Shown: positions 1-58,745 of the stretch, in pieces | How positions within the stretch are numbered: position 1 is the first letter of the stretch | How the letters are laid out: each line of letters opens with the position of its first letter | Source: a virus | Taxonomy: Duplodnaviria > Heunggongvirae > Uroviricota > Caudoviricetes | Strand: one strand, 5' to 3' | Virus record (IMG/VR): IMGVR_UViG_2531839662_000025 | Length of the DNA stretch: 58,745 nt | Program-made: the position numbers and the translations under genes | The notes under the pieces: model-generated | The model's input: only the letters and a program-made list of their open reading frames with translations | Told to the model about the DNA's origin: nothing | The model's database searches: none

Positions 1-567
1 TTATTCCACTATAAAATTCCTAACCGAATTCAAATCCCCCAGACTGCTCAGTTCCTCTTTCAATTCACGCTGACGTTGATAAATCTCGTCATTGCGATCG
101 ACCTGAGCCTGCGCCATTGCAGTAAGCAGCTCATCCAGTTTCTGCATCGACAGTTTCACCTGCTGGTTTTCCGCATCGCCCCATACCATGGTTTTTCGCG
201 CTGTGTCAGACTTTGATGCCATTACTGCCGGATAAAGGCGGGCCAGTGAGTCGGGGCCAGCGTTCCAGGTGCGGCCGTTCCATTCGAACGTGAACGGCTG
301 CGCTTCCTGTTCTGTGCGCCATACCTCAATTTCTCGTTTTTTAGCGTCCTTTGCTGCTTCCAGCATTTCAGGCGTAACAGTGAACGGGGCGATTTCGCCC
401 CATTTGCCGCTTTTCAGTTCCTGCCAGATTTGCTGGCCTGTCGTCGCGGTGTCTTCTGGCGTGGCTGTGTACGGAAGCGGGTCTTCCATTCCTTCAAACA
501 GCACGTCGCAGTCAATCGCACCGGACTCGGTGTAGCGGGGACTGGTGATTTTTTTAATTTGCATCAT
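1..567 (-). CDS. tail fibre assembly chaperone (Tfa-like)
   Basis: 188-aa ORF immediately downstream of a tail-fibre gene (4-bp overlap); stop codon is the first 3 bases of the window. Confidence 0.7.
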   Translation of the reverse strand: MMQIKKITSPRYTESGAIDCDVLFEGMEDPLPYTATPEDTATTGQQIWQELKSGKWGEIAPFTVTPEMLEAAKDAKKREIEVWRTEQEAQPFTFEWNGRTWNAGPDSLARLYPAVMASKSDTARKTMVWGDAENQQVKLSMQKLDELLTAMAQAQVDRNDEIYQRQRELKEELSSLGDLNSVRNFIVE

Positions 568-2558
568 GAAACCCTCACAAACAAAGAAACCAGCCCCCGA
601 TTATAAAACGTGACATCCGGGCCTCCTGATAAAGCGAGATATGTGCCAGGCAGGGTACTTCCGTAGACAAATGACCTGGCAGCGGCACTAAATCCTGAAC
701 CGCGATACTCAGCTTCGAAGACCACCTGCCGGAGCCTTGATCCCGGCACAGGTTGCGTACGAAGTAATGTGACATCACTGCTGCCGCTATCTGGCAGGTA
801 TGCGGCAAGAACCAGGCTACCCGGTTGCGGAGCGCGCTGTGATGTAGTATCTCCTGCACATAACAGTTGTATCAGTCGGTCGCGTGACCAGAATAGCCGC
901 GACCATGCCCCGGGAAGTGTCGCCGAAGACATTGATTTTGTAACCAATACCTGATACTTAGCCGGCCCCTCACCAGTAGCGCCGCTGTATTCGGCATCGC
1001 CATGAAAAGTTATCCACCGGCCTGTTTCTGATTCAATACCGCCTGAACCAATTCCGCATCGTATTTCTATATCTACAAGCCCCCTGAAATAGGGTTGCCC
1101 CCCATCATAAGCAATGATGGGATTATATGAAATGCCACTCCCTCCATATTGTGTTACCGCGTAACGCCCGGGGGTGACTTCGAACACCCATTTCAGAAAT
1201 TCGGCAGGGCCATTTTTGGCGCTGAAATACACCACTTCCGACGAAGAGAACACATGCCCGTATCCGAACGCCCCCGGCAGCGCAACACGGCCTTCCGTGC
1301 TGTCGTAAAGGTCTGTCTGAATGTCCTTTACCGCTGCGCTTTTCAGCTCAAGCTCATTGCGCATGGCTTCCACTGTGGCCTGCGCCAGCAGTGACCGGGC
1401 TTTTTCTGACAGCGGAGACAGTGAAGCATTCCCGTCCTGATTAAAGCACAGAAGGTTATCTGCCCGTTCTTCCAGATTGCTGATTGCGGTTAACACGTCG
1501 CTGAGTGGTTGTTTACCCGCCAGCGCATTCATGATTGTTGTCGCAAAGTTCGGGTCATTACCCAGCGCCGCTGCCAGCTCATTCAGCGTGTCCAGGGCTT
1601 CCGGGGACGAGTCAACCAGCGCAGCAAGCAGTTTGCGGACAAACGCCACGTTCGCCATCTCCAGCCCGACGGCATCATCCGGTGGTGTTGGTGTGGTGGG
1701 CGTGCCGGTGAACGCCGGGCTGTCCAGCGGTGCTTTTGTTTTCGTCTCGTCCATGACGGTTTTGACAGCCTTTGGTGTGGCTGCCAGCTCTTCGCTGTCG
1801 TTGTCCGTATCACTACAGAGTTGCACCAGGCCTTTTTCTGTCGTGGAAGCATTGCTTCCCTTCAGGTCATCAACTATCCGTTGCGCCTCGTCCTTATGCT
1901 GTTTCGCGTTCTGCTCGCTTTTTGCTGCCGCTTCGGCGCTGGCTTTTGCCTCGCCGGTCAGCGTTGCAGCTTCACCGAGTTTATCGACCGCTTTCTTGAC
2001 TATCGTGTCGGCATCCTTGACGGCCTGCTCTGCGCGGGCGGCATCCTGTGTGGCAGATGATGCCAGCTGTGCCACCTGCTTTTTATCTTTGGCAACGGCT
2101 TCTGCATTCTGCTGTACGTTATCCGCCAGCGTCTCGCAGTCGCTCTTAATTTGTTGCGCATCAGCGACGTGTTGCCCGGCCTGTTGTTCGCTTTCCGCTG
2201 CCGCTTCCGCGCTCTGCTGCGCCTGCGCCACCATTTCCTCAAAGCGTTTCACCACGTCGGGTTTGAGGTCGCCTTCATCAAGGGCAGTCAGAAAGTCGTT
2301 CAGCGTACCGGGCCTGGAGTCGTCGTATACAGCAATGTCGCCAACACAGTACTCGTCGCGCCAGTCCTGCTTCAGATATACGCAATATTTTCCGGTTTGC
2401 GCCTTAAAACAGTACTCGCCACAGTTTCCTGTCACCACGTCGGCAACTGTGCGCATCACCACTTCTGAGGTGTTTACCCGGGATTTCAGAATTATGTGGC
2501 ATCCGGACATGGGGATGCCTGCGCCATCTATCAGCGCACCTGATATCACTACAGACAT
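564..2558 (-). CDS. side tail fibre protein
   Basis: 664-aa ORF with long Ala/Gln/Glu-rich coiled-coil stretch and C-terminal receptor-binding-like region, followed by a Tfa chaperone. Confidence 0.75.
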   Translation of the reverse strand: MSVVISGALIDGAGIPMSGCHIILKSRVNTSEVVMRTVADVVTGNCGEYCFKAQTGKYCVYLKQDWRDEYCVGDIAVYDDSRPGTLNDFLTALDEGDLKPDVVKRFEEMVAQAQQSAEAAAESEQQAGQHVADAQQIKSDCETLADNVQQNAEAVAKDKKQVAQLASSATQDAARAEQAVKDADTIVKKAVDKLGEAATLTGEAKASAEAAAKSEQNAKQHKDEAQRIVDDLKGSNASTTEKGLVQLCSDTDNDSEELAATPKAVKTVMDETKTKAPLDSPAFTGTPTTPTPPDDAVGLEMANVAFVRKLLAALVDSSPEALDTLNELAAALGNDPNFATTIMNALAGKQPLSDVLTAISNLEERADNLLCFNQDGNASLSPLSEKARSLLAQATVEAMRNELELKSAAVKDIQTDLYDSTEGRVALPGAFGYGHVFSSSEVVYFSAKNGPAEFLKWVFEVTPGRYAVTQYGGSGISYNPIIAYDGGQPYFRGLVDIEIRCGIGSGGIESETGRWITFHGDAEYSGATGEGPAKYQVLVTKSMSSATLPGAWSRLFWSRDRLIQLLCAGDTTSQRAPQPGSLVLAAYLPDSGSSDVTLLRTQPVPGSRLRQVVFEAEYRGSGFSAAARSFVYGSTLPGTYLALSGGPDVTFYNRGLVSLFVRVS

Positions 2559-2581
2559 AGTTTTTCTCGCGATAAATTAAA

Positions 2582-3127
2582 TCAGGAAGAGGCTTCCGGA
2601 GAGACGGGCCATTCAATGGCGTTATATGAGGTTTTATCAGTGATAATGTTGAAATCCATCGCCTGCAGCGATTTCGCGTAAATGCGGTACGCTTTCAGTT
2701 TCTCCCTGTCTTCGTCACTGATTAATCCCAGCAGCAGGTCTTTTTCCCATTCGCTGGTCATGATGCTGGCCTGTTTTAACAGTGCATCACGCTCATCTTC
2801 CGCTTTAAGTTTGTAGTCAAAAACAAATTCATCATTGCGGTAGAACCAGTAACCAGGCGCGGTAATACGGCGATTGGCGGTAATATCCGGAACTTCAATA
2901 ACACAGGCGTTACGGGGTTCAATGCCTGTCACATCCTTACCGACCCACACCACGCGCCCGTCCCCGGAGTAAACCATTTTTATTGTGTCACTGGCAAAGT
3001 TCTTCTGTTCTTCATACCAGTTTTTGCCGTCTTCCGAAAAAAGCCAGGTGACACCATATTGTTTTGTCAGTTGATATTGTTCCGCGGTTTTCGGATTACC
3101 CGCAGTAATATTTTTTAAATGTAACAT
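2582..3127 (-). CDS. tail fibre assembly chaperone (Tfa-like)
   Basis: 181-aa ORF directly after a tail-fibre gene; Tfa-like length and position. Confidence 0.7.
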   Translation of the reverse strand: MLHLKNITAGNPKTAEQYQLTKQYGVTWLFSEDGKNWYEEQKNFASDTIKMVYSGDGRVVWVGKDVTGIEPRNACVIEVPDITANRRITAPGYWFYRNDEFVFDYKLKAEDERDALLKQASIMTSEWEKDLLLGLISDEDREKLKAYRIYAKSLQAMDFNIITDKTSYNAIEWPVSPEASS

Positions 3128-3129
3128 TG

Positions 3130-4314
3130 TTAAACACTCGCCACGTTATACCAGGTGCCATTAATCAGTTTCTGAAGCGGACGGTAATACACGCCGCCGA
3201 TGTTATCTGCCGAATTACTTCCGGTTTCCTGCACATTAATACCGGATAACCCGTGGCCTGAAGGTGAGCGAAATGTCCAGGATACCTGGTTACCTCCCGG
3301 GTTGTAATACATTTCGGAACCATAACGCACATCCTGCACGCCGCCATTTCGCTGCTGATAGCGGGCATCAAAGTTTCCGTAGTTTGATGGAACCATCTGC
3401 CCGTTTACGGCAAACGTTATGCTGTTATCCGTATTCCTCTGACTGTAAAAATGCCAGCCAGAATCATCACCAAGCTCTGCAACAACAGGCCTTGAGGAAT
3501 TTCCCCATAGATTAAATCTTGCACTCTTCGTGGAAGAACTGTCACACGACAGCGTGAACTTTCTTAAATTGCCGGTCGAGAGATTTTCTAATGCCAGCAC
3601 ACCGTTTTTTGTAAAACGAAAGGCGTTGTGTCCCTCTGCAAACACATTAATAACACCGCGTCCGCCCCACTTAAAACCGGTATTGCTATCACAGAGCGTG
3701 AGTGATTTTTCACCCAGATTGTTCTCATTACCGATGCCAATCCTGTCACCAATAACCACATCGCCCTGGCGCAGGTTAATGGAAATGGGCCGCAGTGGGC
3801 CAATATCGCCATTCTCGCCCTGACCTTCACTGGTAGGGATAAGGTGCAGGCACTCTTCCGAGCGACGAAAAATCAGACCAAAGGCTTCGTTGAAAATCCT
3901 CAGCGCATTAACTCCACGGATTTTTAGTTCTCCGGTCATGGTGTCACCATCACGCTGAACGGCATTTTTTGCCTTATCCACCGTAGGTTTTAATCCGAGG
4001 TTTTCAACAGCCTCATCCTTATCTTCCACATCCGAAAGGTTATTTTTTATCAGCAATGCCTCTTCGTTAATCGCACCGCCCACCAGTAATAATATGGCTT
4101 TATATAGCTGATCGTGTTCTTCTTTATTCAGTTCTATCCCGGCTTTCTCAATGACACCACAGATTTCCTCCTGAATGGCATCCCACATGGCACTGTTCAG
4201 CCAGGTGGCAAGGCGTCCTGTGCGAAGATTTCCGTCAGTAAATCCGTTCTTGCCCGGGCCAAACTTATCTTTTACCGCTGTCAGCGTATCAATCCTGTGC
4301 ATCTTCATCCTCAT
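3130..4314 (-). CDS. tail fibre protein
   Basis: 394-aa ORF after the baseplate genes; conserved phage tail-fibre N-terminal region followed by Gly/Asn-rich distal part. Confidence 0.7.
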   Translation of the reverse strand: MRMKMHRIDTLTAVKDKFGPGKNGFTDGNLRTGRLATWLNSAMWDAIQEEICGVIEKAGIELNKEEHDQLYKAILLLVGGAINEEALLIKNNLSDVEDKDEAVENLGLKPTVDKAKNAVQRDGDTMTGELKIRGVNALRIFNEAFGLIFRRSEECLHLIPTSEGQGENGDIGPLRPISINLRQGDVVIGDRIGIGNENNLGEKSLTLCDSNTGFKWGGRGVINVFAEGHNAFRFTKNGVLALENLSTGNLRKFTLSCDSSSTKSARFNLWGNSSRPVVAELGDDSGWHFYSQRNTDNSITFAVNGQMVPSNYGNFDARYQQRNGGVQDVRYGSEMYYNPGGNQVSWTFRSPSGHGLSGINVQETGSNSADNIGGVYYRPLQKLINGTWYNVASV

Positions 4315-4879
4315 CTGGATAGGAAAATAAAACGACAGTATGTGACGGACATAATTTATTAATCACGCACTCCGCAACCGTATCCCCCCACGTCCGGATC
4401 GGTGTGTTGCAGGCGTCCGTGCATGTCTGCCACTGAGCACCGGCATCCACCGGCAACGTCACACGCCAGAAATAACGCCAGCGATCCCCCCATTCCGGAT
4501 CGGGGCTTGCATCCAGATTCTGGAACTGTTCGATCGTCACGCCGGTATATCCCAGCGCCTCAAGCTGATCCAGGAAAAACTGCTCATTTATGCCGCCAGC
4601 TACATTGGCTTTTGCTTCAAGACGTTGCTGGCGCTGGCGTAATGTCTGGGTTCCGACAGGAGAACAGGAATCAGGTAAACCATACAATTTTTCATAACGT
4701 TCAATCAGCTCTGTGGACTGACCGGGATCGATTTCAATCACCAGTTCATCAGCCCGCTGGTGAACACGCACAAGCGATGGAGCCAGACCGTCAAGTACAC
4801 CGTCGGTATCTGACCATGCAGGTCCCGGCGGCATCAGGCCATACAACAATTTTGTATAATCATCCTGTAACGTATCCAT
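4289..4879 (-). CDS. tail protein, Mu gp48/YmfQ-like
   Basis: 196-aa ORF between baseplate J-like gene and tail fibre, the Mu gp48 position. Confidence 0.6.
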   Translation of the reverse strand: MDTLQDDYTKLLYGLMPPGPAWSDTDGVLDGLAPSLVRVHQRADELVIEIDPGQSTELIERYEKLYGLPDSCSPVGTQTLRQRQQRLEAKANVAGGINEQFFLDQLEALGYTGVTIEQFQNLDASPDPEWGDRWRYFWRVTLPVDAGAQWQTCTDACNTPIRTWGDTVAECVINKLCPSHTVVLFSYPDEDEDAQD

Positions 4880-5961
4880 TATTTACTCCTTACCGGGTCA
4901 TAAGCCTGCCATGTGATCTCCCCGAGTACCGGAAGCTCAGTTTCCCCCAGGTCAATATCCGATGAAGGGTCGATGAGTCGATGGGCCACCTCGCCTGCAG
5001 ATAAACTGATAGCCTCGCTGATTCTGGACAGATACATGCGCCCTTCCGGCACACCATCCCGGAACATCAGCGCATTCAGTTCTGATTTTATTGCCGCCCT
5101 GATTTGCGGTGTGTCTTTCGATAACGCAATCGTCATCGGGATAACTTTTTCTGTGGCACCGAATACATACAATCCGCTTCCGGCAACAGGTGCCAGAGGA
5201 AGGATGTGGTCCCTGACTGCGTTAATCACGCTTTCATCCGGGGCCGGGTGTTCAGGATCGTTCGTCGCCACCATCACGCCAACCGTTCCAATACCTTTCC
5301 AGTGTCTGAAAGTCCATGCACGGTTAATACCCTGAACTTCTTTCGCCCAGATAACATAATCAGGATCTGCGCCCCCCTGTGGAATGTAGTAATAACGTTC
5401 CATAACGCGGGCACGCCATATTTCCAGATTTTCAATATCTTCACCGTCTGTAATGGTGTCAGCGTATCCTGTGGACGGCAGACCACTGACGGGTGTTCCC
5501 AGCTGCATGGCAATACCATCATCCGTATTCCCCGCCGATCCCGGTTCGTCTGCCACAACAGGCACCCGGAGAAGACCATCGGCTGCGGTCACCGTCGCCG
5601 TCGTGGTGAAGGTCACCTGATCATCACGCTGGATCTGCGTTCCCGCTGGCAATACCGGCGTCCCCTCTACGCCATCCCAGCGCACAAATCCCCGGGCTGC
5701 CACCGCATCTTTTCGCGGGCAGCGTTTGATTCTGGCGTGCCGGTACAACCAGTCTTCATCACACATGTCCGGCAACAGATTTCTGGCAAGATAATCGATA
5801 TACCCGTACAACGTGTGTACGGCTGCAGCCTGTACACGGGCATACACTTCCGCATCCATACGACGAAGCAGCGTATCCTGCTCAAAGCGGGTTAATAAAT
5901 CGCTCCGGATCATAGAAATAAGTTGCGGAAGGCCGGGGCGATAAAACTGACTGTCAGCCAT
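4879..5961 (-). CDS. baseplate J-like protein (Mu gp47-like)
   Basis: 360-aa ORF; size and position in Mu-like baseplate cluster. Confidence 0.7.
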   Translation of the reverse strand: MADSQFYRPGLPQLISMIRSDLLTRFEQDTLLRRMDAEVYARVQAAAVHTLYGYIDYLARNLLPDMCDEDWLYRHARIKRCPRKDAVAARGFVRWDGVEGTPVLPAGTQIQRDDQVTFTTTATVTAADGLLRVPVVADEPGSAGNTDDGIAMQLGTPVSGLPSTGYADTITDGEDIENLEIWRARVMERYYYIPQGGADPDYVIWAKEVQGINRAWTFRHWKGIGTVGVMVATNDPEHPAPDESVINAVRDHILPLAPVAGSGLYVFGATEKVIPMTIALSKDTPQIRAAIKSELNALMFRDGVPEGRMYLSRISEAISLSAGEVAHRLIDPSSDIDLGETELPVLGEITWQAYDPVRSK

Positions 5962-6367
5962 TCAGTTCACTCCAGATATCATCAAAAATAATGTTGTGAA
6001 TATTGCCGTCACGCTGGTAAATGGTAATGGCAAGTGCCAGCGAGTCTGTCCCGGTCCGGACAGCGTTAATATCAAGACGGGAAGCAACACCATCCTCCAC
6101 CATCCACGCCAGCGCCTCACGGGCATAATCTCTGGCAAGCTGCGGGGTTTTATTTGTCAGCTTGCTGCGTCGCAACAGATACAGACGCGACCCCGTGCGA
6201 TCATTCTGAACCGCAGGCCAGGTATCTCCCCACCATCCAAATATCTGCGGTGCATCATCATCACGCCCTGCACGCCGCCAGGTAAAAAGCGAAATAATCA
6301 CAGCACGCGTCAGAAGGTCGAGCGAAGCCCCGGTCGACACGGTTCGCCCGTTAACATTAATCATCAT
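5954..6367 (-). CDS. baseplate protein (Mu gp46 / GPW-like)
   Basis: 137-aa ORF overlapping baseplate J start; Mu-like order. Confidence 0.6.
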   Translation of the reverse strand: MMINVNGRTVSTGASLDLLTRAVIISLFTWRRAGRDDDAPQIFGWWGDTWPAVQNDRTGSRLYLLRRSKLTNKTPQLARDYAREALAWMVEDGVASRLDINAVRTGTDSLALAITIYQRDGNIHNIIFDDIWSELNG

Positions 6368-6372
6368 GATTT

Positions 6373-6906
6373 TCAGCCCATCGGTTGATCTGGCGTGTCA
6401 GTGATCCCACCACCATCACCATTTTCGGTGTGTTTGTGGGCATTGTAGGTCTGCCGCATTTGCTGCATGCTGAGTCCGCCACTGTCGCAATTGTCAGTAA
6501 TATCAGCGGTGGATTCGACAGGCATTTCAAAGCGCGCTTTAGGCGCGTTTTGAAAAATAATGGGCTTCCCGCCCCCGTTCACCACAATACCGGAACGAGT
6601 CAGGACAACGGATTGCCCCTGATCGTCATAAAGCGCCACTTCCCCACGTTTCAGTCCTTTCAACCGGTAACGTCTGTCAGCCACGACCACAACCACACCA
6701 TGAGAACGATCGCCCGCCGGGAATAAAGCAACGCCCTCAGCACCGTTCTGTGCAGCAGATGTAAAACCATAAGGCTCAAGGTGCTCAACGTGTTGTTTCT
6801 GATCTCCGGCTATCATTTTCAACCCTACAGACTGACACTTTCTGGCTGAATCCACCGCCGTGATGACAGCCCGGGAAATCAGATTGCGAAGAGAAAACCC
6901 GTTCAT
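6373..6906 (-). CDS. baseplate assembly protein V / spike (Mu gp45-like)
   Basis: 177-aa ORF in Mu-like baseplate cluster. Confidence 0.6.
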   Translation of the reverse strand: MNGFSLRNLISRAVITAVDSARKCQSVGLKMIAGDQKQHVEHLEPYGFTSAAQNGAEGVALFPAGDRSHGVVVVVADRRYRLKGLKRGEVALYDDQGQSVVLTRSGIVVNGGGKPIIFQNAPKARFEMPVESTADITDNCDSGGLSMQQMRQTYNAHKHTENGDGGGITDTPDQPMG

Positions 6907-7961
6907 CAGAAATCCTCCTCAACATTTTTTTTCTTCCTGCCGGTAACAGGCTCGGGGAGATAAGCATCTGCCGGGCCAACCCGTAATTCAGTCGTCGTGC
7001 CCCGGTCGTCCTGGTTATAGGTGACTTCTGCGATCACCAGTTCATCATTATCAAAATTATTCAGCGGGTCGAAAACGATGACAGATAACCCCGGACGCCA
7101 TAACGCGCCACTGCCCTGCCGCCAGCCCTGAACCGTATATGTTGTCTCACGGGTAAGCGCAGCCCGTTGACGCGCTTCAAATTCACAACGGGCCTTACAG
7201 GTTGCTGTCGTTGCTGTGCCTGACTGCTGAATCAACAAAGGGCGATAACGGGTCACACCACTGTCCTGAATGGTCTGACGTATTGCGGCAATGGTGGCCT
7301 CACCAAAATCATCATCGTTGCCCGGGCGCTGCCCACTGACCTGATATTCAGAAAACCGCTCTCTGATGCTTCTTTCCGTATCACAGGAAAGAATATTCTC
7401 TCCCAGCACCAGTGCTGTCGCCGCTTTGCCTGTTCCGGTTTTCCCCAGAACCAGTCGACCGCATTCATCGTCATAAGCCAGCGTCTGAACCTGCCCCAGC
7501 AACCGGTTAAGACAATCGGCAACGGTTTCGCCGTGTTCCGGCTGGGCATCAATCACCGCTGTCTGCGGCACACCGGCGTCAACAACGGTGATGCCAAATG
7601 GCGCAGCCAGTTCACTGACGATTCTGAGCAGGTTTTTTCCGCTCTGCTGGACTGGCAAAGCAGAGCAGTCAACCAGATCGGCTGTTTTGCTTCGCCCGAC
7701 AATTCCCATGCTGACGCTGCTGGCGTCATAACGAAGCGGTAGAGCCTCCACATATCCGGTGAGCACGGGCTCATCCCCGATAAGCACTTCAACCAGCTCA
7801 CCATTTTTTATCCGGGGCTGATAATCCCGGCTTCCGGGCCAGCGGGTGGTAATGGCAACATTAAAATCCCGGGCAATACGGTTAATGCCCGCACTGATTC
7901 GGACGGATGTCCAGCCGCCCCATTCGCGACCAGAAACCCGAAGTAAAACGGTATTATTCAT
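6906..7961 (-). CDS. tail protein, Mu P-like (gp44-like)
   Basis: 351-aa ORF between N-like gene and baseplate genes. Confidence 0.6.
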   Translation of the reverse strand: MNNTVLLRVSGREWGGWTSVRISAGINRIARDFNVAITTRWPGSRDYQPRIKNGELVEVLIGDEPVLTGYVEALPLRYDASSVSMGIVGRSKTADLVDCSALPVQQSGKNLLRIVSELAAPFGITVVDAGVPQTAVIDAQPEHGETVADCLNRLLGQVQTLAYDDECGRLVLGKTGTGKAATALVLGENILSCDTERSIRERFSEYQVSGQRPGNDDDFGEATIAAIRQTIQDSGVTRYRPLLIQQSGTATTATCKARCEFEARQRAALTRETTYTVQGWRQGSGALWRPGLSVIVFDPLNNFDNDELVIAEVTYNQDDRGTTTELRVGPADAYLPEPVTGRKKKNVEEDF

Positions 7962-9349
7962 CTGACGGGTACCCTTAATGCCCTGATCGGAACAAAGCCC
8001 GGATGGGAGATGGCATTTCGATCCAGGATATCAGTTTCACGGGACGCATCGTCGTACCATGACGCAGCCAGAACAAGCGCAGGAAGAACCTCCGCTGGCG
8101 TTCGCTCTGCGGTCTCCTCCGTCTGAACCAGACGGGCCTGAATATCCCGGTTCAGTTCTGTACGTAATGACGTCAGCTGAAAAAACAGCCTGTCATCCGC
8201 CGCACGCCTGAGCTCCTGTTCAATCGCCGCGTTCAGCGATTCGCGTATGATGGTGAGATTTTCCCGCGTGGGTGGTTGCGCGGTCTCATCCTGCTCTGTG
8301 CTGGCTGCCACGCTGTCAAGCGCCGGATGAGAAACATGAATGATATCGGACTGACGTTCAGTGGAACCACCAACAGCCACAACCGCCTGCTGATTTTTCA
8401 CCAGACTTCCGGGTTGCGGCAGTGAAGTGACCGCCCTTGCAGCCTCGCTGATTGCCGTCGTCCGGATGACTGCAGCCACCAGATTTGTCTGCTGTTTTTG
8501 CCTGACAACCGATGCGGAATCTGTGGGCCACACAGCACGCGGTGCCAGTCCTGGATCCAGCGTAATACCTGACATTGTCGTTATGGACTGCACCAGATCC
8601 TGTGTGTTACCCACCAGTCTGGTTCCTGCCCGCCAGGTATCCTGCAACGTATGCACAAAATCACTGGCAACCGACGGCGGCATCAGAATGACGGATAAAT
8701 CGCCCTGCAGTAGTCTCGCTCCGGCAGAAACAGCCGAATTAACCATTTTGAAAGCTGTCTGAACGGTTCCCAGCATATCGGTTGCCCGGGCAATAACATC
8801 GTTCTGAATAAAGTCCGATATTCCCGCGAGATCAAAATCGCCGAACATGTCTTCAATCAGCTCATCCAGGAATCCGGACGACTCCTCCAGTTTTCTGGCG
8901 GTTGCGGCTCCGGCGACCGGGAATGACAGTTCCCCGCTCTCAACAAACTGAAATGAAACCCGGCACATACGGCCTTCCGTGCTGGAATGAGAAACGGTCA
9001 CCTGTCCGTCAATACAACCCTGCATTTCACCGAACTGCGGATGGATCAGTGTCCCCGGCCCGGCGGTTTCAATCGCGGTAATCAGCCTGTCGCGCTGCTC
9101 TGCGTAATCATCACCAACGAGATACGCATTAATCGTCAGCCGTCGCGTGGCACGCCCGAGATCTTCCGTGTACGGTTTGTCACGGTTTGGGTATTCATGG
9201 ACCTGAACGCGGCGTCCGAACGAACCCTCGTCGCTTTCCACCGAAAACGGAACGCCACGAAATGAAGCATCGTAAAGATTATCGCGCCAATTGATACCTG
9301 AAGATGCAGAAAGGAGTGAAGAAAGAGAAGGTAAAGAAGGTAAGTCCAT
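7958..9349 (-). CDS. tail protein, Mu N-like DNA circularization protein (gp43-like)
   Basis: 463-aa ORF following tape measure in Mu-like order. Confidence 0.6.
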   Translation of the reverse strand: MDLPSLPSLSSLLSASSGINWRDNLYDASFRGVPFSVESDEGSFGRRVQVHEYPNRDKPYTEDLGRATRRLTINAYLVGDDYAEQRDRLITAIETAGPGTLIHPQFGEMQGCIDGQVTVSHSSTEGRMCRVSFQFVESGELSFPVAGAATARKLEESSGFLDELIEDMFGDFDLAGISDFIQNDVIARATDMLGTVQTAFKMVNSAVSAGARLLQGDLSVILMPPSVASDFVHTLQDTWRAGTRLVGNTQDLVQSITTMSGITLDPGLAPRAVWPTDSASVVRQKQQTNLVAAVIRTTAISEAARAVTSLPQPGSLVKNQQAVVAVGGSTERQSDIIHVSHPALDSVAASTEQDETAQPPTRENLTIIRESLNAAIEQELRRAADDRLFFQLTSLRTELNRDIQARLVQTEETAERTPAEVLPALVLAASWYDDASRETDILDRNAISHPGFVPIRALRVPVR

Positions 9350-9362
9350 ACTGTCTCCACTA

Positions 9363-9390
9363 TAAAAAAACCGCCAATTTCTGGCGGCTT
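9363..9390 (-). terminator. rho-independent terminator after lipoprotein moron
   Basis: Minus-strand hairpin (CCGCCA/TGGCGG stem) followed by U-run, directly downstream of the 9396-9878 gene. Confidence 0.55.
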
Positions 9391-9395
9391 ATATA

Positions 9396-9878
9396 TTAAT
9401 CATCACTAATATCTTTCATATTCAATTTGCAATTTTCGTAGGTCACTCCAGACTCGCCATTAACATTAACTCCAGCTCTGATATTCCCGTTTTCTTTTAC
9501 ATCTACAAAAAACTGGCCTCTTGGCATCTTGAACACAAATGTAAAACCAACGGTATCTGAATCAAAATCATCATCTTTATATATTGGGATCAGATGTGTC
9601 ATCGTCGCTGGTGATGCATTGTTTGCAAAATCAAATACACCTATACTTTTGCCGAATTCATAAGAAGCTTTTCTCAATATAATCGCACCGCTGGCAGAAG
9701 GGGATGGGCACGATATCCTCAGTTGTCTGAATCCATCTGTATCCAAGTCAACATCATTATATGCAGATGCTTTAACGTTATTAACAAATCGTGAAGCAAT
9801 CTCCGCATTTGTTAGTGTTTTCGCCTGAGCACAGCAAGAGGTTAATATTGCAACTGTCATTAAAAATGGCTTTATCAC
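9396..9878 (-). CDS. predicted secreted lipoprotein (moron in tail module)
   Basis: 160-aa ORF with N-terminal signal peptide and lipobox (LTSC); AT-rich relative to flanking tail genes; own terminator. Confidence 0.6.
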   Translation of the reverse strand: MIKPFLMTVAILTSCCAQAKTLTNAEIASRFVNNVKASAYNDVDLDTDGFRQLRISCPSPSASGAIILRKASYEFGKSIGVFDFANNASPATMTHLIPIYKDDDFDSDTVGFTFVFKMPRGQFFVDVKENGNIRAGVNVNGESGVTYENCKLNMKDISDD

Positions 9879-9945
9879 AAAACAAACTCCATTGTTAGCA
9901 TGTTACGCGATAATTTTGCCTCATCTCTCACCACAAAAAAAGAAT

Positions 9946-11895
9946 TCACCTTTTAAATGGAGAATACCCAACGTCATGGGTGATTTTCATAAAGGGATCG
10001 CCTGTTTTCGGCAAATCGATGACACGCATTCCCGGCGGCGCGTTGTCAAACGTCACCTTAAGTTCGCTGCGGGTTGCCGGTGACGATGAAAGGCTTAACA
10101 GTTGATTCCTTTCCAGTGATACATTCGGGATGTAGCGTTTATCTGGAGATAAATACCCATCACCACGTGGCATCTGCCATCCGGTCATGTCATAGACAAA
10201 ATCATGGAACTGTTTGCCCCACTCGTCGAACTTATCATTCAGACCAAATCCACTATTCAGTGCATCAGCCACAAAATTTTTAACAAGCCAGGGATGTTCT
10301 TTTTCAAACTCCTGCGCCATCATGCCCAGTTCAAGCAATCCACCAATCAGACTGATCTTACCAAGCCCCTTTAATTTCAGCGCCGTTTTTCCTGCCGCCG
10401 TTGTCCATTGATTCTGGGCGACTGTTGCTGCACGAATGGCTGCCACCGCTTTCACACCAATATACAGGGCAGAAACCGTTGCTATTGTTTTTACTGCCTG
10501 TTCCCATCCCCCCATTGCCCTGACAACCTGATCAACCTCCTGCCAGACTTTTTTCACAACCGGCCCGACCGTTTCCCAGTTGTCAATAATGAGATACGCC
10601 CCCGCTACCAGTAACGTAATGAGTCCCTTTGCCGGTGTCATATTCATCACGCTACCCATGATTTTTGTTATGCGTGTCAATGTGCCAATCGCCACGCCCA
10701 TCGTCAGTAATGCCGCACCAGTTTTCGCGATGGTTTTTACGACATCAGGATTTTCTCTGACAAACGTGCGCACTTCTTCCAGAAAAGGCTTCATCTCTTT
10801 TATGCCTTCATTGATTGAAGGCAGGAAGGTTTCCCCCAACGTGGAAGAAATCGCATTGATCTGGTTCTGCAGCAGCAACAACTGATTTTCCGTCGTCGCG
10901 GCACGGGCGGCATATTCTTTCTGCATTGAGCCGCCATACTGCTGCGCATCCGCCACACGATTAAAATTGGTTCGCAACAAATCCAGATTCGTGAGCAGCG
11001 GCGCAATGGCTCCCAGAGACTCCTTCCCGAACAGCGCATTAAGCACAGCAGCCTGTTTTTCTTTCGGCACTTTCGCCAGAGAATCCAGTACGTGCAGCAT
11101 GGCCCCACGGGCGTCTTTCTGCATATCCGCCGCCAGTTTTTTCGGGTCAATGCGCAACAGGCGAAGCGCTTTTTTCTGCGATTTGGTGGCAGAATTCCCC
11201 GCAGTCAGCGACAGCATAAAATTCTTTATCCCCGTCGCAGCAATTTCTGATTCCACCCCCATTCCGGCAATGGTTGCCCCCATTGCGGCAATCTCTCCGG
11301 AGGCCACACCCGCAACACTGCCTAAAGGGCCAATACGGGTCACAACATCAGAAATCTTTTTCGCACTCGCAGGACCGGTATTACCAAGATAGTTAATCTT
11401 GTCCGCAAGCCCTGCCACCTCTCCCTGTGTCAGTTTAAAGGCAGTGCGCCACTGTGCCATCATCTGACCGGATTCTTCCGCCGTGGTGTCAAAGGCCACC
11501 CCCATCTTCACGGCGTCGTCAGTAAACTGCATCAGCTCGTCACGGGCGATGCCAGCCTGACCACCCGCCGCCACGATTTCGGCGATACCTTCCGCCGACA
11601 TGGGCAGTTCTGTTGACAGGTCGCGCACCTGTTCCGTCATTGCCTTAAACGCTTCCGGCGTATCCAGACCATCCACCACTTTCCGGACATCCGCCATTTT
11701 TGATTCAAGGGCAATGGCAGATTTGACCGGGAGCGCCAGCGCCCCCAGTACTGCGGTTCCGGCACCCGCTGCGCCCAGTGACAGGCTGGCAAACTCCTTT
11801 TTAAAACCTTTCAGCTGGCGCTGCATTCCCTTCAGCGGTGCCGATACCTTATCCACGGCAGTGATGATCGCCTTCAGCTGAAAACTGTCAGCCAT
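9946..11895 (-). CDS. tail tape measure protein
   Basis: 649-aa Ala/Gly-rich ORF between tail chaperone and N-like gene. Confidence 0.8.
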   Translation of the reverse strand: MADSFQLKAIITAVDKVSAPLKGMQRQLKGFKKEFASLSLGAAGAGTAVLGALALPVKSAIALESKMADVRKVVDGLDTPEAFKAMTEQVRDLSTELPMSAEGIAEIVAAGGQAGIARDELMQFTDDAVKMGVAFDTTAEESGQMMAQWRTAFKLTQGEVAGLADKINYLGNTGPASAKKISDVVTRIGPLGSVAGVASGEIAAMGATIAGMGVESEIAATGIKNFMLSLTAGNSATKSQKKALRLLRIDPKKLAADMQKDARGAMLHVLDSLAKVPKEKQAAVLNALFGKESLGAIAPLLTNLDLLRTNFNRVADAQQYGGSMQKEYAARAATTENQLLLLQNQINAISSTLGETFLPSINEGIKEMKPFLEEVRTFVRENPDVVKTIAKTGAALLTMGVAIGTLTRITKIMGSVMNMTPAKGLITLLVAGAYLIIDNWETVGPVVKKVWQEVDQVVRAMGGWEQAVKTIATVSALYIGVKAVAAIRAATVAQNQWTTAAGKTALKLKGLGKISLIGGLLELGMMAQEFEKEHPWLVKNFVADALNSGFGLNDKFDEWGKQFHDFVYDMTGWQMPRGDGYLSPDKRYIPNVSLERNQLLSLSSSPATRSELKVTFDNAPPGMRVIDLPKTGDPFMKITHDVGYSPFKR

Positions 11896-11979
11896 GCTTC
11901 ATCTCCTCGTTAATGCGGACGGCCTCGGCTTCCAGTTCTGTAAACTGCGAAATAGCCACCCGTCGCAGCTCCAGTGGAT

Positions 11980-12309
11980 TCAGTTTCCAGAACCAGGCAA
12001 CATTGTAGAGTCGTTTCCGGAGGTGCTTCCCGTCTCCGACTGGGTAAAAAAACGCAGGATCTGCATGCTGGTCTTAAAAATATCCAGTTTTGCCATCTGC
12101 GCCGCCGATGAACGCGGGATCCCCGCCAGCAGCGGGATATATTTCAGTGCCACCTGGCTGTCCAGTTTTATACTGCCCTCACCGGAAATAATGAAAGGAA
12201 AACCCAGGGCCTCGATTTCGTCATACGTGGGTTCACGCAACTCCAGCACATGCAGCGTTTCGTTATGCGCTGTCACCGGTTTTTTTAAAACAATTTCTGT
12301 CACGCTCAT
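11980..12309 (-). CDS. tail assembly chaperone (Mu gp41-like)
   Basis: 109-aa ORF between tail tube and tape measure. Confidence 0.5.
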   Translation of the reverse strand: MSVTEIVLKKPVTAHNETLHVLELREPTYDEIEALGFPFIISGEGSIKLDSQVALKYIPLLAGIPRSSAAQMAKLDIFKTSMQILRFFTQSETGSTSGNDSTMLPGSGN

Positions 12310-12665
12310 TACTGATATCCTCCCTCTTCGCCGTGAAATTCAAGATCTGCCGTACCTTCTTCGGCATTATGGTTTGCTTCGCCATGCAGCCAGGCCGCCG
12401 AAAGCACATACACCATGCCGTTTGCCAGCTCGGCAGTAATCGTCATCTGGTCTGAGGTGGTAATTTTGTCGACCGGAAAATTTTTGGGCACTTTAAACGT
12501 GCCCTTAACGTAAGGTGACCGCCAGGTCTCCTTGTAATCCACATCACCAGCCATGCCGACGACATCATCCCGGACATTGGTGTTCATCGGCACTTCAATG
12601 CCACCTGTCAGCGATAACTGCTGACCATCCACTTTAAAAAAACAGGTTCCGGCGATCTTTGCCAT
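12309..12665 (-). CDS. tail tube protein
   Basis: 118-aa ORF immediately after sheath gene. Confidence 0.7.
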   Translation of the reverse strand: MAKIAGTCFFKVDGQQLSLTGGIEVPMNTNVRDDVVGMAGDVDYKETWRSPYVKGTFKVPKNFPVDKITTSDQMTITAELANGMVYVLSAAWLHGEANHNAEEGTADLEFHGEEGGYQ

Positions 12666-14161
12666 TATGCTGACTCCTCTGAATACTGGAGACGGAACTG
12701 GTTAACCACCGCAAAGACACGTAACTGGTTAACATAATCCGGCGGGAACAGCGTGTTCAGTCGGTTCGGGTTATCCGCATCACGTTCAACTATCAGATAC
12801 TGTTTAAACAGATCGTAATTTTCCACAATACCGGCACGCTCCATCTGACGATATGTCGCCAGAAGCTCCCCTTTGATAACGGCAGGAGTAACAATCGCCT
12901 GCCCAGGACCAAAACGGGTACCATCATTTGCCAGCTTGTGGCGTCCGTACTTGCTTGTGATGACCGATTTCAGTTTGCGAAGAACATATGCGCTGGTATG
13001 CAGTGTTTCACTGTCCAGATAGCTGTTGTCTGCCACGCCATATGCATTCTTTTTGTATGTGGTTACGGAACGCTGGATCCGCAACGTGCCGCCTTCCACA
13101 TAAGCCGTCGCCACGCCGTGAGATAAAAGGGTCTGCTGCTCTGTCATGATGAATCGCTTACCTTTCGGTGCCGGAAGCATCCCCACCAGTTCCCCCGTCT
13201 GTGTCGGACGGGCCGGATCATTGCGGATAAATACCGCTTCACGGGCAAGGCGACTGGCAACCAGTTCATCGACAGGCGACTGGGTTTCTTTTTCGTAACC
13301 GGCAAGCGTGATATGTTGCTGATTATGCATATCTCCGGCATCAACCAGCTCTGACAGCGTTCCCAGTTTTGCGGTATAGACATGCCCGTATAACTGGCGC
13401 GCATAACTCCAGCGACCGCTGCTGTCATTCATTTCGGTCATCATCATATTGATGGAGGCGGCATCGTTGAACGGCAGACCGATAAAGTCGAATGCCTCAT
13501 CGCCCATAGCAGCAACAGCGGCAGTAAGATCAGGCGCGCCACTACCCGCAGTTCCGGCTTCCGTCACAACCTGAAGCCCCGCAGGCAGAATCTCACCACC
13601 ACCAGAACCATAATAATTCAGGCAGACAGGCAACTCGTTACCATACAGCCCCTTATGGCGGGCAGTCAGCGTCACCACACCTGCATCAGATGACGCCGCA
13701 AACGGCAGGGTGATAACCCCGTTTACCGCTTCCTTAATCGCGGTGGCAACCGCAGTAGCATCATCGCCATTCACCACAGGCACCTGTACACGGTAGCGCC
13801 CGACATACAGACTCAGGGTGCCGCTTTCCTCTGCTTCTCCGGTAACTGTCACCCTGACCGTCGCCGCCGCCCCTTTGGCTTCCGGTACTGCAATAACATA
13901 CAGTTCACCGAAAGGATCTGTCTGACGGTAGACGTCAACCATACGCGCCAGCTGGCTCCCGGCCCCACAAATCTGACGGGCATAATCTGCCGACGGCATC
14001 AGCACCAGGCTGTTAACCTCAATGGCGGCATCGTTGCTGGCATGCCCGATCAATAATGCAGGCGCGCTGGTCACTGCTGTATTTGCCGCAGAATTGTCCA
14101 TCTCGGCGTAAAACAACGGCACCAGCGTATTCGACGGAACAGCACTAAAACTTATTGTCAT
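12665..14161 (-). CDS. contractile tail sheath protein
   Basis: 498-aa ORF; Mu L-like sheath size and position. Confidence 0.85.
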   Translation of the reverse strand: MTISFSAVPSNTLVPLFYAEMDNSAANTAVTSAPALLIGHASNDAAIEVNSLVLMPSADYARQICGAGSQLARMVDVYRQTDPFGELYVIAVPEAKGAAATVRVTVTGEAEESGTLSLYVGRYRVQVPVVNGDDATAVATAIKEAVNGVITLPFAASSDAGVVTLTARHKGLYGNELPVCLNYYGSGGGEILPAGLQVVTEAGTAGSGAPDLTAAVAAMGDEAFDFIGLPFNDAASINMMMTEMNDSSGRWSYARQLYGHVYTAKLGTLSELVDAGDMHNQQHITLAGYEKETQSPVDELVASRLAREAVFIRNDPARPTQTGELVGMLPAPKGKRFIMTEQQTLLSHGVATAYVEGGTLRIQRSVTTYKKNAYGVADNSYLDSETLHTSAYVLRKLKSVITSKYGRHKLANDGTRFGPGQAIVTPAVIKGELLATYRQMERAGIVENYDLFKQYLIVERDADNPNRLNTLFPPDYVNQLRVFAVVNQFRLQYSEESA

Positions 14162-14319
14162 GATTCTTTAGCCTTATCCTGTTTAACACGTACCACATCA
14201 CCCGCCGCTATACGGCGGAGCCAGTAGCTGTTTTCTTCCACATTTCGCCCGTCAGAAGGCAAAAGGTCTCCACGGGCAGGGTCAGGAACCGACCGCCCTT
14301 TCAGGGGTTTCACAAACAT
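14158..14319 (-). CDS. small conserved phage protein (53 aa, Mu gp38 position)
   Basis: Hand-translated ORF absent from track (under 60 aa): MFVKPLKGRSVPDPARGDLLPSDGRNVEENSYWLRRIAAGDVVRVKQDKAKES; stop overlaps sheath start (ATGA). Confidence 0.45.
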   Translation of the reverse strand: MFVKPLKGRSVPDPARGDLLPSDGRNVEENSYWLRRIAAGDVVRVKQDKAKES

Positions 14320-14328
14320 GAGGGACTC

Positions 14329-14892
14329 TTATTTCTGAGGGAAACTCATTTCCAGATGGTGCTCAAAGTCACCATCCGGGCCAGTACCAGGATCAATGTA
14401 ATCCACATCAATACTCAGCAGAGATAAATCCGGCAGAGCATTCACGTCCTCTGCCTGTCGCGTGTCTTCTTCCGTGATTTCATACTTCGCCGTAAAATCA
14501 AACTGGTAATACAGTTCGTAACGGTTCAGATCCAGCAGCGTGCCACCGGCATAAACAATCTCGCCCCCCTGCGGGTCCGGCATCCACCCAAGCAGGGCTT
14601 TCCAGAGTTCTCTACGGACATCATGAACGGCGTCATAGGCTGCCCACTGCCCTTTTTCATCACGCTCATTGCTGAGCACAACAATAACGGAGAAGCCTTC
14701 TGTCAAATCCTGCCAGTAATCGGTCTGTGATTTTTGTTCCCCCGGCGCATCGTCAGAGGGGACAACATAGGCAGCAGGCAGACGCAGTTTTCCGGCATCA
14801 GGGATCGCCTTAAACTGCGCTGCACCACCAACACGATTCTCAAAACGCGGGCATCGCTCACGCAACGCCGCAATTATTGTTGTCAGTTTCAT
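14329..14892 (-). CDS. virion/tail-completion protein (Mu gp37-like)
   Basis: 187-aa ORF between neck genes and sheath; function inferred from position. Confidence 0.45.
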   Translation of the reverse strand: MKLTTIIAALRERCPRFENRVGGAAQFKAIPDAGKLRLPAAYVVPSDDAPGEQKSQTDYWQDLTEGFSVIVVLSNERDEKGQWAAYDAVHDVRRELWKALLGWMPDPQGGEIVYAGGTLLDLNRYELYYQFDFTAKYEITEEDTRQAEDVNALPDLSLLSIDVDYIDPGTGPDGDFEHHLEMSFPQK

Positions 14893-15452
14893 TTATGCTT
14901 CCTTTTTACCGGACGTAACGAACACTGCAACTCACGGGACAACAGTTCCTGCGTCCAGTGACGCCGCCGCTCAATAACGTCAGCCATAAAGTTATTACGC
15001 GGAGCCAGCCGGAAAGCCGAAGAATGGTGCTTCTTCTGCCGCTTATCCTTTTTATCCATTCCATAAGCTGAATGGCGAACGCCGTAATACAGAAATGCCG
15101 GATAATAGGGTGCGCCTTCAGGGAAACGGCGATTCCCCTGCCCGTTTTTCTGGTTAGGAGAAATTTTCACCATCAGTCCGGGGCGACGCGTCGTTTTTTT
15201 GGGAACGTAATAACCGATGGAGCGGGCCAGACGCCCGGTCTGATATCCCGGGTTCTCTCCCGGACCGGATCGTCCGCGTTTAATCACCAGACGTCTTGCG
15301 TCGCGCATATAGACGCGCCCGATCTGCACAAATGCCCGACGCAGACGGGCGCGATTAAACTCCAGCTCCTTTGGTTGTTTAAAGTCGACGTGTAAAAATG
15401 CTGTCTGATTCATGGCATTCACCCCGTCGTCGCGCTGTACGCAGTTCTTCAC
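14889..15452 (-). CDS. neck protein (HK97 gp10-like)
   Basis: 187-aa basic ORF in head-tail joining cluster. Confidence 0.45.
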   Translation of the reverse strand: MKNCVQRDDGVNAMNQTAFLHVDFKQPKELEFNRARLRRAFVQIGRVYMRDARRLVIKRGRSGPGENPGYQTGRLARSIGYYVPKKTTRRPGLMVKISPNQKNGQGNRRFPEGAPYYPAFLYYGVRHSAYGMDKKDKRQKKHHSSAFRLAPRNNFMADVIERRRHWTQELLSRELQCSLRPVKRKHK

Positions 15453-15828
15453 ATTCCAGCAATAAAAAACGCCGCTGACCGTTCAGGTCGCGTATTCGCC
15501 GGATCCGGTACTCCTGACCGTAATAAACCACCTCATGATCTGCCGTGATGTCGTGACGGAAACGGATCGTAAAATAATGCGTAACGATATTTTCTGTCTG
15601 CACTGAGCCCTGATAAGCGGCAGCGCCTGGCTGAGCCACCTTTGCCCAGACATCAAACGACTCCGTATATGTCGGCTCCGTACCAAAATCAGCGGTGGGT
15701 TCATCCACCCGAAGGCGGATCTTTATTCGGCGATTCAGCTCTCCGGGATCCGGTAAAAGGTAAGTGGCACTGGTCTGACTTTGCCTGATTTTCATAGCGG
15801 GACAATCCTGTAAGGGCCAGCAAGCCAT
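15379..15828 (-). CDS. head closure / head-tail adaptor protein
   Basis: 149-aa ORF following gp6-like connector. Confidence 0.5.
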   Translation of the reverse strand: MACWPLQDCPAMKIRQSQTSATYLLPDPGELNRRIKIRLRVDEPTADFGTEPTYTESFDVWAKVAQPGAAAYQGSVQTENIVTHYFTIRFRHDITADHEVVYYGQEYRIRRIRDLNGQRRFLLLECEELRTARRRGECHESDSIFTRRL

Positions 15829-16115
15829 CTGAAACTCATTGGCGTTTCCAGCTTCTCCACATCGGTGATCGTTGAGCGATTTTCATAAAAATGACTGACC
15901 AGCATCAGCATTGCCAGACGAACATCATCAGTCAGATGCATCCCGTCAGGATCGTCTTCCGGAATCGTCTCTTCCGGTGCATACAACTTCCTGTTCAGGT
16001 ATGTCTCTGTTCTTTTCTGTACCGCCTGTGCCAGCAGTTTCAGAAAATCGCCGTCACTGTACAAACCATCATCGAGCCGGAGGTGAGATTTAATTTCCTC
16101 TTCTTTCAGGAGCAT
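15792..16115 (-). CDS. head-tail connector protein (gp6-like)
   Basis: Track ORF 15792-16136 uses a TTG start; a strong AGGAGG then ATG at 16115 is the likelier start. Confidence 0.6.
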   Translation of the reverse strand: MLLKEEEIKSHLRLDDGLYSDGDFLKLLAQAVQKRTETYLNRKLYAPEETIPEDDPDGMHLTDDVRLAMLMLVSHFYENRSTITDVEKLETPMSFRWLAGPYRIVPL

Positions 16116-16161
16116 ATTTTCCTCCTGTGCCCGCAATTACGCGGGCACAAAAAAAACCGCA

Positions 16162-17385
16162 TTACGCAGCGGCTTTCTGGCGGGTTGCAGCCCCAATTTT
16201 CATCAGCTTAATCGCCTGAGAATCCACCAGCATACCGCCGGTTCGCTTGGTGGTATAAAAACCCACAAACGGTTTATTGGTGTACGGATCGCGCAGGATA
16301 CGGGTACCGATGCGATCAACGATGGTATAGCCACGTTTGAAGTTACCAAACGCAATGGCTTTTGCATCGGCAGCAATATCCGGCATCTGTTCATTCTCAA
16401 CGATGCCATACCCTGCCAGAGAAGAAGGCTGACCCAGCTCAATACCCGGACGCCACAGATAATTTCCGTCGTTATCCTTCAGCAGACGAATGGCAAACAG
16501 GCTGCTGTTGTTCATCATGAACTTCGCGCCGCTGCGATGCGCCTTGCGCAGGGTGTAAATCAGTTTAATGATCGCATCGGCAGTCACGCCGGAAGCCGCA
16601 CCGGAAGCAATGTGCTGAAGTTTGCCAAACGCACGGGTCTTGTCATCTTCATCGGTGGACTCGTAAGCCAGAAAACCTTTTGGTTTTTTGCTGCCGTCGC
16701 CACTGGTAAAGGCAATTTCTTCCTGTTCGGCAAATTCCAGCGCCAGCTCACTGTTGATCCAGTCTTCCACATTGAAGAAAGCGTCATCGAGCATTTTCTG
16801 GGTGGCCTGCGGGTTGCCGTAGATTTCCCCCATAAAGGGTTCAATCAGACCTAGTTTTGATGTGGCGGTTTCCGGACGAGCATCCGTTTCCCCCACCCAT
16901 CCGGACGTTGTGCCGCCCAGATTTACCAGTTTTTTATAATCCGAGCCACCGAGGGTGATCACAGTGGCTTCCTGGCGCATCACCACCTCATCTTTCAGCA
17001 ACGTCAGAATAGTGCGGTCCAGTTCTTCCGGAATGGCATAACCACCATCTTCATCATTGCCCACCTGCATCGCCTTACGCTCAAGCTCACGCAGGCCATC
17101 TTCACGCCCCTTACGCATAAATCCGATAAACGCTTCTTTATGTTCACCGGCAACTTTATTTTGCGTGCCGCCTGCCGGACGCTTGACTTCAGCCAGTTCA
17201 GCTTCAAGATCGCTTTTCAGATTTTCCAGTTCAGCCAGTTTTCCGTTGAGGGTTTCCACTTCACCAGCAAGTTTTCCCTTTTCCTGCTCGATCGCGTCGA
17301 TACGTTTGTCGTTTTTTGCCTTAAAATCGTCAAACTTCCGCTGCAACTCCTGCGCGACCTGTTCCACATCTTTAACATCAGCCAT
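16162..17385 (-). CDS. major capsid protein (HK97 fold)
   Basis: 407-aa ORF with N-terminal coiled-coil delta-like domain, downstream of prohead protease. Confidence 0.85.
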   Translation of the reverse strand: MADVKDVEQVAQELQRKFDDFKAKNDKRIDAIEQEKGKLAGEVETLNGKLAELENLKSDLEAELAEVKRPAGGTQNKVAGEHKEAFIGFMRKGREDGLRELERKAMQVGNDEDGGYAIPEELDRTILTLLKDEVVMRQEATVITLGGSDYKKLVNLGGTTSGWVGETDARPETATSKLGLIEPFMGEIYGNPQATQKMLDDAFFNVEDWINSELALEFAEQEEIAFTSGDGSKKPKGFLAYESTDEDDKTRAFGKLQHIASGAASGVTADAIIKLIYTLRKAHRSGAKFMMNNSSLFAIRLLKDNDGNYLWRPGIELGQPSSLAGYGIVENEQMPDIAADAKAIAFGNFKRGYTIVDRIGTRILRDPYTNKPFVGFYTTKRTGGMLVDSQAIKLMKIGAATRQKAAA

Positions 17386-17941
17386 TATTTTCTCCTGGTT
17401 AAAATTTAAGATTTTTCAGTGCATTCAGTGCGGCATCCACATCCTCAGCATCACGCAGGGATAAAGCGCCATATCCCCCGGCCATGAATGCTTTGGCCTG
17501 GGTTCGCGAGAGTCCAACATCGCGCAGGACCCGCTCAATAATTTTCTGATCAGGGATCTCCCCACGCGCCAGCGCATTTTTCACATCGCTGATGCGTGCT
17601 TCATCATTGGAAGGAAACGTCACCAGACTGACCTCCCACAGGTCGATCTCTTTCAGCAGGAATACCCCTTTTTCCCGGTCGTACTCCCAGTCTTTCAGGA
17701 TGTAGCCAATAGAAAGGCCGGTTAAAGAACCGGCCTTCATATGGGCATGTGCACGTTTTGCCAGGGGATCATCATCAACGAGTAATCGCCCCCTGACATA
17801 AAGCCCGACATCATCTTCTTTCATTTCGGTGTACACACCGATGGGCTCATCCATGCGGTGCTGCCAGAGCAACGCAGGCAGCGCCTTTTTTTCGCTCCAT
17901 TTCTGGAGTGTTGTGGTAAAGGCACCGGGGACCACCACATC

Positions 17942-18102
17942 ATCGTGGCTGTCCTTAACACCAAAAACAGAACCGTAACCTTACAAACTTCCCCGGAATC
18001 ATCGTACTAACTTCGTATAATGTATGCTATACGAAGTTATTACGATCGTGGCTGTCCTTAACACCAAAAACAGAACCGTAACCTTCAAACTCCCCGGAAT
18101 CA
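17942..18102. repeat. ~60-bp direct duplication of protease coding sequence flanking the lox site
   Basis: 17942-18001 and 18045-18102 are copies of the same sequence; upstream copy has two single-base insertions. Confidence 0.85.
18007..18040. other. loxP recombination site (33/34 match to P1 loxP)
   Basis: CTAACTTCGTATA-ATGTATGC-TATACGAAGTTAT: exact loxP spacer (inverted orientation) and right arm, one mismatch at outermost base of left arm. Confidence 0.85.
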
Positions 18103-18129
18103 CTGACGGATTTCAGGTTCAGCGGTATA

Positions 18130-19371
18130 TCAAGACGCTGTTTTGTCTGCATCTCCACTCTCCTTTTTCTTACCGTTGTCATCGCCAGCAGAGGGACTGG
18201 TGGTCATGTTCATCGGAGTCAGATACACATCACCGCCCGGTCGGGGATTCATATCCTCCAGATCACGGCAGTCATTAGGGGAATAAATCCCCCAGTTGAT
18301 CCCCGTGGCATACGCTTCAAAGCGGGATTTCATGTCGCCACGCAACAATGCTCCGGCATTAAATTTGGCGTAAAATTTTCCCTGCTTGCTCTCCCTGACC
18401 AGCCCTGTATTGATCCGCTGCTCAATACGGGTCAGATACGGCACAAGGGAATAGTTAATGAAACCAAGCCCCAGCTCTTCAATATTGTTGAAGGTGGCAC
18501 GATCGGTGTTCTGCACCATATGCAGCGGCACGCGGAACATGCGACAGATTTCTTCCAGCTGAAACTTGCGGGTTTCCAGGAACTGGCTGTCCTCGGCATT
18601 CAGTGCCACCGTTTTCCAGTCCAGCCCCATTTCCAGAATCATCGGACGATGAGAGTTTCCCAGCCCGACATGCCGTTCCTCAAAATCCTTTTTGATACGC
18701 GCATAAGCCTGGTCAGAAAGTTGTTGATCCGTACGCAACACACCGGATGTTACCGCGCCATTGCCAAACAATCTGGCACCATGCTCCTCGGTTGCCGCTG
18801 CCAGTGAAATGGCCTCGCGCGCATATGCAATGGGATTCAGACCGACAAGTCCATCCAGCGTCAGGGTACGCACATGCCAGATTTCATTCTGGGTCAGCAC
18901 ATCCACAGAACCATCCGGAAACGTCACCTGATAAACCGGCTGCCACTGGCTGTTCAGCTTCGGTTCCACACAGCCCGGATCTATCGGAAGAAGCTCCACC
19001 ACTTCCCCCAGTGCCTTTACCTTGTAGGCGTAAAAATTACCCCGCAGACACAGGCAGACGATAACCAGTTCCCAGAATTCCTGCGGCGTCATGTAGCCAT
19101 TGGGTTTTGCCGAAATCAGCTTATGCAGTCGTTCATCCACTGCCCGTGTTTTAAGAGTGCCGGTGATTTTGTAGAGGCTGCAGGGCAGCATACCAACAGA
19201 CTCCGCCAGCACCCTGACGCAGGAATACACCGCCGTCAGCCGCATGGCCCGCTGACTGCTGATCCGCTTTCCGGTATAGGTGTCGTATGACAACCCAAGT
19301 TCTTCCGCAAGTATCCCGGGCGTTGTGACGGGGGTATTATTTTTACGTTGAAAAAGCCCCTGGAAAAACAT
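18130..19371 (-). CDS. portal protein (HK97 family)
   Basis: 413-aa ORF upstream of protease and capsid genes. Confidence 0.85.
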   Translation of the reverse strand: MFFQGLFQRKNNTPVTTPGILAEELGLSYDTYTGKRISSQRAMRLTAVYSCVRVLAESVGMLPCSLYKITGTLKTRAVDERLHKLISAKPNGYMTPQEFWELVIVCLCLRGNFYAYKVKALGEVVELLPIDPGCVEPKLNSQWQPVYQVTFPDGSVDVLTQNEIWHVRTLTLDGLVGLNPIAYAREAISLAAATEEHGARLFGNGAVTSGVLRTDQQLSDQAYARIKKDFEERHVGLGNSHRPMILEMGLDWKTVALNAEDSQFLETRKFQLEEICRMFRVPLHMVQNTDRATFNNIEELGLGFINYSLVPYLTRIEQRINTGLVRESKQGKFYAKFNAGALLRGDMKSRFEAYATGINWGIYSPNDCRDLEDMNPRPGGDVYLTPMNMTTSPSAGDDNGKKKESGDADKTAS

Positions 19372-19553
19372 TACTCACCTCCGGAGGCGACCCAGTGACC
19401 ACGATCGAGATAACGCGCAACCAGCCACGACCAGCACAGGCACAGCCCCCCGGCAACAACAAAACCTGCCGGGGGATAAATCAGCCATGTGCCATACGAC
19501 AGCAAAAGCGCCCCCAGCACGCCCACCAGTGGCGTGAGAATTATCAGAAACAT
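19371..19553 (-). CDS. small hydrophobic membrane protein
   Basis: 60-aa ORF with two predicted transmembrane stretches between terL fragment and portal. Confidence 0.4.
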
Positions 19554-19564
19554 AATGACCTCGG

Positions 19565-20290
19565 TTAAAGCGAGCGAATACCAACGCTGACCAGATGCTC
19601 AGACAGATCCGGCTCCGGTTCACCGCCATTGACCAGCATCCGGCTCATTGCTGTAAACATCGCAACAGGACCGTCGATTTTGGCTTCCGGCGTGGATTTA
19701 TTCGGGAAGATATTGTTGTTTTTGTCCGGTTTCACCGTAACGTTAGACATCATCCAGTTCATGACCGGGTGATTGCTGTGGTGGAAACGTCCGGCATAGA
19801 CCAGTGATTCCGTTTCCTTCATGGCCTCTGACAGATTGCGGACCGTCTGCGGAACTTCCACCAGCGGTATACCTTCTTCAGCCAGCGCCAGACTGAACTG
19901 CATTGCGCTCCACGGGTCAAATCCCAGTTCCCTGAGGTTTTCACCGCCAATCCATTCCAGTAAGTCACTTTTTATCTGAGCATGATCGATAACATCACCA
20001 TCCGTCAGGATGAGCTTATCCATCTCCGCCCACTTCCGGTAAAGTTCTGCCTGCTGCCGCGAGCATCGCTCCAGCCGTCCTTCCGGAAGCCAGAATTTAA
20101 AATCAGCATGAACATGTCCGTTATCGGTTCGCCAGAGTTTTGCCGCCGCACAGATATCAATCTTATGAGCAAGGTCGACGCCGACCCACATGGGATATGT
20201 TTTCAGCTCATGTTGTGGAGCAATGTATTCGCACTTCTCCCACTTAATCATATCCATCCAGGCAGATTCGGCAGTGACCCACACATTCAT
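19565..20290 (-). pseudogene. terminase large subunit, C-terminal (nuclease) fragment of the host prophage
   Basis: 241-aa ORF aligns by eye with the C-terminal third of the intact TerL at 20817-22478; N-terminal two thirds lie 15 kb away at 35283-36303. Confidence 0.8.
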
Positions 20291-20293
20291 GTG

Positions 20294-20309
20294 TTTGGTA
20301 AGAATATTT
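20294..20309. repeat. putative att core (left junction of satellite)
   Basis: TTGGTAAGAATATTTC; imperfect direct repeat of TTGGTAAAAAAATTC at 35276-35290, located at the terL break point. Confidence 0.5.
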
Positions 20310-20376
20310 CAAGTTTTTTAAAATCACCTGTATATCAATCATTTAACATGAAAAAACAGTCTTTATAAATCATCGA

Positions 20377-20397
20377 GCAATACACAGCGCAATACAC
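20377..20397. repeat. arm-type repeat GCAATACACAGCGCAATACAC
   Basis: Near-identical tandem motif also at 35125-35145 just inside the other satellite end. Confidence 0.5.
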
Positions 20398-20582
20398 GTA
20401 TCTGTATTGTTTTAATGCTGATACACACCGTTTTTTGATACAGTGATTCGACCTACCATCGCGAAGCATTTTTTATTTCTTGTGTGTAACAATCTGACGA
20501 GGTGAGCACTCAAAGAGATAAGAGGCAGTAGAAATTTCGATCCCCCCTGAATGCAATTTTTCGTATATATATACAAAACAGT

Positions 20583-20741
20583 GCGGGTTATGCGGGTTAG
20601 CGGGTTATCTTCGCGTGCTAAGTATTTTTTACTCTTTAATATCAATACGTTAAAAAACAACGTATCTAAATATCAGCCAGAATGTAACCCGCAAGACATT
20701 CAAAATAACCCGCAAACACCACTCAAATAACCCGCAAAAAC
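20583..20741. repeat. iteron cluster (GCGGGTTAT motif), three direct plus three inverted copies around an AT-rich spacer
   Basis: Direct copies at 20584, 20593, 20602; inverted copies at 20686, 20706, 20728. Confidence 0.7.
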
Positions 20742-20816
20742 ATCCCTGAAAGTGGGTGCCGATAATACTGAAAATTTATTCCATTAAATGAGCATTATCC
20801 TCTCTCATCCATTCCG

Positions 20817-22478
20817 TTACACACCATCAAACGTCGCAAGCCGCTCTTTGTGGCTGTCGCTCATATCGAATGCAAATTCCTCATGCTCTGCCTGGAATGT
20901 GCCAAACGCCATCAGCGCCGCAACGCTCGGGTCTATCTTGTTGGATGATTTTTTCTTGTTCGGCTTGATATTGGCGTTCGCGTCACTCTGCATCACAACA
21001 TTACTCATTGACCAGGCCAGCACCGGATCACCACGATGCACAATCACCTTCCGGTTAACAAAAACTTCGAACGATTTCGCCGCCGGACTGAAACGAAGGT
21101 ACGTTTGCGGGAACGGCTCCACCTCAAATCCTGCGCCCTGTAGCTGCGTCCTCAGGTGCGTGGCGTTCCATGTATCGAAACCCACCAGCCTGATATTGAA
21201 ATTCTCTGCATCCGCCATGATGTCATCACGGATACGGTCATAATCAATGCAGTCACCCGGTGTTGTGCGTATCCAGCCCGCCTTTACCCACTGGCGATAG
21301 ATGGCGCGGTTTTTATTGGCGGGGTTCTGTAGCTGAAATTCCGGCAGATAGTGACGGGAAACCAGCATAATCTTTTTACCGACCGGAAAGGCATAGCACA
21401 CGCTGGAAATATCGCTGGTTGATGATAAGTCCAGCCCCGCGTAGCACTCCTGCCCGTATAAATCCGCCTCCGCGAACGTTCCGGCGCACTCCGCCCATGC
21501 ACCGTTACCCATCCACGGCGTGGCCCCCTGACACCAGATATTGAATCGCTTGGTGAGCATTTCCACCCACTGCGACGGAATACCCCGCGCTTTCTGGATG
21601 GTTGAGGCCAGTTTTTCACGATCGACGGAAACATCGATATTGGGATTCGCCTTTATCCACATCGCCGGATCGTCAACCTCGCTTTCATCATCCAGCTCGT
21701 AAATCAGCACGAACATGGATTCGTTCACCTCTTCACCATCCAGTATCTGGCAGCAATAGTCGTAGTGTTGTTTACAGGCTGAAACAACGTTGCTCCCCGA
21801 TGTGGTGATGGCAAATAATAACCCCTCCGGACGCGCCCCCATTCCCAGTTCAAGCGCGGAATAAACCCCGTTGTCAGGGTGCAGGTGATATTCATCCACA
21901 ATGGCAAGACTCGGGTTTGTACCTTCAATGGTTGCCGCTTTTGCTGCCAGTGGCTTTAACAGGCTGTTGGTTTTCGGGTGTATCACCTTGTGTGCCTGAA
22001 TATTTACCCGCTTTCGCAACGGTCGGGATAAAAGGCACATCTGACGCGCATCATCAAACACGATCCGCGCCTGATCACGACTCACGGCGGCGGTGTAAAT
22101 ATCCTGCTGCCCGTTTTCCATAACCAGAAACCAGTTAGCCAGGATAGCGGCGACCGTGGATTTGGCATTTTTTCGCGGCACTTCAATGAATGCGCTGGTG
22201 TATTTGCGCCGTCCGGTGGCCTTAACCTTAAAGCCCAGGATGCACGCAAAGGCGAACTGCTGCCACGGCTCCAGCTCAATGGGGCTACCGCGCATTGCGC
22301 CTTTTACGTGCGGACACACCCTGGAAAAGGCAATAAACCGCTCCACGACCTCCGGATCGAACGTGTAAAGGGGGTTTTCAAGGTCAGAAAAATACCGTTT
22401 AACGGCCTGTTTCAGTCGTTTACAGGCCGTAATTTTGCCGTTTTTTACGCCTTCTGCGTACTCATGCCAGGCGGTCAA
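20817..22478 (-). CDS. terminase large subunit (satellite-encoded, intact)
   Basis: 553-aa ORF with ATPase and nuclease halves. Confidence 0.85.
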   Translation of the reverse strand: MTAWHEYAEGVKNGKITACKRLKQAVKRYFSDLENPLYTFDPEVVERFIAFSRVCPHVKGAMRGSPIELEPWQQFAFACILGFKVKATGRRKYTSAFIEVPRKNAKSTVAAILANWFLVMENGQQDIYTAAVSRDQARIVFDDARQMCLLSRPLRKRVNIQAHKVIHPKTNSLLKPLAAKAATIEGTNPSLAIVDEYHLHPDNGVYSALELGMGARPEGLLFAITTSGSNVVSACKQHYDYCCQILDGEEVNESMFVLIYELDDESEVDDPAMWIKANPNIDVSVDREKLASTIQKARGIPSQWVEMLTKRFNIWCQGATPWMGNGAWAECAGTFAEADLYGQECYAGLDLSSTSDISSVCYAFPVGKKIMLVSRHYLPEFQLQNPANKNRAIYRQWVKAGWIRTTPGDCIDYDRIRDDIMADAENFNIRLVGFDTWNATHLRTQLQGAGFEVEPFPQTYLRFSPAAKSFEVFVNRKVIVHRGDPVLAWSMSNVVMQSDANANIKPNKKKSSNKIDPSVAALMAFGTFQAEHEEFAFDMSDSHKERLATFDGV

Positions 22479-22818
22479 GCTCGTCCTCTTCCTCTGTTTC
22501 CGGTGGATTTCTGCGGCGACTTACCGGGTCAAAACCCAGCAAAGAAGCCATTTTGATCATTATTCTTTCCGCGTCAGCCTTTGCGCTCAGGGCGGGGTTT
22601 CTGCTCTCGCTGCCCTGACTGTTAACAATGCTGAACCCGCGCGTGGCAAGGTCTTCGACGGCTTTGCGGTATATGGAGTAGTTAACGCAATACAGCTCCA
22701 GATTGCTCCAGTCGGCGGGGGTAAGGTCTTCCCGTCCGGAAAGCTGGCGCGATTTTTCCTTCCACTGCCTGACCGCGATTTCATCCAGGTAAGCGGGGGC
22801 TTTTGGTGGTCTTGCCAT
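22462..22818 (-). CDS. terminase small subunit (P27-family-like)
   Basis: Track ORF 22462-22959; likely start MARPPKAP at 22818; upstream of TerL. Confidence 0.65.
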   Translation of the reverse strand: MARPPKAPAYLDEIAVRQWKEKSRQLSGREDLTPADWSNLELYCVNYSIYRKAVEDLATRGFSIVNSQGSESRNPALSAKADAERIMIKMASLLGFDPVSRRRNPPETEEEDELDRLA

Positions 22819-23106
22819 GTTCTTTTTTCGCCCAATTATTTTCAAAAAAAATCCCGTGCACAAAAATTTGAGGAGGCGGTCGGTGTCCGGCAGGGACGGT
22901 TTCGTCCTGAAAACCTCCCCCACCCCCTCTGACAGCCTCACCAGCGATTGCGAAAACATTCCATGACCTCGCGGTCACGGTCGGTTAATCGCTTCGCTGT
23001 GGTGCGTTCTGTGCGCCCTGTCCTGTTAGCTTTGTGCCCTGTCTCCTGTGTCTTCCATAAGTCACGCTGCCTTATCAGTCCACGTATCAGCCTGTTTTGC
23101 TCCTGT

Positions 23107-23547
23107 TCAGTCATCATCGCCATACATCCAGTCGTTACGATGTGCCGCCCGTTCTTCCTGCTCGCGATACATACCCGCCTTACGGTTCGCTTTCGTGGCT
23201 GGATCTTCCCGTGTCGTCTTACGGTTGTGGCACGTCTGGCACAATGCCTGGTGGTTCCACTCAGGCCAGAAGAGAACATCACCGCCGCCATTGATGGGAA
23301 TGATGTGATCCACCACAAGAGCTGGCGTATAAATCCCCTTAGCCAGACAACGCACGCATAACGGGTTTTTGCTCAGGTACAGGGCGCGGTATTTGTCCCA
23401 CTGTCGGGAATACCCGCGCGCGCGGCGGTGTCCCCGTCTGGCATCCTCTGCACGCCATGCAGCCCGCCTGTGCTCTTCACACTTGCCGGACTTCACGCGC
23501 TTATTACAGCCCGGCTCAGTGCATCGCCTTAATGGTTGCCACGGCAT
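23107..23547 (-). CDS. HNH endonuclease (packaging-associated)
   Basis: 146-aa ORF with Cys and His motifs, adjacent to TerS as in HK97-like cos phages. Confidence 0.75.
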   Translation of the reverse strand: MPWQPLRRCTEPGCNKRVKSGKCEEHRRAAWRAEDARRGHRRARGYSRQWDKYRALYLSKNPLCVRCLAKGIYTPALVVDHIIPINGGGDVLFWPEWNHQALCQTCHNRKTTREDPATKANRKAGMYREQEERAAHRNDWMYGDDD

Positions 23548-23846
23548 CAGTACACCCCCACATCACGATAAACCGACCAGAGCGCAGAAATAGCCATAGG
23601 CAGTTCAGACTGCTCCACTGGTGAAACTGCTTCCCTGTTCTCGTACAGGAAAGCGATGTACATCAGGCAACCAACACGCATTGCCGGGGTAAATTCCAGC
23701 CCGTCTTCAAAACGTTTCCCGATATGCTTCTGGCAGGCTTCCAGCGCCGCATCGGTATACATTTTCAGAAGTTCGCCTTCTCCGGAAAAGTCATCAAGGC
23801 GAAGATGTGCCCTGACCTCATCAGGTGTAATTTTTTCTTCACTCAT
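23547..23846 (-). CDS. head-tail connector protein (gp6-like)
   Basis: Track ORF 23547-23927; likely start MSEEKIT at 23846. Confidence 0.6.
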   Translation of the reverse strand: MSEEKITPDEVRAHLRLDDFSGEGELLKMYTDAALEACQKHIGKRFEDGLEFTPAMRVGCLMYIAFLYENREAVSPVEQSELPMAISALWSVYRDVGVY

Positions 23847-25053
23847 CTTTTTCACCTTTAATTTCCACCGTCTGCTTCCATGCCTGGCTGAATTCGTCGC
23901 CACCTTCGCGCGGCGGCATCCCCTCACGTTCGCGGGCTTCGTTCGGATTCATGATCCCGTTCTTAATCCCTTTCTCATACGTGGCGTAACGCTCGGTAGG
24001 GGTGGCGCGCAGTAAATCGGCTGAATCAAACTCAACCAGATAACGGGTACCAGGTACGGGAGAAGCCACCAGCAAAGCGGCCTTGATTTGCTGTTCGAAG
24101 TTCGCCAGCCACGGACGCATTGTCATAGTCAGAAACGCGCGGCTTGCCTCACTGAAATTGCTGTAGGTGCTGTTGCTGTATTCCTGAAGAAAAATCGGCG
24201 ACACGTTGAACATACGGGCAATGTCTTCAATGGAGAAGCGACGGGAGGCCAGCCATTCCGCATCCTGGTTACTCATCCCCAGTTGCCTGTAATCCATGCC
24301 CCCTTCAAGGATTGGCGTTTTTCCGGCATTTTTCGCCCCCTTATAGCGTTCCAGAGCATCTAATGCCTGTTTACCTTTCACGCCGTCCAGCCATTCGCCT
24401 GACGTGATAATCCCTGCCGCCATCATGCCATCTTTCATAATGCTGGCTCCGTGGCGCTGTTGAGCAAGGCCAAGCCCCAGCGCCTCACGGCAAATCGTGA
24501 CAGGGGAGCGCCCCAGAAAGCCATCATCCGAGGCATAGCGGAGATGCAGAACTTCTTCCTGTAAATACGTGCGTACCGTTCCTGTATAGGGTTCGGTGAT
24601 GGTATAGCGGTATTTGTGTGCGCCTGTGCGTTCCGGTACAACACACCCCGGCGCATAAGGATGAAGTGATTTTGGCTGACCGTCCCGCCCCCACTCAATA
24701 ACCGCATAGGCGTTACCGTTCAGCAGGCAGTGACGCATCATTGTGCGTTTAAACTGGTAAGGTGTCTGGCACGAATTAGGCTGCTCATTCAGCAGAATAT
24801 CGACCGGGTGACTGTCCAGCCATTCCCGCGCCTCCCTGCCCTTGTCATTGCGTACCAGATACAGATAACACGGCATCGTGGCCACCGCCTCAGCGATGAC
24901 AGAAACCGCGTTCATCACAGCAGGCAATGATTCAGCCGTCCCGGCAGAAACATATTCTCCGGATCCGGTATTCGGTACGCCGGACAGCGCCAGAAAATCA
25001 TCAATGGACAGGTTACGCAGATCGCTTTTTTTACGACTAAAAGGCCACCACAT
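23839..25053 (-). CDS. portal protein (satellite-encoded)
   Basis: Track ORF 23839-25143; likely start at 25053 abutting protease stop. Confidence 0.8.
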   Translation of the reverse strand: MWWPFSRKKSDLRNLSIDDFLALSGVPNTGSGEYVSAGTAESLPAVMNAVSVIAEAVATMPCYLYLVRNDKGREAREWLDSHPVDILLNEQPNSCQTPYQFKRTMMRHCLLNGNAYAVIEWGRDGQPKSLHPYAPGCVVPERTGAHKYRYTITEPYTGTVRTYLQEEVLHLRYASDDGFLGRSPVTICREALGLGLAQQRHGASIMKDGMMAAGIITSGEWLDGVKGKQALDALERYKGAKNAGKTPILEGGMDYRQLGMSNQDAEWLASRRFSIEDIARMFNVSPIFLQEYSNSTYSNFSEASRAFLTMTMRPWLANFEQQIKAALLVASPVPGTRYLVEFDSADLLRATPTERYATYEKGIKNGIMNPNEAREREGMPPREGGDEFSQAWKQTVEIKGEKDE

Positions 25054-25054
25054 A

Positions 25055-25615
25055 TCACAACCCCGCCAGTTCAGCCCAGCGATGACGATTATTTCCTGTC
25101 GGGCGTAATTCAGGGTGCTGTGCAAACAACGAACGGTGGGCAATCTCCACGCCGGATTCGGGATAAGCAGGCATCGACGTTATCGTGATTTCACGGAGTT
25201 CTGCGGCGGTAACAGTGCGCAGATACGGTTTTTGCGCGATATTCCACTCTTCGCATAATGCGCGAAAGCCAAAGCTCATTCCTGTAATGTCGCCACGCTC
25301 CACCAGCGTAAGCACATCTTTTCCAAGCTGGGTATCAGGCGGTGTCAGTTCAAAACGTAGCCCGGTGTTGTCCTCAGTCAGTACCAGTGTTCCGGATTTG
25401 GTGCGCCCCAGCAGTCGGGTATAGTCATGCTCATACAGGCAGCGCACATCATTACCCGCCGCCAGATAGTCAGCAAAAGCCCCCGGCGTGAACTGTTCGC
25501 GGAATTCGTCCCAGATAATTTCTGAAAGGCTGTTCCAGCGAACGGCATAACCCACCAGTTTTTTATCGCTGGCGGTCAGTTCAGATGTACGGATTTCAAA
25601 ATCGGTATTTTGCAT
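25055..25615 (-). CDS. prohead protease (HK97 family, satellite-encoded)
   Basis: Track ORF 25055-25831; likely start MQNTDFEI at 25615. Confidence 0.75.
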   Translation of the reverse strand: MQNTDFEIRTSELTASDKKLVGYAVRWNSLSEIIWDEFREQFTPGAFADYLAAGNDVRCLYEHDYTRLLGRTKSGTLVLTEDNTGLRFELTPPDTQLGKDVLTLVERGDITGMSFGFRALCEEWNIAQKPYLRTVTAAELREITITSMPAYPESGVEIAHRSLFAQHPELRPTGNNRHRWAELAGL

Positions 25616-25664
25616 CGGTGTACTCCATAAAGCTGAAAAAGGAGGCCGAAGCCCCCTTTGCTCA

Positions 25665-26810
25665 TTACTTGCCAGCCTGAATTTCCAGAATCTTGATGGC
25701 GTTCGAATCCACCACACCACCGCCCAGATATTTCTGGGTATAGATGTTAATGAATCCAGGTTCGCTGAAATCCAGACGGGTACGCGTACCGGTTTCATGG
25801 TCAACGATGAAATAACCGCGCTTAAAGTCACCTACTGCAATCACACCGTCCGGCATAAATTCCAGATATTCAACCGGAAGCCCCAGCAGAGAATCAGGAT
25901 CACCAGCCTGTAAACGATCGCGCCAGATGTAATCACCAGTGGCATTTTTCAGTTTTTGTGCGGAGGCGGCTGTATTTGAGTTCATCACCCATACAGCTTT
26001 TTTGCGGTACTTATTGCGCAGCGTAAATTTCAGGTCAATCAGCATGTCGGCGCTGAGACTGCCAGTAACTTTTTTCGTCTGGAGCGTACCGAAAGGACGG
26101 GTTTTGTCGTTATCCGCAGTGCGCGGAAAAGCCAGGAAACCTTTAGCTTTTTTCTCGCCATCACCGGAAACCAGATCCGTTTCTTCGGTATCAACGAAAG
26201 TGTCGCCAATTTCAGAAGATAACCAGCCCATAATATCGACTTCGGAAAAATCGATAATTTCCTGAGTGGTTTTCGGGTAAGCGTAGATCGGATACAGGCG
26301 GATACTGACTTCATTCAGTTTTGGTGTTGCCGTCTGGTTACGTGCCGCACCTTCTTCGCCGTGTTCAACGACCGCACCCCCGGCAGAAACCAATTGCTTA
26401 AATTCATTGCTGTGAATGGTTTTAACAGTACAGATTTTACGCATCACCGATTCATCAGAAAGCTGACGCATAATTTCTCTGTTCAGTTCCGGGATAACCG
26501 TATAACCACCATCAGCCGGGACACTGCCGGACAGGTTGCGGGTTTCCCCGGTCAGAATGTAAGAGCGCAGTTCGTCTTTGGTTATTTTCTCTTCGACGGA
26601 AACACCAGGCTGGTTACGTTCTTCATCAGCCACAGATTCGAGGCGGGAAATTTCTGTGTCGAGGGAATCGGCTTTTGCACGCAGTTCATCAAACTGTTTG
26701 CCCTCGTCATCGTTCAGGCTGCGGTTTTCACTGTCGGCTTTTTCCAGCAGGGATCGCATCTGGTTTTTCAGGGCGGTTTTTTGCTGGCGGAGTTCGATTA
26801 ATTTCTTCAT
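25665..26810 (-). CDS. major capsid protein (HK97 fold, satellite-encoded)
   Basis: 381-aa ORF with N-terminal coiled-coil; related in pattern to the host prophage MCP. Confidence 0.85.
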   Translation of the reverse strand: MKKLIELRQQKTALKNQMRSLLEKADSENRSLNDDEGKQFDELRAKADSLDTEISRLESVADEERNQPGVSVEEKITKDELRSYILTGETRNLSGSVPADGGYTVIPELNREIMRQLSDESVMRKICTVKTIHSNEFKQLVSAGGAVVEHGEEGAARNQTATPKLNEVSIRLYPIYAYPKTTQEIIDFSEVDIMGWLSSEIGDTFVDTEETDLVSGDGEKKAKGFLAFPRTADNDKTRPFGTLQTKKVTGSLSADMLIDLKFTLRNKYRKKAVWVMNSNTAASAQKLKNATGDYIWRDRLQAGDPDSLLGLPVEYLEFMPDGVIAVGDFKRGYFIVDHETGTRTRLDFSEPGFINIYTQKYLGGGVVDSNAIKILEIQAGK

Positions 26811-27104
26811 GAAGGTTTTCTCGTATTGGTTAAGATTCAGGACGTGAAACCAACACGGAGGGAGCGCCGCCCGACACTCTCGGCATCTCGCAGATCAACC
26901 CGGCATCGCGCAGGGGGTCAGGCGGCATTGTGGCGGCTCACGTCTGAGTGCCACACGCCAACATATACATAAAAATCAGTATGTAAACATCAGCCAGAAT
27001 CACCGAACAACCTGGAACAACCACGAACAAATAATTTACAAAACCTGAAAAAATAAATAAGCTGTTCCGTACATTTTCTGCTCGTCAATCAGGAGGAACG
27101 AACT

Positions 27105-27578
27105 ATGTCAGAAAATGAACTGAAAAAAGCAATGTTCATTCAGCAACGATTGCAGATTCTCCACCTTGGTAAACACTATGATGAGTTCAGCGATTCTTAC
27201 GTGTATGCCTGGGAGGCAGATGTTTATCCTTTCTTGCAGGATGGCGACGGAAGTATTCCTACTCGCCCACATGAAATTTACGAAGAGTTTTTCGGCACAT
27301 CTAAAAACAAAGCTAAAAAGATATACGATCGTCTGTGCAAAGCCTGGCACGACCGGGAGGCGCTCACATTCTATAAACTAGAAAGTGAATATGGTGTAAC
27401 AAGTAGCAGCATGCACGGATGGACACGAAGTGATTTACTTCACATTTGCCGCTATCTGTATCTTGAGGGGTGTTTCGATAAAGATTTCTGGGAAACATTA
27501 CTGGAAAACGGAAAATGCCCAAGCGAAGCACTTTACCTTAGCGATGAATTTAATCGCGATACAGAGATCGACTTCTAA
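27105..27578 (+). CDS. hypothetical protein (accessory cargo gene of the satellite)
   Basis: 157-aa ORF on the opposite strand to all flanking satellite genes, lower GC, own terminator; no family recognised. Confidence 0.6.
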   Translation: MSENELKKAMFIQQRLQILHLGKHYDEFSDSYVYAWEADVYPFLQDGDGSIPTRPHEIYEEFFGTSKNKAKKIYDRLCKAWHDREALTFYKLESEYGVTSSSMHGWTRSDLLHICRYLYLEGCFDKDFWETLLENGKCPSEALYLSDEFNRDTEIDF

Positions 27579-27580
27579 AA

Positions 27581-27614
27581 ATAATGGCCTGGAAAATACC
27601 AGGCCATTATTATT
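27581..27614. terminator. bidirectional rho-independent terminator
   Basis: 10-bp stem AATGGCCTGG/CCAGGCCATT with T/A runs on both sides, between convergent genes. Confidence 0.6.
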
Positions 27615-27902
27615 CTACCGTTTCACGGGATCACGCATTCTGCGCCTTATTTTCCACAGATATTCGATCATCGCTTCCACCTGCTCACGGTTGGTTGCGA
27701 AAATTTCCCCGGTCAGTGAGCTACGCAGAAAATCATGATGATCCACAAAAAATAACGCATCGGAAGAAAGCAGCCGGCGATATTTTTTTACTGTCGTGGT
27801 TTCCAGATCATCAAAACCATGAAACTTTTTATGTTGCTGAACTTCTTCAAATGTCACAGGCATGTTTCCTCCTGCTACCACGATACCAGAAACAGTTAAC
27901 AA
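27615..27902 (-). CDS. hypothetical protein
   Basis: Track ORF; likely start MPVTFEEV at 27863. Confidence 0.4.
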   Translation of the reverse strand: MLTVSGIVVAGGNMPVTFEEVQQHKKFHGFDDLETTTVKKYRRLLSSDALFFVDHHDFLRSSLTGEIFATNREQVEAMIEYLWKIRRRMRDPVKR

Positions 27903-28204
27903 CCGTTATCAATTATCCCCTTTTTTTTCGGGTAGTTCCTGAACATCTCACCGCCAGGTTTCTGTAAGCCCATCCCGGTATGTGTGCGGTTTATGGCCTC
28001 TTTCAGTATTCCGAAATTATCCGGTATGACTGGTTGGCGCGCTGCCTTACGGATACATTCCGCGCGACGCTTTGCCACCTGTTCGCGCTCCTTGTCAGTG
28101 CTCACCAGCCACATAACATCAGCCCAACGTGCCGCCGCTCTCCGGTACAGCCCTTTAGCCTCCAGTTCTTCCGCTTTGCTGTCTTTAATCATGCTGTACC
28201 TCAC
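27896..28204 (-). CDS. PerC-family transcriptional activator homolog
   Basis: About 100 aa containing AEELEAKGLYRRAAARWADVM, the PerC/Pch signature as I recall it. Confidence 0.55.
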   Translation of the reverse strand: MRYSMIKDSKAEELEAKGLYRRAAARWADVMWLVSTDKEREQVAKRRAECIRKAARQPVIPDNFGILKEAINRTHTGMGLQKPGGEMFRNYPKKKGIIDNGC

Positions 28205-28207
28205 TGC

Positions 28208-28633
28208 TTAAAACGGTATCCCGTCCCCGTACGGATCATCGTGCTGGCCTGTCTGTTGTTTTGCCCTGTTCAGTGCGTCAGTAGCCTGGCCCTGCTGGCC
28301 TTTTTTGCCGCCCGGTCGCGCCGTTCGCGCACTGATTACGCTGTCTGCGATGACCTGCCAGCCCTGCCGCATTTCGCCGTTCTGGCCTGTCCACTGGCTT
28401 ACCTGCATGTTACCCGCCACACTCACCAGTTCGCCTTTCTGGTGTTTTGCCAGTGCATCGGCCTGTCTGCCAAACGCCAGGACGGATAACCACATCGTCG
28501 CCGTTCCGTCATCTGCCTGGCTGCACGGCAGGGGAACCGCCATACTCGCCATAGCCATTTGTGTCCCCTTGCTGGTGGTCTTTAACTGCGGGTCAGCCAC
28601 CAGCCGCCCGTAAGCCGCTATCTGTGCTGTCAT
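28208..28633 (-). CDS. single-stranded DNA-binding protein-like
   Basis: 141-aa ORF with Gly/Gln-rich linker and acidic C-terminal tail ending DGIPF. Confidence 0.55.
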   Translation of the reverse strand: MTAQIAAYGRLVADPQLKTTSKGTQMAMASMAVPLPCSQADDGTATMWLSVLAFGRQADALAKHQKGELVSVAGNMQVSQWTGQNGEMRQGWQVIADSVISARTARPGGKKGQQGQATDALNRAKQQTGQHDDPYGDGIPF

Positions 28634-28696
28634 GCTGTCTGTTCTCCGGTTTTAACGTTGATTGTTACGCTTGTTTACACCCTTACGGTGAAATTC

Positions 28697-28820
28697 TGCG
28701 GGTTATAATCGCACTTTTGCGGGTTATAACTGCCGTTTTGCGGGTTACGTGCGGGTTATTGATTTCCTTTTTATTCATACAGTTAATGCACTTATACACA
28801 GGATAACCCGCATAACCCGC
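28697..28820. repeat. putative satellite replication origin: GCGGGTTAT iterons at 21-bp spacing plus inverted copies
   Basis: Direct copies at 28697, 28718, 28739, 28751; inverted at 28803, 28812; immediately downstream of primase. Confidence 0.65.
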
Positions 28821-28843
28821 AACTTTTCACCTCACACAGGGGG

Positions 28844-30964
28844 TTAATCTTCTGCCTCAGGCTGGAACATCAGCACGTAAAAAACATGCTGCTTCCCCCC
28901 AATTTTGCCGAGCGCCTTTTTCTTGTAACGGCGATCGTTACCCGCTTCCAGCATTCCGGCAGCACTCAACGCGCGGGCAAAGTGAGACGGATTAAATCCC
29001 TGTGCTATCTCACCCTCAAATACATGCGGGAACGTGTAAAAACGGAACTCGTCATCTTCGTTTCTGATACTCCCCTTTCTGTATCCGGCAAGCTCTTTAA
29101 TCGGTAAATCACGCTCGTCGGTGTTGGGCCACGGAAGGTATCTGCTGAATCCGAACGACGCTAAAAAAGCCTCTGCCTGTTCAACCATCTGTTTAAACTC
29201 CCTGTTACCCGTGCCGAACTCCTTCACCCAGGCATTAAAATTATGCTGAATGGCATCGCGGCACGCCTGAACATCCCAACCAGTAATATGGACGGAAAGC
29301 ACCAGCGCCGACTCCAGCATGGCGAATCGTTCCCCCACACGGTGAACCTGTTCGCCGTAACTCTCCGGTATCAGGTTGCGCCACCGTTCACGGCATGCCC
29401 TTACCGTATCCTTTGCCTCCTGCTGGTGGTCTGCCAGCCATTTAACCCATTCACGCCCCGCCGCCCCGTGATTTTCTGTCCAGGCATCCTTTAACGCGTC
29501 TGCGTGTGCCTTTCCGGTGCTGTATTCGTGAAACTGCGTGGCTTTTTCCATTGGCACGTTAAGCAGGCGGACAAGCTGCCCCGCCTTGACTTTTATCCCC
29601 TCCGTTTTGAGGAATGTCTCAACGTCCATTTCTCCGGTGCTGATTGCCACCGTGCGCCAGTGTTTGATCTCCCTGTTGCCGCCGTCCTTCGCCCCCTGTA
29701 ATTTCCCCGAACCGTTAAACAGCGTATAAGCCGACGTGGACACTTCCCGCGCGTTTCCGGCCTGACCTATTTCATCTAGGGGTAATAGCCCGTCATTGTG
29801 CGCCTCTGCCTCGTTGGCGATGCCTAACGCTGTACCGTACCAGGTCAGCCGTTGCGCGTCCGGCTCTCCCCATAAACTGGATGCGATGTTCTGTGTGGTG
29901 GTTTTCCCTGCCGATGACTGTTCGAAAAGATGTACCCCGAAGCCGTCAGCGCCCACCAGCCCGATTAATGGTGCAGATAACGATACCGCCACACCCAGCA
30001 TCATGGACGGATTACCACCAGCCAGCCGCGCAACGGTATCGCGCCAGCCCTCCGCCGTTCCTGCCACGGAATAACCATTAACAGCAGCCGTTTTTCCGGT
30101 AAACAGGACTGGCTTTTCGCAATCACCAATGACCGAACCGTCCGGCATGATGTACGCGCCAAAATGCCAGCCCGTTGTTGTGCTTAACTGCCATTCCTCA
30201 TGGTTTCCGCTTAACTGCATCCAGTCAGCCAGGATAGCCCTGTATTTGCCGTTGGTTGTCACGTTCAGGCCGTGGTCTTTCAGCAACCGCCAGCCGTCAC
30301 GGTCGCCAATGCCACCACATGGGATCGCCATTGTGATGACTTCATGGTTTGCTGGCTTTTTCCAGCGCATCACGCGGTAATGCTCTTTACCGATCGTCCC
30401 CGTTCCCAGTAGTTCAAGCGGAGAACATAACCACGTCTCAGGCCGGATAATTTCGCCTGACTGCTTGTCCACTTTTGGCGTTACCCAGAAAACACCATCG
30501 GCGCGGCTTTCAACGCGGGGCTTTAATTCATCATCGCCCTGGCTTTCTGTGATTTTTTTCTTTAAGGGCAACACCAGACTTTCCCCGCGCTCGTATTCGT
30601 CTTTCAGTCGGGCAAGCTGTGGTGTCCAGTCCTCCAGTAAATCGCCGTTCTCGTCACAAAAACAGGCTTCCTTAACACCAGCCACTGCCAGCAGGGTTTC
30701 AATCTGTAGCGCCAGTTTGTCATCCAGTTTTCCGGCACGTCTGACGATGGCGCGTGACCGACCATCATCCACAATACGCAGGTTTTCCAGATTACCCAGG
30801 TCACGCCGTCCGAGATAAACAGGTGGTATTTTGTCGCCGCGCTTTCTGGCTTCTCCGCCCTGCATGTAATGCTCTGCATGGCTGTATGCGTCATCCCCCG
30901 CAAAAATCACTGCATCCTCGCCTTTATCTTTCGGTAACAGTTTTACGTTCGGTGCCAGTTTCAT
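28844..30964 (-). CDS. primase/helicase (P4 alpha-like replication protein)
   Basis: 706-aa ORF with Walker-type NTPase region (SSAGKTT). Confidence 0.7.
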   Translation of the reverse strand: MKLAPNVKLLPKDKGEDAVIFAGDDAYSHAEHYMQGGEARKRGDKIPPVYLGRRDLGNLENLRIVDDGRSRAIVRRAGKLDDKLALQIETLLAVAGVKEACFCDENGDLLEDWTPQLARLKDEYERGESLVLPLKKKITESQGDDELKPRVESRADGVFWVTPKVDKQSGEIIRPETWLCSPLELLGTGTIGKEHYRVMRWKKPANHEVITMAIPCGGIGDRDGWRLLKDHGLNVTTNGKYRAILADWMQLSGNHEEWQLSTTTGWHFGAYIMPDGSVIGDCEKPVLFTGKTAAVNGYSVAGTAEGWRDTVARLAGGNPSMMLGVAVSLSAPLIGLVGADGFGVHLFEQSSAGKTTTQNIASSLWGEPDAQRLTWYGTALGIANEAEAHNDGLLPLDEIGQAGNAREVSTSAYTLFNGSGKLQGAKDGGNREIKHWRTVAISTGEMDVETFLKTEGIKVKAGQLVRLLNVPMEKATQFHEYSTGKAHADALKDAWTENHGAAGREWVKWLADHQQEAKDTVRACRERWRNLIPESYGEQVHRVGERFAMLESALVLSVHITGWDVQACRDAIQHNFNAWVKEFGTGNREFKQMVEQAEAFLASFGFSRYLPWPNTDERDLPIKELAGYRKGSIRNEDDEFRFYTFPHVFEGEIAQGFNPSHFARALSAAGMLEAGNDRRYKKKALGKIGGKQHVFYVLMFQPEAED

Positions 30965-31260
30965 TTTTTACCTCTGGATGCGCTGAGCATGCTTTTTATT
31001 TTCTTAATATTTTCCCGTGCTTTTTCCCTGCTGGTGGGCTTACCGCGTGTTGCGTTCTGTACCAGAGAAAAATCACGCCGGAACTGATAAACAGGCATCA
31101 CGCAGTCATAGCCGTACCCATCACGGCGGTAAGTAACACACCGTCCCGCCACGCTTTTAATCGTTACAGTGCCGCCGTATTTATCTTTGAAAATATCGCC
31201 GGGGCGGATTTCAGGCCGAGCGGGGCCGCTGGCAGTAAAGCCAGAATTTTTCTGTTTCAT
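30961..31260 (-). CDS. hypothetical protein
   Basis: 99-aa ORF overlapping primase start. Confidence 0.45.
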   Translation of the reverse strand: MKQKNSGFTASGPARPEIRPGDIFKDKYGGTVTIKSVAGRCVTYRRDGYGYDCVMPVYQFRRDFSLVQNATRGKPTSREKARENIKKIKSMLSASRGKK

Positions 31261-31265
31261 GGTTT

Positions 31266-31493
31266 TTATTCCGCGTTTATTTTTTTATCGTGAATTTCGA
31301 TCGCTTTATTTAATTCGACGATTACCGTATCGAGTAATGAAATAAACGCACCAGCAAGATTAGATTCACGTTCATCTTCCGGCGCATCACTTAAACCATC
31401 AAGCCAGATAAGCAATATTTGCCGCAAACATTCACTGTTAGTCAGTGCGTTTTCTGCATGGCTCATTGATTTTAAATAACTGTCATCATGCAT
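31266..31493 (-). CDS. hypothetical protein
   Basis: 75-aa acidic ORF. Confidence 0.4.
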   Translation of the reverse strand: MHDDSYLKSMSHAENALTNSECLRQILLIWLDGLSDAPEDERESNLAGAFISLLDTVIVELNKAIEIHDKKINAE

Positions 31494-31689
31494 GGCTCAC
31501 CCCCTGACGAATACGGGCGGCGAATACCATCACACAGCCATCAGGAGATTGCTGGCGTGCTTCCTGTTCGCTGGTGGCCTCGATGTGAATTACGCGCGGT
31601 TGTGCCGTACTCAGGGCGATAAAACGCCAGATATATTTATTCAGGTTGTGCGAGTCCCGCCCTTGCGGGTGTGTGGTATGATTTAACAT
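31486..31689 (-). CDS. hypothetical small protein (67 aa)
   Basis: C-terminal part of the 357-aa track ORF; begins MLNHTTHP just downstream of the divergent promoter region. Confidence 0.35.
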   Translation of the reverse strand: MLNHTTHPQGRDSHNLNKYIWRFIALSTAQPRVIHIEATSEQEARQQSPDGCVMVFAARIRQGVSHA

Positions 31690-31766
31690 AGCTACCTCGA
31701 TACTCTTGCTATCGTTGGTGGTTAGACGCCCTGCATGTGTTGCGAGCACTGCGGGGCGTTGCTTAA

Positions 31767-31867
31767 TTTGAGTGACAAAACTCAAACTGTGCGCACAGAT
31801 TAAAATCATGTGTGCGCACATGTCAATACTTAACATCTCATTTTTTTTGCTGTATTGTGTGCGCCCA
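31767..31867. promoter_or_regulatory. divergent regulatory region with palindromic operator-like sites (TGTGCGCACA)
   Basis: Perfect palindromes at 31788-31797 and 31808-31821, half-site at 31856-31867, inverted repeat at 31767-31786. Confidence 0.5.
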
Positions 31868-31894
31868 TAAAGTCCATTTAAGTGAGGTGCATCA

Positions 31895-32092
31895 ATGTCT
31901 AGCGGTAACACAAACAACAAATCAGCAAAGAAAAATATTCGATTCCCACATGAGCTTATAGATGGGATTGATGCCAGCGTTGAACAAGAAAAATTAACTA
32001 ATCCTAGTGCTAATTTTTCCGCATGGGTCTTAGATGCCTGTGGACGCAAATTAAAATATGAACAGCGCCGGAAGGCCAAAGAATCAGAATAA
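31895..32092 (+). CDS. small putative DNA-binding regulator of the satellite
   Basis: 65-aa ORF transcribed away from the operator-containing promoter region. Confidence 0.4.
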   Translation: MSSGNTNNKSAKKNIRFPHELIDGIDASVEQEKLTNPSANFSAWVLDACGRKLKYEQRRKAKESE

Positions 32093-32134
32093 TCACTATC
32101 AGCGCCGTGGTGTGAGTAACTACGGCGCATTGCT

Positions 32135-32323
32135 ATGCAGGACAACACAATGACCGATAAAGAATTGACCAAAACATTATCACCGACACGGAAAAGACGG
32201 CGCAGAAAGATAGAGCATGAATCAGAAAGATTCGCACCTTGTTCGTTTGCTCTTGAGAAATTCCTTAAAGAGCGCAGGAAAAAGCTCTCGTTGCAAACCC
32301 TGGAACGAACCAAATCTGACTGA
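32135..32323 (+). CDS. small basic hypothetical protein
   Basis: 62-aa ORF followed by a plus-strand terminator. Confidence 0.35.
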   Translation: MQDNTMTDKELTKTLSPTRKRRRRKIEHESERFAPCSFALEKFLKERRKKLSLQTLERTKSD

Positions 32324-32389
32324 TCACATTGCCCACCAGCCGCAAATGTGGCATTGTTGGTGATGCTTTTGTTTTCCCTTGTTCCCACT

Positions 32390-32419
32390 GGCGACCCTTT
32401 TGCGGTCGCCTTTGTTTTG
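32390..32419 (+). terminator. rho-independent terminator
   Basis: GGCGACC/GGTCGCC stem followed by a T-run. Confidence 0.55.
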
Positions 32420-32703
32420 CCTGTTATCCGGCAATAGTGGCGCTTCGTCACCTGTCTGATATAATTCCACAGCTTATATTCATTTTTTGCGCAGTAGGTT
32501 AATTGTTCGCAAGGGCGCTCCGGCAACGGGGCGCTTTTTGTTTTTACCCACCAGCACAATAAAAATCTTCATTTTCCATTTTTGTAAAATTTCATGCTTT
32601 CCGGACGACTGGTCATATGTCATTTTTTAGCAGAAGATTTTGCCTTGCTGGTGGGTAGCTTCCCGGTCAACACGATGTACCGTATAATCAACACCGCGTG
32701 TGG

Positions 32704-33282
32704 TTACTGAATACGCTCACCAAAGTAAAACTCAGGCTGGTATTCACGTATCAGCCTTTTTTCTTCTTCCTCCAGCTCACGCTTTTTGCGCTTACATGCC
32801 TGTAGCTCCCTCCCCTTCTCACTGGCACTTATCTGGTATTGCTCTTTGCGGCGGGAAAAATCCTGTAATGCGCCCCACGGGATACCATAAGCCCCCGTTT
32901 TTCTGATACCCGGTATCACATTTCTGAATACCCAGTTACTGAAACGATGAGCAAATGTGCCAGGCGTCGTTGCTTTGCGGCTGCGGGCTATTAGTTTGTA
33001 GAAACCTGACTCGGAGATAATGCTCATATTCTGATTTCCTCCGGGGGTGTAAGTTAAATTTACTCCCTTTTCGTCATCATCAAGCATCTGCAACGCCGTA
33101 CGCGAATTGGTCAGTTCCAGCGCAGCACAAACATCCTTTGCAACAAACCACGGATCGCCGTTTAGATACACCACACGAACATCCACGCCATCAAAGCGCA
33201 GAACGACCAGATCACGAATATCACAGAATTTTTTCACATGACGTGCGTCACCCTTGCCCGTCACGGCAATATTTTTATTCAT
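32704..33282 (-). CDS. Bro-N domain protein (antirepressor-like)
   Basis: 192-aa ORF with Bro-N-like N-terminal region. Confidence 0.55.
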   Translation of the reverse strand: MNKNIAVTGKGDARHVKKFCDIRDLVVLRFDGVDVRVVYLNGDPWFVAKDVCAALELTNSRTALQMLDDDEKGVNLTYTPGGNQNMSIISESGFYKLIARSRKATTPGTFAHRFSNWVFRNVIPGIRKTGAYGIPWGALQDFSRRKEQYQISASEKGRELQACKRKKRELEEEEKRLIREYQPEFYFGERIQ

Positions 33283-33301
33283 TGCTTTTTACCTCACATA
33301 C

Positions 33302-33328
33302 AAAAAACCCCGCATTGCGTGGTGCGGG
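33302..33328 (-). terminator. rho-independent terminator
   Basis: 7-bp GC-rich stem followed by U-run on minus strand, after the AlpA-like gene. Confidence 0.6.
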
Positions 33329-33339
33329 GTTGTCGGTAA

Positions 33340-33618
33340 TTACTTATTGGCGTTTTTGTATGGGCTGTTTACTTCCTTTACTCCTGGCGGATGCATAACC
33401 CACCAGAGCACATCAGAGAGCAACCAGGAAACAGACACTTTCCCTAAATGAGCACGAGCAGGAAATGCTCCCTCCTGTTCAAGTACCCAACGTCTGCTTC
33501 TTGAAAGCCCGGTACGATTGGCACACTCATGTTCGCGTATACGGCGATCATACGGTTCGCCATGATCTTTCAGAATCTGAATGCGTTCTTCGGGTGTAGG
33601 ATAAATAAATTTTTGCAT
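33340..33618 (-). CDS. AlpA-family regulator / excisionase-like
   Basis: Track ORF 33340-33648; likely start MQKFIYP at 33618; small HTH protein. Confidence 0.55.
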   Translation of the reverse strand: MQKFIYPTPEERIQILKDHGEPYDRRIREHECANRTGLSRSRRWVLEQEGAFPARAHLGKVSVSWLLSDVLWWVMHPPGVKEVNSPYKNANK

Positions 33619-33681
33619 AAAAATATCACCTATAAAAAAACCCGCCAAAAGACGGGTTGATTATATCTCATTTAATTTAGC

Positions 33682-33915
33682 TCAGGGTTTCCATTCACCT
33701 TTTACCCATTCCAGCACCTCAGATAAGCGCCAGACTTTTGTTTGTGGGCCAATACATATTTTTCGTGGAAATTTTCCTTCCTTTTCAAGTAACGATCTGT
33801 GTCTCCTGCCAAGAGCGGTTAACCATGCACATTCATCTTCCTTAATCATCCTGTCGATTGTTTCATCATTTTCAAGTTCTTCACGCGTAACTATTTGAAT
33901 CATTACTGTCACCAC
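33682..33915 (-). CDS. AlpA-family regulator / excisionase-like
   Basis: 77-aa HTH ORF next to integrase. Confidence 0.55.
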   Translation of the reverse strand: MVTVMIQIVTREELENDETIDRMIKEDECAWLTALGRRHRSLLEKEGKFPRKICIGPQTKVWRLSEVLEWVKGEWKP

Positions 33916-35104
33916 TAATTTGCTTATTCAGATAGTCGTACCACCAGTTCATAGCTTCTTTTTTTCTGTCCATATACTGGCTTCTGTTATAAACCCCGGC
34001 AACACCGCCTAATGTGTGCCCAAGCAACTGTTCAACCACATTATGTTCAAAACCATGATCACTTAGTTTTGTGGCAAACACTCTTCGCATATCATGCGCC
34101 GTCCATTTCTCCGAGTGTTTCATCCTTTTCCATGTCTTACCGATAGTTACGCTTGCCGTACACTGACGCATATCAAACCCAATCACATTTTCTTTGTTAC
34201 CTGTTATTTTTTTTAACGTAACTAACCAGTTAAACATGCCATCAGGAATCGGTCTGATTATTTCCCTGCCATTTTTGCTATGATCAGCGGGAACGCGCCA
34301 TAATTTCTTATCAAAATCCCACTCTACCCAGGACGACAGTAATACTTCTGACAGTCGACAACCAAAAACTACCAGGAAACGTAAAATAATTCGGTTTTCA
34401 TATGATAATTCGTGATTGTCATAATCAGTATTAATACTTCGCCATAAATCTCTGATTTCATCATCTGTTAAAACCCTGCTTCTTCGCGCAGACTTTTTTC
34501 CCACATCACAGACCTCAAGATCATCAATTTCATGACTAATCGCGTATTTTCTTACCCTACAAAATTTAAGCGCCTGTTTTGATATACGCAACAAAGCTCC
34601 GGCCTGTACAGGTGCTACTTTTTTTATTTTGTCAAAACACTTAATCCACATAGATATAGAGCAATCACTAAGTGGTACATGACCAATCACCGGATAAATA
34701 TGTTTACCAAAGCACTGCCTGATATGTTCTGCTCCCCTACGCTTATCCATTGCATAATTATCAAGCCAGTATTCAAGTGCCTCACGAACGGTAACAGGTT
34801 GCAAGGTGGCTTCCCGTTCAATTTTTATCTGAATCCGTGGATCTCTGCCCTCCGCAAGCCAGGTTCGACACTGATCGCGCATCTCTCTCGCTGATTTGAG
34901 ACTCAGATCAGGATATTTTCCAAGTGTCAGCCAGATGGGCGCGGTTCCCCTTCCCGCCAGTCTGTAAAAGAAAACAAAACTAACACATCCGTATTTACTG
35001 ACCCGTACCGAAAGCCCGTTACCATCAGCGATGGTTTCCTGCCTCTCACTCCTGCGTCCAAGCAGGGAACGAAGTTTTTTATCGCTCAGTTTGTTTAGCG
35101 CCAT
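33881..35104 (-). CDS. tyrosine integrase (P4-type)
   Basis: Track ORF 33881-35140; likely start MALNKLSDKKL at 35104; P4-type N-terminal arm-binding pattern and C-terminal catalytic region. Confidence 0.8.
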   Translation of the reverse strand: MALNKLSDKKLRSLLGRRSERQETIADGNGLSVRVSKYGCVSFVFFYRLAGRGTAPIWLTLGKYPDLSLKSAREMRDQCRTWLAEGRDPRIQIKIEREATLQPVTVREALEYWLDNYAMDKRRGAEHIRQCFGKHIYPVIGHVPLSDCSISMWIKCFDKIKKVAPVQAGALLRISKQALKFCRVRKYAISHEIDDLEVCDVGKKSARRSRVLTDDEIRDLWRSINTDYDNHELSYENRIILRFLVVFGCRLSEVLLSSWVEWDFDKKLWRVPADHSKNGREIIRPIPDGMFNWLVTLKKITGNKENVIGFDMRQCTASVTIGKTWKRMKHSEKWTAHDMRRVFATKLSDHGFEHNVVEQLLGHTLGGVAGVYNRSQYMDRKKEAMNWWYDYLNKQISGDSNDSNSYA

Positions 35105-35124
35105 GTGATTTATAACCCGTTTTT

Positions 35125-35145
35125 GCAATACACAGTGCAATACAC
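35125..35145. repeat. arm-type repeat GCAATACACAGTGCAATACAC
   Basis: Direct repeat of the motif at 20377-20397. Confidence 0.5.
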
Positions 35146-35275
35146 AAATGATGAAAACAGCCAGAACCTTCCAGAAAAAACAAAAACGACGAACAAGAAA
35201 AAATCTTTTTCTTTCATTTGGTTACTAAAAAAATCAGGACAGGTCGCACTGTTGTTACGGCGTGATGTTACTTTC

Positions 35276-35290
35276 TTGGTAAAAAAATTC
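35276..35290. repeat. putative att core (right junction of satellite)
   Basis: TTGGTAAAAAAATTC at the point where the host terL reading frame is lost. Confidence 0.5.
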
Positions 35291-36303
35291 ACCCGCGCAG
35301 AGACCTGCTCCTTCGCTTTTTTCGCCAGACGACGCAGATCATCCCAGCGTTTACAGATGCCCAGGCCAGGATTCGCTTTCTGCCAGACCGTTTCATCAAA
35401 CGGATCATCTCCCTCATCGAGCGTGTAAATGATCGCAAAGTAGGAGTCGTCTTTTACCGCGCCCTCCACGTCGCTGTTATAGCCTCGCAATACCTTAATG
35501 GCGTAATCGCGCTGCTCGTAGCAAATCCCTTCCTTGTTAAAGCCAGCCGTGGTGATGCCAAATAACAGAGACTGCAGACGGGCACCGGTTGCCGTTTCCA
35601 GAACGTCCCACACGTCACGGGTTTTATGAGCATGCAGCTCATCAATAATGGCGCAGTGGATGTTCAGACCGTCCAGGTTGTTTGCATCCGAGGAAAGCGG
35701 TTCAAATTTTGATGCGCTCTGCTCCTGGTAAATCGCCAGCTTGTTGAAATCAAACAACCGCCCGAGTGTCGACCGGGCTTTTCTGACCATATTTTTGGCG
35801 TCTTCAAACACAATTCTGGCCTGGTCACGCGTGGTTGCGGCTGAATACACCTCAGCACCGCCTTCACCATCTGCCCCCGTCATATACAGGCCGATACCCG
35901 ATGACAGGGTTGATTTTGCGTTTTTACGGGCGACTTCGTTGTACGCCGTCCGGAACCGGCGCACCATCACCGGACGTCCGCTGCCATCGCTGCGTATGAC
36001 AACTTCCCCGGTCTCTTCATTGACCAGCGGAATGACAAAACCAAAAATATTAATGAGGATAAATACATGCCAGTCCATCAGTTCAATGGGCTGGCCTGCC
36101 AGCGCCCCTTTTACATGGGGCACAAATTTGTAGAAATTCAGGATGTGCTGCGCACGGGGTTCACTGAAATAAATCCCCCGCTCTTCGCCGTACTTCAGAT
36201 CATCAAGAAAACGCTGGCAGGCCAGACGGACAAATTCGCCAGCGACAATTTCTCCTGCAACAACACGTTCGGCGTAGCGGATCCCGTCAGCCACTTTTGC
36301 CAT
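35283..36303 (-). pseudogene. terminase large subunit, N-terminal (ATPase) fragment of the host prophage
   Basis: Track ORF 35110-36303: first ~345 aa are TerL-like, then the frame runs into satellite sequence and becomes low-complexity. Confidence 0.8.
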
Positions 36304-36785
36304 CAGTCTCTCGCTTTTAAAAGTTCCGCCAGCGGATCAACATCATCCGGTCCGGCGGTATTTACTTTCGCCCGGCTTGCCGGTGACATACCAAACTCTG
36401 CAAGCATCGCCCGGATCCGCTTCCAGGCATCCGCTTTCATCGCAGCAGCCGGGTGTGCCTTAATCAGCACATCACCGTTCTGCGTTTCCGTACGGTAGGT
36501 ATAACCCTCTGCATCAAGTGTTTCGCAGTGATGCCGGTATTCGGTGTAGGCTTCCACCAGTAACTCGAGTGCACGCGCATCAAGCTGAGAAATGATCCCT
36601 TCCGCATTCAGTTCTTCCGCCATTCGCCTGAACCAGTACTTCCCCTGCGACCCTAAATGCTGCGGAATTTTAGGGAGACCTTTTTCATCCTTTTTAGCGG
36701 TTTTTTTTGGGTCTTTAACGGGGCGCTTTGAGGGGTTGCCTCGTATCAAATGCAGGCGTGGCGGGGTTTTCGGGGGTCCTGACAT
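36303..36785 (-). CDS. terminase small subunit (host prophage)
   Basis: 160-aa basic ORF immediately upstream of terL. Confidence 0.65.
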   Translation of the reverse strand: MSGPPKTPPRLHLIRGNPSKRPVKDPKKTAKKDEKGLPKIPQHLGSQGKYWFRRMAEELNAEGIISQLDARALELLVEAYTEYRHHCETLDAEGYTYRTETQNGDVLIKAHPAAAMKADAWKRIRAMLAEFGMSPASRAKVNTAGPDDVDPLAELLKARD

Positions 36786-36931
36786 AATCGGTTTTACCTA
36801 TCAATCGTTTGATCGCATTCCCAAAAAAAGTTTTCGAACCTGCGGCGATGCGAAGAAGGGTTGGCGGGCGGTCCCGGACAGCCAGGGTTGCAGGGATTTG
36901 ACCCGCCCCTCCCCACAAGTGAGAATAATTA

Positions 36932-37357
36932 TCACCTGATTCGTTCGCGCGCTGTTTTCGCTTTGTGGCAGGGCCAGCACAGACTCTGCAGGTTGCTGTC
37001 TGCGTCTGTTCCGCCATGCGCTTTCGGGATGATGTGGTCGACGGTTTTCGCCTCGCTCACCACACCGATACGCAGACACAACTGACACAGACCTTTATCG
37101 CGCTTCAGAATACGGGCACGAATCACCGTCCATTTTGAGCCATAGCCACGCTGGTGGCGGCTCAGTCCGCGCTGGTGCTGCACCCAGCCTTCACCGCGAT
37201 GCTTATCGCAGTAACCCGAACTGTCTGTTGTTGTGCCTGCACATCCACGCTTACGACAGGCGCGGGGTATTCGTGATGGCATTGGAATCTCCTTAATACC
37301 GGCATTATCGCAGCCCCTCACTGAAGGGCTGCTGTAATGCCTGTTACTCAGTAACAA
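36932..37357 (-). CDS. HNH endonuclease (packaging-associated)
   Basis: 141-aa ORF with Cys and His motifs upstream of TerS. Confidence 0.75.
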   Translation of the reverse strand: MLLSNRHYSSPSVRGCDNAGIKEIPMPSRIPRACRKRGCAGTTTDSSGYCDKHRGEGWVQHQRGLSRHQRGYGSKWTVIRARILKRDKGLCQLCLRIGVVSEAKTVDHIIPKAHGGTDADSNLQSLCWPCHKAKTARERIR

Positions 37358-37643
37358 CTGCGCCTTCCGGTAATTTCATACCGGCAAATACCGGACAGCC
37401 CGGATGGCGATCATCTTCTGTTGCTTCCAGCATTGACTCACCAAACCACTCCGTTGTGGCACGACCATCAGCAGCTTTGTAGTGGAGCAAGTACTGGTTT
37501 TCGCCATCTGCATACTGAGCGCGAGCTTTAACCTCACCCCATTCATCACTGATGCGTACTTCCACCAGTTGTGACAGTTCAAACTTAAACGGTGCAGCAT
37601 CAGCACCAATTACAATCGGTTTGTTTTCTGTTGTTTCCATCAT
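37344..37643 (-). CDS. hypothetical protein
   Basis: Track ORF 37344-37706; likely start MMETTENKP at 37643. Confidence 0.4.
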   Translation of the reverse strand: MMETTENKPIVIGADAAPFKFELSQLVEVRISDEWGEVKARAQYADGENQYLLHYKAADGRATTEWFGESMLEATEDDRHPGCPVFAGMKLPEGAVVTE

Positions 37644-37728
37644 CGTCTCCTGATATCTAATCCCGCCGCCGCACCGGGCGGTGGCGCACCCTTCATTTTT
37701 CAGCAAAATATTCTGCTCTTACAGACGA

Positions 37729-37911
37729 TCAGTTCTGCACACACCGTCGAACGCCATCAATAAGCTGACAGACCTGAGACGCGGTATCGAAAAGCTGGCG
37801 CGCCTTATCCAGGCTGACGCATCCCGCCAATAAAAAAGGCACCAGTATCGCTACCAGTGCCCATTTCGCCGCCACTCGCGGTATTCTGTGTGTCCAGTGT
37901 TTTCTGCTCAT
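37729..37911 (-). CDS. lysis-associated lipoprotein (Rz1/o-spanin-like)
   Basis: Track ORF 37729-37983; likely start at 37911; signal peptide with lipobox LLAGC; sits after the endolysin. Confidence 0.4.
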   Translation of the reverse strand: MSRKHWTHRIPRVAAKWALVAILVPFLLAGCVSLDKARQLFDTASQVCQLIDGVRRCVQN

Positions 37912-37925
37912 AACACACCTGGTTA

Positions 37926-38309
37926 TCAGCGTTTCAACTGAAAGTGAGGTCCGTCTTTCAGTGTTTTCCAGTCCCCGCCCCATTCGATGGCAGTTCCCAG
38001 CTCTGCGGCAGCCTGCTTAAATGCCTGCGCGATTTTCTCGTACAGAGGCCAGTCCCATGACACCTGGCTGTCAACCCAGGCAACAACATCCACCGCATCA
38101 CCGGTCAGGTGGCGGCTGTTCATGGTCTGGCTTTTCCCTTCCGCGACCAGCTGTTTCTGGCGTTCTTTCGTGCGCAGCCCTTCCGTAATACCGAAATCAA
38201 CCTCCGTCAGCTCCAGCGCACGGCGAACGACAGCAACCAGCTGTGGTTTGACACCCTCCAGATTTTTTTCACTGCGACGGCTGAATCTGAATTTACCCGA
38301 CATATTCAC
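37926..38309 (-). CDS. endolysin, peptidase M15-like
   Basis: 127-aa ORF after holin-like genes with a peptidase-like His/Asp pattern. Confidence 0.6.
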   Translation of the reverse strand: MNMSGKFRFSRRSEKNLEGVKPQLVAVVRRALELTEVDFGITEGLRTKERQKQLVAEGKSQTMNSRHLTGDAVDVVAWVDSQVSWDWPLYEKIAQAFKQAAAELGTAIEWGGDWKTLKDGPHFQLKR

Positions 38310-38635
38310 CTCAACAATGGAAAGATTTTTGTGACGTTCCCGCGTGCGCGTATCACCAGCACGCAGAACAGCAGGTTAAAAAACACTTCCAGCCAGCCCG
38401 TTGCTAACGGGCGACCACACAGATAGCTGAGGGGCGCAAAGGCATACAGCAGCATCAGCAGCCAGGCCAGCCATGACATCAGCGGTTTATGTCTGGAATC
38501 ACGGCGACGATAAAAAAAGAGCGTCAGCACGATAACCGTGCATAACGCTACATTCAGCAATCCGGGAATGTTACTTAACATTGCCGCCACCTCCACCCCG
38601 CAGACGGGAGAACAGGCCGGACACCAGTGATGCAA
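38306..38635 (-). CDS. holin-like membrane protein
   Basis: Hydrophobic ORF upstream of endolysin. Confidence 0.45.
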   Translation of the reverse strand: MHHWCPACSPVCGVEVAAMLSNIPGLLNVALCTVIVLTLFFYRRRDSRHKPLMSWLAWLLMLLYAFAPLSYLCGRPLATGWLEVFFNLLFCVLVIRARGNVTKIFPLLR

Positions 38636-38964
38636 TATCCTGCTGGTGGATGAACGAGAGAATCTTCACCGACACCACTGACACCAGTACTGCACACAAT
38701 GCGTCGACAGGTGCACCGTCAAACTCTGTATGCTTTACCAGCCAGGATGCAAGAACCTCTGCGCCCAGTACGCCGATAATGAACGACACCAGAAAATGCG
38801 CCGCCACACGCCAGGCTGAAAGCGCCTGCGGCATCGTTGCCACAAATAACGCCCCGGCGAACGCACCAAACACAATCCCGAAATCCGTTCCGGTAAACAG
38901 CCCGAATACCGTCGCCCCGCCGAGCGCCGCAGCCGTGCCGGAACCGGATAAGGGTTCAGACATA
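38571..38964 (-). CDS. holin-like membrane protein
   Basis: Track ORF 38571-39029; likely start MSEPLSG at 38964; multiple transmembrane stretches. Confidence 0.5.
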
Positions 38965-39052
38965 CTTTTTTCTCCTGTAAATAAAAAAGGGCCACCAGCG
39001 GCCCGTAAAAAACACCCCGTCAAAGGCACCCGCAGATGCCTTTTGTGTGGTG

Positions 39053-39206
39053 CTATTCAGATTTGCGCAGTAAAGGCCGGAGCACGACCAGCGCCATCGC
39101 CACCAGCACACCATCTGCCAGCACCGACATCAGCCGTCCGGTAAAATCCACCACCACAACCAGAAACAGCAGGATGGCAGCCAGAACAAGGCGCGCACCT
39201 TTCACA
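39053..39206 (-). CDS. small membrane peptide (50 aa)
   Basis: Hand-translated ORF, GTG start overlapping the upstream stop (GTGA); hydrophobic VLAAILLFLVVVV core; the track ORF 39057-39317 is in another frame. Confidence 0.3.
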
Positions 39207-39627
39207 GGTACTGCTCCAGTGGTAACTGCAGTGCCTGAGCAATTTTCTTGAGCTGCACTTCTTCATCCGGACCAATACCATCCTGATCAGCAATATCCAG
39301 GCACAGGCACAGCACATTCACCGCGTCGTCTGTACCTGCCACGTCAGCCAGTTCACGCAATGCATGAGCATTCGCGCTACGCGGCGACGCTTCATAACGG
39401 GCGCGAATATTGGCGCTCATTTGTGCAATCTCACCGGAGAACGGCGCAAAGGCAGGGAGTGCTGCAATGGTTTTCTCCAGTACCGCGATTTCTTTCGCAT
39501 CACAGGTGCCGTCGGCGAATGCTATGGAATACGCGCCCCAGACGGTCGCCTCCACTGCGTCGCGGTTCTCCATCTTCTTCACTTCGGTAATGGCCTTGCG
39601 GGTTTTCTTTTTGAAAATACCAAACAT
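39202..39627 (-). CDS. TerB-like domain protein (tentative)
   Basis: 141-aa ORF at the late moron position between tRNAs and lysis genes. Confidence 0.4.
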   Translation of the reverse strand: MFGIFKKKTRKAITEVKKMENRDAVEATVWGAYSIAFADGTCDAKEIAVLEKTIAALPAFAPFSGEIAQMSANIRARYEASPRSANAHALRELADVAGTDDAVNVLCLCLDIADQDGIGPDEEVQLKKIAQALQLPLEQYL

Positions 39628-40270
39628 CGTGACTTTTCCTTTTAGTGGGTGAGCCTCCGCCCGGGGGTGACCAGCCCACAGAGAAAGTCACACTGACCAT
39701 CCCGTAAGCTCACCCCTGAAAGGCTCTGTGGTTTTTGATGTGCGCCGGGCGTGGCGCGAAGAAATGAAATAAAGCTTATCTGAAATTAAGGTTAATACGG
39801 GGATTTAAACCATTTTTAAAGCTTAGTAATATCAACTCGTCTCCTGGAGGAGACCGATGCTTATTCTTCTTCACGGATTTTGTCCCGCGGCTTTAATCCG
39901 ACAACCGCGCTTTTTTTGCGCCATATTCATCACTGACTTACATGGCATTGCCACACGGACATTATCAATGTCCGTGTTTTCTTTTTTCGAATTAAGAATA
40001 AAAAAACCGCCTGGCGCGGCGGTTAAAGATGTATTTCCTGGGTTTGATTGATTTCAACGTGATGCTTACAACATCGGGATGATGCATCACCGGCCCCTGC
40101 CAGAGACATTGCAAATCTCTACCAATAATGCACCATTCCGGTGGCGTAAAAAATGGCACTGGACTGCAATTGGTATCACTCATTACAGAACGGGACGTGG
40201 ATAAAGAGGCCAAAAACCATCCCCACATATATAATGTGTCAGTGCATAACACAATCTCGCCTTACTACTA

Positions 40271-40345
<75 letters not shown>

Positions 40346-40348
40346 ATA

Positions 40349-40424
<76 letters not shown>

Positions 40425-40601
40425 AATGGTTCTTCGGGAGAGCGATATCACCGATGAACAGGAGTTCCCCTCAGAACCGTTGCGCATAATAACGGGCAAA
40501 AAAATTACTTCAACCAAAATAATCCGAAAATAATCCCGGATTTGTAAATATATGCATATGTTTTTATTTTTTCTGAAATAAAGAAATTACCAAATACACA
40601 T

Positions 40602-41648
40602 TTAACGATTATTTTTTATTTCAGTTACAGTCTGATTAAATCTCTCTTCTTCCAGTTCCACGCCAACCGCACGCCTTCCCAGCGATAATGCTGCTTTTAT
40701 TGTTGACCCCGACCCCATAAAAAAATCAGCAACCAAATCACCCGGACGACTGCTGGCCTCAATTATCTGCCGCAACATACCCGCCGGTTTTTCACAGGGA
40801 TGTTTGCCCGGATAAAACTGTACAGGTTTATGCGTCCAGACATCCGTATAAGGAACAGCTGCCGATACGGAAAAATAACGCCGCAGGGATTTGTACTCTT
40901 CCAGCAGGCTGGCATATTGCCGGTTCAGTTCACTGTATGTACTGACCAGCTGATGGTGTGACTTTTCCAGTTCCCCGCGCTGATGTTTTTCTGCCGCAAC
41001 ACGCGCAAACAACGCCTGCAATTTGTTGTAATCACCCTCGTTCGGCAACTGCCACTGACTGGTACCAAACCAGTGTGACGCCATGTTTTTCTTTCCGGTG
41101 GCTTCCGCTATCTGTTTCGATGTTACCCCCAGTGAATCACGCGCATCACGAAAGTAAGAAATCAGCGGGGCCATGACGTGCTGTTTAAGCTCGCGCCCCT
41201 TTGCCGCACAGCCGTCATGTTTGGGCTGATATGGCCCCTGATAATGTTCGGCAAACAGAATGCGCTCTGTTGCCGGGAAATACGCCCGCAGGCTTTCCTT
41301 GTTGCAGCCATTCCAGCGTCCGGACGGCTTCGCCCAGATAATATGGTTCAGCACATTAAAGCGTTCACGCATCATTATTTCGGTATCAGATGCCAGGCGA
41401 TGACCACAGAACAGGTAAAGACTTCCGGCAGGCTTCAGTACACGCCAGAACTGCGCCAGACACTGGTCCAGCCATTTCAGGTAATCATCGTCACCCTTCC
41501 ACTGATTATCCCAGCCCTCGGGCTTCACTTTAAAGTATGGCGGGTCTGTGACTATCAGATCGACAGAGTTTTCCGGTAAGGTCTGGATAAATTCCAGGCA
41601 ATCAGCGTTGATTAACTCACAACTGGATATTTTTACAGTATTAGCCAT
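40602..41648 (-). CDS. DNA methyltransferase (amino-methyltransferase, DPPY motif)
   Basis: 348-aa ORF with DPPY catalytic motif and SAM-binding FMGSGST-like motif; no adjacent restriction gene. Confidence 0.75.
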   Translation of the reverse strand: MANTVKISSCELINADCLEFIQTLPENSVDLIVTDPPYFKVKPEGWDNQWKGDDDYLKWLDQCLAQFWRVLKPAGSLYLFCGHRLASDTEIMMRERFNVLNHIIWAKPSGRWNGCNKESLRAYFPATERILFAEHYQGPYQPKHDGCAAKGRELKQHVMAPLISYFRDARDSLGVTSKQIAEATGKKNMASHWFGTSQWQLPNEGDYNKLQALFARVAAEKHQRGELEKSHHQLVSTYSELNRQYASLLEEYKSLRRYFSVSAAVPYTDVWTHKPVQFYPGKHPCEKPAGMLRQIIEASSRPGDLVADFFMGSGSTIKAALSLGRRAVGVELEEERFNQTVTEIKNNR

Positions 41649-41798
41649 AGATCAATAAGCACTTCTCTGATAGGCTCATACCGCTTTTGCGCAAAGCAGA
41701 TGGGCCTGAGGTTTGCTTGTGACCCCAACGCATGAGCAAATGGCTGGCAGGTGCCGCTAACACCCACCAGCCGCCCATTACCACAAATTAAAAAGCCT

Positions 41799-41996
41799 TC
41801 ACTGCGGAAGGCGTCTGTAACAACCGAACTGATAATCTGCCAGACCCGCCATAACAAGCTGGGTCAGTATTAACTGGCAGCGTTCGCGTGAAAGGTAAGT
41901 ATTCTGCGCAATTTCCCCGACGGTCGCCGGTTCGGTGACGCTTAATTCATTAAACACCACTCTGGCGGTTTCGGTCATATCCTGCTGTTTTAGCAT
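41799..41996 (-). CDS. hypothetical protein
   Basis: 65-aa ORF downstream of the late-promoter terminator. Confidence 0.35.
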   Translation of the reverse strand: MLKQQDMTETARVVFNELSVTEPATVGEIAQNTYLSRERCQLILTQLVMAGLADYQFGCYRRLPQ

Positions 41997-42118
41997 GTCT
42001 TTTTCCTTTTCTGGTTAACGTGACATACCAATAGCTCTTGTCGAAAAAGCCAGCAAGCTGAAAGACCGGTATTCGCAACCATCAGCGCGTTTAACGTCCT
42101 GTACCGTTTTTCAGGCAT

Positions 42119-42146
42119 AAAAAAAACCCGCAAAAAGCGGGCTCTT
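42119..42146 (-). terminator. rho-independent terminator downstream of Q-like gene (tR'-like)
   Basis: GCCCGC/GCGGGT stem followed by U-run on minus strand, ~160 bp after the Q-like stop. Confidence 0.55.
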
Positions 42147-42307
42147 TCAAATGTCCATGTCTGCTATTCGCCTCGCGGTACAGCTTTGCGAAGCGTAGCT
42201 GGATTGAAACAGTTTATGGCTAAAAATACAAGCTTTTTTTTAAAACTGCATAAGCCTTGCCACCAACCAGAAATCCTCTTCGTGCAACAACAAACGCCCT
42301 CCAGACT

Positions 42308-42862
42308 CTAAGCGTCAGTAAAAGAAAATGCATCTCGCATCAGTGGATATAGAATAAACTCAGCTATTCTCAACCACATATCTATACGATTGCGGCATGT
42401 TGCATAGCACCACTCAGGGTGAATCTCATTCAACAATTCAGCCATTTTTCGTTTACTCATCCCCCGCCCTTCGTACCGTTGCCGCAGGATATCAATCAAT
42501 CCAGGATAACTTGCGAGCGCTTTACTTATCACCCCATCAATGCGTAACGCCTCTGCATCAGTACAGTGAGACAGCCAGCTCTTCTGTCTGCCAGCGATCA
42601 TCTCTCGCAAGAATGCTTCCAGTTCAGGTTTATCAATCCCTGATTCTCTGATTTTGCGCATGGCTTCATTGATCGCGGTTTTTGTCAGTTTTTTGGATGT
42701 CAGCAACTGATTGAACATATTTCCTGTTTTGCCACCACCTATATACGACCAACGCCCCCACATACGCAGTTTCCCCTGGAGCCAGACACTTTCCAGCGTT
42801 TTCAGGCGTAAATGCTCACCGCTTTTGCCTGTAATTTCCGGGTATATCATATTTACGCTCAC
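42308..42862 (-). CDS. late antiterminator, Q-like (QuuQ-like)
   Basis: 184-aa ORF between rusA and the late terminator; position matches Qin quuQ. Confidence 0.5.
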   Translation of the reverse strand: MSVNMIYPEITGKSGEHLRLKTLESVWLQGKLRMWGRWSYIGGGKTGNMFNQLLTSKKLTKTAINEAMRKIRESGIDKPELEAFLREMIAGRQKSWLSHCTDAEALRIDGVISKALASYPGLIDILRQRYEGRGMSKRKMAELLNEIHPEWCYATCRNRIDMWLRIAEFILYPLMRDAFSFTDA

Positions 42863-43218
42863 TCACTTTCAATTTTGTAAATCTTCACGCCCAACCGACC
42901 ACCAGGAACGACCTGACCGCGCACAATATTGATTTCATCAAACTGCTCGTCGTCGATAAGCAACCCCGCATGCGTCAACGCATCCAGTGGTGCTTTCAGA
43001 ATATTGTCCAGGTCACGGCGGCGCTTATCCGGTGGCTCTGCAGTAATTTTTATTGCCAGCCTTCCGGACAGGTTTAATCTCAGTCGCTGCTGGCGAACAA
43101 TGAGCGCCACATCACGGCGATAACGCTCACCGGCTTTTGATACAAAATATGTACTGCCACGACGTCGCCAGTAGGTGTTCACCGTCGGCGGGTAAGGCAA
43201 AACAAACTCTATACGCAT
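42859..43218 (-). CDS. rusA: Holliday junction resolvase RusA
   Basis: 119-aa ORF with the conserved DKRRRDLDN motif. Confidence 0.8.
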   Translation of the reverse strand: MRIEFVLPYPPTVNTYWRRRGSTYFVSKAGERYRRDVALIVRQQRLRLNLSGRLAIKITAEPPDKRRRDLDNILKAPLDALTHAGLLIDDEQFDEINIVRGQVVPGGRLGVKIYKIESE

Positions 43219-43230
43219 CAGTAACCTCTT

Positions 43231-44205
43231 TTACCCGAGCACGCCGGTTGCAAAGGCGTGATCAAGAAAACGAAAAATTAAATCAACCTGGGAACCATGC
43301 TTTTCTTCGAACGCCAGCGGATCCGCATGAAGTTCATTGTGATGCTCCCGGCACAGCGGTAACGTGAAAATATCGTGGGCTTTTGTTCCCATTCCACCCT
43401 GACCATGACCAATCAGGTGATGGGGATCGTCGGCTGGCTTACCACAACACGCACACGGCTGTGTCTTCACCCAGCGCGTGTATTTCTCATTCATCCAGCG
43501 GCGACGTTTAGGTCGCCTCATGAAAGATTCAGGAGACTCCGGATCAACGGCAATGCTGACCACCGTCTTTTCCTGTGGCGGGTTTTGCTGGTGGGCGTGA
43601 GGCACCGGCGTAAGATTTTTTGTGCGCTGCTTCAGTATGCTGGTGGCTGTCTGCTCTCCAGGTACGATGTCGCTGTCGCGGTACACTGAGAGGATTTTAT
43701 CCGCACGCAATCCCAGCGAACGACGTAATACTGCCTCCGGTAATGCGTCCGCTACCTGATTGCAGAGCGCCCACCAGGATAATTCAGCCAGCGATAATTC
43801 CCGCTCCTGTGTGCCATTCATTGCGTGACGGATGACGTCAGTCATCCATGCTGACAGGTTTTGATGAGCAAGTTGCCCGAGTGATTCGGAAGTCTGGTCA
43901 CGCAGCTGGTTGTCGCAGTGCCAGCACAACACCATCGCGCCGGTACCGTAACGATGTATGACGGTTTCGCTGTGGTGATAGTCGCCATGAGGCCACTGGC
44001 AGGATTTGACATGACGCAACAGCCAGTCAGAAAGTGCACCAGCGCCGCCAGCAGCACGAATCACCCGTTCGTTACTGAAAAACGGCAGCAATGTTTTGTC
44101 TTCCGCCAGCGGCTGGCGAATGGCAGGAACGACTCCGGACGGCAGACCGCGCATGCTTTTCGGTTCCGGCTCCACCAGCACTCGAGGGTTATGAAATACC
44201 TGCAT
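43231..44205 (-). CDS. DUF968-family phage protein (YdfU-like)
   Basis: Track ORF 43231-44403; likely start MQVFHNPRV at 44205; C-terminal Cys/His cluster. Confidence 0.55.
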   Translation of the reverse strand: MQVFHNPRVLVEPEPKSMRGLPSGVVPAIRQPLAEDKTLLPFFSNERVIRAAGGAGALSDWLLRHVKSCQWPHGDYHHSETVIHRYGTGAMVLCWHCDNQLRDQTSESLGQLAHQNLSAWMTDVIRHAMNGTQERELSLAELSWWALCNQVADALPEAVLRRSLGLRADKILSVYRDSDIVPGEQTATSILKQRTKNLTPVPHAHQQNPPQEKTVVSIAVDPESPESFMRRPKRRRWMNEKYTRWVKTQPCACCGKPADDPHHLIGHGQGGMGTKAHDIFTLPLCREHHNELHADPLAFEEKHGSQVDLIFRFLDHAFATGVLG

Positions 44206-44278
44206 GGATTCACGACCAGGCTTAAGGACCACCAGCCCGAGTTCCGGTACCGGAACAGGTCGAAGCAATACCCGCACG

Positions 44279-44551
44279 TTACCTCCAGATCCGTTGCTGG
44301 AATGTGCGGGACGGACGCGGTGGGCGTTCAGAGTAAGGCAGTCTGACTGAGATGATCCAGTGTCGGAAGTCGAGGCTGAGGTCTTTCTGAAACTCGTAAC
44401 CACGTCTGCGGTAGTTCTGAATCAGCCATTCGGCCTGTTCTTCAGTGCAGGGGTCATGCTGATACCAGTCATATTTGAATGTATGAGAACGCCGCCCGTG
44501 CCTGCTGGCAAGGTCGGTATCAGAATTGTGATGTTTGGTATTGTGCGCCAT
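44279..44551 (-). CDS. hypothetical protein (Rem-like position)
   Basis: Track ORF 44279-44677; likely start MAHNTKHH at 44551. Confidence 0.4.
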   Translation of the reverse strand: MAHNTKHHNSDTDLASRHGRRSHTFKYDWYQHDPCTEEQAEWLIQNYRRRGYEFQKDLSLDFRHWIISVRLPYSERPPRPSRTFQQRIWR

Positions 44552-44620
44552 CGGTTTTCTCTGCTGGCGCAGCAGGTGCCAGTTGTTCAGGCTGGCCTGT
44601 GGATTGTAAACCAGAATACG

Positions 44621-44648
44621 TAAAACAAAAAACCCGCCGAAGCGGGTT
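44621..44648 (-). terminator. rho-independent terminator 3' of hok
   Basis: AACCCGC/GCGGGTT stem with U-run on minus strand. Confidence 0.55.
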
Positions 44649-44717
44649 AAGCGCGGGTGCGTTGAGGATGCCGACACATCAGAGGTGGCGGGAGATTACT
44701 CTCCCGCCTGGTCACTC

Positions 44718-44870
44718 TTACTTCTCAGATTCGTAGTCCACGAAGACAGCAACCTCCGTCTGGCCGGTTCGGATTCGTACCTCACAGAGGTCTTTCCTCG
44801 TTACCAGTGCCGTCACTATGACGGTTAAACAGATGACGATCAGGGCGATTAACATCGCCTTTTGCTGCTT
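44718..44870 (-). CDS. hok: Hok/Gef-family type I toxin
   Basis: 50-aa MKQQKAMLIALIVICLTVIVTALVTRKDLCEVRIRTGQTEVAVF; track ORF extends in frame upstream to 44930. Confidence 0.85.
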   Translation of the reverse strand, partial: KQQKAMLIALIVICLTVIVTALVTRKDLCEVRIRTGQTEVAVFVDYESEK

Positions 44871-45132
44871 CATAGCCTGCTTCTCCTTGCCTTTCGGCAC
44901 GTAAGAGGCTAACCTAGATTTGCCGTTCATAGATTGAGCCTCAGATTAATGTTAAGCGTCTTGCAGGACGCGTAATGTTAACTGGGGCTTTTCTCTATCT
45001 GCCTTTTGGTGTTCATGCCTGAGACAGATAGCCTCAAGCACCCGCAGTCATTCTACTTAACTAAGATTTCCCCGCAAACCGTTTTTGTCCGGCACAGTAA
45101 ATATCCAACTAAACCAATGGCGTTCGCTGTAT

Positions 45133-45351
45133 TTACCGCCAGTATTCAATGCACATGACCGCCATGAACACCCCTAAAAAAAGGGCATTTATATATCCAA
45201 ATATTAATATCAAAACATCAACTTTTTCCATATACCTTGCTGTGAAGATGATGGGCATACATGATACGAACAACCAGAACGCAACAAACAAAAACTGCAA
45301 TGCGTTTTTCATTATTCCTCCTACAATCAATGTGCAATTACATTTAAACAC
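45133..45351 (-). CDS. small membrane protein (moron)
   Basis: 72-aa hydrophobic ORF in an AT-rich segment. Confidence 0.4.
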   Translation of the reverse strand: MFKCNCTLIVGGIMKNALQFLFVAFWLFVSCMPIIFTARYMEKVDVLILIFGYINALFLGVFMAVMCIEYWR

Positions 45352-45964
45352 ACCTCAATTTGGCCGGACATATAAATATCTAAACCAGAAAAAATCACTT
45401 ACATAGCGTTACAAACTCTTTAGTCTAAATATTCATCGTAAAACATTCCCCATACTTATCAGCCCGTTCTGCGCCAGGTAGCTCATTGCCTTATCTGGGA
45501 ATCTGTAATCAGGTTTCCGGATGCTGGTGGATTTTCGCGTTTTAGTTGTTCATAAAAGTGCACAGCTTTAACCAGTTCTTCTGATGTAACCGGGACTGAC
45601 GGGGCAGTGAATAAGGCCTGAATTTCATAGTTCGGCCTGTCGTTACAATCCTCTTTTTTCGGTACATATTTCCAGTCACCAGACCACTACTTCCCCTGAA
45701 AGTCCGTAACGCCTTTTTTTTCACGTAGCGATATCGCCATGCCACTGTTTTTGCTTGCCCCGCCGTTTCATGCCCTTCCTGATAATTAACCTCGCTCATT
45801 CATCGCCCCACTCATCACAATATGCTTCGACCGGAGTTTTTCCTGCTTCATAATCATCACGCCATGCTTCAGCATCAGCAGCACTGCCACCACGTAACTC
45901 TGCATAGTCCATTAACAGTTCATGTCATTCTTCAAAACTGACGTTGTATTTAGTTGAACCAAAA

Positions 45965-46147
45965 TCAGCCATTTTGTTCTTCCTCTTCGTCTTTTATTTC
46001 GTGATATGAGTAACTGCAGTAGTTAAAGAAAATATCTTTTGCTTCGTCATGTATTTCATCAGGCGTCGCATCATCATCCACTTCGAATTCATCCTCGAAA
46101 TCTCCACCGGCTATTCCCGTTTCAATAATTATTTTAAACTTTCGCAT
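45965..46147 (-). CDS. small acidic hypothetical protein
   Basis: 60-aa ORF, highly acidic. Confidence 0.35.
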   Translation of the reverse strand: MRKFKIIIETGIAGGDFEDEFEVDDDATPDEIHDEAKDIFFNYCSYSYHEIKDEEEEQNG

Positions 46148-46240
46148 TTAACTACCGCCCTTTCGGGCGGCCTCCTGATGTTCTGAGGGTGCAGAAATCC
46201 CTCCGGTTAAGGATTAAATTTTTAACAGAGCTAAATTTAA

Positions 46241-46597
46241 TTATTCAGTTCTGGATTTTGTCGCCCTGCGTATCCGCGCTTTCGCGTTACGCTCAATCTG
46301 AATTAACTTTTCTATATTTTTCCGTCTTTCCTGTTCCTCCTGGCGCAATAGCCTTACATCATCTGCCAGTCTGGTTTCTCTTTTCGCCACAGAGAGCATC
46401 CAGTCAAACGACTCCACAACTGCACCGCAGATTTTACAGCGGACCTGACGCTCTTTTTCGTCAACCCGGACAGAGGCGTGATGGCAATATGGTCTTTCCG
46501 ATGGCTCATAAAGAAAATTAACCTGATTACGTGGGTCATCCTCTTTTGCCGGAAATAAAACAATATTACTTAACTCATCTTCTGGTTTTATTTCCAT
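46241..46597 (-). CDS. hypothetical protein with zinc-ribbon-like motif
   Basis: Track ORF 46241-46639; likely start MEIKPEDE at 46597; paired Cys/His motifs. Confidence 0.4.
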   Translation of the reverse strand: MEIKPEDELSNIVLFPAKEDDPRNQVNFLYEPSERPYCHHASVRVDEKERQVRCKICGAVVESFDWMLSVAKRETRLADDVRLLRQEEQERRKNIEKLIQIERNAKARIRRATKSRTE

Positions 46598-46985
46598 ACT
46601 CCTCTCCTTTGATATGAATGCCAGCAATACGTAGTTCATGTTCTAAGTCAGCCAGATAAAGCCAGCAGCCATTTTCTTTAGGTATCATGACGTAGCGCTC
46701 ATCATCATTTATCGGATGTCCATATCGAAGGCCGTAGCGAGTCGGCAAATGAACTTCCCGCGCTTCCAGCTCTTTAATGCGTTCCTCGAGTTCGTAGACT
46801 CTGCATTGTTCTTTATCATCAATCAGATATAACCCAAGACATTCGCTTTCTACCCAGCCACCGAAATCATGATCGTAACGCTCACACGAAAACTCACCAT
46901 CGCTGTCCCTTGTTGGAATGGTGTAACTGTCTAATGGGCCGCCATACGTCGGCACATTGCCCAATTTCGGATGCTCAATCCACAT
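46575..46985 (-). CDS. hypothetical phage protein
   Basis: Track ORF 46575-47105; likely start MWIEHPKLG at 46985. Confidence 0.4.
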   Translation of the reverse strand: MWIEHPKLGNVPTYGGPLDSYTIPTRDSDGEFSCERYDHDFGGWVESECLGLYLIDDKEQCRVYELEERIKELEAREVHLPTRYGLRYGHPINDDERYVMIPKENGCWLYLADLEHELRIAGIHIKGEEYGNKTRR

Positions 46986-47031
46986 GAAAAATGCACGTCC
47001 GGTTATAGGGCAAATATCTGGTCGCCATTGG

Positions 47032-47331
47032 TTATTCACTGTTTGCCTCCTGGAAAATAACTGCATGCCCCAGCTTCTCCGCCAGTGCCAATTCTGCCTT
47101 AGCACCTGCTGACCGCTGCCAGCCTTTCAGCATGTAAATCGCATCCACACAACGAATCATTGCCATGCAAATATCCATGTAGTGTGGCTGTGTCAGCCCG
47201 TCCGGAAGTACTGCCGGGTTTAAGACTGTATGCCCTTCCCGTTTCAGTTCCTCTTCCGCATTGTGGAACGCCTCACGGTTGAAATTTTTATACCCGGTCA
47301 TTGGACCGGCGATATAAACCCTTACCCTCAC
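47032..47331 (-). CDS. DUF4406-like protein
   Basis: 99-aa ORF with YIAGPMTG motif; GTG start overlapping the stop of the upstream IS-disrupted gene. Confidence 0.5.
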   Translation of the reverse strand: MRVRVYIAGPMTGYKNFNREAFHNAEEELKREGHTVLNPAVLPDGLTQPHYMDICMAMIRCVDAIYMLKGWQRSAGAKAELALAEKLGHAVIFQEANSE

Positions 47332-47433
47332 TCCATCACCTCCTGAAAATCTCCCTGATAGAACGCCAGTACACGCTGCATAACCTCACTCTGACGGCAC
47401 TCACGGCAAATTATGTTCTGGTGTCGGTCGTAG

Positions 47434-47441
47434 GGTTGTGC
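47434..47441. repeat. 8-bp target site duplication GGTTGTGC (left)
   Basis: Identical 8-mer at 50147-50154, immediately outside the IS termini. Confidence 0.75.
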
Positions 47442-47471
47442 GTAAGCGGCTCGCCAGAACCGTATTGATAT

Positions 47472-49043
47472 TTACTGAGAGGTCAGATCAACTTTCCAGG
47501 GCAACAGATCGCGTACCCGGTTTGCCGGCCAATCCTGGATATGCTCAATGACGTAACGCAGCCATTTTTCTGGTTCCACATTGTTCAGACGGCATGTGCC
47601 GATCAGCGAGTACAACACCGCCGCATGTTCGCCACCGCTGTCGGAACCCGCGAAGAGCCAGTTTTTCCGGCCTACGGCCACTCCCCGTAAGGCGTTCTCT
47701 GCGATGTTGTTGTCGATTTCCACCCAGCCATTACTGCAGTACACGTTCAGGGCCTCCCACTGTTTCAGCAGGTATGCGAACGCTTTTGCCGTATCCGAGT
47801 GACGCGACAGTGTTTTCATCTGTTCCTGTATCCAGTCATACAGTGACTGCATCAGTGGAGCCGCTCTGGCTTTTCTTGCTGCCAGACGCTGTTCTGCTGA
47901 ACATCCCCGGACTTCTGCCTCGATGACATACAGTTCACCGATACGCTGCAGGGCTTCCGTGGTGATGTCGGTGGGCACTCTTGCATGCACATCGTGGATT
48001 TTTCTCCGGGCATGGGCCATACACGCGGCTTCCGTTATTCTGCCGGATTCGTATAACGCCCGGTAACCACCGTAAGCATCTGCCTGAAGCACACCGCTGT
48101 AACCGGCCAGGTGATTCTGTGGATGGATACCTTTCCGGTCCGGGCTGTACGCGAACCAGACCGCCGGGGGCATCTGTGAACCGGCGTTACGGTCATCACG
48201 GACATAGACCCACAGCCGGGCAGTTCTTGTTTTACCACTGCCCGGCTCCTGGACCGGAACGGGGATATCATCCGCATGGACTTTACCGGGCATCAGCACA
48301 TACTGGCGCAGGACGTCATACAGCGGCTCCAGCAGTTCAGCAACGGCACCTGTCCAGCGCCCCAGCGTGGCGCGGCTCAGCTCCACGCCCTGGCGACGGT
48401 ATATTTCTGACTGGCGGTATAACGGCAGATGGTCTGCATATTTCCCGGTAACAACATGGGCCAGAAGCCCCGCTCCGGCATAACTGCGTGCAATGGGTTT
48501 TGAAGGTACTGTTGCCTGCACGATATGGTCGCACCGACAACAGGCCAGTTTCGGACGTTGTGTTTCGATAACCTTAAAGGCGCTGCTGATAAGCTCCAGT
48601 TGCTCTGACACATCACACCCCAGAGGACTGAGGTCACCACCACAGGCCGGGCAGCATTCCTCTTCCGGCCGGATGACCCGGGTTTCACGGGGAAGTGAGG
48701 CCGGTAACGGTTTACGGGCTGAAGACTGGCGCAGGGCGGATGGCAGTACCGGGTCATATTGCTCACCCAGCGTTTCCGCCATTTCTTCCTGAAGTGCGCT
48801 GATTCGCTCCTGTGCTTCCTGTATCTGCCGTTCGGTTTTAGCGCGAAGTTTTTCTGAGCTTTTACCGAACTGCATGCGCTGCAGTTTCGCAACCAGCGCC
48901 TTCAGCCGGTTGATTTCGGAAGCATAAGCCGCCACCCGCTGTGAGAGCAGGCGGTTGTATTTCGCCATCTGGCGGATGGTGTCCTGTTGCGTCTGCAACA
49001 GTGCCCGCAGGCGGGCATTCTCATGAGCAAGTGAGGTGTCCAT
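47472..49043 (-). CDS. tnpC: IS66-family transposase TnpC
   Basis: 523-aa ORF with N-terminal leucine zipper, CCPACGG zinc motif and DDE-type core. Confidence 0.9.
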
Positions 49044-49062
49044 ATCCTCACTTTACAACGGG

Positions 49063-49411
49063 TTATATGCGGATGCCAGCGCGTTCCGTTCGTTTCGGGT
49101 GCTTCCAGTCGATGCCTTCGAGAAGCATGGACAACTGAGCCGGAGTAAGGTGAACCTTTCCATCGCGGGTGACCGGCCAGACGAAGCGGCCCCGCGTCCA
49201 GGCGTTTGGTGAAGAGGCACAGTCCGTCACTGTCAGCCCACAGCACTTTTATCTGGTCACCCCGGCGTCCGCGGAAGATGAACAGATGCCCGGAGAACGG
49301 GTCATCCTTCAGGACGTTCTGAACTTTTGAGGCCAGGCCGTTAAAGCCATTTCGCATATCGGTGATACCGGCAACCAGCCAGATACGCGAACCGGCAGGG
49401 AGAGATATCAT
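49063..49411 (-). pseudogene. tnpB: IS66-family TnpB, apparent +1 frameshift in a G-run
   Basis: Track ORF 48902-49411 leaves the expected frame after KRL; the shifted frame gives RFVWPVTRDGKVHLTPAQLSMLLEGIDWKHPKRTERAGIRI and stops just before tnpC. Confidence 0.5.
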
Positions 49412-50061
49412 CAGTGGCTGCTCCCTTTCATTTCGCGGATAAGTGTCTGTAATAACGCCGGTGTCAGTTCACCTTTCAGCCTGAGAGTTCCGGCCGGCAG
49501 AACCAGCTCGCAGCACAGACTGTCTGGCAGTGTATTTATCTGTTCAGGTATCTGCACTGGTGCCGGGATTTTATTATCCGGCTCCGGAGTTAACGTCACG
49601 GGAAGTAGCGATGTTTCATGTTCGCCGGGCGGTTGCAGGCCACCGTTACGCCAGAGATGCCGCCAGTTAAAGAGCAGGTTATCGTTAATTCCATTCTCTC
49701 GAGCTATTTGTGCGACACAGGCACCGGGTAAAAGAGTTTGCTGAACCAGTCTCCATTTAAACTCCGGTGAAAATCGGTTCCGGCGGGGTTTCTCTGCTTT
49801 CACAGGCTGAGTCACGGTCGGGGCTGAAGGGTATCGCCCCGGGAAAAGAGCCCGGGCCAGTTGCCCGCAGGAATATTCACCGGAAAGAGGCCAGTCAGTG
49901 AATACCTGGTGAAATCGCCTCACCAGAGAAAAAATGGTGGTTTTGCTGACACCGGTCTGCGCAGAAATGCGCGGGTACGACAGTGACTCGTCAAATCTCA
50001 GCTGTAGCACACGCAGGATCAATTCCGGATTGTCTGCCAGTACCGCTTTTCGTGCATTCAT
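49411..50061 (-). CDS. tnpA: IS66-family accessory protein TnpA (orf1)
   Basis: 216-aa HTH ORF at the start of the IS operon. Confidence 0.7.
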   Translation of the reverse strand: MNARKAVLADNPELILRVLQLRFDESLSYPRISAQTGVSKTTIFSLVRRFHQVFTDWPLSGEYSCGQLARALFPGRYPSAPTVTQPVKAEKPRRNRFSPEFKWRLVQQTLLPGACVAQIARENGINDNLLFNWRHLWRNGGLQPPGEHETSLLPVTLTPEPDNKIPAPVQIPEQINTLPDSLCCELVLPAGTLRLKGELTPALLQTLIREMKGSSH

Positions 50062-50146
50062 CTTAAATGTCCCTTTACTGCGAAAATGGACATTAGTATC
50101 GGAAACAGGAAAGGGAGGCGAAAGACGGTTTAAATGAGACGGTTAC

Positions 50147-50154
50147 GGTTGTGC
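50147..50154. repeat. 8-bp target site duplication GGTTGTGC (right)
   Basis: Direct repeat of 47434-47441. Confidence 0.75.
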
Positions 50155-50442
50155 TCCGGCTTTACCCTGTTTTTGTGCTGGTTTGCGGATAACCCTTGCT
50201 TTTCTTGCCGAACTTGCCAGCCATTCACGGTAAACTCCCTCTGAAAGGAATACCCCTTTTCCGCTGACAACATACACTTCGCCCTGGCTCACCAGCATCT
50301 TCAGGTACCGGCGAATGGAATCATGTGAAGCATATGTTGTCGATGCCAGTTGTGGCATTGTCATACGCCCGTTTTTACGTACAAGGTCAACGATGTGACG
50401 CTGTAATCTTTCCCGCTGTTCTTCGGTATAAATAGCCCCCAT
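50147..50442 (-). pseudogene. winged-helix phage protein disrupted by the IS66 insertion
   Basis: Track ORF 50143-50442 takes its stop codon from the IS terminus; the same frame continues on the other side of the IS at 47441-47328 for 34 more codons. Confidence 0.65.
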
Positions 50443-50484
50443 AAACTCTCCTGAGAAAATAACTTCATAACCTCAAATCAACAC

Positions 50485-51432
50485 TTACCCCCTGAACCCC
50501 GGCGGAATTTCGGTGTCCGGTTCAGAAATGTGATTCACGCAACGCTGTACAGGCGAACGCCCCAGACGAATAACCAGCTCATCCCATTTTTCGCGAAGCT
50601 TTGACGGGCTCATGACGTTTTTTACCCAGAATGGATCCCGCTGTACCCGACCAAACATTTCGCAAATTTGTCTGTGAGTTCTGCCATCCAGCATCCGCAT
50701 TGTGCGCACATCATTGGCCCATGCAGTCCAGTTGGGTTCTTTCGGTCGCATGATTTCGCCATCATCGCTGGCAGCCTGCTCGTAAAGACTCACGATTCGT
50801 CCCCAGATCCACTGCGCACACGCTAAATCTTCCTGGCTGCCCCACTGGCGTTTTTTCGCACTGAACACAACCGCGTCAGGGTGTCGGGTTAAAAAATCCT
50901 GTTCAGCCGTCTGCGAGTCCGGTTGCGAAGCTTCCGGACGAAAAGATCTTTTATCTGACGGATCAGGTTTTAATACTGACGGATCGGGGCCAACCATCGC
51001 CCCCCTAACCGGATGTTTTTTATCAACGGTTGATCCATCAAAATTTGAGGGGTCAATCGTTGAGGGGTCAATATTTGACGGGTCATTTTTTACCGGGTTA
51101 ATTTTTCTTTTCGGTTTATATGCCTCACGCGCCGCCGCTGCTGCTGCTTCGAGTTTTTCCACATTAAGACGGTAGATATTGCTTTCATTACGCCCACCGA
51201 CCTTACGTTCTTCCTTCGTCAGCCAGCCGTTCTTTTCCAGTTCTGCTATCGCAGCTTTAACCGTTGATTCACTCTTTGCCCCAATCTGACGACGAATGGT
51301 CTCCACTGCAGGCCATGACACACCTTCGTCATTGCTGTAATCTGCAAGGCGAGCCATTACTGCCACCCTGGATAAGATCATGCCGGTGAAGGCACACCCT
51401 TCCCAGACAAGACCATGAAGCTTGCTGCTCAT
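50485..51432 (-). CDS. replication initiation protein, lambda O-like
   Basis: 315-aa ORF: N-terminal HTH, internal peptide repeats (DPSNIDPSTIDPSNFDGSTVD) encoded by DNA iterons. Confidence 0.7.
   Translation of the reverse strand: MSSKLHGLVWEGCAFTGMILSRVAVMARLADYSNDEGVSWPAVETIRRQIGAKSESTVKAAIAELEKNGWLTKEERKVGGRNESNIYRLNVEKLEAAAAAAREAYKPKRKINPVKNDPSNIDPSTIDPSNFDGSTVDKKHPVRGAMVGPDPSVLKPDPSDKRSFRPEASQPDSQTAEQDFLTRHPDAVVFSAKKRQWGSQEDLACAQWIWGRIVSLYEQAASDDGEIMRPKEPNWTAWANDVRTMRMLDGRTHRQICEMFGRVQRDPFWVKNVMSPSKLREKWDELVIRLGRSPVQRCVNHISEPDTEIPPGFRG
50954..51106. repeat. origin iterons inside the O-like gene
   Basis: Tandem TTGAGGGGTCAAT / TTGACGGGTCATT / TGACGGATC repeats followed by an AT-rich stretch. 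Confidence 0.6.
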
Positions 51433-51455
51433 AAAAAACTCCGAACACCGTGCTT

Positions 51456-51881
51456 TTAGTGCATCACCACGGCATTTCCCGCCGGACCACCACGATTCAT
51501 CTGATTGAAACCAGCGATCGCCACTGCGACAAAATCATCAGCGTCTCTCACCAGTCGTTCCCGCATCTCCACCAGCTCCCGAAAATAGGCTGAACTGTGG
51601 CTGCGCATTCGGGCCACCAGCAGAGGTGGCATTGCCTTTTCGATCGCCGGTAACAGCGCCTGAATTTTTTTAACCGCATCAGGGGTGTCTTTCTCCACCC
51701 AGCGGAAAATTTTCTGAGTATTGCGAGCCAGGGCTTCCGGATGCCTGTCGTCATATAGCTCCGGGAACGTCATACCAAGCTCAAAATAAGCCTGGGTTAT
51801 TTCAGCTGCCGGAACTTTTTCACCGTCCGGATGCGCCCAGGCATTCATCGCCATGCGGATGTGTTCATGCTTGATTTTCAT
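51456..51881 (-). CDS. YdaT-like protein (CII-like regulator)
   Basis: 141-aa ORF closely resembling Rac YdaT as I recall it. Confidence 0.6.
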   Translation of the reverse strand: MKIKHEHIRMAMNAWAHPDGEKVPAAEITQAYFELGMTFPELYDDRHPEALARNTQKIFRWVEKDTPDAVKKIQALLPAIEKAMPPLLVARMRSHSSAYFRELVEMRERLVRDADDFVAVAIAGFNQMNRGGPAGNAVVMH

Positions 51882-52093
51882 TAATCATTCTTTCCTTCGT
51901 TCGAGGTGCTATCCTGCTTCTTGTAAAGTTCTGGGTTGTATTTCAATTCACCGTTAGTAATTTCATCCAGTTCCATTGCGCGAAGTTTGGGAATAACTGC
52001 TTTCCACCGCACAACAGCCACATGTGAAATTCCAAGAGCCTCAGCTACTAGTCGCTTTTTTTTGAAATAGCGCAGAACATCATCTTTGAACAT
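51881..52093 (-). CDS. Cro-like HTH regulator (YdaS-like)
   Basis: 70-aa HTH ORF divergent from the cI-like gene. Confidence 0.65.
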   Translation of the reverse strand: MFKDDVLRYFKKKRLVAEALGISHVAVVRWKAVIPKLRAMELDEITNGELKYNPELYKKQDSTSNEGKND

Positions 52094-52121
52094 AAAACTC
52101 TCCTGTTATTTCGAGCGGGAT

Positions 52122-52184
52122 GGTAACAATAGTTACATAGCAATGTCAACCATAGCAACATCACTTGGTAGTAACATTGGTTAC
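52122..52184. promoter_or_regulatory. operator sites in the cI/cro-like divergent promoter region
   Basis: GGTAACAATAGTTAC (52122-52136) and GTAACATTGGTTAC (52171-52184); palindromic half-sites GTAAC/GTTAC. Confidence 0.55.
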
Positions 52185-52859
52185 ATGAAAAACACTATCA
52201 GCGAACGTATTCGGAATCGTCGAAAAGACGTTGGATTAACCCAACAGCAGGTTGCGAAAGCAATCGGCATATCTCGTGTATCCGTAACAAAATGGGAAAA
52301 TGGCTCTTCAAAACCTGACGGTGAGAATTTGCATCTACTGTCAAAATTGCTTTCCAAATCTCCTGAATGGATTCTTTATGGAAAGGACTGTCACGATAAA
52401 ACCGATGATCTGCGTCTGAATCAGTACCCTTACATTAGTGACAACATCGCCCGGTTGCCCGTTTTAACGTGGGAACAGGCTGGTTATTGGGATATGAGTT
52501 GTCCAGTAACCGAGATTCCTGGTATTAAGAATTGGGTTGATGTCATGACAAAAACCGCTGAAAACTCTTTTTTATTGCATGTTGAGGGAGATGCGATGAC
52601 AAACTCTAACGGCCTCCCAACCATCCCCGACGGATCTACCGTGCTGATCACACCATGCTCAAGTAACATTAGAGAACTGGTGGGAAAAATAATCTTAATC
52701 CAATTGGAAGGAACGCCAAACGTAACACTAAAAAAAGTTGCGATTGACGGACCAAACATCTATCTGTTGTCACTGAATCCGCTTTACAAACCCATCGAAC
52801 TGAATGGTGGTTACACCATTAAAGGTAAAGTTTCACAAATACATCAATACTTAGACTGA
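52185..52859 (+). CDS. CI-like repressor (HTH plus S24 LexA-like peptidase domain)
   Basis: Track ORF 52086-52859; likely start MKNTISER at 52185 (alternative 52143). Confidence 0.75.
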   Translation: MKNTISERIRNRRKDVGLTQQQVAKAIGISRVSVTKWENGSSKPDGENLHLLSKLLSKSPEWILYGKDCHDKTDDLRLNQYPYISDNIARLPVLTWEQAGYWDMSCPVTEIPGIKNWVDVMTKTAENSFLLHVEGDAMTNSNGLPTIPDGSTVLITPCSSNIRELVGKIILIQLEGTPNVTLKKVAIDGPNIYLLSLNPLYKPIELNGGYTIKGKVSQIHQYLD

Positions 52860-52864
52860 GTCAG

Positions 52865-52891
52865 AACCCGCATTCATTGCGGGTTTTTTAT
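52865..52891 (+). terminator. rho-independent terminator after cI-like gene
   Basis: AACCCGC/GCGGGTT stem followed by TTTTTT. Confidence 0.65.
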
Positions 52892-52930
52892 GCTCTCGAA
52901 TGTACCTTTTGCAACACTGTATTGACTCGA

Positions 52931-52950
52931 AAGGTAACTCTTGTTACCTT
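52931..52950. promoter_or_regulatory. operator, perfect palindrome AAGGTAAC-TCTT-GTTACCTT
   Basis: Same GGTAAC half-site as the cI/cro operators, overlapping a TTGACT -35-like hexamer at the head of the leftward operon. Confidence 0.55.
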
Positions 52951-53050
52951 AACGACATACCAACCCACCCCGCCCCACAGAACGCAGGGCAATACTTCGA
53001 GTTACCAGGCAGTGGTCAGGGGTTAAGTAGCCAGCCCGAGGCGTAAGAAC

Positions 53051-53185
53051 ATGACGGCAGGGTTCAACTTTAACTATGCAGCAGGTTTTTGTTCCGCTAC
53101 CCCGGCGTTAAGGGGAAACAGCACTGAGAGGAATCAGTATGCAGAAACGAGAACCCGTCATCATCGCGCCAGACTATACCGATGA
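53051..53185 (+). CDS. possible small ORF (44 aa, YdfB-like position)
   Basis: Hand-translated MTAGFNFNYAAGF...; overlaps the start of the next gene in another frame. Confidence 0.25.
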   Translation: MTAGFNFNYAAGFCSATPALRGNSTERNQYAETRTRHHRARLYR

Positions 53186-53357
53186 TGAACTTTATGAGTG
53201 GATGCGCCAGAAAATTACGGCAGCGCAGGACCTGAAGTGGGCCAATGAAGCCAGGGCTAAGCAGGCTGAAAATCTGTCCGCTCTGGAGCAGGATATCACC
53301 AGGCTGGAAAAAGCAGCGGCATTAAGCATTGCCAGAATGATTACATACCCGCGTTAA
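53139..53357 (+). CDS. YdfC-like small protein
   Basis: 72-aa ORF resembling Qin YdfC as I recall it. Confidence 0.55.
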   Translation: MQKREPVIIAPDYTDDELYEWMRQKITAAQDLKWANEARAKQAENLSALEQDITRLEKAAALSIARMITYPR

Positions 53358-53492
53358 TAGCTAACCAACGAGGCTAAGGTTGGTAATTAAGGAGTTCTCC
53401 ACGGGTCAGGTGGAGTGCGTGCGCCGGACACGGGTGAGCATCCGGCACGTTCTTTAAAAATCTGGATAGTCCCAACTTATTTAAACGGTTAA

Positions 53493-53927
53493 TTATCTTG
53501 AGTTCATCCAGAACTTATTATTGCAAGCGGGGCAAAAAGTACGAAAATGAGCATCAAAGCGCATTATTTCCATTGGCTGAAGTACAGATATTACCTTTTT
53601 TCCAAAGCATTGTGGGCAAAGATGCACAGTTATCTCAGTATCGCCTATAAATTGCTTCTTGGAATATACAAGGGTTCCAGAATCAAGCTTGTTAAGCTTG
53701 TAACCTTCCGCCTGTCGCTGAAAATCTTCTGTCTCTGCAATTTTTGCTTTGAGATGCATTATCTCTTCATCACGAAAGCGGATCGCATCGCAAAGAGAGA
53801 AGCATTCCGCCTGAAGCGTGATTAGTTTGTTCTGAAGTTCAATAGTTGCGGCTTTAACTTCTGCATCCGTTTTTGCGTCATTAATAACCTTAGCGAGACC
53901 AGCTGTCTCCTTTATCGCAGCCATAGC
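53493..53927 (-). CDS. hypothetical coiled-coil / zinc-ribbon protein (reverse-oriented moron)
   Basis: Track ORF 53493-54068; likely start MAAIKETAG at 53927; C-terminal CPQC...CPAC; AT-rich; antisense to the surrounding plus-strand operon. Confidence 0.5.
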   Translation of the reverse strand, partial: AMAAIKETAGLAKVINDAKTDAEVKAATIELQNKLITLQAECFSLCDAIRFRDEEIMHLKAKIAETEDFQRQAEGYKLNKLDSGTLVYSKKQFIGDTEITVHLCPQCFGKKVISVLQPMEIMRFDAHFRTFCPACNNKFWMNSR

Positions 53928-54249
53928 TGCTGACAGTTCTGCTATCACGTTGAGTACTCTTCTCGTTGTTGGGGATATCCGGATTATACGAATTTCTTGT
54001 TGTTGGGGAATAACAGGAACCACCTCGCCTGACGTGGTTAAAAGCAGGCACACAACGCGAAAGCGCACGGCGAGGTAGCTGGTTCATAGATAGCCTGTCG
54101 TTAAATTTTCGTCGACAGTGCGCTTCCGGTTGTGGCACTCCGCGAAATGGCGCGGCGGTAAGTATGGCGGGGTTATCCTTGCCCCATTAGTGGCACCGGG
54201 TTGTCAGGTTGACCATACGCCTGAGTGACAACCCCGCTGCAACAACCCA

Positions 54250-54306
54250 TGTTGATTACCTTTTTGGCGGCATCAGTTTCATTGCTGGCTGATGTCCGCC
54301 CTTTTT
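54250..54306 (+). ncRNA. dicF: DicF-like small RNA
   Basis: TTTGGCGGCATCAGTTT...CTGATGTCCGCCCTTTTT resembles E. coli DicF from memory, including terminator hairpin and T-run, immediately upstream of dicB; ends approximate. Confidence 0.45.
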
Positions 54307-54489
54307 AAAGTGAATTTTGTGATGCGGTGAATGCGGCTCAGCGCACGCGGAACAGTTAAAAAGGCCAGTTGACTTCCGTATTGGTTCTTATGGGTGGGTT
54401 CTCTGTATCCGGCGTTAATTATTAACTGGTTAACGTCACCTGGAGGCACCAGGCACCGCATCACAAAATTCATTGTTGAGGACGCGATA

Positions 54490-54678
54490 ATGGAAACGTT
54501 ATTACCAAACGTTAATACGTCTGAAGGTTGTTTTGAAATTGGTGTCAGAATCAGTAACCCTGTATTTACTGAAGATGCCATTAATAAGAGAAAACACGAA
54601 CGGGAGTTATTAAATAAAATATGCATTGTTTCAATGCTGGCCCGTTTACGTCTGATGCAAAAAGGATACTGGCAATGA
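54490..54678 (+). CDS. dicB: cell division inhibitor DicB
   Basis: 62-aa METLLPNVNTSEGCFEIGVRISNPVFTEDAINKRKHERELLNKICIVSMLARLRLMQKGYWQ, near-identical to K-12 DicB as recalled. Confidence 0.8.
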   Translation: METLLPNVNTSEGCFEIGVRISNPVFTEDAINKRKHERELLNKICIVSMLARLRLMQKGYWQ

Positions 54679-54878
54679 ATACTGCTATTGCCCTCACTCT
54701 GACTGTTTTTCTTAATACTGGCGAGCCTGTTGACATGGTTATTGACATTTACGGTTCAATGAAAGAATGCATGGCTGCCGCAGCAGAACAAAAAATTCCC
54801 GGTAACTGCTATCCGGTCGATAAAGTTATTCACATGGACAATAACGAAATCCCGGCAGGACTTAAAACAGCACCGTAA
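54675..54878 (+). CDS. YdfD-like small protein
   Basis: 67-aa ORF with hydrophobic N-terminus directly after dicB (ATGA overlap). Confidence 0.55.
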   Translation: MNTAIALTLTVFLNTGEPVDMVIDIYGSMKECMAAAAEQKIPGNCYPVDKVIHMDNNEIPAGLKTAP

Positions 54879-54958
54879 TTAATATCCGGTTTCATTTTTA
54901 TATGCCAGCAATGGCAGGGATTTGTTCACCCTTAAATCTGTAATGAGGTTAAAACAAA

Positions 54959-57439
54959 ATGAGTAAAGTCTTTATTTGCGCCGCCATTCCGGACGAACAG
55001 GCAATAAAGGAAGAAGGTGCAGTCGCTGTAGCCACTGCCATTGAAGCCGGCGACGAACGCCGCGCCCGTGCCAAATTTACCTGGCAATTCCTGGAGCAAT
55101 ATCCGGCTGCTCAGGACTGCGCTTATAAATTTCTTGTCTGCGAGGATAAACCCGGCATGCCCCGCCCTGCCATCGACTCCTGGGATACCGAATATATGCT
55201 GGAAAACCGCTGGGATGAGGAAGGCGCTTCCTTTGTTCCGGTCGAACCAGAATCCGATCCGATGAACGTCAATTTTGACAAGCTGTCCCTTGAAGTACAG
55301 AACGCGGTCCTGGTTAAGTTCGGTACATGTGAAAACATCACCGTTGATATGGTGATTAGTGCACAGGAATTGTTGCAGGAGGACATGGCAACATTCGACG
55401 GGCATATCGTTGAGGCACTGATGAAAATGCCTGAAGTTAACGTCATGTATTCAGAACTAAAGCTGTTCGCCATCGGGTGGGTTAAACATAAATGTAAGCC
55501 GGGCGCAAAATGGCCTGAGATCCAGACAGAATTACGCACCTGGAAAAAACGTCGCGAAGCCGAACGCAAAGAAACCGGGAAATACACGTCTGTTGTTGAT
55601 CTTGCCCGCGCCAGAGTCAACCGGCAGCACACTGAAAACTCAGCAGGAAAAATCAACCCCGCCACTGCCGCCATTCGTCGCGAATACAAGCAGACATGGA
55701 AAACGCTGGATGAAGAACTGGCCTACGCTCTGTGGCCTGGCGATATTAATGCCGGAAACATTGACGGCAGCATCCATCGCTGGGCAAAAAATGAAGTTAT
55801 CGACAAAGATCGCGAAGACTGGAAGCGCATTTCCGCATCAATGCGCAAACAACCCGATGCCGTTCGCTACGACCGTCAGACTATTTTTGGCCTTGTCCGT
55901 GAGCGTCCGATCGACATTCACAAAGATCCCGTGGCACTGAACAAATACATCACTGAATACCTGGTGACAAAGGGCGTGTTTGAGGATGAAGAAACAGACC
56001 AGAACACTACTGATATTCTCCAGCCGTCAGCAGCACAAACTGATGCAGTGGAAACTGAAGTATCTGATACCCAAAAAAATGAAAGCACGCTGGAAACTGA
56101 ACCATCTGTAGAGCGTGAGGGGCCGTTCTACTTCCTTTTCACCGATAAGGATGGCGAAAAATATGGTCGTGCAAACAAACTTTCTGGTCTGAATAAGGCG
56201 CTGGCTGCAGGGGCTACTGAAATCACGAAAGAAGAATATTTTGCCCGCAAAAACGGCACATACTCAGGTTCACAACAAAATACTGGTGCATCTGACACGA
56301 CCGCACAACCGGAGCCGGTAAAAGTTACCGCTGACGAAGTAAACAAAATTATGCAGGCAGCCAATATCAGCCAGCCTGACGCCAATCAGTTGCTTGCTGT
56401 ATCACGTGGTGAATTTGTTGCAGGGATTAGCGACCCGAATGATCCGAAATGGGTGAAGGGGATTGAAACCCGCGATTCAGTGAATCAGAACCAGCAAGAA
56501 ACGGAACAGAACGACCAGAAAGCGGAACAAAACAGCCCAAATGCGTTACAAAACGAGCCAGAAACGAAACAACCTGAGCCAGTAGCGCAACAGGAAGCGG
56601 AAAAAGTCTGCACCGCCTGCGGTCAGACCGGCGGCGGCAACTGCCCTGATTGTGGTGCGGTGATGGGCGACGCAACATACCAGGAAACATTCGATGAAGA
56701 GAATCAGGTTGAAGTTCAGGAAAATGATCCGGAGGAAATGGAAGGCGCTGAACATCCACACAAGGAGAATGCTGGCAGCGCTCAGGACCACGCCAGCGAT
56801 AATGAAACTGGCGAGACGGCAGATCCCTTAATTGCGGTGAACGGTCATCACGTTATCACATCCACCAGCAGAGTGTGGTACCACCTGATGATCGACCTTG
56901 AAACAATGGGAACCAACACCAATGCGCCCATCGTGGTTATTGGTGCGGTTTTCTTCGACCCACAAACAGGGGAAATCGGGCCAGTATTTTATATCGTTAT
57001 CAGTCTGACTGACGCAATGAATACAGGGGCTGTTCCTGACGGTGGAACCATCGAATGGTGGCTGAAGCAGTCCAGTGAAGCCAGAGCTGCCATTTTAACA
57101 GACCAGGTAAAACTGAAGGATGCCCTTTCGCGGTTTCGGGAGTTCATCAACGAATACTCAGATGAAAAATTCGTTCAGGTATGGGGTAATGGTGCAACTT
57201 TCGATAACGCAATTTTGCGCACCTCATACGAACGTCTGGACATCCCCTGCCCGTGGCGCTACTACAACGATCGCGATGTACGCACAATCGTTGAGCTGGG
57301 AAAAACAATCGACTTTGATGCCAGAACAGTTATTCCATTTGAAGGCGTGCGCCACAATGCGCTGGATGATGCCCGTCACCAGGCAAAATACGTTACAGCC
57401 ACGATACAAAAACTGATCCCGAATCCGGTTGATTTTTAA
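54959..57439 (+). CDS. large early-left protein with C-terminal DEDD-type 3'-5' exonuclease domain
   Basis: 826-aa ORF; C-terminal ~200 aa carry exonuclease-like [18 protein letters not shown] and HNALDDARH motifs; internal [16 protein letters not shown] zinc ribbon. Confidence 0.55.
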
Positions 57440-57505
57440 TGTTCACCCCTGATCGCCGTCTCCGAATTATATTGGCGGCGGTCATGCTGTAAGGCACGTG
57501 ACCAC

Positions 57506-57757
57506 ATGTACGAATTAACTCTATCGCCAGCAGAGATTCAAGAGATCACGAAATACGAGCGATACACAAAACAGCAACACCAGTTAAGGCTGCACGGTAT
57601 CCCATTTGTAATCGGTCCTAAAAACGAACCAATAGTTCTTCGCAGGGATATTCCACACGGACTGACTACGATGCCAAAAGCACCTGAACTGGTTTCCGCT
57701 GAACCCGATTTTGAGGCGCTGAACAATGGGAAGACCAAGAAAAAACAAAAAAGATAA
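57506..57757 (+). CDS. putative excisionase (Xis-like)
   Basis: 83-aa ORF immediately upstream of and overlapping the integrase. Confidence 0.4.
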   Translation: MYELTLSPAEIQEITKYERYTKQQHQLRLHGIPFVIGPKNEPIVLRRDIPHGLTTMPKAPELVSAEPDFEALNNGKTKKKQKR

Positions 57758-58745
57758 TGCACTACCACCGCGTGTTAGATCGAATGGTTACAGTTACGTA
57801 TGGAAACCCGAAGGAAGCACAAGAACTATAGGGCTCGGAAGAGTGCGGGAAACCAGCGTAGCTAAAGTCTGGCAAAATTATGAGCTGGAAAAAGCAAAAC
57901 TCCACAACATAATGACAGTAGCTAAATTATGGCACATGTTTATGGACTCCCCTGCATTTACAGAACTGGCCCCCCGAACCCAAAAAGATTATCGGCAACA
58001 TCAAAGGGCATTGTTGGCAGTATTCGGAAAAGTGCTTGCTGATAATGTAAAAATTGAACAGGTAAGAATTTTCATGGATAAGCGAGGACTTGAGAGCAAG
58101 ACCCAGGCAAACCATGAACTGGCAAGTCTGAGCCGTGTATACGGATGGGGATATGAGCGTGGGTATGTGAAAAATAATCCATGCAAAGGAGTCAGAAAAT
58201 TCACACTTAAAGCCCGTACTGTTTACATCACCGATGAACAGTATGCTGCAATATATGCGGAAGCAATTCCACAGTTACGTATTGCAATGGAGATATCCTA
58301 TCTTTGTGCGGCAAGGCTCGGTGATGTACTCGAGCTGAAATGGCAGGATATTATGGATAAAGGGATTTACATTGAGCAAAACAAGACCGGCACTAAACAA
58401 ATCAAGGAATGGTCTCCGCGATTACGTACGGCGATCCAGTTAGCCCGAAATGTATCTTCCGGCACATGCGAGTATGTGATCAACACAACCAAAGGCGGGA
58501 AGGTAATAGCCAAGACGCTGAACAACTGGTGGAATCAGGCTAAACGTGCGGCCGAGCAAAAAGCCGGCGTTCCGTTTGGGTGCAACTTCCATGACATAAA
58601 AGCCAAAGGGATTTCAGATTACGAAGGCAGCAGTCGCGACAAACAAATTTTCAGTGGACACAAAACAGAAAATCAGGTGTTGATTTACGATCGTAAAACC
58701 AAAATCACCCCAACACTGGATTTGCCGCTTGTGGTCAGTAAGTAG
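57726..58745 (+). CDS. tyrosine integrase (lambda-type) of the host prophage
   Basis: 339-aa ORF ending at the window edge; phage-integrase N-terminal SAM-like and C-terminal catalytic regions. Confidence 0.8.
   Translation: MGRPRKNKKDNALPPRVRSNGYSYVWKPEGSTRTIGLGRVRETSVAKVWQNYELEKAKLHNIMTVAKLWHMFMDSPAFTELAPRTQKDYRQHQRALLAVFGKVLADNVKIEQVRIFMDKRGLESKTQANHELASLSRVYGWGYERGYVKNNPCKGVRKFTLKARTVYITDEQYAAIYAEAIPQLRIAMEISYLCAARLGDVLELKWQDIMDKGIYIEQNKTGTKQIKEWSPRLRTAIQLARNVSSGTCEYVINTTKGGKVIAKTLNNWWNQAKRAAEQKAGVPFGCNFHDIKAKGISDYEGSSRDKQIFSGHKTENQVLIYDRKTKITPTLDLPLVVSK

Follow-up and report, generated by a model that had tools for sequence, protein, structure and literature searches.

An apparently triply broken Escherichia coli prophage probably carries three interruptions of unlike nature: a satellite in terL, a library linker and an IS element

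Capsid-forming PICIs (cf-PICIs) are satellites of about 10-15 kb that occupy chromosomal loci, carry an integrase at one end with one or more AlpA-type regulators beside it and a primase or replication module, and lack tail and lysis genes. In the prototype, EcCIEDL933 (~15 kb), the integrase end is followed by AlpA-type regulators and a primase, and then by a head and packaging module. The characterised cf-PICI helper HK106 is a siphovirus. On induction by a helper phage, cf-PICIs are packaged in small capsids of their own that are joined to the helper's tails, and their published description also includes a divergent pair of regulators. Reversible disruption of genes by mobile elements is known elsewhere, e.g. 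from the comK prophage of Listeria and, in B. subtilis, from skin in sigK and SPbeta in spsM, which are cases of active lysogeny or phage regulatory switches.

We analysed a stretch of 58,745 nucleotides (hereafter the window), which is a hybrid E. coli prophage with a lambdoid early region and a phiP27-like late region. Its source is the draft WGS scaffold AFAB02000119.1 (GCA_000194535.2), which shares with the window an identical stretch of 7,242 bp that includes the lox site. The source strain is nearly identical to the porcine ETEC UMNF18, and the scaffold is that of a field-type strain. Three interruptions are physically present in the window, yet they are not equivalent lesions (Table 1). 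We read them jointly as a satellite in terL, a library-linker artefact in the prohead protease gene and IS679 in a DUF977 gene, and give this reading a probability of about 0.8. The sequence-only reading had described three lesions in essential or early genes. All three interruptions are there, but one would be a linker artefact, one an excisable satellite and the third lies in a Ren-like accessory gene.

Table 1. Features of the window, with the source of the assignment or a remark. Satellite genes were called from Pfam, PHROGs and the RefSeq annotation of UMNF18 and ETEC1749.
Feature	Position	Strand	Basis or remark
Contractile-tail module: DUF4376 protein, tail fibres, baseplate, DNA-circularisation protein, tape measure, tube, sheath, tail terminator	1-15452	-	
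Head closure, gp6-like head-tail connector (15792-16136), HK97-type major capsid protein (16162-17385)	15379-17385	-	intact
Prohead protease (Peptidase_S78)	17399-18152	-	interrupted by 103-bp insertion
Error-bearing 60-nt copy of the native 58 nt at 18045-18102	17942-18001	+	two single-base insertions
454 Titanium/Cre-lox mate-pair linker TCGTATAACTTCGTATAATGTATGCTATACGAAGTTATTACG plus one inserted C	18002-18044	+	holds near-loxP site
Portal protein	18130-19371	-	intact
terL C-fragment (nuclease domain)	19565-20294	-	Pfam TerL_nuclease positions 64-283; in-silico reconstruction
Core TTGGTAA, junction terL C-fragment/satellite	20295-20301	.	compared with empty site in UMNF18 prophage 2
cf-PICI-type satellite, 14,974 bp between the two cores	20302-35275	-	
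Satellite TerL	20817-22478	-	TerL_ATPase + TerL_nuclease
Satellite TerS	22462-22817	-	Terminase_4
Satellite HNH	23107-23547	-	HNH
Satellite connector	23547-23846	-	Phage_connect_1
Satellite portal	23839-25053	-	Phage_portal
Satellite protease	about 25055-25615	-	Peptidase_S78
Satellite capsid	25665-26810	-	Phage_capsid
Satellite PerC-like	27896-28204	-	
Satellite SSB	28208-28633	-	
Satellite DUF927 primase, 706 aa	28844-30964	-	Pfam
Satellite BRO-N	32704-33282	-	
Satellite AlpA-type regulators (two)	33340-33915	-	two Phage_AlpA ORFs
Satellite integrase	33881-35104	-	Phage_integrase + Arm-DNA-bind_3 domains
Core TTGGTAA, junction satellite integrase end/terL N-fragment	35276-35282	.	
terL N-fragment (ATPase domain and start of nuclease domain)	35283-36303	-	Pfam; in-silico reconstruction
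Prophage TerS (36303-36785), cos region (about 36863-36873), HNH endonuclease (36932-37282)	36303-37357	-	
Lysis cassette: M15 endolysin and two holins	37926-39029	-	intact; full length, 93-98% identical to phiP27 L28-L30
Orphaned 3' end of DUF977/Ren-like gene, 34 codons + stop	47328-47441	-	left 8-bp duplication copy at 47434-47441
IS679 (IS66 family), 2,705 bp: tnpA, tnpB, DDE transposase (DDE_Tnp_IS66)	47442-50146	-	RefSeq, Pfam
5' part of DUF977/Ren-like gene, 98 native codons	50147-50442	-	right duplication copy is first 8 bases (50147-50154)
O-like replication gene	50485-51432	-	
YdaT	51456-51881	-	
cro-like gene	51881-52093	-	
cI-like S24 repressor	about 52143-52859	+	
Exonuclease	54959-57439	+	
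DUF4224 excisionase-like gene	57506-57757	+	
Prophage integrase	57726-58745	+	last gene of window

Outside the interruptions, the prophage closely resembles phiP27, an Stx2e phage (NC_003356). Alignments of all phiP27 late proteins from portal to tail fibres span the full length and are free of stops; identity is 94-100% for most of them (and for all of those from portal to baseplate), and only the protease is interrupted. For the tail module, a tblastn search with phiP27 L42-L57 gave full-length matches without stops, mostly at 97-100% identity, and Pfam assigns the same genes; the capsid is 99.3% and the adaptor 100% identical, whereas the fibre and fibre-assembly proteins have diverged (61-89%). 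The left half of the cos region is also identical. The two phages differ in the TerS/TerL allele (36-41% identity), in the early region, which is here of the Rac/lambdoid type, and in the lack of stx genes. The claim that tail, capsid, portal and lysis genes are intact is thus confirmed by these alignments. Of the immunity genes, a cI-like repressor and cro are present, together with an excisionase-like gene and an integrase.

The satellite is 14,974 bp long, with its integrase at one end, two AlpA-type regulators beside it and then a primase and replication module, as in EcCIEDL933. Pfam recovers the module capsid-protease-portal-connector-hnh-terS-terL, which is the order stated for proteobacterial cf-PICIs (bioRxiv 10.1101/2022.09.08.507074). 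No tail or lysis genes are annotated in it in UMNF18 or ETEC1749, and none were found among the scanned ORFs, of which a few small ones match no family; in this it also resembles cf-PICIs. Its module for head formation and packaging shares only some 30% identity with that of the resident phage. Gene content and order thus suggest a capsid-forming-PICI-type satellite, whose packaging behaviour is here predicted from its genes. Two features set it apart from described systems. Unlike cf-PICIs at chromosomal loci, it has its attachment site inside a prophage terL gene, an arrangement for which our literature search found no published description in cf-PICIs. The resident prophage also has a contractile tail of the Mu/phiP27 type, in contrast to the siphovirus HK106.

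The split of terL is exact. The ORF of the N-fragment (36303-35283, minus strand) runs on into the satellite, departs from the restored TerL at residue 344 and stops at 35110. When the satellite is removed in silico and the flanks are joined at the 7-bp core, a TerL of 585 aa is obtained, with 583 of the 585 residues identical to the intact terL product of UMNF18 prophage 2, where the matching empty site is found. Among 5,426 complete E. coli genomes, 36 share this int/terL junction; their sources are pigs, cattle, poultry and humans. About 900 further genomes have the terL side of the junction only, without this satellite end. In the complete genome of ETEC1749 the same satellite lies at the same terL site, in a lambda-tailed prophage for which the annotation shows intact protease and DUF977 genes. 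The arrangement is therefore found in prophages with contractile or lambda-like tails. We searched viral and metagenome contigs for the attP of an excised satellite and found none: the exact 28-mer had no match, and matches to the 19-mer were unrelated chance hits.

These observations bear out that a satellite is embedded in terL, but they speak against gene decay, since integration recurs at one exact site in 36 genomes and excision would rebuild the gene. We propose that the satellite's own P4-type tyrosine integrase inserted it at the 7-bp core within the region coding for the nuclease domain. Because such an exchange is conservative, excision at the core would restore an intact terL, and the split would then be a property of the satellite lifestyle rather than of phage decay. 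Excision itself is deduced from sequence, and the split appears to be a recurrent and potentially reversible site-specific integration. As with comK, skin and SPbeta, an ORF is disrupted by integration at a short core, and precise removal of the element, here in silico, restores the gene. The difference is that the interrupted gene belongs not to the bacterium but to another mobile element, a prophage that is possibly the satellite's helper.

The interruption of the protease gene is of another kind. Relative to UMNF18 it is an insertion of 103 bp at 17942-18044, leaving an N-terminal ORF of 41 codons and a remainder of 179 codons. Positions 18002-18044 hold, in order, all 42 bases of the linker TCGTATAACTTCGTATAATGTATGCTATACGAAGTTATTACG as printed in PMC5199103 and PMC7038657, with one extra C in the left arm, and the non-lox flanks TCGT (left) and TACG (right) are exactly those of the commercial linker. 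Compared with loxP (13-bp inverted arms ATAACTTCGTATA and 8-bp spacer ATGTATGC), the right arm and the spacer are exact while the left arm is split by the C (ACTAACTTCGTATA). This near-loxP site is the only lox-like site in the window, in which we found no cre gene or second lox; no P1-like sequence surrounds the site, and the satellite and prophage integrases are the only tyrosine recombinases found. Deleting 17942-18044 yields a protease of 216 aa identical to UMNF18 WP_001193625.1, no complete genome covers 80% or more of a 141-bp lox query, and a 216-aa protease is found at nine of the ten places with an identical portal. Counting both the duplicated arm and the linker, there are three insertions of a single base, an error type known from pyrosequencing reads of low quality.

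The lox-bearing insertion almost certainly arose in assembly: a Cre-lox mate-pair linker (454 Titanium) that escaped trimming and a low-quality repeated read segment would have entered the consensus. The accession dates from 2011 or thereabouts, and we presume that AFAB02 was sequenced by 454. The genome itself most likely has an intact protease gene, the linker being presumably absent from the chromosome. One point counts against this reading, namely that mate-pair linkers usually join sites kilobases apart, whereas on either side of this one lies a copy of the same 58 nt, the two copies overlapping. The claim of a protease broken by a lox insertion thus gives way to a sequencing or assembly error, which the sequence-only reading had itself named as grounds for rejection.

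The third interruption corresponds to an IS66 element in an early gene next to the replication gene O, as had been claimed. IS679 has the features of its family: three ORFs, an 8-bp target duplication (GGTTGTGC) on both sides and imperfect terminal repeats of the GTAAGCG type (GTAAGCGGCTCG and GTAACCGTCTCA, beginning GTAAGCG and GTAACCG, respectively). The gene hit lies directly downstream of the O-like gene and matches PHROG 142, 'Ren-like exclusion protein'. Removal of IS679 yields a DUF977 ORF of 133 aa, of which the insertion costs the last 34 residues. In relatives that lack the IS, a DUF977 gene of 134-141 aa occupies this region, and in three of the four examined it immediately follows the O-like gene. 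Among complete genomes, the junction is found only in UMNF18. The insertion is thus real and private to the UMNF18 lineage, but the gene is probably dispensable, with no known essential role, and a lesion in an essential gene is not supported. IS679 would have transposed into the 3' quarter of the gene with small coding damage. Any important effect would be a polar one on the nin-like region and Q-like gene that lie downstream, and could be severe. Apart from its private site, the insertion is like other IS679/IS66-family insertions in lambdoid prophages. Once the artefact is removed and satellite excision is allowed for, it would be the sole irreversible change seen. The idea of a triply crippled prophage accordingly falls.

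Could the scaffold instead be wrong about terL, or right about all three lesions? A misassembly of repeated phage head genes might have placed the satellite in terL, since an artefact is already proven in this draft scaffold and a patch of the satellite primase matches a UMNF18 paralogue elsewhere better than the UMNF18 copy at this locus. Yet that patch agrees with the terL-nested satellite of ETEC4085, the cores are clean with a matching empty site, and 36 complete genomes, recent assemblies among them, have the identical junction, so that together with ETEC1749 the idea is effectively refuted and its probability negligible. At the other extreme, the prophage might be truly defective or engineered, with three true lesions and the lox site as a Cre-lox scar of protease manipulation. 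The site matches P1 loxP at 33 of 34 positions once the inserted C is counted as a substitution, the insertion is missing from all natural relatives examined, and a duplication beside a lone lox could in principle be left behind if a lox-flanked vector integrated by the Campbell route and was then excised by Cre. A scar would not explain why the bases beyond the 34-bp lox (TCGT, TACG) are exactly those of a commercial library linker. There is also no vector or primer-site sequence and no cre gene in the window, the three single-base insertions are of the low-quality pyrosequencing type, and the sequence comes from a draft WGS scaffold, whose strain is of field type and nearly identical to UMNF18. 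We consider engineering very improbable, and the suggestion of deliberate crippling loses its basis with the identification of the linker.

The scaffold ends raise a different possibility. The tail end adjoins yecD/aspS, the locus of UMNF18 prophage 2, and the integrase end adjoins yccA/tusE, the locus of prophage 1; the scaffold thus joins ends of two different prophage loci, either by inversion or by misjoin. Recombination between inverted siblings could have produced a hybrid with mismatched attachment ends that its integrase cannot excise, i.e. a locked prophage acting in situ as a donor of tails and lysis, e.g. to the satellite. The two UMNF18 prophages are inverted and about 1.1 Mb apart, which is the geometry that an inversion needs, and around 10.7-11.4 kb the variants change from those of prophage 2 to those of prophage 1. 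A 65-bp tRNA-Ser repeat flanks prophage 1 in UMNF18, whereas the tail-side flank and the integrase side of the scaffold share no repeat of 11 bp or more. However, both siblings contribute to a mosaic late region, in which the variant pattern switches several times, not once, and mixed or collapsed repeat reads fit this as well as gene conversion. The shared region forms a repeat some 20 kb long with near-identical copies, easily misjoined in 2011-era draft scaffolding, it contains the linker artefact, and the complete UMNF18 assembly has the non-inverted arrangement. We therefore hold a locked hybrid to be rather unlikely; given the mosaic, parts of the scaffold may be mis-phased.

Returning to the satellite integrated in terL, all its genes are co-oriented with the phage late operon, and no terminator-like sites were found at either satellite/terL junction. 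Late transcription could therefore enter int/alpA and run on to the portal and tail genes. A more speculative reading of the genomic arrangement, which we rate below even odds, is that this cf-PICI lineage uses terL of HNH/P27-type temperate phages as a dedicated attachment site. The resident phage could not package until excision, and readthrough into int/alpA might trigger excision and induction. The satellite would thereby be tied to a tail donor, with a head start in packaging and a reversible switch on the helper's terL. Mutation of head or packaging genes in a helper phage does not prevent it from mobilising cf-PICIs (bioRxiv 10.1101/2022.09.08.507074), and hence a helper without a working terL could still provide tails and lysis. 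The earlier suggestion that a defective prophage supplies both to the embedded satellite is compatible with these published data.

Recognising the linker removes one of the three claimed lesions along with the idea of deliberate crippling. Cre-lox library linkers can persist in public draft assemblies, where a reading of the sequence may mistake them for engineered loxP scars and broken genes. The IS insertion is routine. What remains useful for phage biology is a cf-PICI-type satellite that invariably occupies a single position within a phage terL. Should induction lead to its excision, it would be a reversible switch, held by a parasite, on the packaging enzyme of its host phage.

A single prophage spans the window, from its last tail-fibre gene to its integrase, as judged by ORF listing, Pfam scans and BLAST. 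Its late half, from portal to baseplate, shares 94-100% protein identity with phiP27, a functional Stx2e phage. The early half is of Rac/lambdoid type, with a cI-like S24 repressor, cro, YdaT, an O-like gene, RusA, a Q-like DUF1133 protein, an exonuclease, an excisionase-like gene and the integrase. The closest complete genome is that of the porcine ETEC UMNF18, at 99.4-99.6% identity with patchy differences. This level of identity rules out UMNF18 itself as the origin of the window, whereas the draft scaffold AFAB02000119.1 (GCA_000194535.2) matches exactly: a 7,242-bp segment of it, including the lox site, is an exact substring of the window. The sequence-only reading saw a defective prophage with three lesions in essential or early genes, and with tail and lysis genes that were apparently intact. 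The latter are indeed intact, and the gene interruptions are present in the window. Yet one of these is a recurrent satellite integration that appears reversible, one a routine IS insertion and one very probably an artefact. Hence, the observation is partly confirmed and its interpretation partly supported.

Features of the prophage and of its satellite (window coordinates unless the scaffold is named)
Feature	Position	Strand	Remarks
Scaffold interval with the flank at window 1	AFAB02000119.1 382229-400223		
Scaffold interval with the flank at window 58745	AFAB02000119.1 436624-455104		
Last tail-fibre gene	1-567		
Late region compared with UMNF18	1381-20308		alternating variant types
160-aa ORF	9396-9878	-	PHROG 5586, function unknown; between tape measure and DNA-circularisation gene
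Extra bases in S78 prohead protease gene	17942-18044		103 bases
terL, nuclease-domain fragment	20294 down to 19565		
Core TTGGTAA	20295-20301; 35276-35282		borders of the satellite
Satellite cos-like core	22875-22885		
157-aa ORF	27105-27578	+	opposite strand to all other satellite genes
Primase patch (DUF927)	28900-30100		satellite
terL, ATPase-domain fragment	36303 down to 35283		
Host prophage cos region	36863-36873		
tRNA genes Gly-TCC and Thr-TGT	40271-40424	-	phage-borne; between DNA methyltransferase and TerB-like gene, upstream of lysis cassette
IS679 (IS66 family)	47442-50146		2,705 bp; tnpA, tnpB, DDE transposase; GTAAGCG-type ends
Integrase	57726-58745		

The split of terL is real. 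Its two fragments are separated by 14,974 bp bordered by a 7-bp core, and the empty site is visible in a sibling prophage of UMNF18 where terL is uninterrupted. Joining the window in silico at the core yields a TerL of 585 aa, identical to the allele of this sibling at 583 residues. The junction between the satellite integrase and terL is found in 36 of 5,426 complete E. coli genomes, while some 900 others have the terL side without this satellite end. In the complete genome of ETEC1749, the same satellite occupies the same terL site of a prophage (NZ_CP122712.1 2137282-2186052) for which the annotation gives an intact protease gene and an intact DUF977 gene; the satellite connector protein (WP_001288063.1) is identical in both contexts. 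Since the ETEC1749 prophage encodes a lambda-like non-contractile tail (gpJ, gpL, tape measure, gp17), the satellite tracks the terL allele and not the tail type. Given the cores, the restorable TerL and the recurrence of the junction, the split is not decay but an integration that is site-specific, recurs across genomes and, judging by the sequence, can be reversed. We searched viral and metagenome contigs for the predicted attP of the excised satellite. The exact 28-mer had no match, and a 19-mer matched 52 loci, none of them similar to the window and thus chance matches, so that these contigs provide no sequence evidence for excision. Our literature search retrieved nothing relevant on satellites, cf-PICI (capsid-forming PICI) or other, integrated in a prophage terL, and no paper on the AFAB accession.

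The satellite encodes a P4-type integrase, two AlpA-type regulators, a BRO-N protein, a DUF927 primase, an SSB and a PerC-like protein, followed by a head and packaging module with, in order, capsid, S78 protease, portal, gp6-like connector, HNH, TerS and TerL. It has no tail or lysis genes. This gene content and order are those published for proteobacterial cf-PICIs (bioRxiv 10.1101/2022.09.08.507074). The head and packaging proteins of satellite and prophage are only ~30% identical. We rejected a cos site common to both elements, because their cores are similar and GC-rich but different, which fits independent packaging. The HNH-TerS intergenic region of the satellite is nearer to the cos region of phiP27 (33/41 positions) than to that of the host prophage. 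In the host prophage, identity with phiP27 extends to the midpoint of the annotated phiP27 cos and is lost precisely at this point, which is also where the TerS/TerL allele switches, indicating a mosaic junction at cos. A patch of the primase gene differs at about 75 positions from the same-locus UMNF18 copy. A second DUF927 gene located elsewhere in UMNF18 (2,540,345-2,541,545) matches this patch with 99.6% identity, and the satellite nested in terL of ETEC4085 does so with 99.5%. At this place, the mis-phasing may be on the side of the RefSeq UMNF18 assembly. The stretch around the 157-aa ORF is low in GC (0.43). This ORF is conserved between the satellite copies of UMNF18 and ETEC1749, has no match in Pfam, PHROG or PADLOC, and possibly represents a satellite accessory gene. 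No unassigned ORF of satellite or prophage matched a defence gene in PADLOC.

The prohead protease was thought to be broken by a lox insertion. Relative to UMNF18, its gene has extra bases in two pieces: a 60-nt copy of the following 58 nt, with two single-base insertions, and the string TCGTACTAACTTCGTATAATGTATGCTATACGAAGTTATTACG. Except for a single C that is inserted, it equals the 42-nt linker with which 454 Titanium paired-end and derived mate-pair libraries are circularised by Cre-lox, and which is printed as an adapter for trimming (PMC5199103, PMC7038657). The match extends to four non-loxP bases at either side. The insertion is in no complete E. coli genome, and among ten places encoding an identical portal protein, nine have a protease of 216 aa and the tenth is the source scaffold. 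Deleting the extra bases in silico restores the UMNF18 protease residue for residue. From the linker match with its non-lox flanks, the absence from complete genomes and the restored protease, we put the probability of an assembly artefact at roughly 0.9; an assembly error thus very probably figures among the apparent lesions. A natural P1-related lox site was rejected given the linker flanks and the absence of such a site in this context from complete E. coli genomes. Repeats were evidently difficult to assemble exactly here, since variants of the two UMNF18 sibling prophages form a mosaic in the late region around it.

This mosaic bears on the ends of the prophage. In the source scaffold, its neighbours are yecD/aspS at the tail end and yccA/tusE at the integrase end. 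UMNF18 has these flanks at two separate prophages, mutually inverted and ~1.1 Mb apart; of the two, prophage 1 lies between copies of a 65-bp tRNA-Ser repeat. We found no att repeat of at least 11 bp between the two scaffold flanks. Hybrid ends could stem from a real inversion by recombination between sibling prophages, and the hybrid prophage would then be unable to excise. They could also be a misjoin of the draft scaffold across a near-identical repeat of ~20 kb. In the late region, runs of prophage-1-type and prophage-2-type variants alternate (e.g. 6954-10744 has 92 sites of the prophage-2 type, and 18256-20305 has 48 of the prophage-1 type), which reflects either gene conversion between siblings or, in one of the two assemblies, a mixed assembly of repeats. 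Because the variant type switches several times and the assembly contains a linker artefact, we lean towards the misjoin.

The window and UMNF18 prophage 2 share the 160-aa ORF, which UMNF18 prophage 1 and phiP27 lack. Where the window prophage has its two tRNA genes, phiP27 instead carries tRNA-Ile and tRNA-Arg plus stx2e. The RefSeq annotation of UMNF18 reports frameshifts or internal stops in the baseplate protein, tail terminator, satellite TerS, HNH, DUF927, DNA methyltransferase and O-like genes. All of these are intact ORFs in the window, and the pseudogene calls are probably homopolymer sequencing errors.

The IS66-family element does interrupt an early gene next to O, as proposed, although this gene is probably accessory rather than essential. 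IS679 lies in a DUF977 gene directly downstream of the O-like gene and is flanked by a clean 8-bp target duplication (GGTTGTGC). Its removal restores an ORF of 133 aa; the interrupted product retains 98 native residues, including the winged-helix region. IS-free relatives have DUF977 genes of 134-141 aa in this region; in three of four such relatives, the gene immediately follows the O-like one. The protein belongs to PHROG 142 ("Ren-like exclusion protein", moron/auxiliary category), and its gene occupies the position of ren in lambda, where ren is dispensable. The PHROG match and this position make an essential role unlikely. Among complete genomes the IS679 junction occurs only in UMNF18, and the insertion is therefore recent and lineage-specific. 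What it might mainly cause is a polar effect on the nin-like region and on the Q-like gene at 42308-42862.

For the satellite-prophage pair, it is established that the cores are conservative, that terL can be restored, that the satellite has head and packaging genes independent of those of the prophage, and that the prophage retains intact genes for tail and lysis. Tails are the sole need of cf-PICIs from their helper, and they are still mobilised when head or packaging genes of the helper are mutated (bioRxiv 10.1101/2022.09.08.507074). Upon induction, the satellite integrase would excise the element and terL would be restored. Except for the 157-aa ORF, all satellite genes are co-oriented with the phage late operon and there are no terminator-like sites at either satellite/terL junction, making late read-through possible: late transcripts would enter int/alpA and then run on to the portal and tail genes. 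The resident prophage is a candidate helper; the same satellite also resides in the siphovirus-tailed prophage of ETEC1749. The sibling prophage of UMNF18 has intact terL and protease genes. If the source strain resembles UMNF18, such a sibling would also be present and could supply any missing function in trans. The part worth following up is the satellite that targets terL.

Follow-up and report, generated by a model that had tools for sequence, protein, structure and literature searches.

The locus described here raises the question of how a phage uses two fibre genes lying in tandem at the end of its tail operon, i.e., whether they are alternatives exchanged by a genetic switch or two systems produced together. 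At one end of the window (the whole stretch of 58,745 nucleotides analyzed), four open reading frames on the minus strand formed two consecutive fibre/chaperone-type pairs of the predicted sizes: fibre 1 of 394 aa (3130..4314) with chaperone 1 of 181 aa (2582..3127), and fibre 2 of 664 aa (564..2558) with a DUF4376 protein of 188 aa (1..567), the last gene of the late operon, whose stop codon ends at position 1. Pair 1 is located after Mu gp47/gp48-like baseplate wedge genes; the last of these, encoding a Mu gp48/YmfQ-like protein (4289..4879, minus strand), matched Pfam Phage_Mu_Gp48 (E 2e-25), was matched by Mu gp48 (tblastn, E 8e-12) and runs into the start of fibre 1. Gene junctions are tight throughout, with an overlap of 14-26 nt between gp48 and fibre 1, gaps of 2 nt and 23 nt, and a 4-nt overlap (ATGA) where the DUF4376 gene starts on the stop codon of fibre 2. 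Family match E-values of the four reading frames were far beyond chance.

Fibre 1 was assigned to PHROG 6859 ("tail fiber"; E 3e-179) and matched the tail fibre S of Mu (PDB 5yvq; E 1e-24) over the stretches 34-101, 84-134, and 126-393, its N-terminal part included. The start is more likely the ATG at 4302, which would give 390 aa, because a GAGGA motif lies 8 nt upstream, PGAP places the same start, and the PHROG alignment runs from residue 5 on. Three parts can be delimited: a putative lineage-specific baseplate adaptor (residues 1-118); a shaft segment (residues 121-186) that starts at a GDTMTG motif and shows a conservation of 0.90-0.98 over seven loci; and a Mu S-like receptor-binding end (residues ~190-394), which closes with INGTWYNVAS. 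Comparison with pPE4 and Rac-SA53 further revealed a mosaic junction in fibre 1 at window position 3939. Chaperone 1 carries the Caudo_TAP domain (Pfam PF02413; E 9e-23), belongs to PHROG 136 (E 3e-59), and shares 40% identity with Mu U and 47% with Mu U'. Pair 1 is thus homologous to Mu S/U and belongs to the baseplate fibre type.

Fibre 2 matched Pfam phage_tail_N (PF08400; E 9e-62) in full length at residues 1-134, a Phage_fiber_2 repeat (PF03406; E 3e-16) at residues 238-277, and PHROG 2636 (E 1e-212). Its residues 1-93, the predicted collar or anchoring domain (2280..2558, minus strand), are 45% identical to residues 1-93 of Ur-lambda Stf (PDB 9e7m/9mgh; E 6.5e-17), and residues 1-193 match gp40, the "collar spike" of the XM1 neck (PDB 7kjk; E 7.9e-10). 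A short linker (residues 94-101, DEGDLKPD) follows the collar, and an Ala/Gln/Glu-rich stretch probably sits where lambda has its proximal coiled coil, as judged by sequence and by the domain map published for lambda. By its domain make-up, fibre 2 is a side fibre of the lambda Stf type with a collar domain. When the fibre C-termini were compared with known proteins, as had been proposed, the end of fibre 1 proved Mu S-like, and the receptor-binding region of fibre 2 (residues ~409-664; nt 567-1334), comprising 256 residues, recurred at 80-94% identity on fibres of ~430 aa whose N-terminus is of the PF12571 tail-collar type, which Pfam also finds on P2 H-like fibres. Because of this recurrence, fibre 2 is also read as a receptor binder; the binding ends of the two fibres are unrelated to each other.

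The original prediction had described both sets as a fibre plus Tfa, which holds for pair 1 but not for pair 2, whose second protein showed a C-terminal DUF4376 domain (residues 71-174; Pfam, E 1e-15; PHROG 1141, E 1e-86) and no Caudo_TAP match in Pfam. Since DUF4376 proteins reportedly act as chaperones of tail fibres in the Alteromonas phages V22 and A5 (PMC7289586, PMC10579305), this protein is a probable chaperone of fibre 2, from a family other than that of pair 1. Hence, both sets are real, intact, and co-oriented, but they are not alike and do not represent variants of a single fibre, because their fibre and chaperone families differ.

In this context, a phase-variable arrangement, in which pair 2 would be flipped or swapped through crossover sites and an invertase located beyond the window, as in Mu G, P1 C, and e14 P, could draw on the homology of fibre 1 and chaperone 1 to Mu S/U, which in Mu belong to the invertible G system. 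Nevertheless, no Gin/Hin-type recombinase was found in the 58.7-kb window (tblastn with Mu Gin, best E 0.94, against E 1e-131 for Mu itself as positive control), and none is annotated inside or beside either of the two prophage copies of the module in E. coli UMNF18 (99.8% and 98.1% identical) or in their flanks. A gix-like 26-mer with ≤7 mismatches was likewise absent from the window, as were long inverted repeats flanking the fibre genes, the best arms being of 33 nt with 76% complementarity. The invertase suspected just beyond the window start finds no support in related loci, since host genes or att sites lie directly beyond the last gene: a truncated yecE, yecD, and aspS for the UMNF18 copy in yecE; tRNA-Ser and hyaA for the other copy; attR in phiP27; and an att site and uspF in Rac-SA53. 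Moreover, fibre 2 has its own complete N-terminus, instead of being a swappable C-terminal segment, and both pairs are co-oriented. We consider phase variation extremely improbable. An invertible fibre switch was rejected as far as sequence allows, given that neither an invertase nor crossover sites nor an inverted copy was detected.

The four genes likely form one operon, with co-expression of both pairs as the likely state, because all of them are tightly packed and under purifying selection (dN/dS 0.10-0.37 against three relatives). These values indicate that function has been retained, and the reading frames of both pairs are intact. Promoter-like and terminator-like sites in 1-6500 showed no excess over the shuffled expectation, and terminator-like hairpins occur 3' of the DUF4376 gene in all sampled related lineages. 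Joint expression with dual receptor specificity, as first suggested, is still the natural reading of the intact, co-oriented pairs, their tight junctions, the purifying selection, and the unrelated binding ends. We hold it quite probable that the two fibre systems are distinct, functional, and co-expressed, with no switch between them. The tail is contractile, judging from genes for a sheath, a tube, and a Mu-type baseplate annotated in the near-identical UMNF18 copies. The window prophage itself contains an inserted satellite and an IS element, and no stx region was noticed in it. It looks packaging-defective, because terL is split by the satellite, and "expressed together" may apply to the phage family rather than to this particular copy.

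More than a hundred E. coli genomes carry the phiP27-like module. What is new here is that the pair-2 cassette closes the tail operon in four or more unrelated lineages with contractile tails, with the collar kept at 74-100% identity. It lies after Tfa1 in phiP27-type, Rac-SA53-type, and one P2-variant prophage; in a prophage lineage whose tail is P2-like, it follows gene D, with the H/G pair 6-9 kb away. Pair 2 behaves as an autonomous cassette. Furthermore, the collar is indifferent to the type of tail that it serves: it shares 99% identity with the pPE4 collar, although no other virion protein of pPE4 was detectably similar to those of the window at E 0.01 or better.

This distribution bears on whether the second pair could be cargo, or a recombination remnant from lambdoid prophages, that is not assembled on contractile-tailed virions. 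Its position at the extreme end of the prophage by the attachment site, where accessory genes accumulate, would agree with such an origin, as would a fibre type typical of lambdoid siphophages, an 83% match of the DUF4376 gene and a portion of fibre 2 to the SerU-LTIIb lambdoid stf region, and the existence of decayed copies. However, dN/dS against three relatives was 0.15-0.23 for fibre 2 and 0.10-0.15 for the DUF4376 gene (i.e., 0.10-0.23 over 188-664 codons), and the reading frames are intact in all sampled loci of the four tail lineages, at a constant 23-25 nt after the preceding late gene. In addition, the collar is the best conserved portion of fibre 2 and, with 74-100% identity among contractile-tail loci against ~45% to lambdoid Stf, defines a separate "contractile-tail" clade, whose highly similar members were confined, among the phage records, to contractile-tail phages. 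We therefore regard cargo as very improbable.

The best overall explanation takes the window as the tail end of a temperate, phiP27-like myovirus prophage with two fibre systems made together and no switch, and adds a model of how each fibre is anchored; this whole we put forward tentatively, at a little under an even chance. Like Mu S, fibre 1 trimers would sit on the six baseplate wedges via an N-terminal adaptor specific to their lineage, and fibre 2 trimers would be anchored separately via their collar domains, joined to the shaft by the short linker. These domains would form a ring around the tail axis, and in a sheathed tail the ring site would be the neck, the place that is accessible, as for the homologous XM1 collar spike. 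The neck was chosen because the sheath covers the tube-baseplate junction, and because of two structural precedents: in Ur-lambda, the gpV/gpM junction is encircled by twelve Stf collar domains, from which four trimeric fibres arise, each trimer having three such domains on linkers of ~10 residues (PMC12617516); and the neck of XM1 carries eighteen gp40 N-terminal domains, which attach to head-completion and tail-terminator proteins (PMC10457771). Fibre 2 would then make the first, reversible contact, like the Ur-lambda side fibres, and the virion would display two receptor-binding specificities at two heights.

Taken by itself, neck-ring anchoring of fibre 2 is possible but somewhat doubtful. 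The collar is nearly invariant across phages with unrelated tail and neck proteins, which is awkward for specific docking at the neck, because in XM1 and lambda the collar touches tail or neck proteins. This near-invariance would better fit a branched fibre, in which the collars of fibre 2 dock either on fibre 1, at its conserved shaft segment (~121-186), or at the periphery of the baseplate. Across six further loci, which represent at least four tail lineages, the shaft segment was 86-95% and the collar 74-100% identical, while the fibre 1 adaptor was only 6-25% identical (98% in phiP27, of the same lineage) and the fibre 1 receptor-binding end ranged from 34% to 98%. Among 50,697 phage records, segment (≥86%) and collar (≥95%) occurred in exactly the same four records, and in complete E. 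coli genomes the segment was present in 144 and the collar in 143 (two sets counted separately). Both co-occur in the P2-like-tail lineage despite the 6-9 kb between the fibre genes, pPE4 has no further virion protein in common with the window, and the ~45% identity to lambdoid Stf suggests a different partner for this collar clade. If so, each baseplate fibre would bear a second receptor-binding arm, and the two-armed apparatus could reach a new tail by swapping the ~120-residue N-terminal adaptor of fibre 1 alone.

Nonetheless, in most loci the two features lie 1-2 kb apart, and linkage alone explains their co-distribution; recombination flanks around a variable cassette of receptor-binding end and Tfa would also explain it, and the unlinked cases amount to one prophage lineage (n=1). 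Both solved collar homologues ring the tail axis rather than a fibre. Moreover, Muvirus vB_YpM_23 has the segment (79%) in an inverted layout of the G-segment type without any Stf-type fibre, and in EC42405 the segment is accompanied by a second fibre with a PF12571 N-terminus in place of the collar. Overall, we consider a branched fibre somewhat less likely than separate anchoring of the two fibres, which we retain as the working explanation.

Known systems share parts of this arrangement to different degrees. In Alteromonas phages V22 (gp26/gp27) and A5 (gp8/gp9), the DUF4376 gene lies directly 3' of its fibre, as here; the domain family alone is common, the fibres being unrelated and the chaperone role of the E. 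coli protein putative. The Vibrio myophage XM1 has a contractile tail and two sets of binders, baseplate spikes (gp18) and neck gp40, with six trimers at the neck, and the N-terminal domain of gp40 (residues 1-126) is homologous to that of fibre 2, although the relationship is distant. However, XM1 carries tailspikes whose neck attachment was demonstrated, whereas the window encodes fibres for which we infer it. Ur-lambda Stf resembles fibre 2 in its collar, in a short linker at the same position, and in the Phage_fiber_2 repeat, and lambda Stf is an accessory adsorption fibre beside another binder (PMC12617516). On the other hand, lambda is a siphophage whose collar rings an exposed tube/tip junction, while the phage of the window is sheathed; the partner of lambda Stf is a Caudo_TAP Tfa instead of a DUF4376 protein, and no match to lambda Stf was found for the receptor-binding end of fibre 2.

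The S-U genes of Mu are homologous to fibre 1 and chaperone 1 and, like these, come immediately after gp48. The second Mu set is inverted and shares the S N-terminus, with 34-bp gix repeats and gin, whereas the window lacks gin, gix, and an inverted copy, and its second fibre, unlike Mu S', is a complete protein from another family.

Also among the closest known systems is the Stx2e phage phiP27 (NC_003356), in which L52-L57 follow the same order: baseplate J, gp48-like protein, fibre, Tfa, PF08400 fibre, and DUF4376 protein, ending at attR. This arrangement is said to have been sequenced already in 2002, by Recktenwald and Schmidt. Identities to the window reach 100% for gp47, 99% for gp48 (L53), 100% for the collar, and 89% for the DUF4376 protein. 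Fibre 1 is 98% identical over residues 5-118 but 61% overall and 34% over residues 191-394, so that the receptor-binding ends differ, and fibre 2 of phiP27 has 490 aa, ~175 shaft residues fewer than that of the window. In brief, judging from these sequences, the arrangement is ordinary and already known, and its fibre layout equals that of phiP27 L54-L57.

The five genes that open the window (1-4879) lie back to back on the minus strand and comprise, from right to left, a Mu gp48/YmfQ-like baseplate wedge gene (4289-4879), fibre 1 (3130-4314), its chaperone (chaperone 1, 2582-3127), fibre 2 (564-2558) and a gene for a 188-aa DUF4376 protein (1-567), the window starting exactly on the stop codon of this last gene. 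Since a GAGGA motif stands 8 nt upstream and PGAP uses the same start, fibre 1 probably begins at 4302, giving 390 aa. Mu-type baseplate genes are located upstream of the gp48-like gene (Baseplate_J, E 2e-53), and the annotation of two near-identical prophages of E. coli UMNF18 includes genes for tape measure, tube and sheath. The original prediction had read this region as two tandem fibre/Tfa pairs; its open reading frames and lengths were correct, while the last gene is, by Pfam, a DUF4376 protein outside the Tfa family, and the two fibre sets are not versions of one thing, being non-homologous fibre/chaperone pairs.

Fibre 1 aligned along its length with the Mu tail fibre S (PDB 5yvq, E 1e-24), the match taking in both the N-terminal part and the final INGTWYNVAS, and chaperone 1 was 40-47% identical to Mu U and U'. 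Fibre 2 carries the Pfam 'prophage tail fibre N-terminal' domain (E 9e-62), hereafter the collar domain, plus a Phage_fiber_2 repeat. Over residues 1-93 it shares 45% identity with the same residues of Ur-lambda Stf (PDB 9e7m/9mgh, E 6.5e-17), and a further match, over residues 1-193, is to gp40, the 'collar spike' of Vibrio myophage XM1 (PDB 7kjk, E 7.9e-10). For the DUF4376 protein, a PDB sequence search gave no match even at E 1 and no solved relative was found; in Alteromonas phages, proteins of this family have been reported to act as fibre chaperones (PMC7289586, PMC10579305). Comparison of the fibre C-termini with known receptor-binding domains, as had been proposed, succeeded for fibre 1, which matches the Mu S end, and failed for the receptor-binding end of fibre 2 (residues 409-664, window 567-1334), for which Foldseek returned no PDB match at E <=0.001 with an AlphaFold2 monomer model of mean pLDDT 61.6, built on a 15-sequence alignment, as query. 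This end is also common, at 80-94% identity, on ~430-aa E. coli fibres with a PF12571 tail-collar N-terminus, a distribution that makes it a modular binding tip. The relatives seen outside that group are only 29-30% identical and occur in Escherichia phages Av-05, 19-1-2 and vB_EcoM_TH18. Some records list fragments of this end under the wrong name 'shikimate transporter'.

In Mu, the alternative S'/U' set has the opposite orientation, is bounded by 34-bp gix repeats and neighbours gin. A tblastn search of the whole window (58.7 kb) with the Mu proteins Gin, S, U, U' and S' gave no Gin hit, the best E being 0.94, against 1e-131 in the control on Mu itself. Moreover, a 26-bp gix site derived from the Mu record had no match in the window at <=7 mismatches, and a scan of 1-6000 for inverted repeats returned only short and imperfect ones of chance quality, the best being 33 nt at 76%. 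Beyond the left edge, the UMNF18 copy integrated in yecE continues at once into truncated yecE, yecD and aspS, and the other copy into tRNA-Ser/hyaA, while the equivalent edge is attR in phiP27 and an att site followed by uspF in the Rac-SA53 prophage. With neither Gin nor gix, poor repeats, and host genes or att sites where an invertase had been suspected just left of the window, that fallback is refuted as far as the sequence can tell. The locus lacks both features by which an invertible fibre switch is defined and is not such a switch in disguise.

From the gp48-like gene onward, the successive junctions are an overlap of 14-26 nt, a 2-nt gap, a 23-nt gap and an ATGA overlap, and within 1-6500 neither promoter-like nor terminator-like motifs were more frequent than in shuffled sequence. 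A promoter belonging to the second pair (fibre 2 and the DUF4376 gene) was rejected because the upstream gene is only 23-25 nt away in every lineage. Directly 3' of the DUF4376 stop stands a GC-rich hairpin (CCGCGGCACGT...ACGTACCGCGG) conserved in phiP27-type and Rac-SA53-type loci (L004 ~7,920-8,000, just left of window position 1, with equivalents in L001, L002, L003 and L013); at the equivalent place after the DUF4376 gene, loci with a P2-like tail have classic stem-plus-T-run terminators, and these elements probably mark the late transcript end. In comparisons against phiP27, pPE4 and Rac-SA53, dN/dS was 0.20-0.37 for fibre 1, 0.17-0.22 for chaperone 1, 0.15-0.23 for fibre 2 and 0.10-0.15 for the DUF4376 gene. 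Intact reading frames and this purifying selection led us to reject the idea, raised with the original prediction, that one pair could be a pseudogene; judged by their sequences, both pairs look functional and co-transcribed.

The nearest named phage is the Stx2e phage phiP27, in which genes L52-L57 follow in the same order up to attR, with gp47 and gp48 homologues 100% and 99% identical, and every feature tested of this phiP27-type tail-end module (L52-L57) was found at the locus. The same four-gene layout occurs in pPE4, deposited as an Actinobacillus phage, and in Rac-SA53. A literature search found no paper on pPE4. At E 0.01 or better, its other virion proteins show no similarity to the structural proteins of the window; the shared sequence sets in exactly at window 3939, where the GDTMTG motif stands at fibre 1 residue ~125. 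Fibre 1 thus swaps an N-terminal adaptor of ~120 residues to suit each baseplate, and fibre 2, anchoring domain included, is retained without change, with 100% (phiP27), 99% (pPE4) and 96% (Rac-SA53) identity over its first 100 residues.

Among the sampled E. coli genomes, the Stf-type fibre and DUF4376 pair was detected in three more settings, with collars 74-97% identical: a further Rac-SA53-type prophage, a P2-variant in which the pair comes after a PGAP 'tail protein I' gene and a Tfa gene, and a prophage lineage with a P2-like tail in which it stands behind gene D and 6-9 kb away from the H/G pair. In this last lineage (L010 4310-6360 with L014 54-1828; L011 3485-6360; L016 1624-4778 and 10756-12728), found beside ompW in two of three strains, a block of sheath, tube and tape-measure genes separates the Stf-type/DUF4376 pair from the H/G-type fibre pair. 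Within the phage collection, collar identity was bimodal, reaching >=95% only in these myophages (four records) and falling below 60% in 302 records, mostly lambdoid siphophages. Complete E. coli genomes carried the collar in ~143 of 5,426 cases, and parts of the module matched 453 of the same 5,426. The second pair can evidently be lost, since E. coli AST20 holds a decayed phiP27-type copy at tRNA-Ser (L018 10,682-14,582) with YmfQ truncated, fibre 2 deleted and the DUF4376 gene reduced to a 129-nt 3' remnant.

Two solved structures bear on how fibre 2 might be attached. The Ur-lambda collar round the gpV/gpM junction consists of twelve Stf domains, each of the four trimeric fibres being tied to three of them through linkers of ~10 residues (PMC12617516); the six trimeric spikes of XM1 are held at the neck by eighteen such domains, which bind the head-completion and tail-terminator proteins (PMC10457771). 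By analogy, fibre 1 would occupy the six baseplate wedges, as Mu S does, and fibre 2 would be anchored independently through its collar domains. Since lambda's junction would be buried in a sheathed tail and the only solved myophage homologue sits at the neck, we favour a neck ring formed by these domains, at somewhat below even chances. The main rival, a branched fibre in which fibre 2 clamps onto the shaft of fibre 1, is possible though doubtful. In six of six other loci, from at least four tail lineages, a 66-residue shaft segment of fibre 1 (residues 121-186) is 86-95% identical, while the adaptor is only 6-25% identical, except in phiP27 of the same lineage (98%), and identity over the receptor-binding end spans 34-98%. 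Furthermore, the segment reaches >=86% in exactly the same four records of the phage collection as the collar, and is present in 144 E. coli genomes against 143 for the collar. Linkage and use as recombination flanks could explain this co-distribution equally well, and it has exceptions. In the P2-like-tail lineage, the H-type fibre retains the conserved segment in the two strains examined, ETEC1718 and SC407.

The Stf-type fibre and DUF4376 gene form a portable cassette common to at least four unrelated tail lineages of temperate E. coli myoviruses, and we put forward, as a tentative and rather improbable proposal, that its near-invariant collar needs no lineage-specific partner, binding either as a neck ring or on the co-travelling shaft segment. 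If true, it would be a plug-in second receptor-binding system, movable between contractile tails without adaptation, and would offer a new anchoring mode for the collar domain and a ready handle for host-range engineering.

Regarding origin, window 1-12,901 is 99.8% identical to the yecE prophage of porcine ETEC E. coli UMNF18 and 31-9,353 is 98.1% identical to the second UMNF18 prophage, beside tRNA-Ser/hyaA, which 11,204-58,745 follows at 99.5-99.7%. Against the RefSeq UMNF18 assembly the window is thus composite, its left 12.9 kb best matching the yecE prophage and the remainder the tRNA-Ser-adjacent one; either another assembly or strain was the source, or the two near-identical tail modules underwent recombination or were merged during assembly. 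A ~15-kb element on the minus strand (~20,300-35,250) splits the prophage terL into an N part (35110-36303) and a C part (19565-20290). It encodes its own tyrosine integrase (33881-35140), a DUF927 protein (28844-30964), an HK97-type capsid protein, S78 protease, portal, TerS and TerL, lacks tail genes, and looks like a capsid-forming PICI-type satellite in a prophage whose tail it could borrow; a flanking direct repeat of >=14 nt was sought and not found. In the early region, an IS66-family IS679 (tnpA, tnpB and transposase; ~47,400-50,100) interrupts a DUF977 gene, as judged from the PGAP annotation of the 99.5%-identical UMNF18 copy and matching reading frames (47472-49043, 49411-50061). 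With its terL split, this prophage copy may make no particles of its own, although its tail module is intact. A tRNA-Gly(tcc) and tRNA-Thr(tgt) pair (40,271-40,424) lies upstream of the lysis genes. The sister prophage in UMNF18 yecE has an ompC-like porin gene (L005 15,728-16,810, outside the window) between DNA methyltransferase and antiterminator Q genes; because the lambda Stf receptor is OmpC (PMC12617516), this porin could, as pure speculation, bear on superinfection.

As found, the locus is of small importance, and the gain is a sharper description of prophages with both a baseplate fibre of Mu type and a collar-anchored fibre of lambda type, of which the latter behaves like a self-contained cassette across several unrelated contractile tails. 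If established, the anchoring mode would account for the gain of a further receptor specificity by temperate coliphages through a single recombination event, and could guide the retargeting of myovirus or tailocin particles. The arrangement itself is ordinary and has been in databases since phiP27; two-fibre virions are commonplace, as in lambda (Stf and gpJ; PMC12617516) and XM1 (PMC10457771), and the conservation of Stf in myophages had already been noted (PMC12617516). Only cassette portability and the anchoring question are mildly new. In brief, the Mu S/U system is partly alike, through the first pair, and differs in its invertible switch, whereas lambda Stf shares its defining domain with fibre 2, which differs in its DUF4376 chaperone family and contractile-tail context.

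Follow-up and report, generated by a model that had tools for sequence, protein, structure and literature searches.

An optional gene for an exported protein between the tape-measure and N-like genes of a phiP27/SfV-type prophage, and its possible role in phage exclusion

The Mu-like tail operon of a lambdoid prophage in Escherichia coli carries, between the genes for the tape-measure protein and a Mu N-like protein, an AT-rich gene for an exported protein, which on comparison with related phages appears to be dispensable accessory cargo and no structural part of the tail. We tentatively read this gene as moron-type cargo that SfV/phiP27-type tail modules can, but need not, carry in a dedicated slot, and the gene product may bind in the cell envelope and block entry of related phages; as a whole, this reading is given somewhat less than an even chance. 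The DNA analyzed is a stretch of 58,745 nucleotides (IMG/VR record IMGVR_UViG_2531839662_000025), subsequently designated the window, and positions refer to it unless a locus is named.

The window is identical to the chromosome of E. coli UMNF18, a porcine ETEC strain, and the element concerned is a phiP27/SfV-type lambdoid prophage with a Mu-like tail, integrated at yecD/yecE. An earlier reading of the DNA, made from its letters and open reading frames (subsequently the sequence-only reading), had spoken of a Mu-like tail operon. This holds for the tail, but the phage overall is lambdoid, as it carries a Q antiterminator and an HK97-type head along with a replicative helicase, a LexA-family repressor and a P27-family small terminase. 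The N protein shares 97% identity with L48 of the Stx2e phage phiP27 and ~53% with N of SfV, SfI, SfII and SfIV. Because the integrase (40586-41898), the M15 endolysin (23243-23621) and the tail terminator gene (14329-14890) are flagged as frameshifted in RefSeq, the UMNF18 copy of the prophage is probably defective, and present use of the gene in that strain can therefore not be inferred. The interval 14329-14892 is an open frame of 187 aa in the ORF list, and the flag may here reflect comparison with longer homologues. Further envelope-modifying cargo is represented by a porin gene annotated as OmpC (27688-28770, + strand), which has the late genes on the opposite strand and is flanked by the genes for the Q antiterminator and a DNA methyltransferase. 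TerB-family, DUF3927, tRNA-Gly and tRNA-Thr genes (24518-25671, RefSeq) are found between the lysis genes and the methyltransferase gene.

Table 1. Features of the tape-measure/N slot in the window.
Feature	Position	Strand	Description	Evidence
Exported-protein CDS	9396..9878	-	160 aa, GTG start	ORF list; PHROG 5586; RefSeq CDS WP_000594910.1; AF2 model
Signal peptide	9822..9878	-	codons 1-19, MIKPFLMTVAILTSCCAQA	translation; AxA/K site aligned with other lineages
GGAG ribosome-binding site	9887..9890	-	8 nt upstream of GTG	read from sequence
Spacer	9879..9945	-	67 nt, tape-measure stop codon to exported-protein gene; without consensus promoter	L053-slot alignment
Intrinsic terminator	9361..9390	-	GCCGCCAG-AAAUU-GGCGG... 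stem plus U7; directly before the GGAG ribosome-binding site of the N gene	fold z -4.4
Tail tape-measure protein (upstream neighbor)	9946..11895	-	649 aa	Pfam PhageMin_Tail 6e-44; PHROG 28
Mu N (gp43)-like DNA-circulation / baseplate hub protein (downstream neighbor)	7958..9349	-	463 aa	Pfam DNA_circ_N 3.4e-36; PHROG 184

The sequence-only reading had placed an AT-rich gene of 160 codons between the tape-measure and N-like genes, and this was borne out by the reading frame, its GC content of 0.37 and the Pfam assignments of both neighbors. Homologues of Mu P, gp45, gp46 and gp47 come after the N-like gene. GC content amounts to 0.48 and 0.53 in the flanking 1 kb on either side of the ORF, to 0.36-0.39 over positions 9350-9949 as compared to 0.53-0.57 farther out in the tail genes, and to 0.34-0.40 for the gene versus 0.45-0.56 around it throughout the tail-slot lineages. 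In RefSeq the CDS is annotated as 'hypothetical protein'. It matches PHROG 5586 over its full length (E 1.3e-85; residues 1-160 on profile positions 1-161 of 161). Protein alignments show C150 to be invariant and C57 nearly so, the stretches SASG, YEF, MPRGQFFVDV and AGVN..GESG are likewise conserved, and the reading frame stays intact among lineages from 99% down to ~40% identity. Because of the PHROG match, the conserved blocks and the intact frame, we regard the ORF as a genuine gene and not as a chance frame. Within lineages, dN/dS ranges from 0.2 to 0.9 on few substitutions, which is compatible with weak constraint or with diversifying pressure and discriminates no functional reading.

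Most relatives lack the gene. The tape-measure/N gap comprises 15 nt in phiP27 and in E. coli STEC276 and ETEC1732, 45 nt in SfV and 33 nt in ST64B, in agreement with the earlier statement that there is normally nothing at this position, and the records of phiP27, SfV, SfI, SfII, SfIV, ST64B and YeP1-3 are devoid of the gene. Among 32 phage records that include this N protein, one has a homologue, namely vB_EcoM-720R4, which carries it in the same slot (47% identical). When 34 IMG/VR loci anchored on N were inspected, the slot was empty in 22, held the gene in 7 and other cargo in 1, while 4 were unscorable. The gene is present in 11 of the 50 complete E. coli genomes having a related module; among 5426 complete E. 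coli genomes, the window-type allele (lineage A) was detected in 11 and the 720R4-type allele (lineage B) in 101. Since the gene is optional in close relatives, it is not a structural tail part. The sequence-only reading had named a conserved structural tail component as the outcome that would speak against a moron, and this outcome is contradicted by the absence of the gene from phiP27, SfV, ST64B and most relatives. In some copies an IS1 element (InsA/InsB) is located in or beside the gene (L018:5052-6000, the same as L061; hit H77 in E. coli PEC122), and the L018 copy is truncated by IS1 after about codon 34. In the Shigella locus L011, IS elements and an ipaH-like gene, not N, come after the gene. 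Two distant homologues (24-30% identity) reside outside tail operons on phage-plasmid-like contigs (L006:815-6604 and L005:1-2626), where they lie within plasmid-maintenance regions, next to genes for IncFII-type RepA, ParA, a MazEF (MazE/PemK) pair and a CI-like repressor; the L006 homologue is not AT-rich (GC 0.52). On a metagenomic contig (L009:2387-3423), the tape-measure gene is followed by a HIRAN-domain gene of 195 aa together with a homologue.

The same tape-measure/N slot is held by the gene in four diverged tail lineages. Compared to the window, the Yersinia lineage is 74% identical in the gene, 80% in the tape measure, 67% in N and 73% in P. The respective values are 47%, 71%, 53% and 63% for the 720R4-type lineage and 40-46%, 52-54%, 49-52% and about 60% for a third lineage from IMG/VR. 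Because the slot is kept in four lineages and divergence of the gene runs parallel to that of its neighbors, the gene is an old, often-lost slot resident and no recent arrival. The earlier term 'inserted', taken as a recent event, is thus to be abandoned. The one locus with other cargo, L053 (IMGVR_UViG_2189573020_000003), has an unrelated gene of 151 aa and GC 0.36 in the slot (1920-2375, + strand). Its product is a canonical lipoprotein, MKKALIILSCLFCLAGC-D... (...CLAGC-D), in which the Asp following the lipobox Cys is a signal for retention in the inner membrane; it exhibits no similarity to the window protein and matches no Pfam or PHROG family. Upstream, the slot variants of the window and L053 are similar as far as the tape-measure stop codon and not beyond it. 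A mosaic joint at the slot is also visible between 720R4 and SfV, the DNA of which is 97.8% identical from ~70 nt inside N onward, while their tape-measure genes are unrelated. Tape-measure alleles that are ~98% and ~76-80% identical combine with N ~97% identical, with cargo present or absent. As the tape-measure alleles vary while N remains ~97% identical, recombination recurs at the tape-measure/N junction. The same tail module has a second variable slot between N and P, where ~1.9 kb with ORFs of 523 aa and 94 aa are located in the third lineage (L039:7844-9699, and also L040-L042, L045, L047 and L049).

The terminator stem (9390..9368, - strand) starts right after the stop codon of the gene and is followed by a T7 run. 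Its predicted folding energy is -14 kcal/mol (z = -4.4), and 0 of 200 shuffled sequences folded as well. In all occupied lineages a terminator immediately precedes the N ribosome-binding site, and the hairpins of L053 and the window are almost identical, i.e. ACCGCCAGAATCGGCGG-T7 versus GCCGCCAGAAATTGGCGG-T7. GC-rich, terminator-like hairpins followed by a T run are likewise present in empty slots of SfV (L085:2541-2585), ST64B (L087:2547-2579), L079, L080 and L084, and may represent a conserved attenuator or terminator of the tail operon or the scar of lost cargo; the 15-nt empty junction of the phiP27 type is without a terminator hairpin. Because it is common to the unrelated L053 cargo and to several empty slots, the terminator is best regarded, from these alignments, as a property of the junction, with the cargo sitting between it and the tape-measure stop codon. 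Hence, of the claim that the gene has its own terminator, the strong terminator after the gene stands but the ownership is doubtful, and its occurrence in the empty SfV and ST64B slots means that it provides no evidence for an autonomous unit.

A textbook moron possesses its own promoter and its own terminator (PMC3594210). No sigma-70-like promoter was found upstream of the gene, the only consensus-like site within positions 9200-10200 being located inside the ORF. A scan of 300 nt upstream at 10 loci gave nothing conserved apart from a weak match within the coding sequence of the tape measure, and phages with empty slots have this match too; these scans targeted sigma-70-like sites, and weak or non-sigma-70 promoters are beyond their reach. 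A promoter of its own was thus not found for the gene. As no upstream promoter was seen in any lineage, the protein may be produced only with the late operon. Morons in the sense of Juhala and Hendrix are extra DNA that some otherwise collinear phage genomes carry and others lack (PMC3594210); this applies to the gene, and its base composition deviates from that of its surroundings. The moron reading is broadly right.

The N-terminus of the window protein reads MIKPFLMTVAILTSCCAQA/KT, the slash denoting the cleavage position. The sequence-only reading had assigned a signal peptide and a lipobox to it, and both are present. Cys15 (nt 9834-9836) closes the lipobox-like sequence L12-T13-S14-C15 (M-I-K-PFLMTVAI-L-T-S-C15), and the window allele, judged by eye, fits the pattern [LVI][ASTVI][GAS]C, which is expected where a short hydrophobic signal peptide with a basic N-region ends; position 15 is the lower limit of where lipobox cysteines usually occur. 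An equally good signal-peptidase-I site, A17-Q18-A19/K, lies four residues past Cys15 and overlaps the lipobox. This AQA/K site lines up with where Cys-free signal peptides are cleaved in all other lineages; these peptides end in ...LPLNSFA/KP in the vB_EcoM-720R4 type and elsewhere in ...TTFA/KQ, ...ITLA/KT, ...ISFA/KD, ...LAIA/KD and ...PALA/KA. An N-terminal signal peptide that ends in AxA/K or a similar site is common to all full-length homologues, suggesting that export to the periplasm is a family-wide trait. Within the signal peptide, Cys is restricted to the window type of E. coli and Shigella and to the Yersinia copy (LISCCSQA/Q), and neither lineage B, lineage C nor the copies on phage-plasmid-like contigs have it there. 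The lipoprotein assignment accordingly does not extend to the family. Because LTSC is restricted to a sublineage and overlaps the family-wide AxA site, lipid anchoring would at best be a sublineage novelty, with about even odds for the window allele.

PHROG 5586, which is also matched by the distant homologues, is a tiny family of Enterobacterales phages without a described function. In a collection of 5.8 billion proteins, a word-indexed search returned 8 clusters and a profile search 14, and an exhaustive HMMER scan of 1.84 billion representatives likewise gave 14 at E<=0.001. Named members, from E. coli, Shigella, Salmonella, Yersinia and Pantoea, are all labeled 'hypothetical protein' or 'phage protein'. 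A 1633-aa repeat protein (P0017) with 7 weak stretches of similarity was set aside as an apparent compositional match to Ig-like repeats. An AF2 model built from a 12-sequence alignment (mean pLDDT 84, pTM 0.78) has a helix at residues 24-41 followed by eight strands between 52 and 152, and the fold is thus confidently modeled as an N-terminal helix plus an eight-stranded up-and-down beta-barrel, the mature protein being ~15 kDa in size. In the model one of the conserved cysteines is placed just past strand 1 and the other in strand 8. As these strands would neighbor each other in a closed barrel, a disulfide between C57 and C150 likely closes it.

The homology and structure searches proposed by the sequence-only reading returned the PHROG 5586 match and no specific sequence or structural relative. 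There was no match in Pfam (E<=0.1), NCBIfam or PADLOC, none in a sequence-profile search of the PDB at E<=10 and nothing below E 0.01 in Foldseek searches of the PDB and BFVD; tblastn against 50,697 phage records returned vB_EcoM-720R4 as sole match. In these sources (Pfam, NCBIfam, PADLOC, PDB, Foldseek and phage tblastn) no sequence link and no specific structural link to known exclusion proteins emerged, and Pfam, NCBIfam, PADLOC and tblastn detected no similarity to Cor, Llp, Bor, Lom/Ail, TraT, Imm, Sp, SieA, Sim, HK97 gp15 or defense systems. Literature on WP_000594910.1, on SfV/phiP27 morons and on periplasmic exclusion proteins yielded no description of the protein. An O-spanin was considered and rejected, as the protein is too long, is encoded outside the lysis cassette and lacks a C-terminal membrane segment, and most homologues are without a lipobox.

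The closest functional precedent, by analogy, is the moron gp15 of HK97, which is encoded beside the tape-measure gene and mediates tail-dependent exclusion, acting at the inner membrane (Cumby et al. 2012 as summarised in PMC3594210). Going by that summary, both are optional, composition-deviating genes adjoining the tape-measure gene in the tail operon of a lambdoid E. coli phage, and gp15 is envelope-located, with the specificity of exclusion set by the tail of the incoming phage. However, gp15 is an inner-membrane protein of a phage with a siphovirus tail, encoded upstream of the tape-measure gene, whereas the window protein is modeled as a soluble or lipid-anchored beta-barrel bearing a signal peptide and showed no sequence similarity to it in tblastn against the phage records. 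The window gene is in this respect an ordinary uncharacterized moron, and the phenomenon has been known since HK97 gp15. Other exported phage proteins offer partial likenesses. Cor of phi80, N15 and HK022 and Llp of T5 are outer-membrane lipoproteins that inactivate FhuA. They resemble the window protein as small exported phage proteins encoded among or near tail genes, and the window allele possibly shares the lipid anchor; Cor and Llp block entry at the envelope, but the window protein had no sequence match to them in Pfam or phage tblastn and its lipobox is not conserved in the family. P1 Sim and T4 Spackle are periplasmic phage proteins, processed by signal peptidase I, that act after adsorption. 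The occurrence of relatives of the window protein on phage-plasmid-like contigs adds to this likeness; however, phage tblastn detected no sequence similarity, and the window protein is modeled as a beta-barrel and is not helical, in contrast to T4 Spackle.

Envelope-level phage exclusion is our best guess for the function, by analogy with these systems; superinfection exclusion or modification of the host surface, named by the sequence-only reading as frequent roles of prophage lipoproteins in such positions, is likewise a guess here. The slot is ordered as tape-measure stop codon, AT-rich cargo gene, conserved intrinsic terminator and N ribosome-binding site. The product would be exported through Sec, and its signal peptide would be removed by signal peptidase I at AQA/K or, in the window sublineage, the protein might be lipidated at Cys15. 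The mature ~15-kDa protein would then fold in the periplasm as helix plus barrel, with the C57-C150 disulfide probably closing the barrel. As a rule, up-and-down beta-barrels are binders of ligands or proteins and not catalysts, and the barrel might bind an envelope component or a component of the incoming tail (tape measure, N, spike or receptor), whereby entry of related phages would be blocked. In lambdoid lytic growth, Q-modified polymerase is expected to read through terminators and would thus pass the one in the slot, while in the lysogen this terminator would shield the baseplate genes from transcription of the cargo. The analysis establishes the gene with its export signal, the class of its fold, its dispensability and the architecture of the slot; the disulfide, expression in lysogens, the binding function and exclusion are steps that we infer. 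A more specific version is doubtful, namely that PHROG 5586 constitutes a new family of periplasmic entry blockers that recognize ejected proteins of Mu-type contractile tails (tape measure, N or spike) and co-diverge with the carrier tail module. Their genes would occupy a slot for exchangeable cargo ahead of a conserved terminator, and this slot would also harbor genes for further exported proteins that act against phages or in the envelope, the LAGC-D lipoprotein of L053 being one example.

Four other explanations have to be weighed against exclusion. The protein might be a host-fitness factor of lysogenic conversion, like lambda Bor or Lom, i.e. a binder in the periplasm or anchored in the outer membrane that aids the lysogen in the animal gut through adhesion or resistance to serum, bile or antimicrobial proteins. 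This is unlikely, as similarity to Bor, Lom/Ail, TraT or any Pfam or NCBIfam family was not detected, the gene is rare (11 plus 101 of the 5426 complete E. coli genomes) without an evident link to a pathotype, and its divergence tracks the tail module, which is simpler to understand with a phage-related partner. Alternatively, a protein that is made late and masks the receptor or envelope, similar to Llp of T5, could keep progeny off the dying cell and its debris, in which case exclusion by the lysogen would be secondary or absent. The lack of a separate promoter, the good ribosome-binding site inside a Q-dependent late operon and the position beside tail genes, which is kept in four lineages, agree with late production; however, most relatives, cultured phages included, do without the gene, and on the phage-plasmid-like contigs the homologues are not part of a late operon, so that we rate late masking as quite unlikely.

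An inhibitor of peptidoglycan hydrolases in the periplasm, resembling MliC/PliC and directed against animal c-type lysozyme or against the wall-degrading activity of an incoming tail (cf. T4 Spackle versus gp5), is very unlikely. MliC/PliC (PF09864) differ in that the window protein has an extra N-terminal helix and the motif elsewhere in the barrel, and they were not matched in Pfam at E<=0.1 or in PDB sequences at E<=10, while hhalign returned a probability of 0.08%. Finally, a part in the structure or assembly of the contractile tail would account for the tape-measure/N position being kept in four diverged lineages and for divergence parallel to that of the neighbors. However, the protein has a Sec signal peptide, its gene is missing from phiP27, SfV, SfI, SfII, SfIV, ST64B and most close relatives, is replaceable by the unrelated lipoprotein gene of L053 and is interrupted by IS1 in some copies, and homologues exist outside tail operons. 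A role in the tail is therefore extremely improbable.

The gene is a reasonable candidate for an exclusion screen. If it encodes an entry blocker, the protein would be a structurally new periplasmic exclusion factor for temperate phages with contractile tails in E. coli, Shigella and Salmonella and would provide a handle on the tail components that become exposed in the periplasm upon injection. With its tape-measure stop codon, swappable AT-rich exported cargo and conserved terminator, the slot is a simple place to search for further envelope-acting prophage genes.

Follow-up and report, generated by a model that had tools for sequence, protein, structure and literature searches.

Locus and host prophage

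In the prophage found in the window (the whole analysed stretch of viral DNA, 58,745 nt in length), the head and tail genes correspond to those of the Stx2e phage phiP27, with 98.5% identity in the capsid/connector region and collinear phiP27 blocks over the rest of the structural region. The structural genes lie on the minus strand, and plus-strand genes are absent around the junction studied here, i.e. the 46-nt spacer between the stop codon of the major capsid gene and the head-tail connector gene (Table 1). The phiP27 counterpart of the capsid gene is L40 (a 1.8-kb stretch around the gene is 98.5% identical in DNA), and that of the connector gene is L41, designated 'head-tail adaptor Ad1'. 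In phiP27, a Q-like antiterminator is located upstream of one long late operon, which includes the stx, lysis, head and tail genes.

Table 1. Features of the capsid-connector junction and its flanking genes (positions in the window)
Feature	Position	Strand	Details
Major capsid protein gene, HK97 type	16162..17385	-	407 aa; Pfam Phage_capsid, E=3.2e-81
Hairpin h1	16156..16173	-	5' arm GCCGC (16173-16169), 8-nt loop UGCGUAAU, 3' arm GCGGU (16160-16156)
Capsid stop codon TAA	16164-16162	-	sequence
T8 (U8) run	16149..16156	-	sequence; 3' tail of h1; last U pairs with A16126 as the outermost h2 pair
Hairpin h2	16126..16149	-	UGUGCCCGC / GUAAUU / GCGGGCACA; 9 perfect pairs, 6-nt loop, without 3' U-tract
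Shine-Dalgarno (SD) sequence AGGAGG of the connector gene	16121..16126	-	abuts h2; 5-nt spacer to ATG; duplex with 16S 3' end -10.3 kcal/mol
Small third hairpin (predicted only)	16108..16126	-	AGGAG (SD) pairs with CUCCU (connector codons 2-3), AUG in loop
Head-tail connector gene, gp6-like	15792..16115	-	107 aa; Pfam Phage_connect_1, E=3.6e-9

Comparison with phiP27 also revealed several features outside the junction. The phiP27 stretch 17056-18972, which contains tRNAs and stx2e, is without a nucleotide match in the corresponding part of the window (~39147-40651; ~1.5 kb in place of 1.9 kb), and the prophage may therefore lack the Shiga toxin genes. The prohead protease gene contains a 103-bp tandem duplication (window 17942-18085, with perfect 41-nt copies at 17942-17982 and 18045-18085). 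Residues 1-44 of the phiP27 protease map to 18152..17985 and residues 20-216 to 17992..17402 in a different frame; thus, the gene is frameshifted, and the prophage probably defective. A terminator-like match on the minus strand (12052-12066; ATGCAGATCCTGCGT followed by TTTTTTA) was found close to the end of the phiP27 L46 equivalent, just before the tape-measure gene; it may not be a terminator but a slippery site at which a tail-chaperone frameshift occurs.

The large terminase gene of the prophage is split (window 19565-36303). Its N-terminal part (36303..35110, minus strand; 397 aa, with the TerL ATPase domain and nuclease profile positions 2-68) is separated from the C-terminal part (20290..19565, minus strand; 241 aa, nuclease profile positions 64-283) by ~14.8 kb (~20290-35110), so that 2.2 kb of phiP27 stand against 17.3 kb of the window. 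The genes of the insert encode (i) a tyrosine integrase (35140..33881), (ii) a Bro-N protein, (iii) a DUF927 primase-like protein (30964..28844), (iv) an HK97-type capsid protein (26810..25665), (v) an S78 protease, (vi) a portal protein (25143..23839) and (vii) a 553-aa TerL (22478..20817). This element looks like a capsid-forming satellite (PICI-like element) residing in terL of a phiP27-like prophage. A search for attachment-site repeats at its boundaries found no direct repeat of at least 16 nt.

Anatomy of the junction

Read on the minus strand, the junction runs from the capsid stop codon through TGCGG, T8, GTGCCCGC (16148-16141), GTAATT, GCGGGCAC (16134-16127), AGGAGG and AAAAT to the ATG of the connector gene (16115-16113). 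The first-pass annotation had given the order as capsid stop, T8, perfect hairpin, AGGAGG and connector start, which was borne out by the minus-strand sequence, with the omission of the 5 nt (TGCGG) between the stop codon and the T-run.

The two arms form a strong hairpin (h2), which lies 13 nt past the capsid stop, before the connector gene. Because U16149 pairs with A16126, its stem reaches 9 perfect pairs, G-C in 7 of the 9, and folding of h2 alone yields about -17 to -18.5 kcal/mol. With 9 perfect pairs and -18.5 kcal/mol, h2 has the G+C-rich stem-loop expected of a terminator, but not the U-rich tract 3' of the stem: the 8 nt that follow it (GGAGGAAA) contain no T, whereas T occupies 7 of the 8 nt that precede it. 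It had initially been concluded that the junction is not a canonical terminator, as the U-run precedes the stem. This holds for h2 itself but is incomplete. A second and weaker hairpin (h1), which the first-pass annotation had missed, is located upstream, and the U-run forms its canonical 3' tail; dismissal of a contribution from leaky termination was premature. Since T8 directly follows h1, it is not an orphan U-run in front of h2.

The capsid stop codon lies inside the h1 loop. The hairpin, predicted in both the minimum free energy (MFE) and centroid folds of the sense strand and flagged as terminator-like by a consensus scan, has the form of a stem-loop directly followed by a U-run (GCCGC-N8-GCGGU, then U7-8). 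Its energy is -7.8 kcal/mol alone (5 pairs including one G-U, 8-nt loop) and -12.6 kcal/mol when extended by pairing of AGAAA (16178-16174) with the U residues of the T-run; for comparison, 7-13 pairs and -10 to -20 kcal/mol were obtained for the clear stem and T-tail terminators located in other parts of the window. On the folding model, h1 with T8 is a weak but canonically shaped candidate intrinsic terminator.

The small third hairpin appears in the predicted folds of both the window and L205, a divergent viral contig described below. A terminator acting on the plus strand was rejected: in that orientation TTTTCCTCCT stands before the hairpin and A8 after it, in a region without plus-strand genes. 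A consensus scan for a connector promoter detected no sigma-70-like site near 16100-16200, and an Rfam scan of 15800-16500 at a permissive E-value returned only sub-threshold noise (best 11-19 bits versus gathering thresholds of 42-60).

Stability of the junction relative to chance

The description of the hairpin as stable was upheld not only by the energy of h2, but also by that of the junction as a whole. The 73-nt junction folds at -37.2 kcal/mol compared with -20.1 +/- 2.7 kcal/mol for shuffled sequences (z=-6.3), and none of the 200 shuffles was as stable. The junction is also the most stable 60-nt window of the 4.2-kb head-gene region (rank 1 of 405). The head/tail stretch (~2500-17700) contains only four hairpins that qualify as compact (a minimum of 7 bp and of 5 G/C), of which h2 is the strongest, and the capsid-connector spacer is the only sizeable hairpin-bearing spacer in the structural operon.

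The frequency of such palindromes was estimated from dinucleotide shuffles of the 58.7-kb window, searched for hairpins in which a perfect 8-bp stem containing 7 or more G/C encloses a loop of 3-8 nt. Two were observed, versus 0.31 expected per shuffled window. Single GC-rich 8-bp hairpins thus do arise in sequences of this size, but that h2 is a chance palindrome without function seems extremely improbable: the shuffle rate predicts only about 2e-4 in the 46-nt spacer, and in the relatives described below the stem is kept while loops and flanks change, and a hairpin recurs in the same place far above the background.

Junction haplotypes of close relatives

A set of close junctions, anchored on the capsid 3' end and drawn from E. 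coli genomes and IMG/VR contigs, comprised 16 distinct haplotypes of two types. Over a 371-nt junction query, E. coli UMNF18 was 100% identical to the window. Type 1, to which the window belongs, consists of T6-8, GTGCCCGC, a loop, GCGGGCAC and AGGAGG. Type 2, found in E. coli, consists of T5-6, A, TGCCCGC, ACAGTGTT, GCGGGCA and GGAG, and the connector that follows it is only 44% identical to that of the window. The T-run thus varies from T5 to T8 among the relatives.

The h2 stem is paired in all 16 haplotypes. Point changes were observed in its loop (GTAAT[T/G/C], ACAGT[G/A]TT, ACAGTG[T/C]T), and one haplotype (L059) carries a G-C to A-U double change in the stem that keeps the pairing. One further haplotype (L071/L179) is a hybrid, in which the type 1 5' arm is combined with the type 2 loop. 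In L204 (IMG/VR contig 3300023038_000043) the loop, CATTAC, is the exact reverse complement of the phiP27 loop GTAATG, and the stems are identical. Since the loop has been flipped at the DNA level, its sequence and orientation seem to be unimportant.

Formal covariation among the close relatives is thin, as it consists of the single double change in one sequence, which was matched by 62 of 500 shuffles, and most stem pairs are invariant. The contrast between loop and stem variation is, in turn, partly inflated by L204, because inversion of a loop is unable to alter a perfect palindromic stem. From comparison of the sequences, L205 is a better argument for selection on the h2 stem than covariation: its loop (GCTCCG) differs at 4 of 6 positions and its flanks are changed, but none of the 16 core stem positions is.

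Hairpin h1 is retained at -5 to -9 kcal/mol in 14 of the 16 haplotypes and nearly lost in the other 2; part of this retention reflects register shifts within GCN-GCN Ala codons. In L205, h1 lies wholly downstream of the stop codon (GCCGC-GAAAU-GCGGU followed by U8). Prophages of Proteus (L029 and L032, from P. vulgaris and P. columbae), whose capsid proteins are ~68% identical to that of the window, have the spacer core GCGG-T7-GTGCC in common with it; ~40-95 nt past the capsid stop they carry ACCGC-UUAAUU-GCGGU with U7, then GUGCC and a different 9-bp hairpin. In both L205 and the Proteus prophages h1 is more canonical than in the window. The layout of h1, U-run and h2 folds in all four versions (the window type, E. 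coli type 2, L205 and the Proteus prophages). As the Proteus spacer shares the core and folds as a cleaner terminator, this suggests that the tandem element is old and that the capsid ORF of phiP27 has extended into h1.

Distribution of post-capsid hairpins

The first-pass annotation had called for comparison with the equivalent junction in related phages. In addition to the close haplotypes, we examined 49 loci whose capsid proteins are 41-100% identical, from Shigella, Klebsiella, Serratia, Citrobacter, Erwinia, Yersinia, Morganella, Photorhabdus, Xenorhabdus, Gilliamella, Acinetobacter and other genera. Because ranking of 60-nt windows by MFE proved too unspecific in the relatives (median z about -1), we instead counted compact perfect hairpins, defined as having 6 or more bp and 4 or more G/C and lying no further than 60 nt past the capsid stop.

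Such a hairpin was present in 33 of the 49 loci, compared with a background of 0.05 per locus (per 66 nt) in the rest of the same loci. The stem sequences of the 33 hairpins are unrelated (about 20 different ones by our count), and their 3' flanks fall into three classes: (i) 5 or more T among the 8 nt that follow the stem, i.e. canonical terminators (11 loci), (ii) 4 T (8 loci) and (iii) 3 T or fewer (14 loci). Among the census loci, a T-run 5' of a strong hairpin was observed only in the window and phiP27. Seven Xenorhabdus loci (L034, L038, L041-L044 and L054) have spacers of 15-23 nt, of the form TAATTATCAGGAG...ATG, without a hairpin, which indicates that the element is dispensable in part of the family. 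With 33 of 49 loci carrying a hairpin and these Xenorhabdus loci none, a hairpin just after the capsid gene is the common state of this HK97-type capsid family, variable in form and losable. The clear comparative result is that the post-capsid hairpin, with or without a T-tail, is the rule in this family, and that the phiP27 group combines, in tandem, a weak candidate terminator with a strong hairpin.

The same data bear on the possibility that the palindrome is a DNA-level feature without RNA function, either maintained as a joint or linker where two mosaic modules meet or left over from past recombination. Prophages sharing ~92-99% identical capsid 3' ends lose nucleotide similarity at the U-run or h2 (H40-H48), the downstream connectors are only 44% identical, and both the hybrid haplotype L071/L179 and the exactly inverted loop of L204 agree with exchange at this point. 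We nevertheless regard this explanation as rather improbable. A recombination joint leaves unexplained why relatives carry unrelated hairpins at the same position, many of them with T-tails, and for this reason structure and function in the RNA are favoured over a shared DNA site. Moreover, the G-C to A-U double change preserves pairing and not sequence, and the G-U pairs of h1 exist in the sense-strand RNA only. Another reading, milder than the toggle discussed below but likewise improbable, is that the conserved post-capsid hairpins double as recombination joints for swaps of head/neck modules.

Possible translational control and RNA processing

The position of h2 directly next to the SD sequence raises the possibility of translational control, in which the U-run would have two alternative partners: the A-rich last capsid codons, which would lengthen h1, or AGGAGGA, which would lengthen h2 to 16 pairs and make the SD inaccessible. 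The hairpin between the SD and codons 2-3 is a further option, and the main effect of the element would then be on the frequency of connector initiation. The two conformers are nearly isoenergetic (-31.4 versus -30.4 kcal/mol), the local fold U7-h2-AGGAGGA has -23.3 kcal/mol, and the SD bases are predicted to be mostly paired (P(unpaired) 0.05-0.24 for 5 of 6). However, the pairs of the extension are all A-U or G-U, and in the type 2 E. coli junction the pairing of the U-run with the SD is poor by inspection (an A-G mismatch and 3 weak pairs). Across 39 junctions, pairing of the natural 5' flank with the SD did not exceed that of random segments of the same length and was usually lower; in the window it was 0.26 versus 0.20 for random segments (rank 0.28). 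We therefore consider translational control unlikely. An SD-masking clamp or switch across h2 was rejected as a family feature and is unsupported for the window, as partition-function pairing revealed no enrichment over the 39 junctions.

A more elaborate version, in which the U-run acts as a toggle that senses capsid translation, is very improbable. In the absence of a ribosome, the U-run would pair with the A-rich final capsid codons and leave the SD free; with ribosomes present, it would pair with AGGAGGA and hide the SD. If true, the ratio of connector synthesis to capsid translation would be fixed by this coupling, and h2 would serve as a clamp joining both partners.

A third possibility is that the junction is a processing site. 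RNase E typically cuts in U-rich single-stranded RNA that lies beside a stable stem-loop, and E. coli mRNAs are stabilised when a hairpin forms their 5' end. The junction does have a U-run beside a stable stem-loop; RNase E would cut the single-stranded U-run, h2 would become a 5'-terminal stem-loop protecting the connector/tail message, and the capsid message would end at h1. This also seems quite unlikely, since the U-run is mostly paired in the predicted ensemble (P(unpaired) of at most 0.06 for the first five U residues), the T-rich stretch of most relatives is located 3' and not 5' of the hairpin, and the message stabilised by such cleavage would be that of the low-copy genes, not that of the capsid gene.

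Proposed role of the junction

Judged from the comparative data, the junction is most likely an ordinary post-capsid attenuator or mRNA-end element of a kind common in related prophages. Our preferred reading, to which we give about an even chance of being correct, is that the two hairpins act in the sense-strand RNA to reduce expression of the connector gene and those behind it in relation to the capsid gene. A virion needs hundreds of capsid copies compared with about a dozen connectors. Late operons of phages have to supply hundreds of capsid subunits per dozen connector subunits from a single transcript, and to our knowledge the way in which temperate enterobacterial phages reach this ratio is poorly documented. 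We infer all effects on transcript ends, stability and protein ratios from structure and conservation.

According to this attenuator model, h1 with U8 would act as a leaky intrinsic terminator stopping a fraction of the polymerases at the U-run. Since the capsid stop codon sits in the h1 loop, a ribosome finishing the capsid ORF would melt h1, and the efficiency of h1/U8 would probably be cut further by ribosomes reaching the stop codon and by Q modification. Little or no termination may take place at h1 if the operon is subject to Q-type antitermination. As a Q-modified polymerase may ignore terminators, a post-transcriptional role for the hairpin would be sensible. On the read-through RNA, h2 would block 3'-to-5' exonucleases after downstream cleavage and so provide a stable 3' end for the capsid cistron, which would then outlast and outnumber the downstream message; by abutting the SD, h2 may also lower connector initiation.

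In its position, i.e. in the spacer that follows the cistron with the higher expression, h2 corresponds to a stabilising hairpin. Setting of the capsid-to-connector ratio via mRNA processing or stability is plausible, as it fits the positional conservation of the post-capsid hairpins and known analogues. Against the attenuator reading stand the weakness of h1, its near loss in 2 of the 16 haplotypes and the 7 of 49 loci (Xenorhabdus) without a hairpin. A literature search on phiP27, ST64B and SfV-type phages found no transcript mapping, and the terminators on the genome map in the SfIV paper are predicted only. As a small non-coding element of a kind already well known, it changes no concept.

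Comparison with known systems

The junction resembles canonical E. coli intrinsic terminators in the layout of h1 with U8, and 11 relatives have a clear hairpin with a T-tail at the same position. It differs from them in that h1 is short, weak and overlaps the stop codon, while h2 is strong but without a U-tail. An RNase III site of the T7 R-site type, which requires dsRNA of ~20 bp or more, was also considered and rejected, since the junction offers 9 Watson-Crick pairs, or at most 16-17 with weak U-A/U-G pairs.

Intercistronic 3' stem-loops, e.g. the REP hairpins in malE-malF, are known mRNA stabilisers. Like these, h2 is a stable hairpin downstream of the more expressed cistron that could block 3'-to-5' exonucleases and raise the upstream:downstream ratio. 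Unlike them, h2 occurs in a single copy in the window and matches no Rfam family, and stabilisation by h2 is putative; we also take it to lack the REP consensus. Membership of the REP/BIME elements was rejected, as the window contains one GTGCCCGC...GCGGGCAC hairpin and the stems of the relatives are unrelated.

Among phage elements, the T7 terminator Tphi is located directly after capsid gene 10, and reads drop past it (PMC6938266). The two cases share a stem-loop placed just after the capsid gene in co-transcribed structural genes, and Tphi favours the capsid message. However, Tphi is directed at T7 RNA polymerase and consists of one hairpin that ends in a U-rich tail; the junction described here would be transcribed by host RNA polymerase, probably Q-modified, and has a strong hairpin without a 3' U-tail, in front of which lies a separate, weak candidate terminator. 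The two are unrelated in sequence. Leaky phage terminators are known to tune expression (PMC9163698). In phages L and P22, a predicted terminator ends the procapsid module inside the late operon, for which partial termination has been proposed, its role being stated as unknown (PMC8022706). These terminators belong to another phage group, with a different capsid family and different sequences, and are single canonical hairpins with T-tails. What they have in common with the phiP27-type junction is their predicted Rho-independent nature and their location at the end of the procapsid/capsid module in a single antiterminated late operon.

Follow-up and report, generated by a model that had tools for sequence, protein, structure and literature searches.

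We attribute 103 extra bases in the prohead protease gene of an E. coli prophage to a sequencing-library linker that was left in the assembly, and we put the probability that this segment is such an artefact and not bacterial DNA at roughly 95%. The window, by which we mean the whole 58,745-nucleotide stretch that was analysed (IMG/VR record IMGVR_UViG_2531839662_000025), contains within this gene a loxP-like site that lies between two copies of a short protease segment. A preliminary description of the same DNA had read this arrangement as the trace of laboratory engineering in a prophage that cannot mature its capsids. The insert almost certainly belongs to the well-known class of adapter and linker contamination and, as such, is neither a biological feature nor anything new as biology.

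A search of the window with the loxP consensus returned a single match, located on the plus strand at positions 18007-18040 and containing one mismatch, and no match was returned by any of 100 shuffled versions of the window. The two 13-nt arms of this site are the only lox arms present. The site is covered by an inverted repeat (18001-18019 and 18028-18046, 19 nt, 95% complementary) and is bracketed by two exact direct repeats, one of 41 nt (17942-17982 and 18045-18085) and a second of 12 nt (17990-18001 and 18091-18102). Combined, the direct repeats give a left copy of 60 nt and a right copy of 58 nt, with the left copy containing two 1-nt insertions that are an A at 17983 and a T at 17989/17990. 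The features of this region are as follows:

17399-18152, minus strand: prohead protease gene of the HK97 family (Peptidase_S78) with an apparent interruption; its truncated ORF matches Pfam PF04586
17942-18001, plus strand: spurious 60-nt version of the 58-nt protease segment on the left; seen from the repeats and missing from UMNF18 prophages A and B in a three-way alignment
18002-18044, plus strand: Roche 454 Titanium paired-end/mate-pair circularisation linker, TCGT-loxP-TACG of 42 nt plus an extra C (18007), 43 nt in total; located as an exact string
18007-18040, plus strand: loxP-like 34-mer composed of a 13-nt arm, the 8-nt spacer ATGTATGC and a 13-nt arm; consensus match with 1 mismatch
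18045-18102, plus strand: authentic copy of the 58-nt segment, continuous with the remaining gene; identical to UMNF18 prophage B

Read from position 17942, the window consists of ATCGTGGCTGTCCTTAACACCAAAAACAGAACCGTAACCTTaCAAACtTCCCCGGAATCA (60 nt, the left copy), followed by TCGTAcTAACTTCGTATAATGTATGCTATACGAAGTTATTACG (43 nt, 18002-18044) and then by ATCGTGGCTG...CCTTCAAACTCCCCGGAATCA (58 nt, 18045-18102), after which the normal continuation CTGACGG resumes. The authentic copy differs from UMNF18 prophage A by 1 SNP (18090). These observations bear out the structural part of the preliminary description, which had reported a loxP-like 34-mer with an exact spacer and an exact right arm, bracketed by a duplication of about 60 bp whose upstream copy carries two 1-bp insertions.

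The match extends beyond loxP itself. Specifically, the 42-mer formed by TCGT, loxP and TACG, which reads TCGTATAACTTCGTATAATGTATGCTATACGAAGTTATTACG, is matched by window positions 18002-18044 at 42 of 42 positions with one 1-nt insertion, and this same string, longer than loxP alone, is shared by the genomes of K-12 GM4792 (CP011343.2 and CP011342.2) and of strain S56. The 42-mer and its reverse complement have been listed as an adapter that is screened out of mate-pair libraries (PMC5199103), and the 42-mer has been named the '454 double-stranded linker' that is used for circularisation (PMC7038657). The Roche 454 paired-end kit employs Cre-LoxP recombination with the junction marked by a linker (PMC3253782). 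By our own calculation, the 8 bases that flank an arbitrary engineered lox site would be TCGT and TACG by chance with p ~1.5e-5. The mismatch in the left arm that had been reported earlier is present as called, but it is better read as a 1-nt insertion of the C at 18007 (TCGTA^TAACTTCG), since taking this C as an insertion brings the window into agreement with a known synthetic linker over its full 42 nt. The ATCGTA/TACGAT palindromic extensions that had been described around the site are also present, but they are composed of the TCGT/TACG ends of the linker together with one or two coincidental genomic bases.

When compared with related genomes, the net insertion amounts to 103 nt, with the relatives being exactly 103 nt shorter at the same point. 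The insertion starts 108 nt (36 codons) past the start codon (18152, minus strand) and destroys the reading frame, so that alignment to relatives and translation both agree with the earlier statement that a net insertion of about 103 bp breaks the protease frame 36 codons in. Across the protease/portal region, the best 30 of 1052 covering complete E. coli genomes each align as two pieces, spanning ~1198 nt as compared with 1301 in the window, and the insert junction is covered by no record among 5,426 complete E. coli genomes. The window's junction string likewise has no match in IMG/VR viral contigs. Deletion of 17942-18044 yields a 651-nt ORF that codes for a 216-aa protease with 0 differences from UMNF18 WP_001193625.1 and with two residues that differ from the second UMNF18 copy. 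Because removal of the 103 nt restores the protease, this gene gives no evidence of a capsid-maturation defect, and the proposal that the prophage is unable to mature capsids does not hold. The protease gene is almost certainly intact in the bacterium.

The truncated ORF (17399-17938, minus strand) codes for 179 aa and is identical to the deposited protein EII47121.1, the cluster representative of which has 216 aa. It occurs at one place in the public collection, which is contig AFAB02000119.1 (926,719 bp) of assembly GCA_000194535.2 from E. coli 2.3916 (taxid 869688), where the window corresponds to approximately 389,666-448,410. The public record AFAB02000119.1 itself carries the 43-mer, which indicates that the feature belongs to the deposit.

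The engineering explanation holds that recombineering introduced a floxed cassette into the protease gene, from which Cre then excised it, or that a lox landing pad was placed there, with the prophage protease inactivated as a result. It draws on the presence of a single lox-like site in a functionally sensible target gene whose frame is broken, on the absence of the insert from other complete E. coli genomes, and on the fact that errors in oligonucleotide synthesis could, in principle, produce 1-nt insertions. However, the lox core is flanked by only 4+4 non-genomic nt that are exactly the 454 linker ends, with no cassette or priming-site sequence, and the extra C sits within a lox arm. No second lox arm or other mark of engineering is present across the 58.7 kb, and the DNA comes from a WGS draft whose strain is named in the style of a collection. 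The target also exhibits a 58/60-nt direct duplication in a circularised, end-to-start order, and recombineering with adjacent arms yields, to our knowledge, no 58-nt direct duplication. The window resembles a single-lox recombineering scar in having one lox site in a disrupted gene and differs from such a scar in that there are no template-derived priming sites, in that the target is duplicated and not deleted or precisely inserted into, and in that the flanks are those of a sequencing linker. The identical string is moreover found in assemblies of uncultivable endosymbionts and of many wild bacteria, as detailed below. We consider laboratory modification very improbable on these grounds. What survives of the earlier interpretation is that man-made loxP DNA foreign to the prophage is present, possibly as an assembly that includes engineered DNA; a Cre scar or landing pad in a modified genome is not what the evidence favors. 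Physical presence of the 103-nt insert in E. coli 2.3916, by whatever route, is just as improbable in our estimation. If the insert were real, then the deposit of an ordinary isolate would contain a lox site that had been introduced, deliberately or accidentally, into the head-protease gene of a prophage, and its agreement with the ends of the 454 linker would have to be explained by coincidence or by reuse of that oligonucleotide.

A natural source also deserves consideration, given that loxP is natural on P1-like phage-plasmids, that these are common in E. coli, and that 679 plasmid places were matched. A P1-type loxP could on this account have been captured by the prophage or recombined into it by Cre. 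The site is like the loxP of phage P1 in its 13-8-13 core, its exact spacer and its exact right arm, but it is unlike it in that the window flanks are synthetic, in that no cre or other P1 DNA is nearby, and in that the left arm is disrupted by the inserted C. Specifically, loxP of the P1 type occurs naturally next to cre and c1, in the context ...CCCTTAAG-loxP-TAGGTCC..., whereas the window has TCGT and TACG at these positions; the P1-type flanks CTTAAG/TAGGTC observed in pSA186_4 likewise differ from those of the window. A tblastn search of the window gave no Cre homologue (best E = 0.72), and P1 sequence is likewise missing next to the site, with the plasmid matches confined to the 35-nt core. 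We also know of no case in which Cre recombination duplicates 58 nt of its target. The probability of this origin is vanishingly small in our judgment, and we reject a natural P1 source on the basis of the flanks together with the lack of cre.

Recurrence of the linker in other assemblies was addressed with an exact scan that allowed an optional extra base and that covered one genome per bacterial or archaeal species, with all counts given among the matches listed. Among these matches, the linker was found at no fewer than 138 sites (at least 138) in 120 stretches from at least 9 unrelated assemblies, and 121 of the 138 listed sites are located within 300 nt of a stretch end. The numbers of linker copies, among the matches listed, are as follows:

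Ca. Paracaedibacter symbiosus (amoeba endosymbiont; JQAK01): at least 55
Rickettsia endosymbiont of Diachasma alloeum (MAG; DYDT01): at least 42
Legionella tunisiensis (CALJ01): at least 21
Litoribacter populi: at least 9
Kitasatospora cheerisanensis: at least 3
Leptospira yanagawae: at least 2
Leptospira noguchii: at least 1
Streptococcus macacae: at least 1
Paenibacillus sp. PAMC 26794: at least 1

Since these organisms are of kinds that are not engineered with Cre/lox, their possession of the string indicates that it is a library reagent. The occurrence of the same element in assemblies of unrelated wild or uncultivable bacteria, in some cases with the same flanking duplication, is contrary to the engineered-genome reading.

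Two of these other cases are particularly instructive with regard to the duplication. In K-12 GM4792 (CP011343.2), a 178-nt duplication surrounds the linker within ygeH (insert of ~187 nt). This duplication-linker-duplication form of ygeH is present in no other record, the sibling assembly CP011342.2 included; the other top ygeH matches exhibit a locus that is 229 nt shorter, with 3316 genomes covering at least 80% of the query. In Litoribacter populi XAAS-A1 (VMKN01 scaffolds 4 and 5), a unit composed of an 81-87-nt fragment plus the linker is repeated four times in tandem. The GM4792 and Litoribacter cases together indicate that very short inserts do pass from such libraries into consensus sequences. 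They are like the window in that direct copies of local sequence lie on both sides of the linker, and unlike it in involving other genomes and other duplication lengths, in having error-free linkers and, for Litoribacter, in having longer arrays.

Additional observations were made on these records. The Litoribacter arrays (positions 147-557 of stretch L078 and 194-622 of stretch L079) give the impression of repeated sequencing passes around one small circle, and an inverted copy of the fragment adjoins one of them. Among RefSeq E. coli genomes labelled 'complete', the 454 linker is present in CP011343.2 (L002, 1501-1542), in CP011342.2 (L003, 1505-1546) and in S56 CP010242.1 (L004, 1501-1542). 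These sites are located inside or beside genes, namely ygeH, a glycosyltransferase gene of the waa cluster and a position near rarD, with annotated pseudogenes as the outcome. The sibling GM4792 assemblies have the linker at different loci.

The layout of the flanks in the window suggests how the linker could have been incorporated. Once the left flank has run to ...GGAATCA, the sequence on the other side of the linker starts over from a point 58 nt upstream (ATCGTGG...), in the same strand orientation. Judged from its sequence, this order is that of the two ends of one circularised 58-bp insert and not that of homology arms. During preparation of 454 paired-end libraries, loxP-bearing adaptors are added to the genomic fragments, which are then circularised by Cre, leaving one 42-nt TCGT-loxP-TACG linker between the two ends of each fragment. 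A read spanning such a junction runs from the 3' end of the fragment through the linker to its 5' start, and is normally split at the linker by software. In the mechanism that we propose, an insert of 58 bp (ATCGTGG... to ...GGAATCA) would have generated one or a few reads in which the linker contained a base-call insertion, the extra C, and a linker with this extra C may have been neither recognised nor trimmed. The left copy (17942-18001) would then represent the 3' end of the library insert running into the linker, and the authentic copy (18045-18102) its 5' start. With both halves of the read mapping to the same spot, each could overlap genuine reads on its side, giving a consensus of the form 'X - linker - X'. 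Uptake of the linker may have been favored by a difficult repeat context: the closest relative has two copies of this region with 98-99.5% identity to each other, and the window sequence is a mosaic of the two. We infer that AFAB02, a WGS draft of the 2011-12 era, was built with a 454 paired-end library, and a single short-insert read is the route that we prefer, with some reservation.

The distribution of errors can be considered in relation to this route. Departures from the expected sequence occur at three places (17983, 17989/90 and 18007); all are 1-nt insertions and fall within 25 nt of each other. They are confined to the stretch for which coverage would come only from one or a few linker-bearing reads, and the authentic right copy is free of errors. 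Insertion-only errors fit pyrosequencing better than they fit Illumina sequencing. In a low-power test against the 454 flow order (TACG), a single spurious flow could account for each of the three on either strand. Note that the T insertion (AAAC-T-TCC) has another possible source, namely a mixture of AAATTCC and AAACTCC, the alleles of the two prophages.

The same linker could also have entered the assembly from a different library or by a different route, either through an Illumina mate-pair library made with the 454 linker or through a chimera of two linker-containing reads that overlapped via the 42 nt. We view this as possible but unlikely. Use of the 454 linker in modified Illumina mate-pair protocols is on record (PMC7038657). 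In the closest relative, two nearly identical copies of the region exist, and the window mixes sequence from both, which would place an assembler under stress; the blended alleles considered above for the second insertion would also be congruent with such a route. Against this, it would take a coincidence for two independent reads to end and start at a distance of only 58 nt, unless such pairs are favored by layout constraints, and the insertion-only profile is in general better matched by pyrosequencing chemistry.

The window agrees with contamination by the Roche 454 GS FLX Titanium linker in having the same 42-nt sequence, in the 'fragment end - linker - fragment start' order and in the recurrence of the string in unrelated assemblies. 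It departs from typical linker contamination in three respects. The window copy contains one extra C; it is located within a gene inside a 926-kb contig and not at a contig or scaffold end; and its insert is unusually short (58 bp), such that it resembles a local tandem duplication and not a chimeric join. The second of these respects counts against an artefact, given that most linker remnants are found at ends. A further point against it is that a circle of 100 bp (58 + 42) is near the usual lower size limit for circularisation by Cre. This leaves some doubt about how the short-insert molecule arose, yet inserts of 81-87 nt and of ~187 nt passed in other assemblies.

Recognition of the linker averts a false claim that a public E. 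coli record represents an engineered genome with a prophage defective in capsid maturation. It also identifies a correctable error in AFAB02000119.1, consisting of the spurious insert and the truncated protein EII47121.1 derived from it. For genome scans, a simple rule follows, which is that loxP with TCGT...TACG flanks is the 454 linker and not a Cre/lox scar. Many assemblies of reference level still contain the 454 linker, and K-12 GM4792 and S56, which are labelled complete, are among them.

The prophage itself is composed of an HK97-type head module, a Mu/P2-like contractile tail with baseplate, and a lambdoid early region. Its large-terminase gene is divided into two halves on the minus strand (19565-20290 and 35110-36303) by a ~15-kb integrase-bearing element (~20302-35282), with a junction core of approximately TTGGTAA. 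This element codes for its own TerL, TerS, HNH protein, portal, S78 protease, major capsid protein, DUF927 primase and Int, a gene content reminiscent of a PICI-like satellite that forms capsids. UMNF18 prophage A has this arrangement too, which indicates that the arrangement is probably real, while terL of prophage B is intact. If the prophage is defective at all, then the split of terL, and not the protease gene, would be the real lesion.

Relative to UMNF18, the window is a block mosaic of prophages A (L001/L126) and B (L125). It is B-like from 1 to ~10750, A-like from 11368 to 14377, B-like from 15950 to 16537, and A-like from 16663 on. The left chromosomal flank (yecD/aspS) is also that of prophage B, and the right end of the window has the satellite of prophage A together with A's yccA-site integrase. 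This mosaic could have arisen by a genuine recombination or inversion event involving two prophages in inverted orientation, or it could be a repeat that was mis-resolved in one of the assemblies. The linker was also considered as a switch point between UMNF18-like prophage alleles, and this was rejected with both of its sides being prophage-A-like. Finally, the tail-terminator gene (PF23840, 187 aa; 14329-14892, minus strand) is intact in the window and is 'frameshifted' in both UMNF18 copies, each of which is without one base at two positions (window 14422 and 14616); these frameshifts are probably homopolymer errors in the UMNF18 record.
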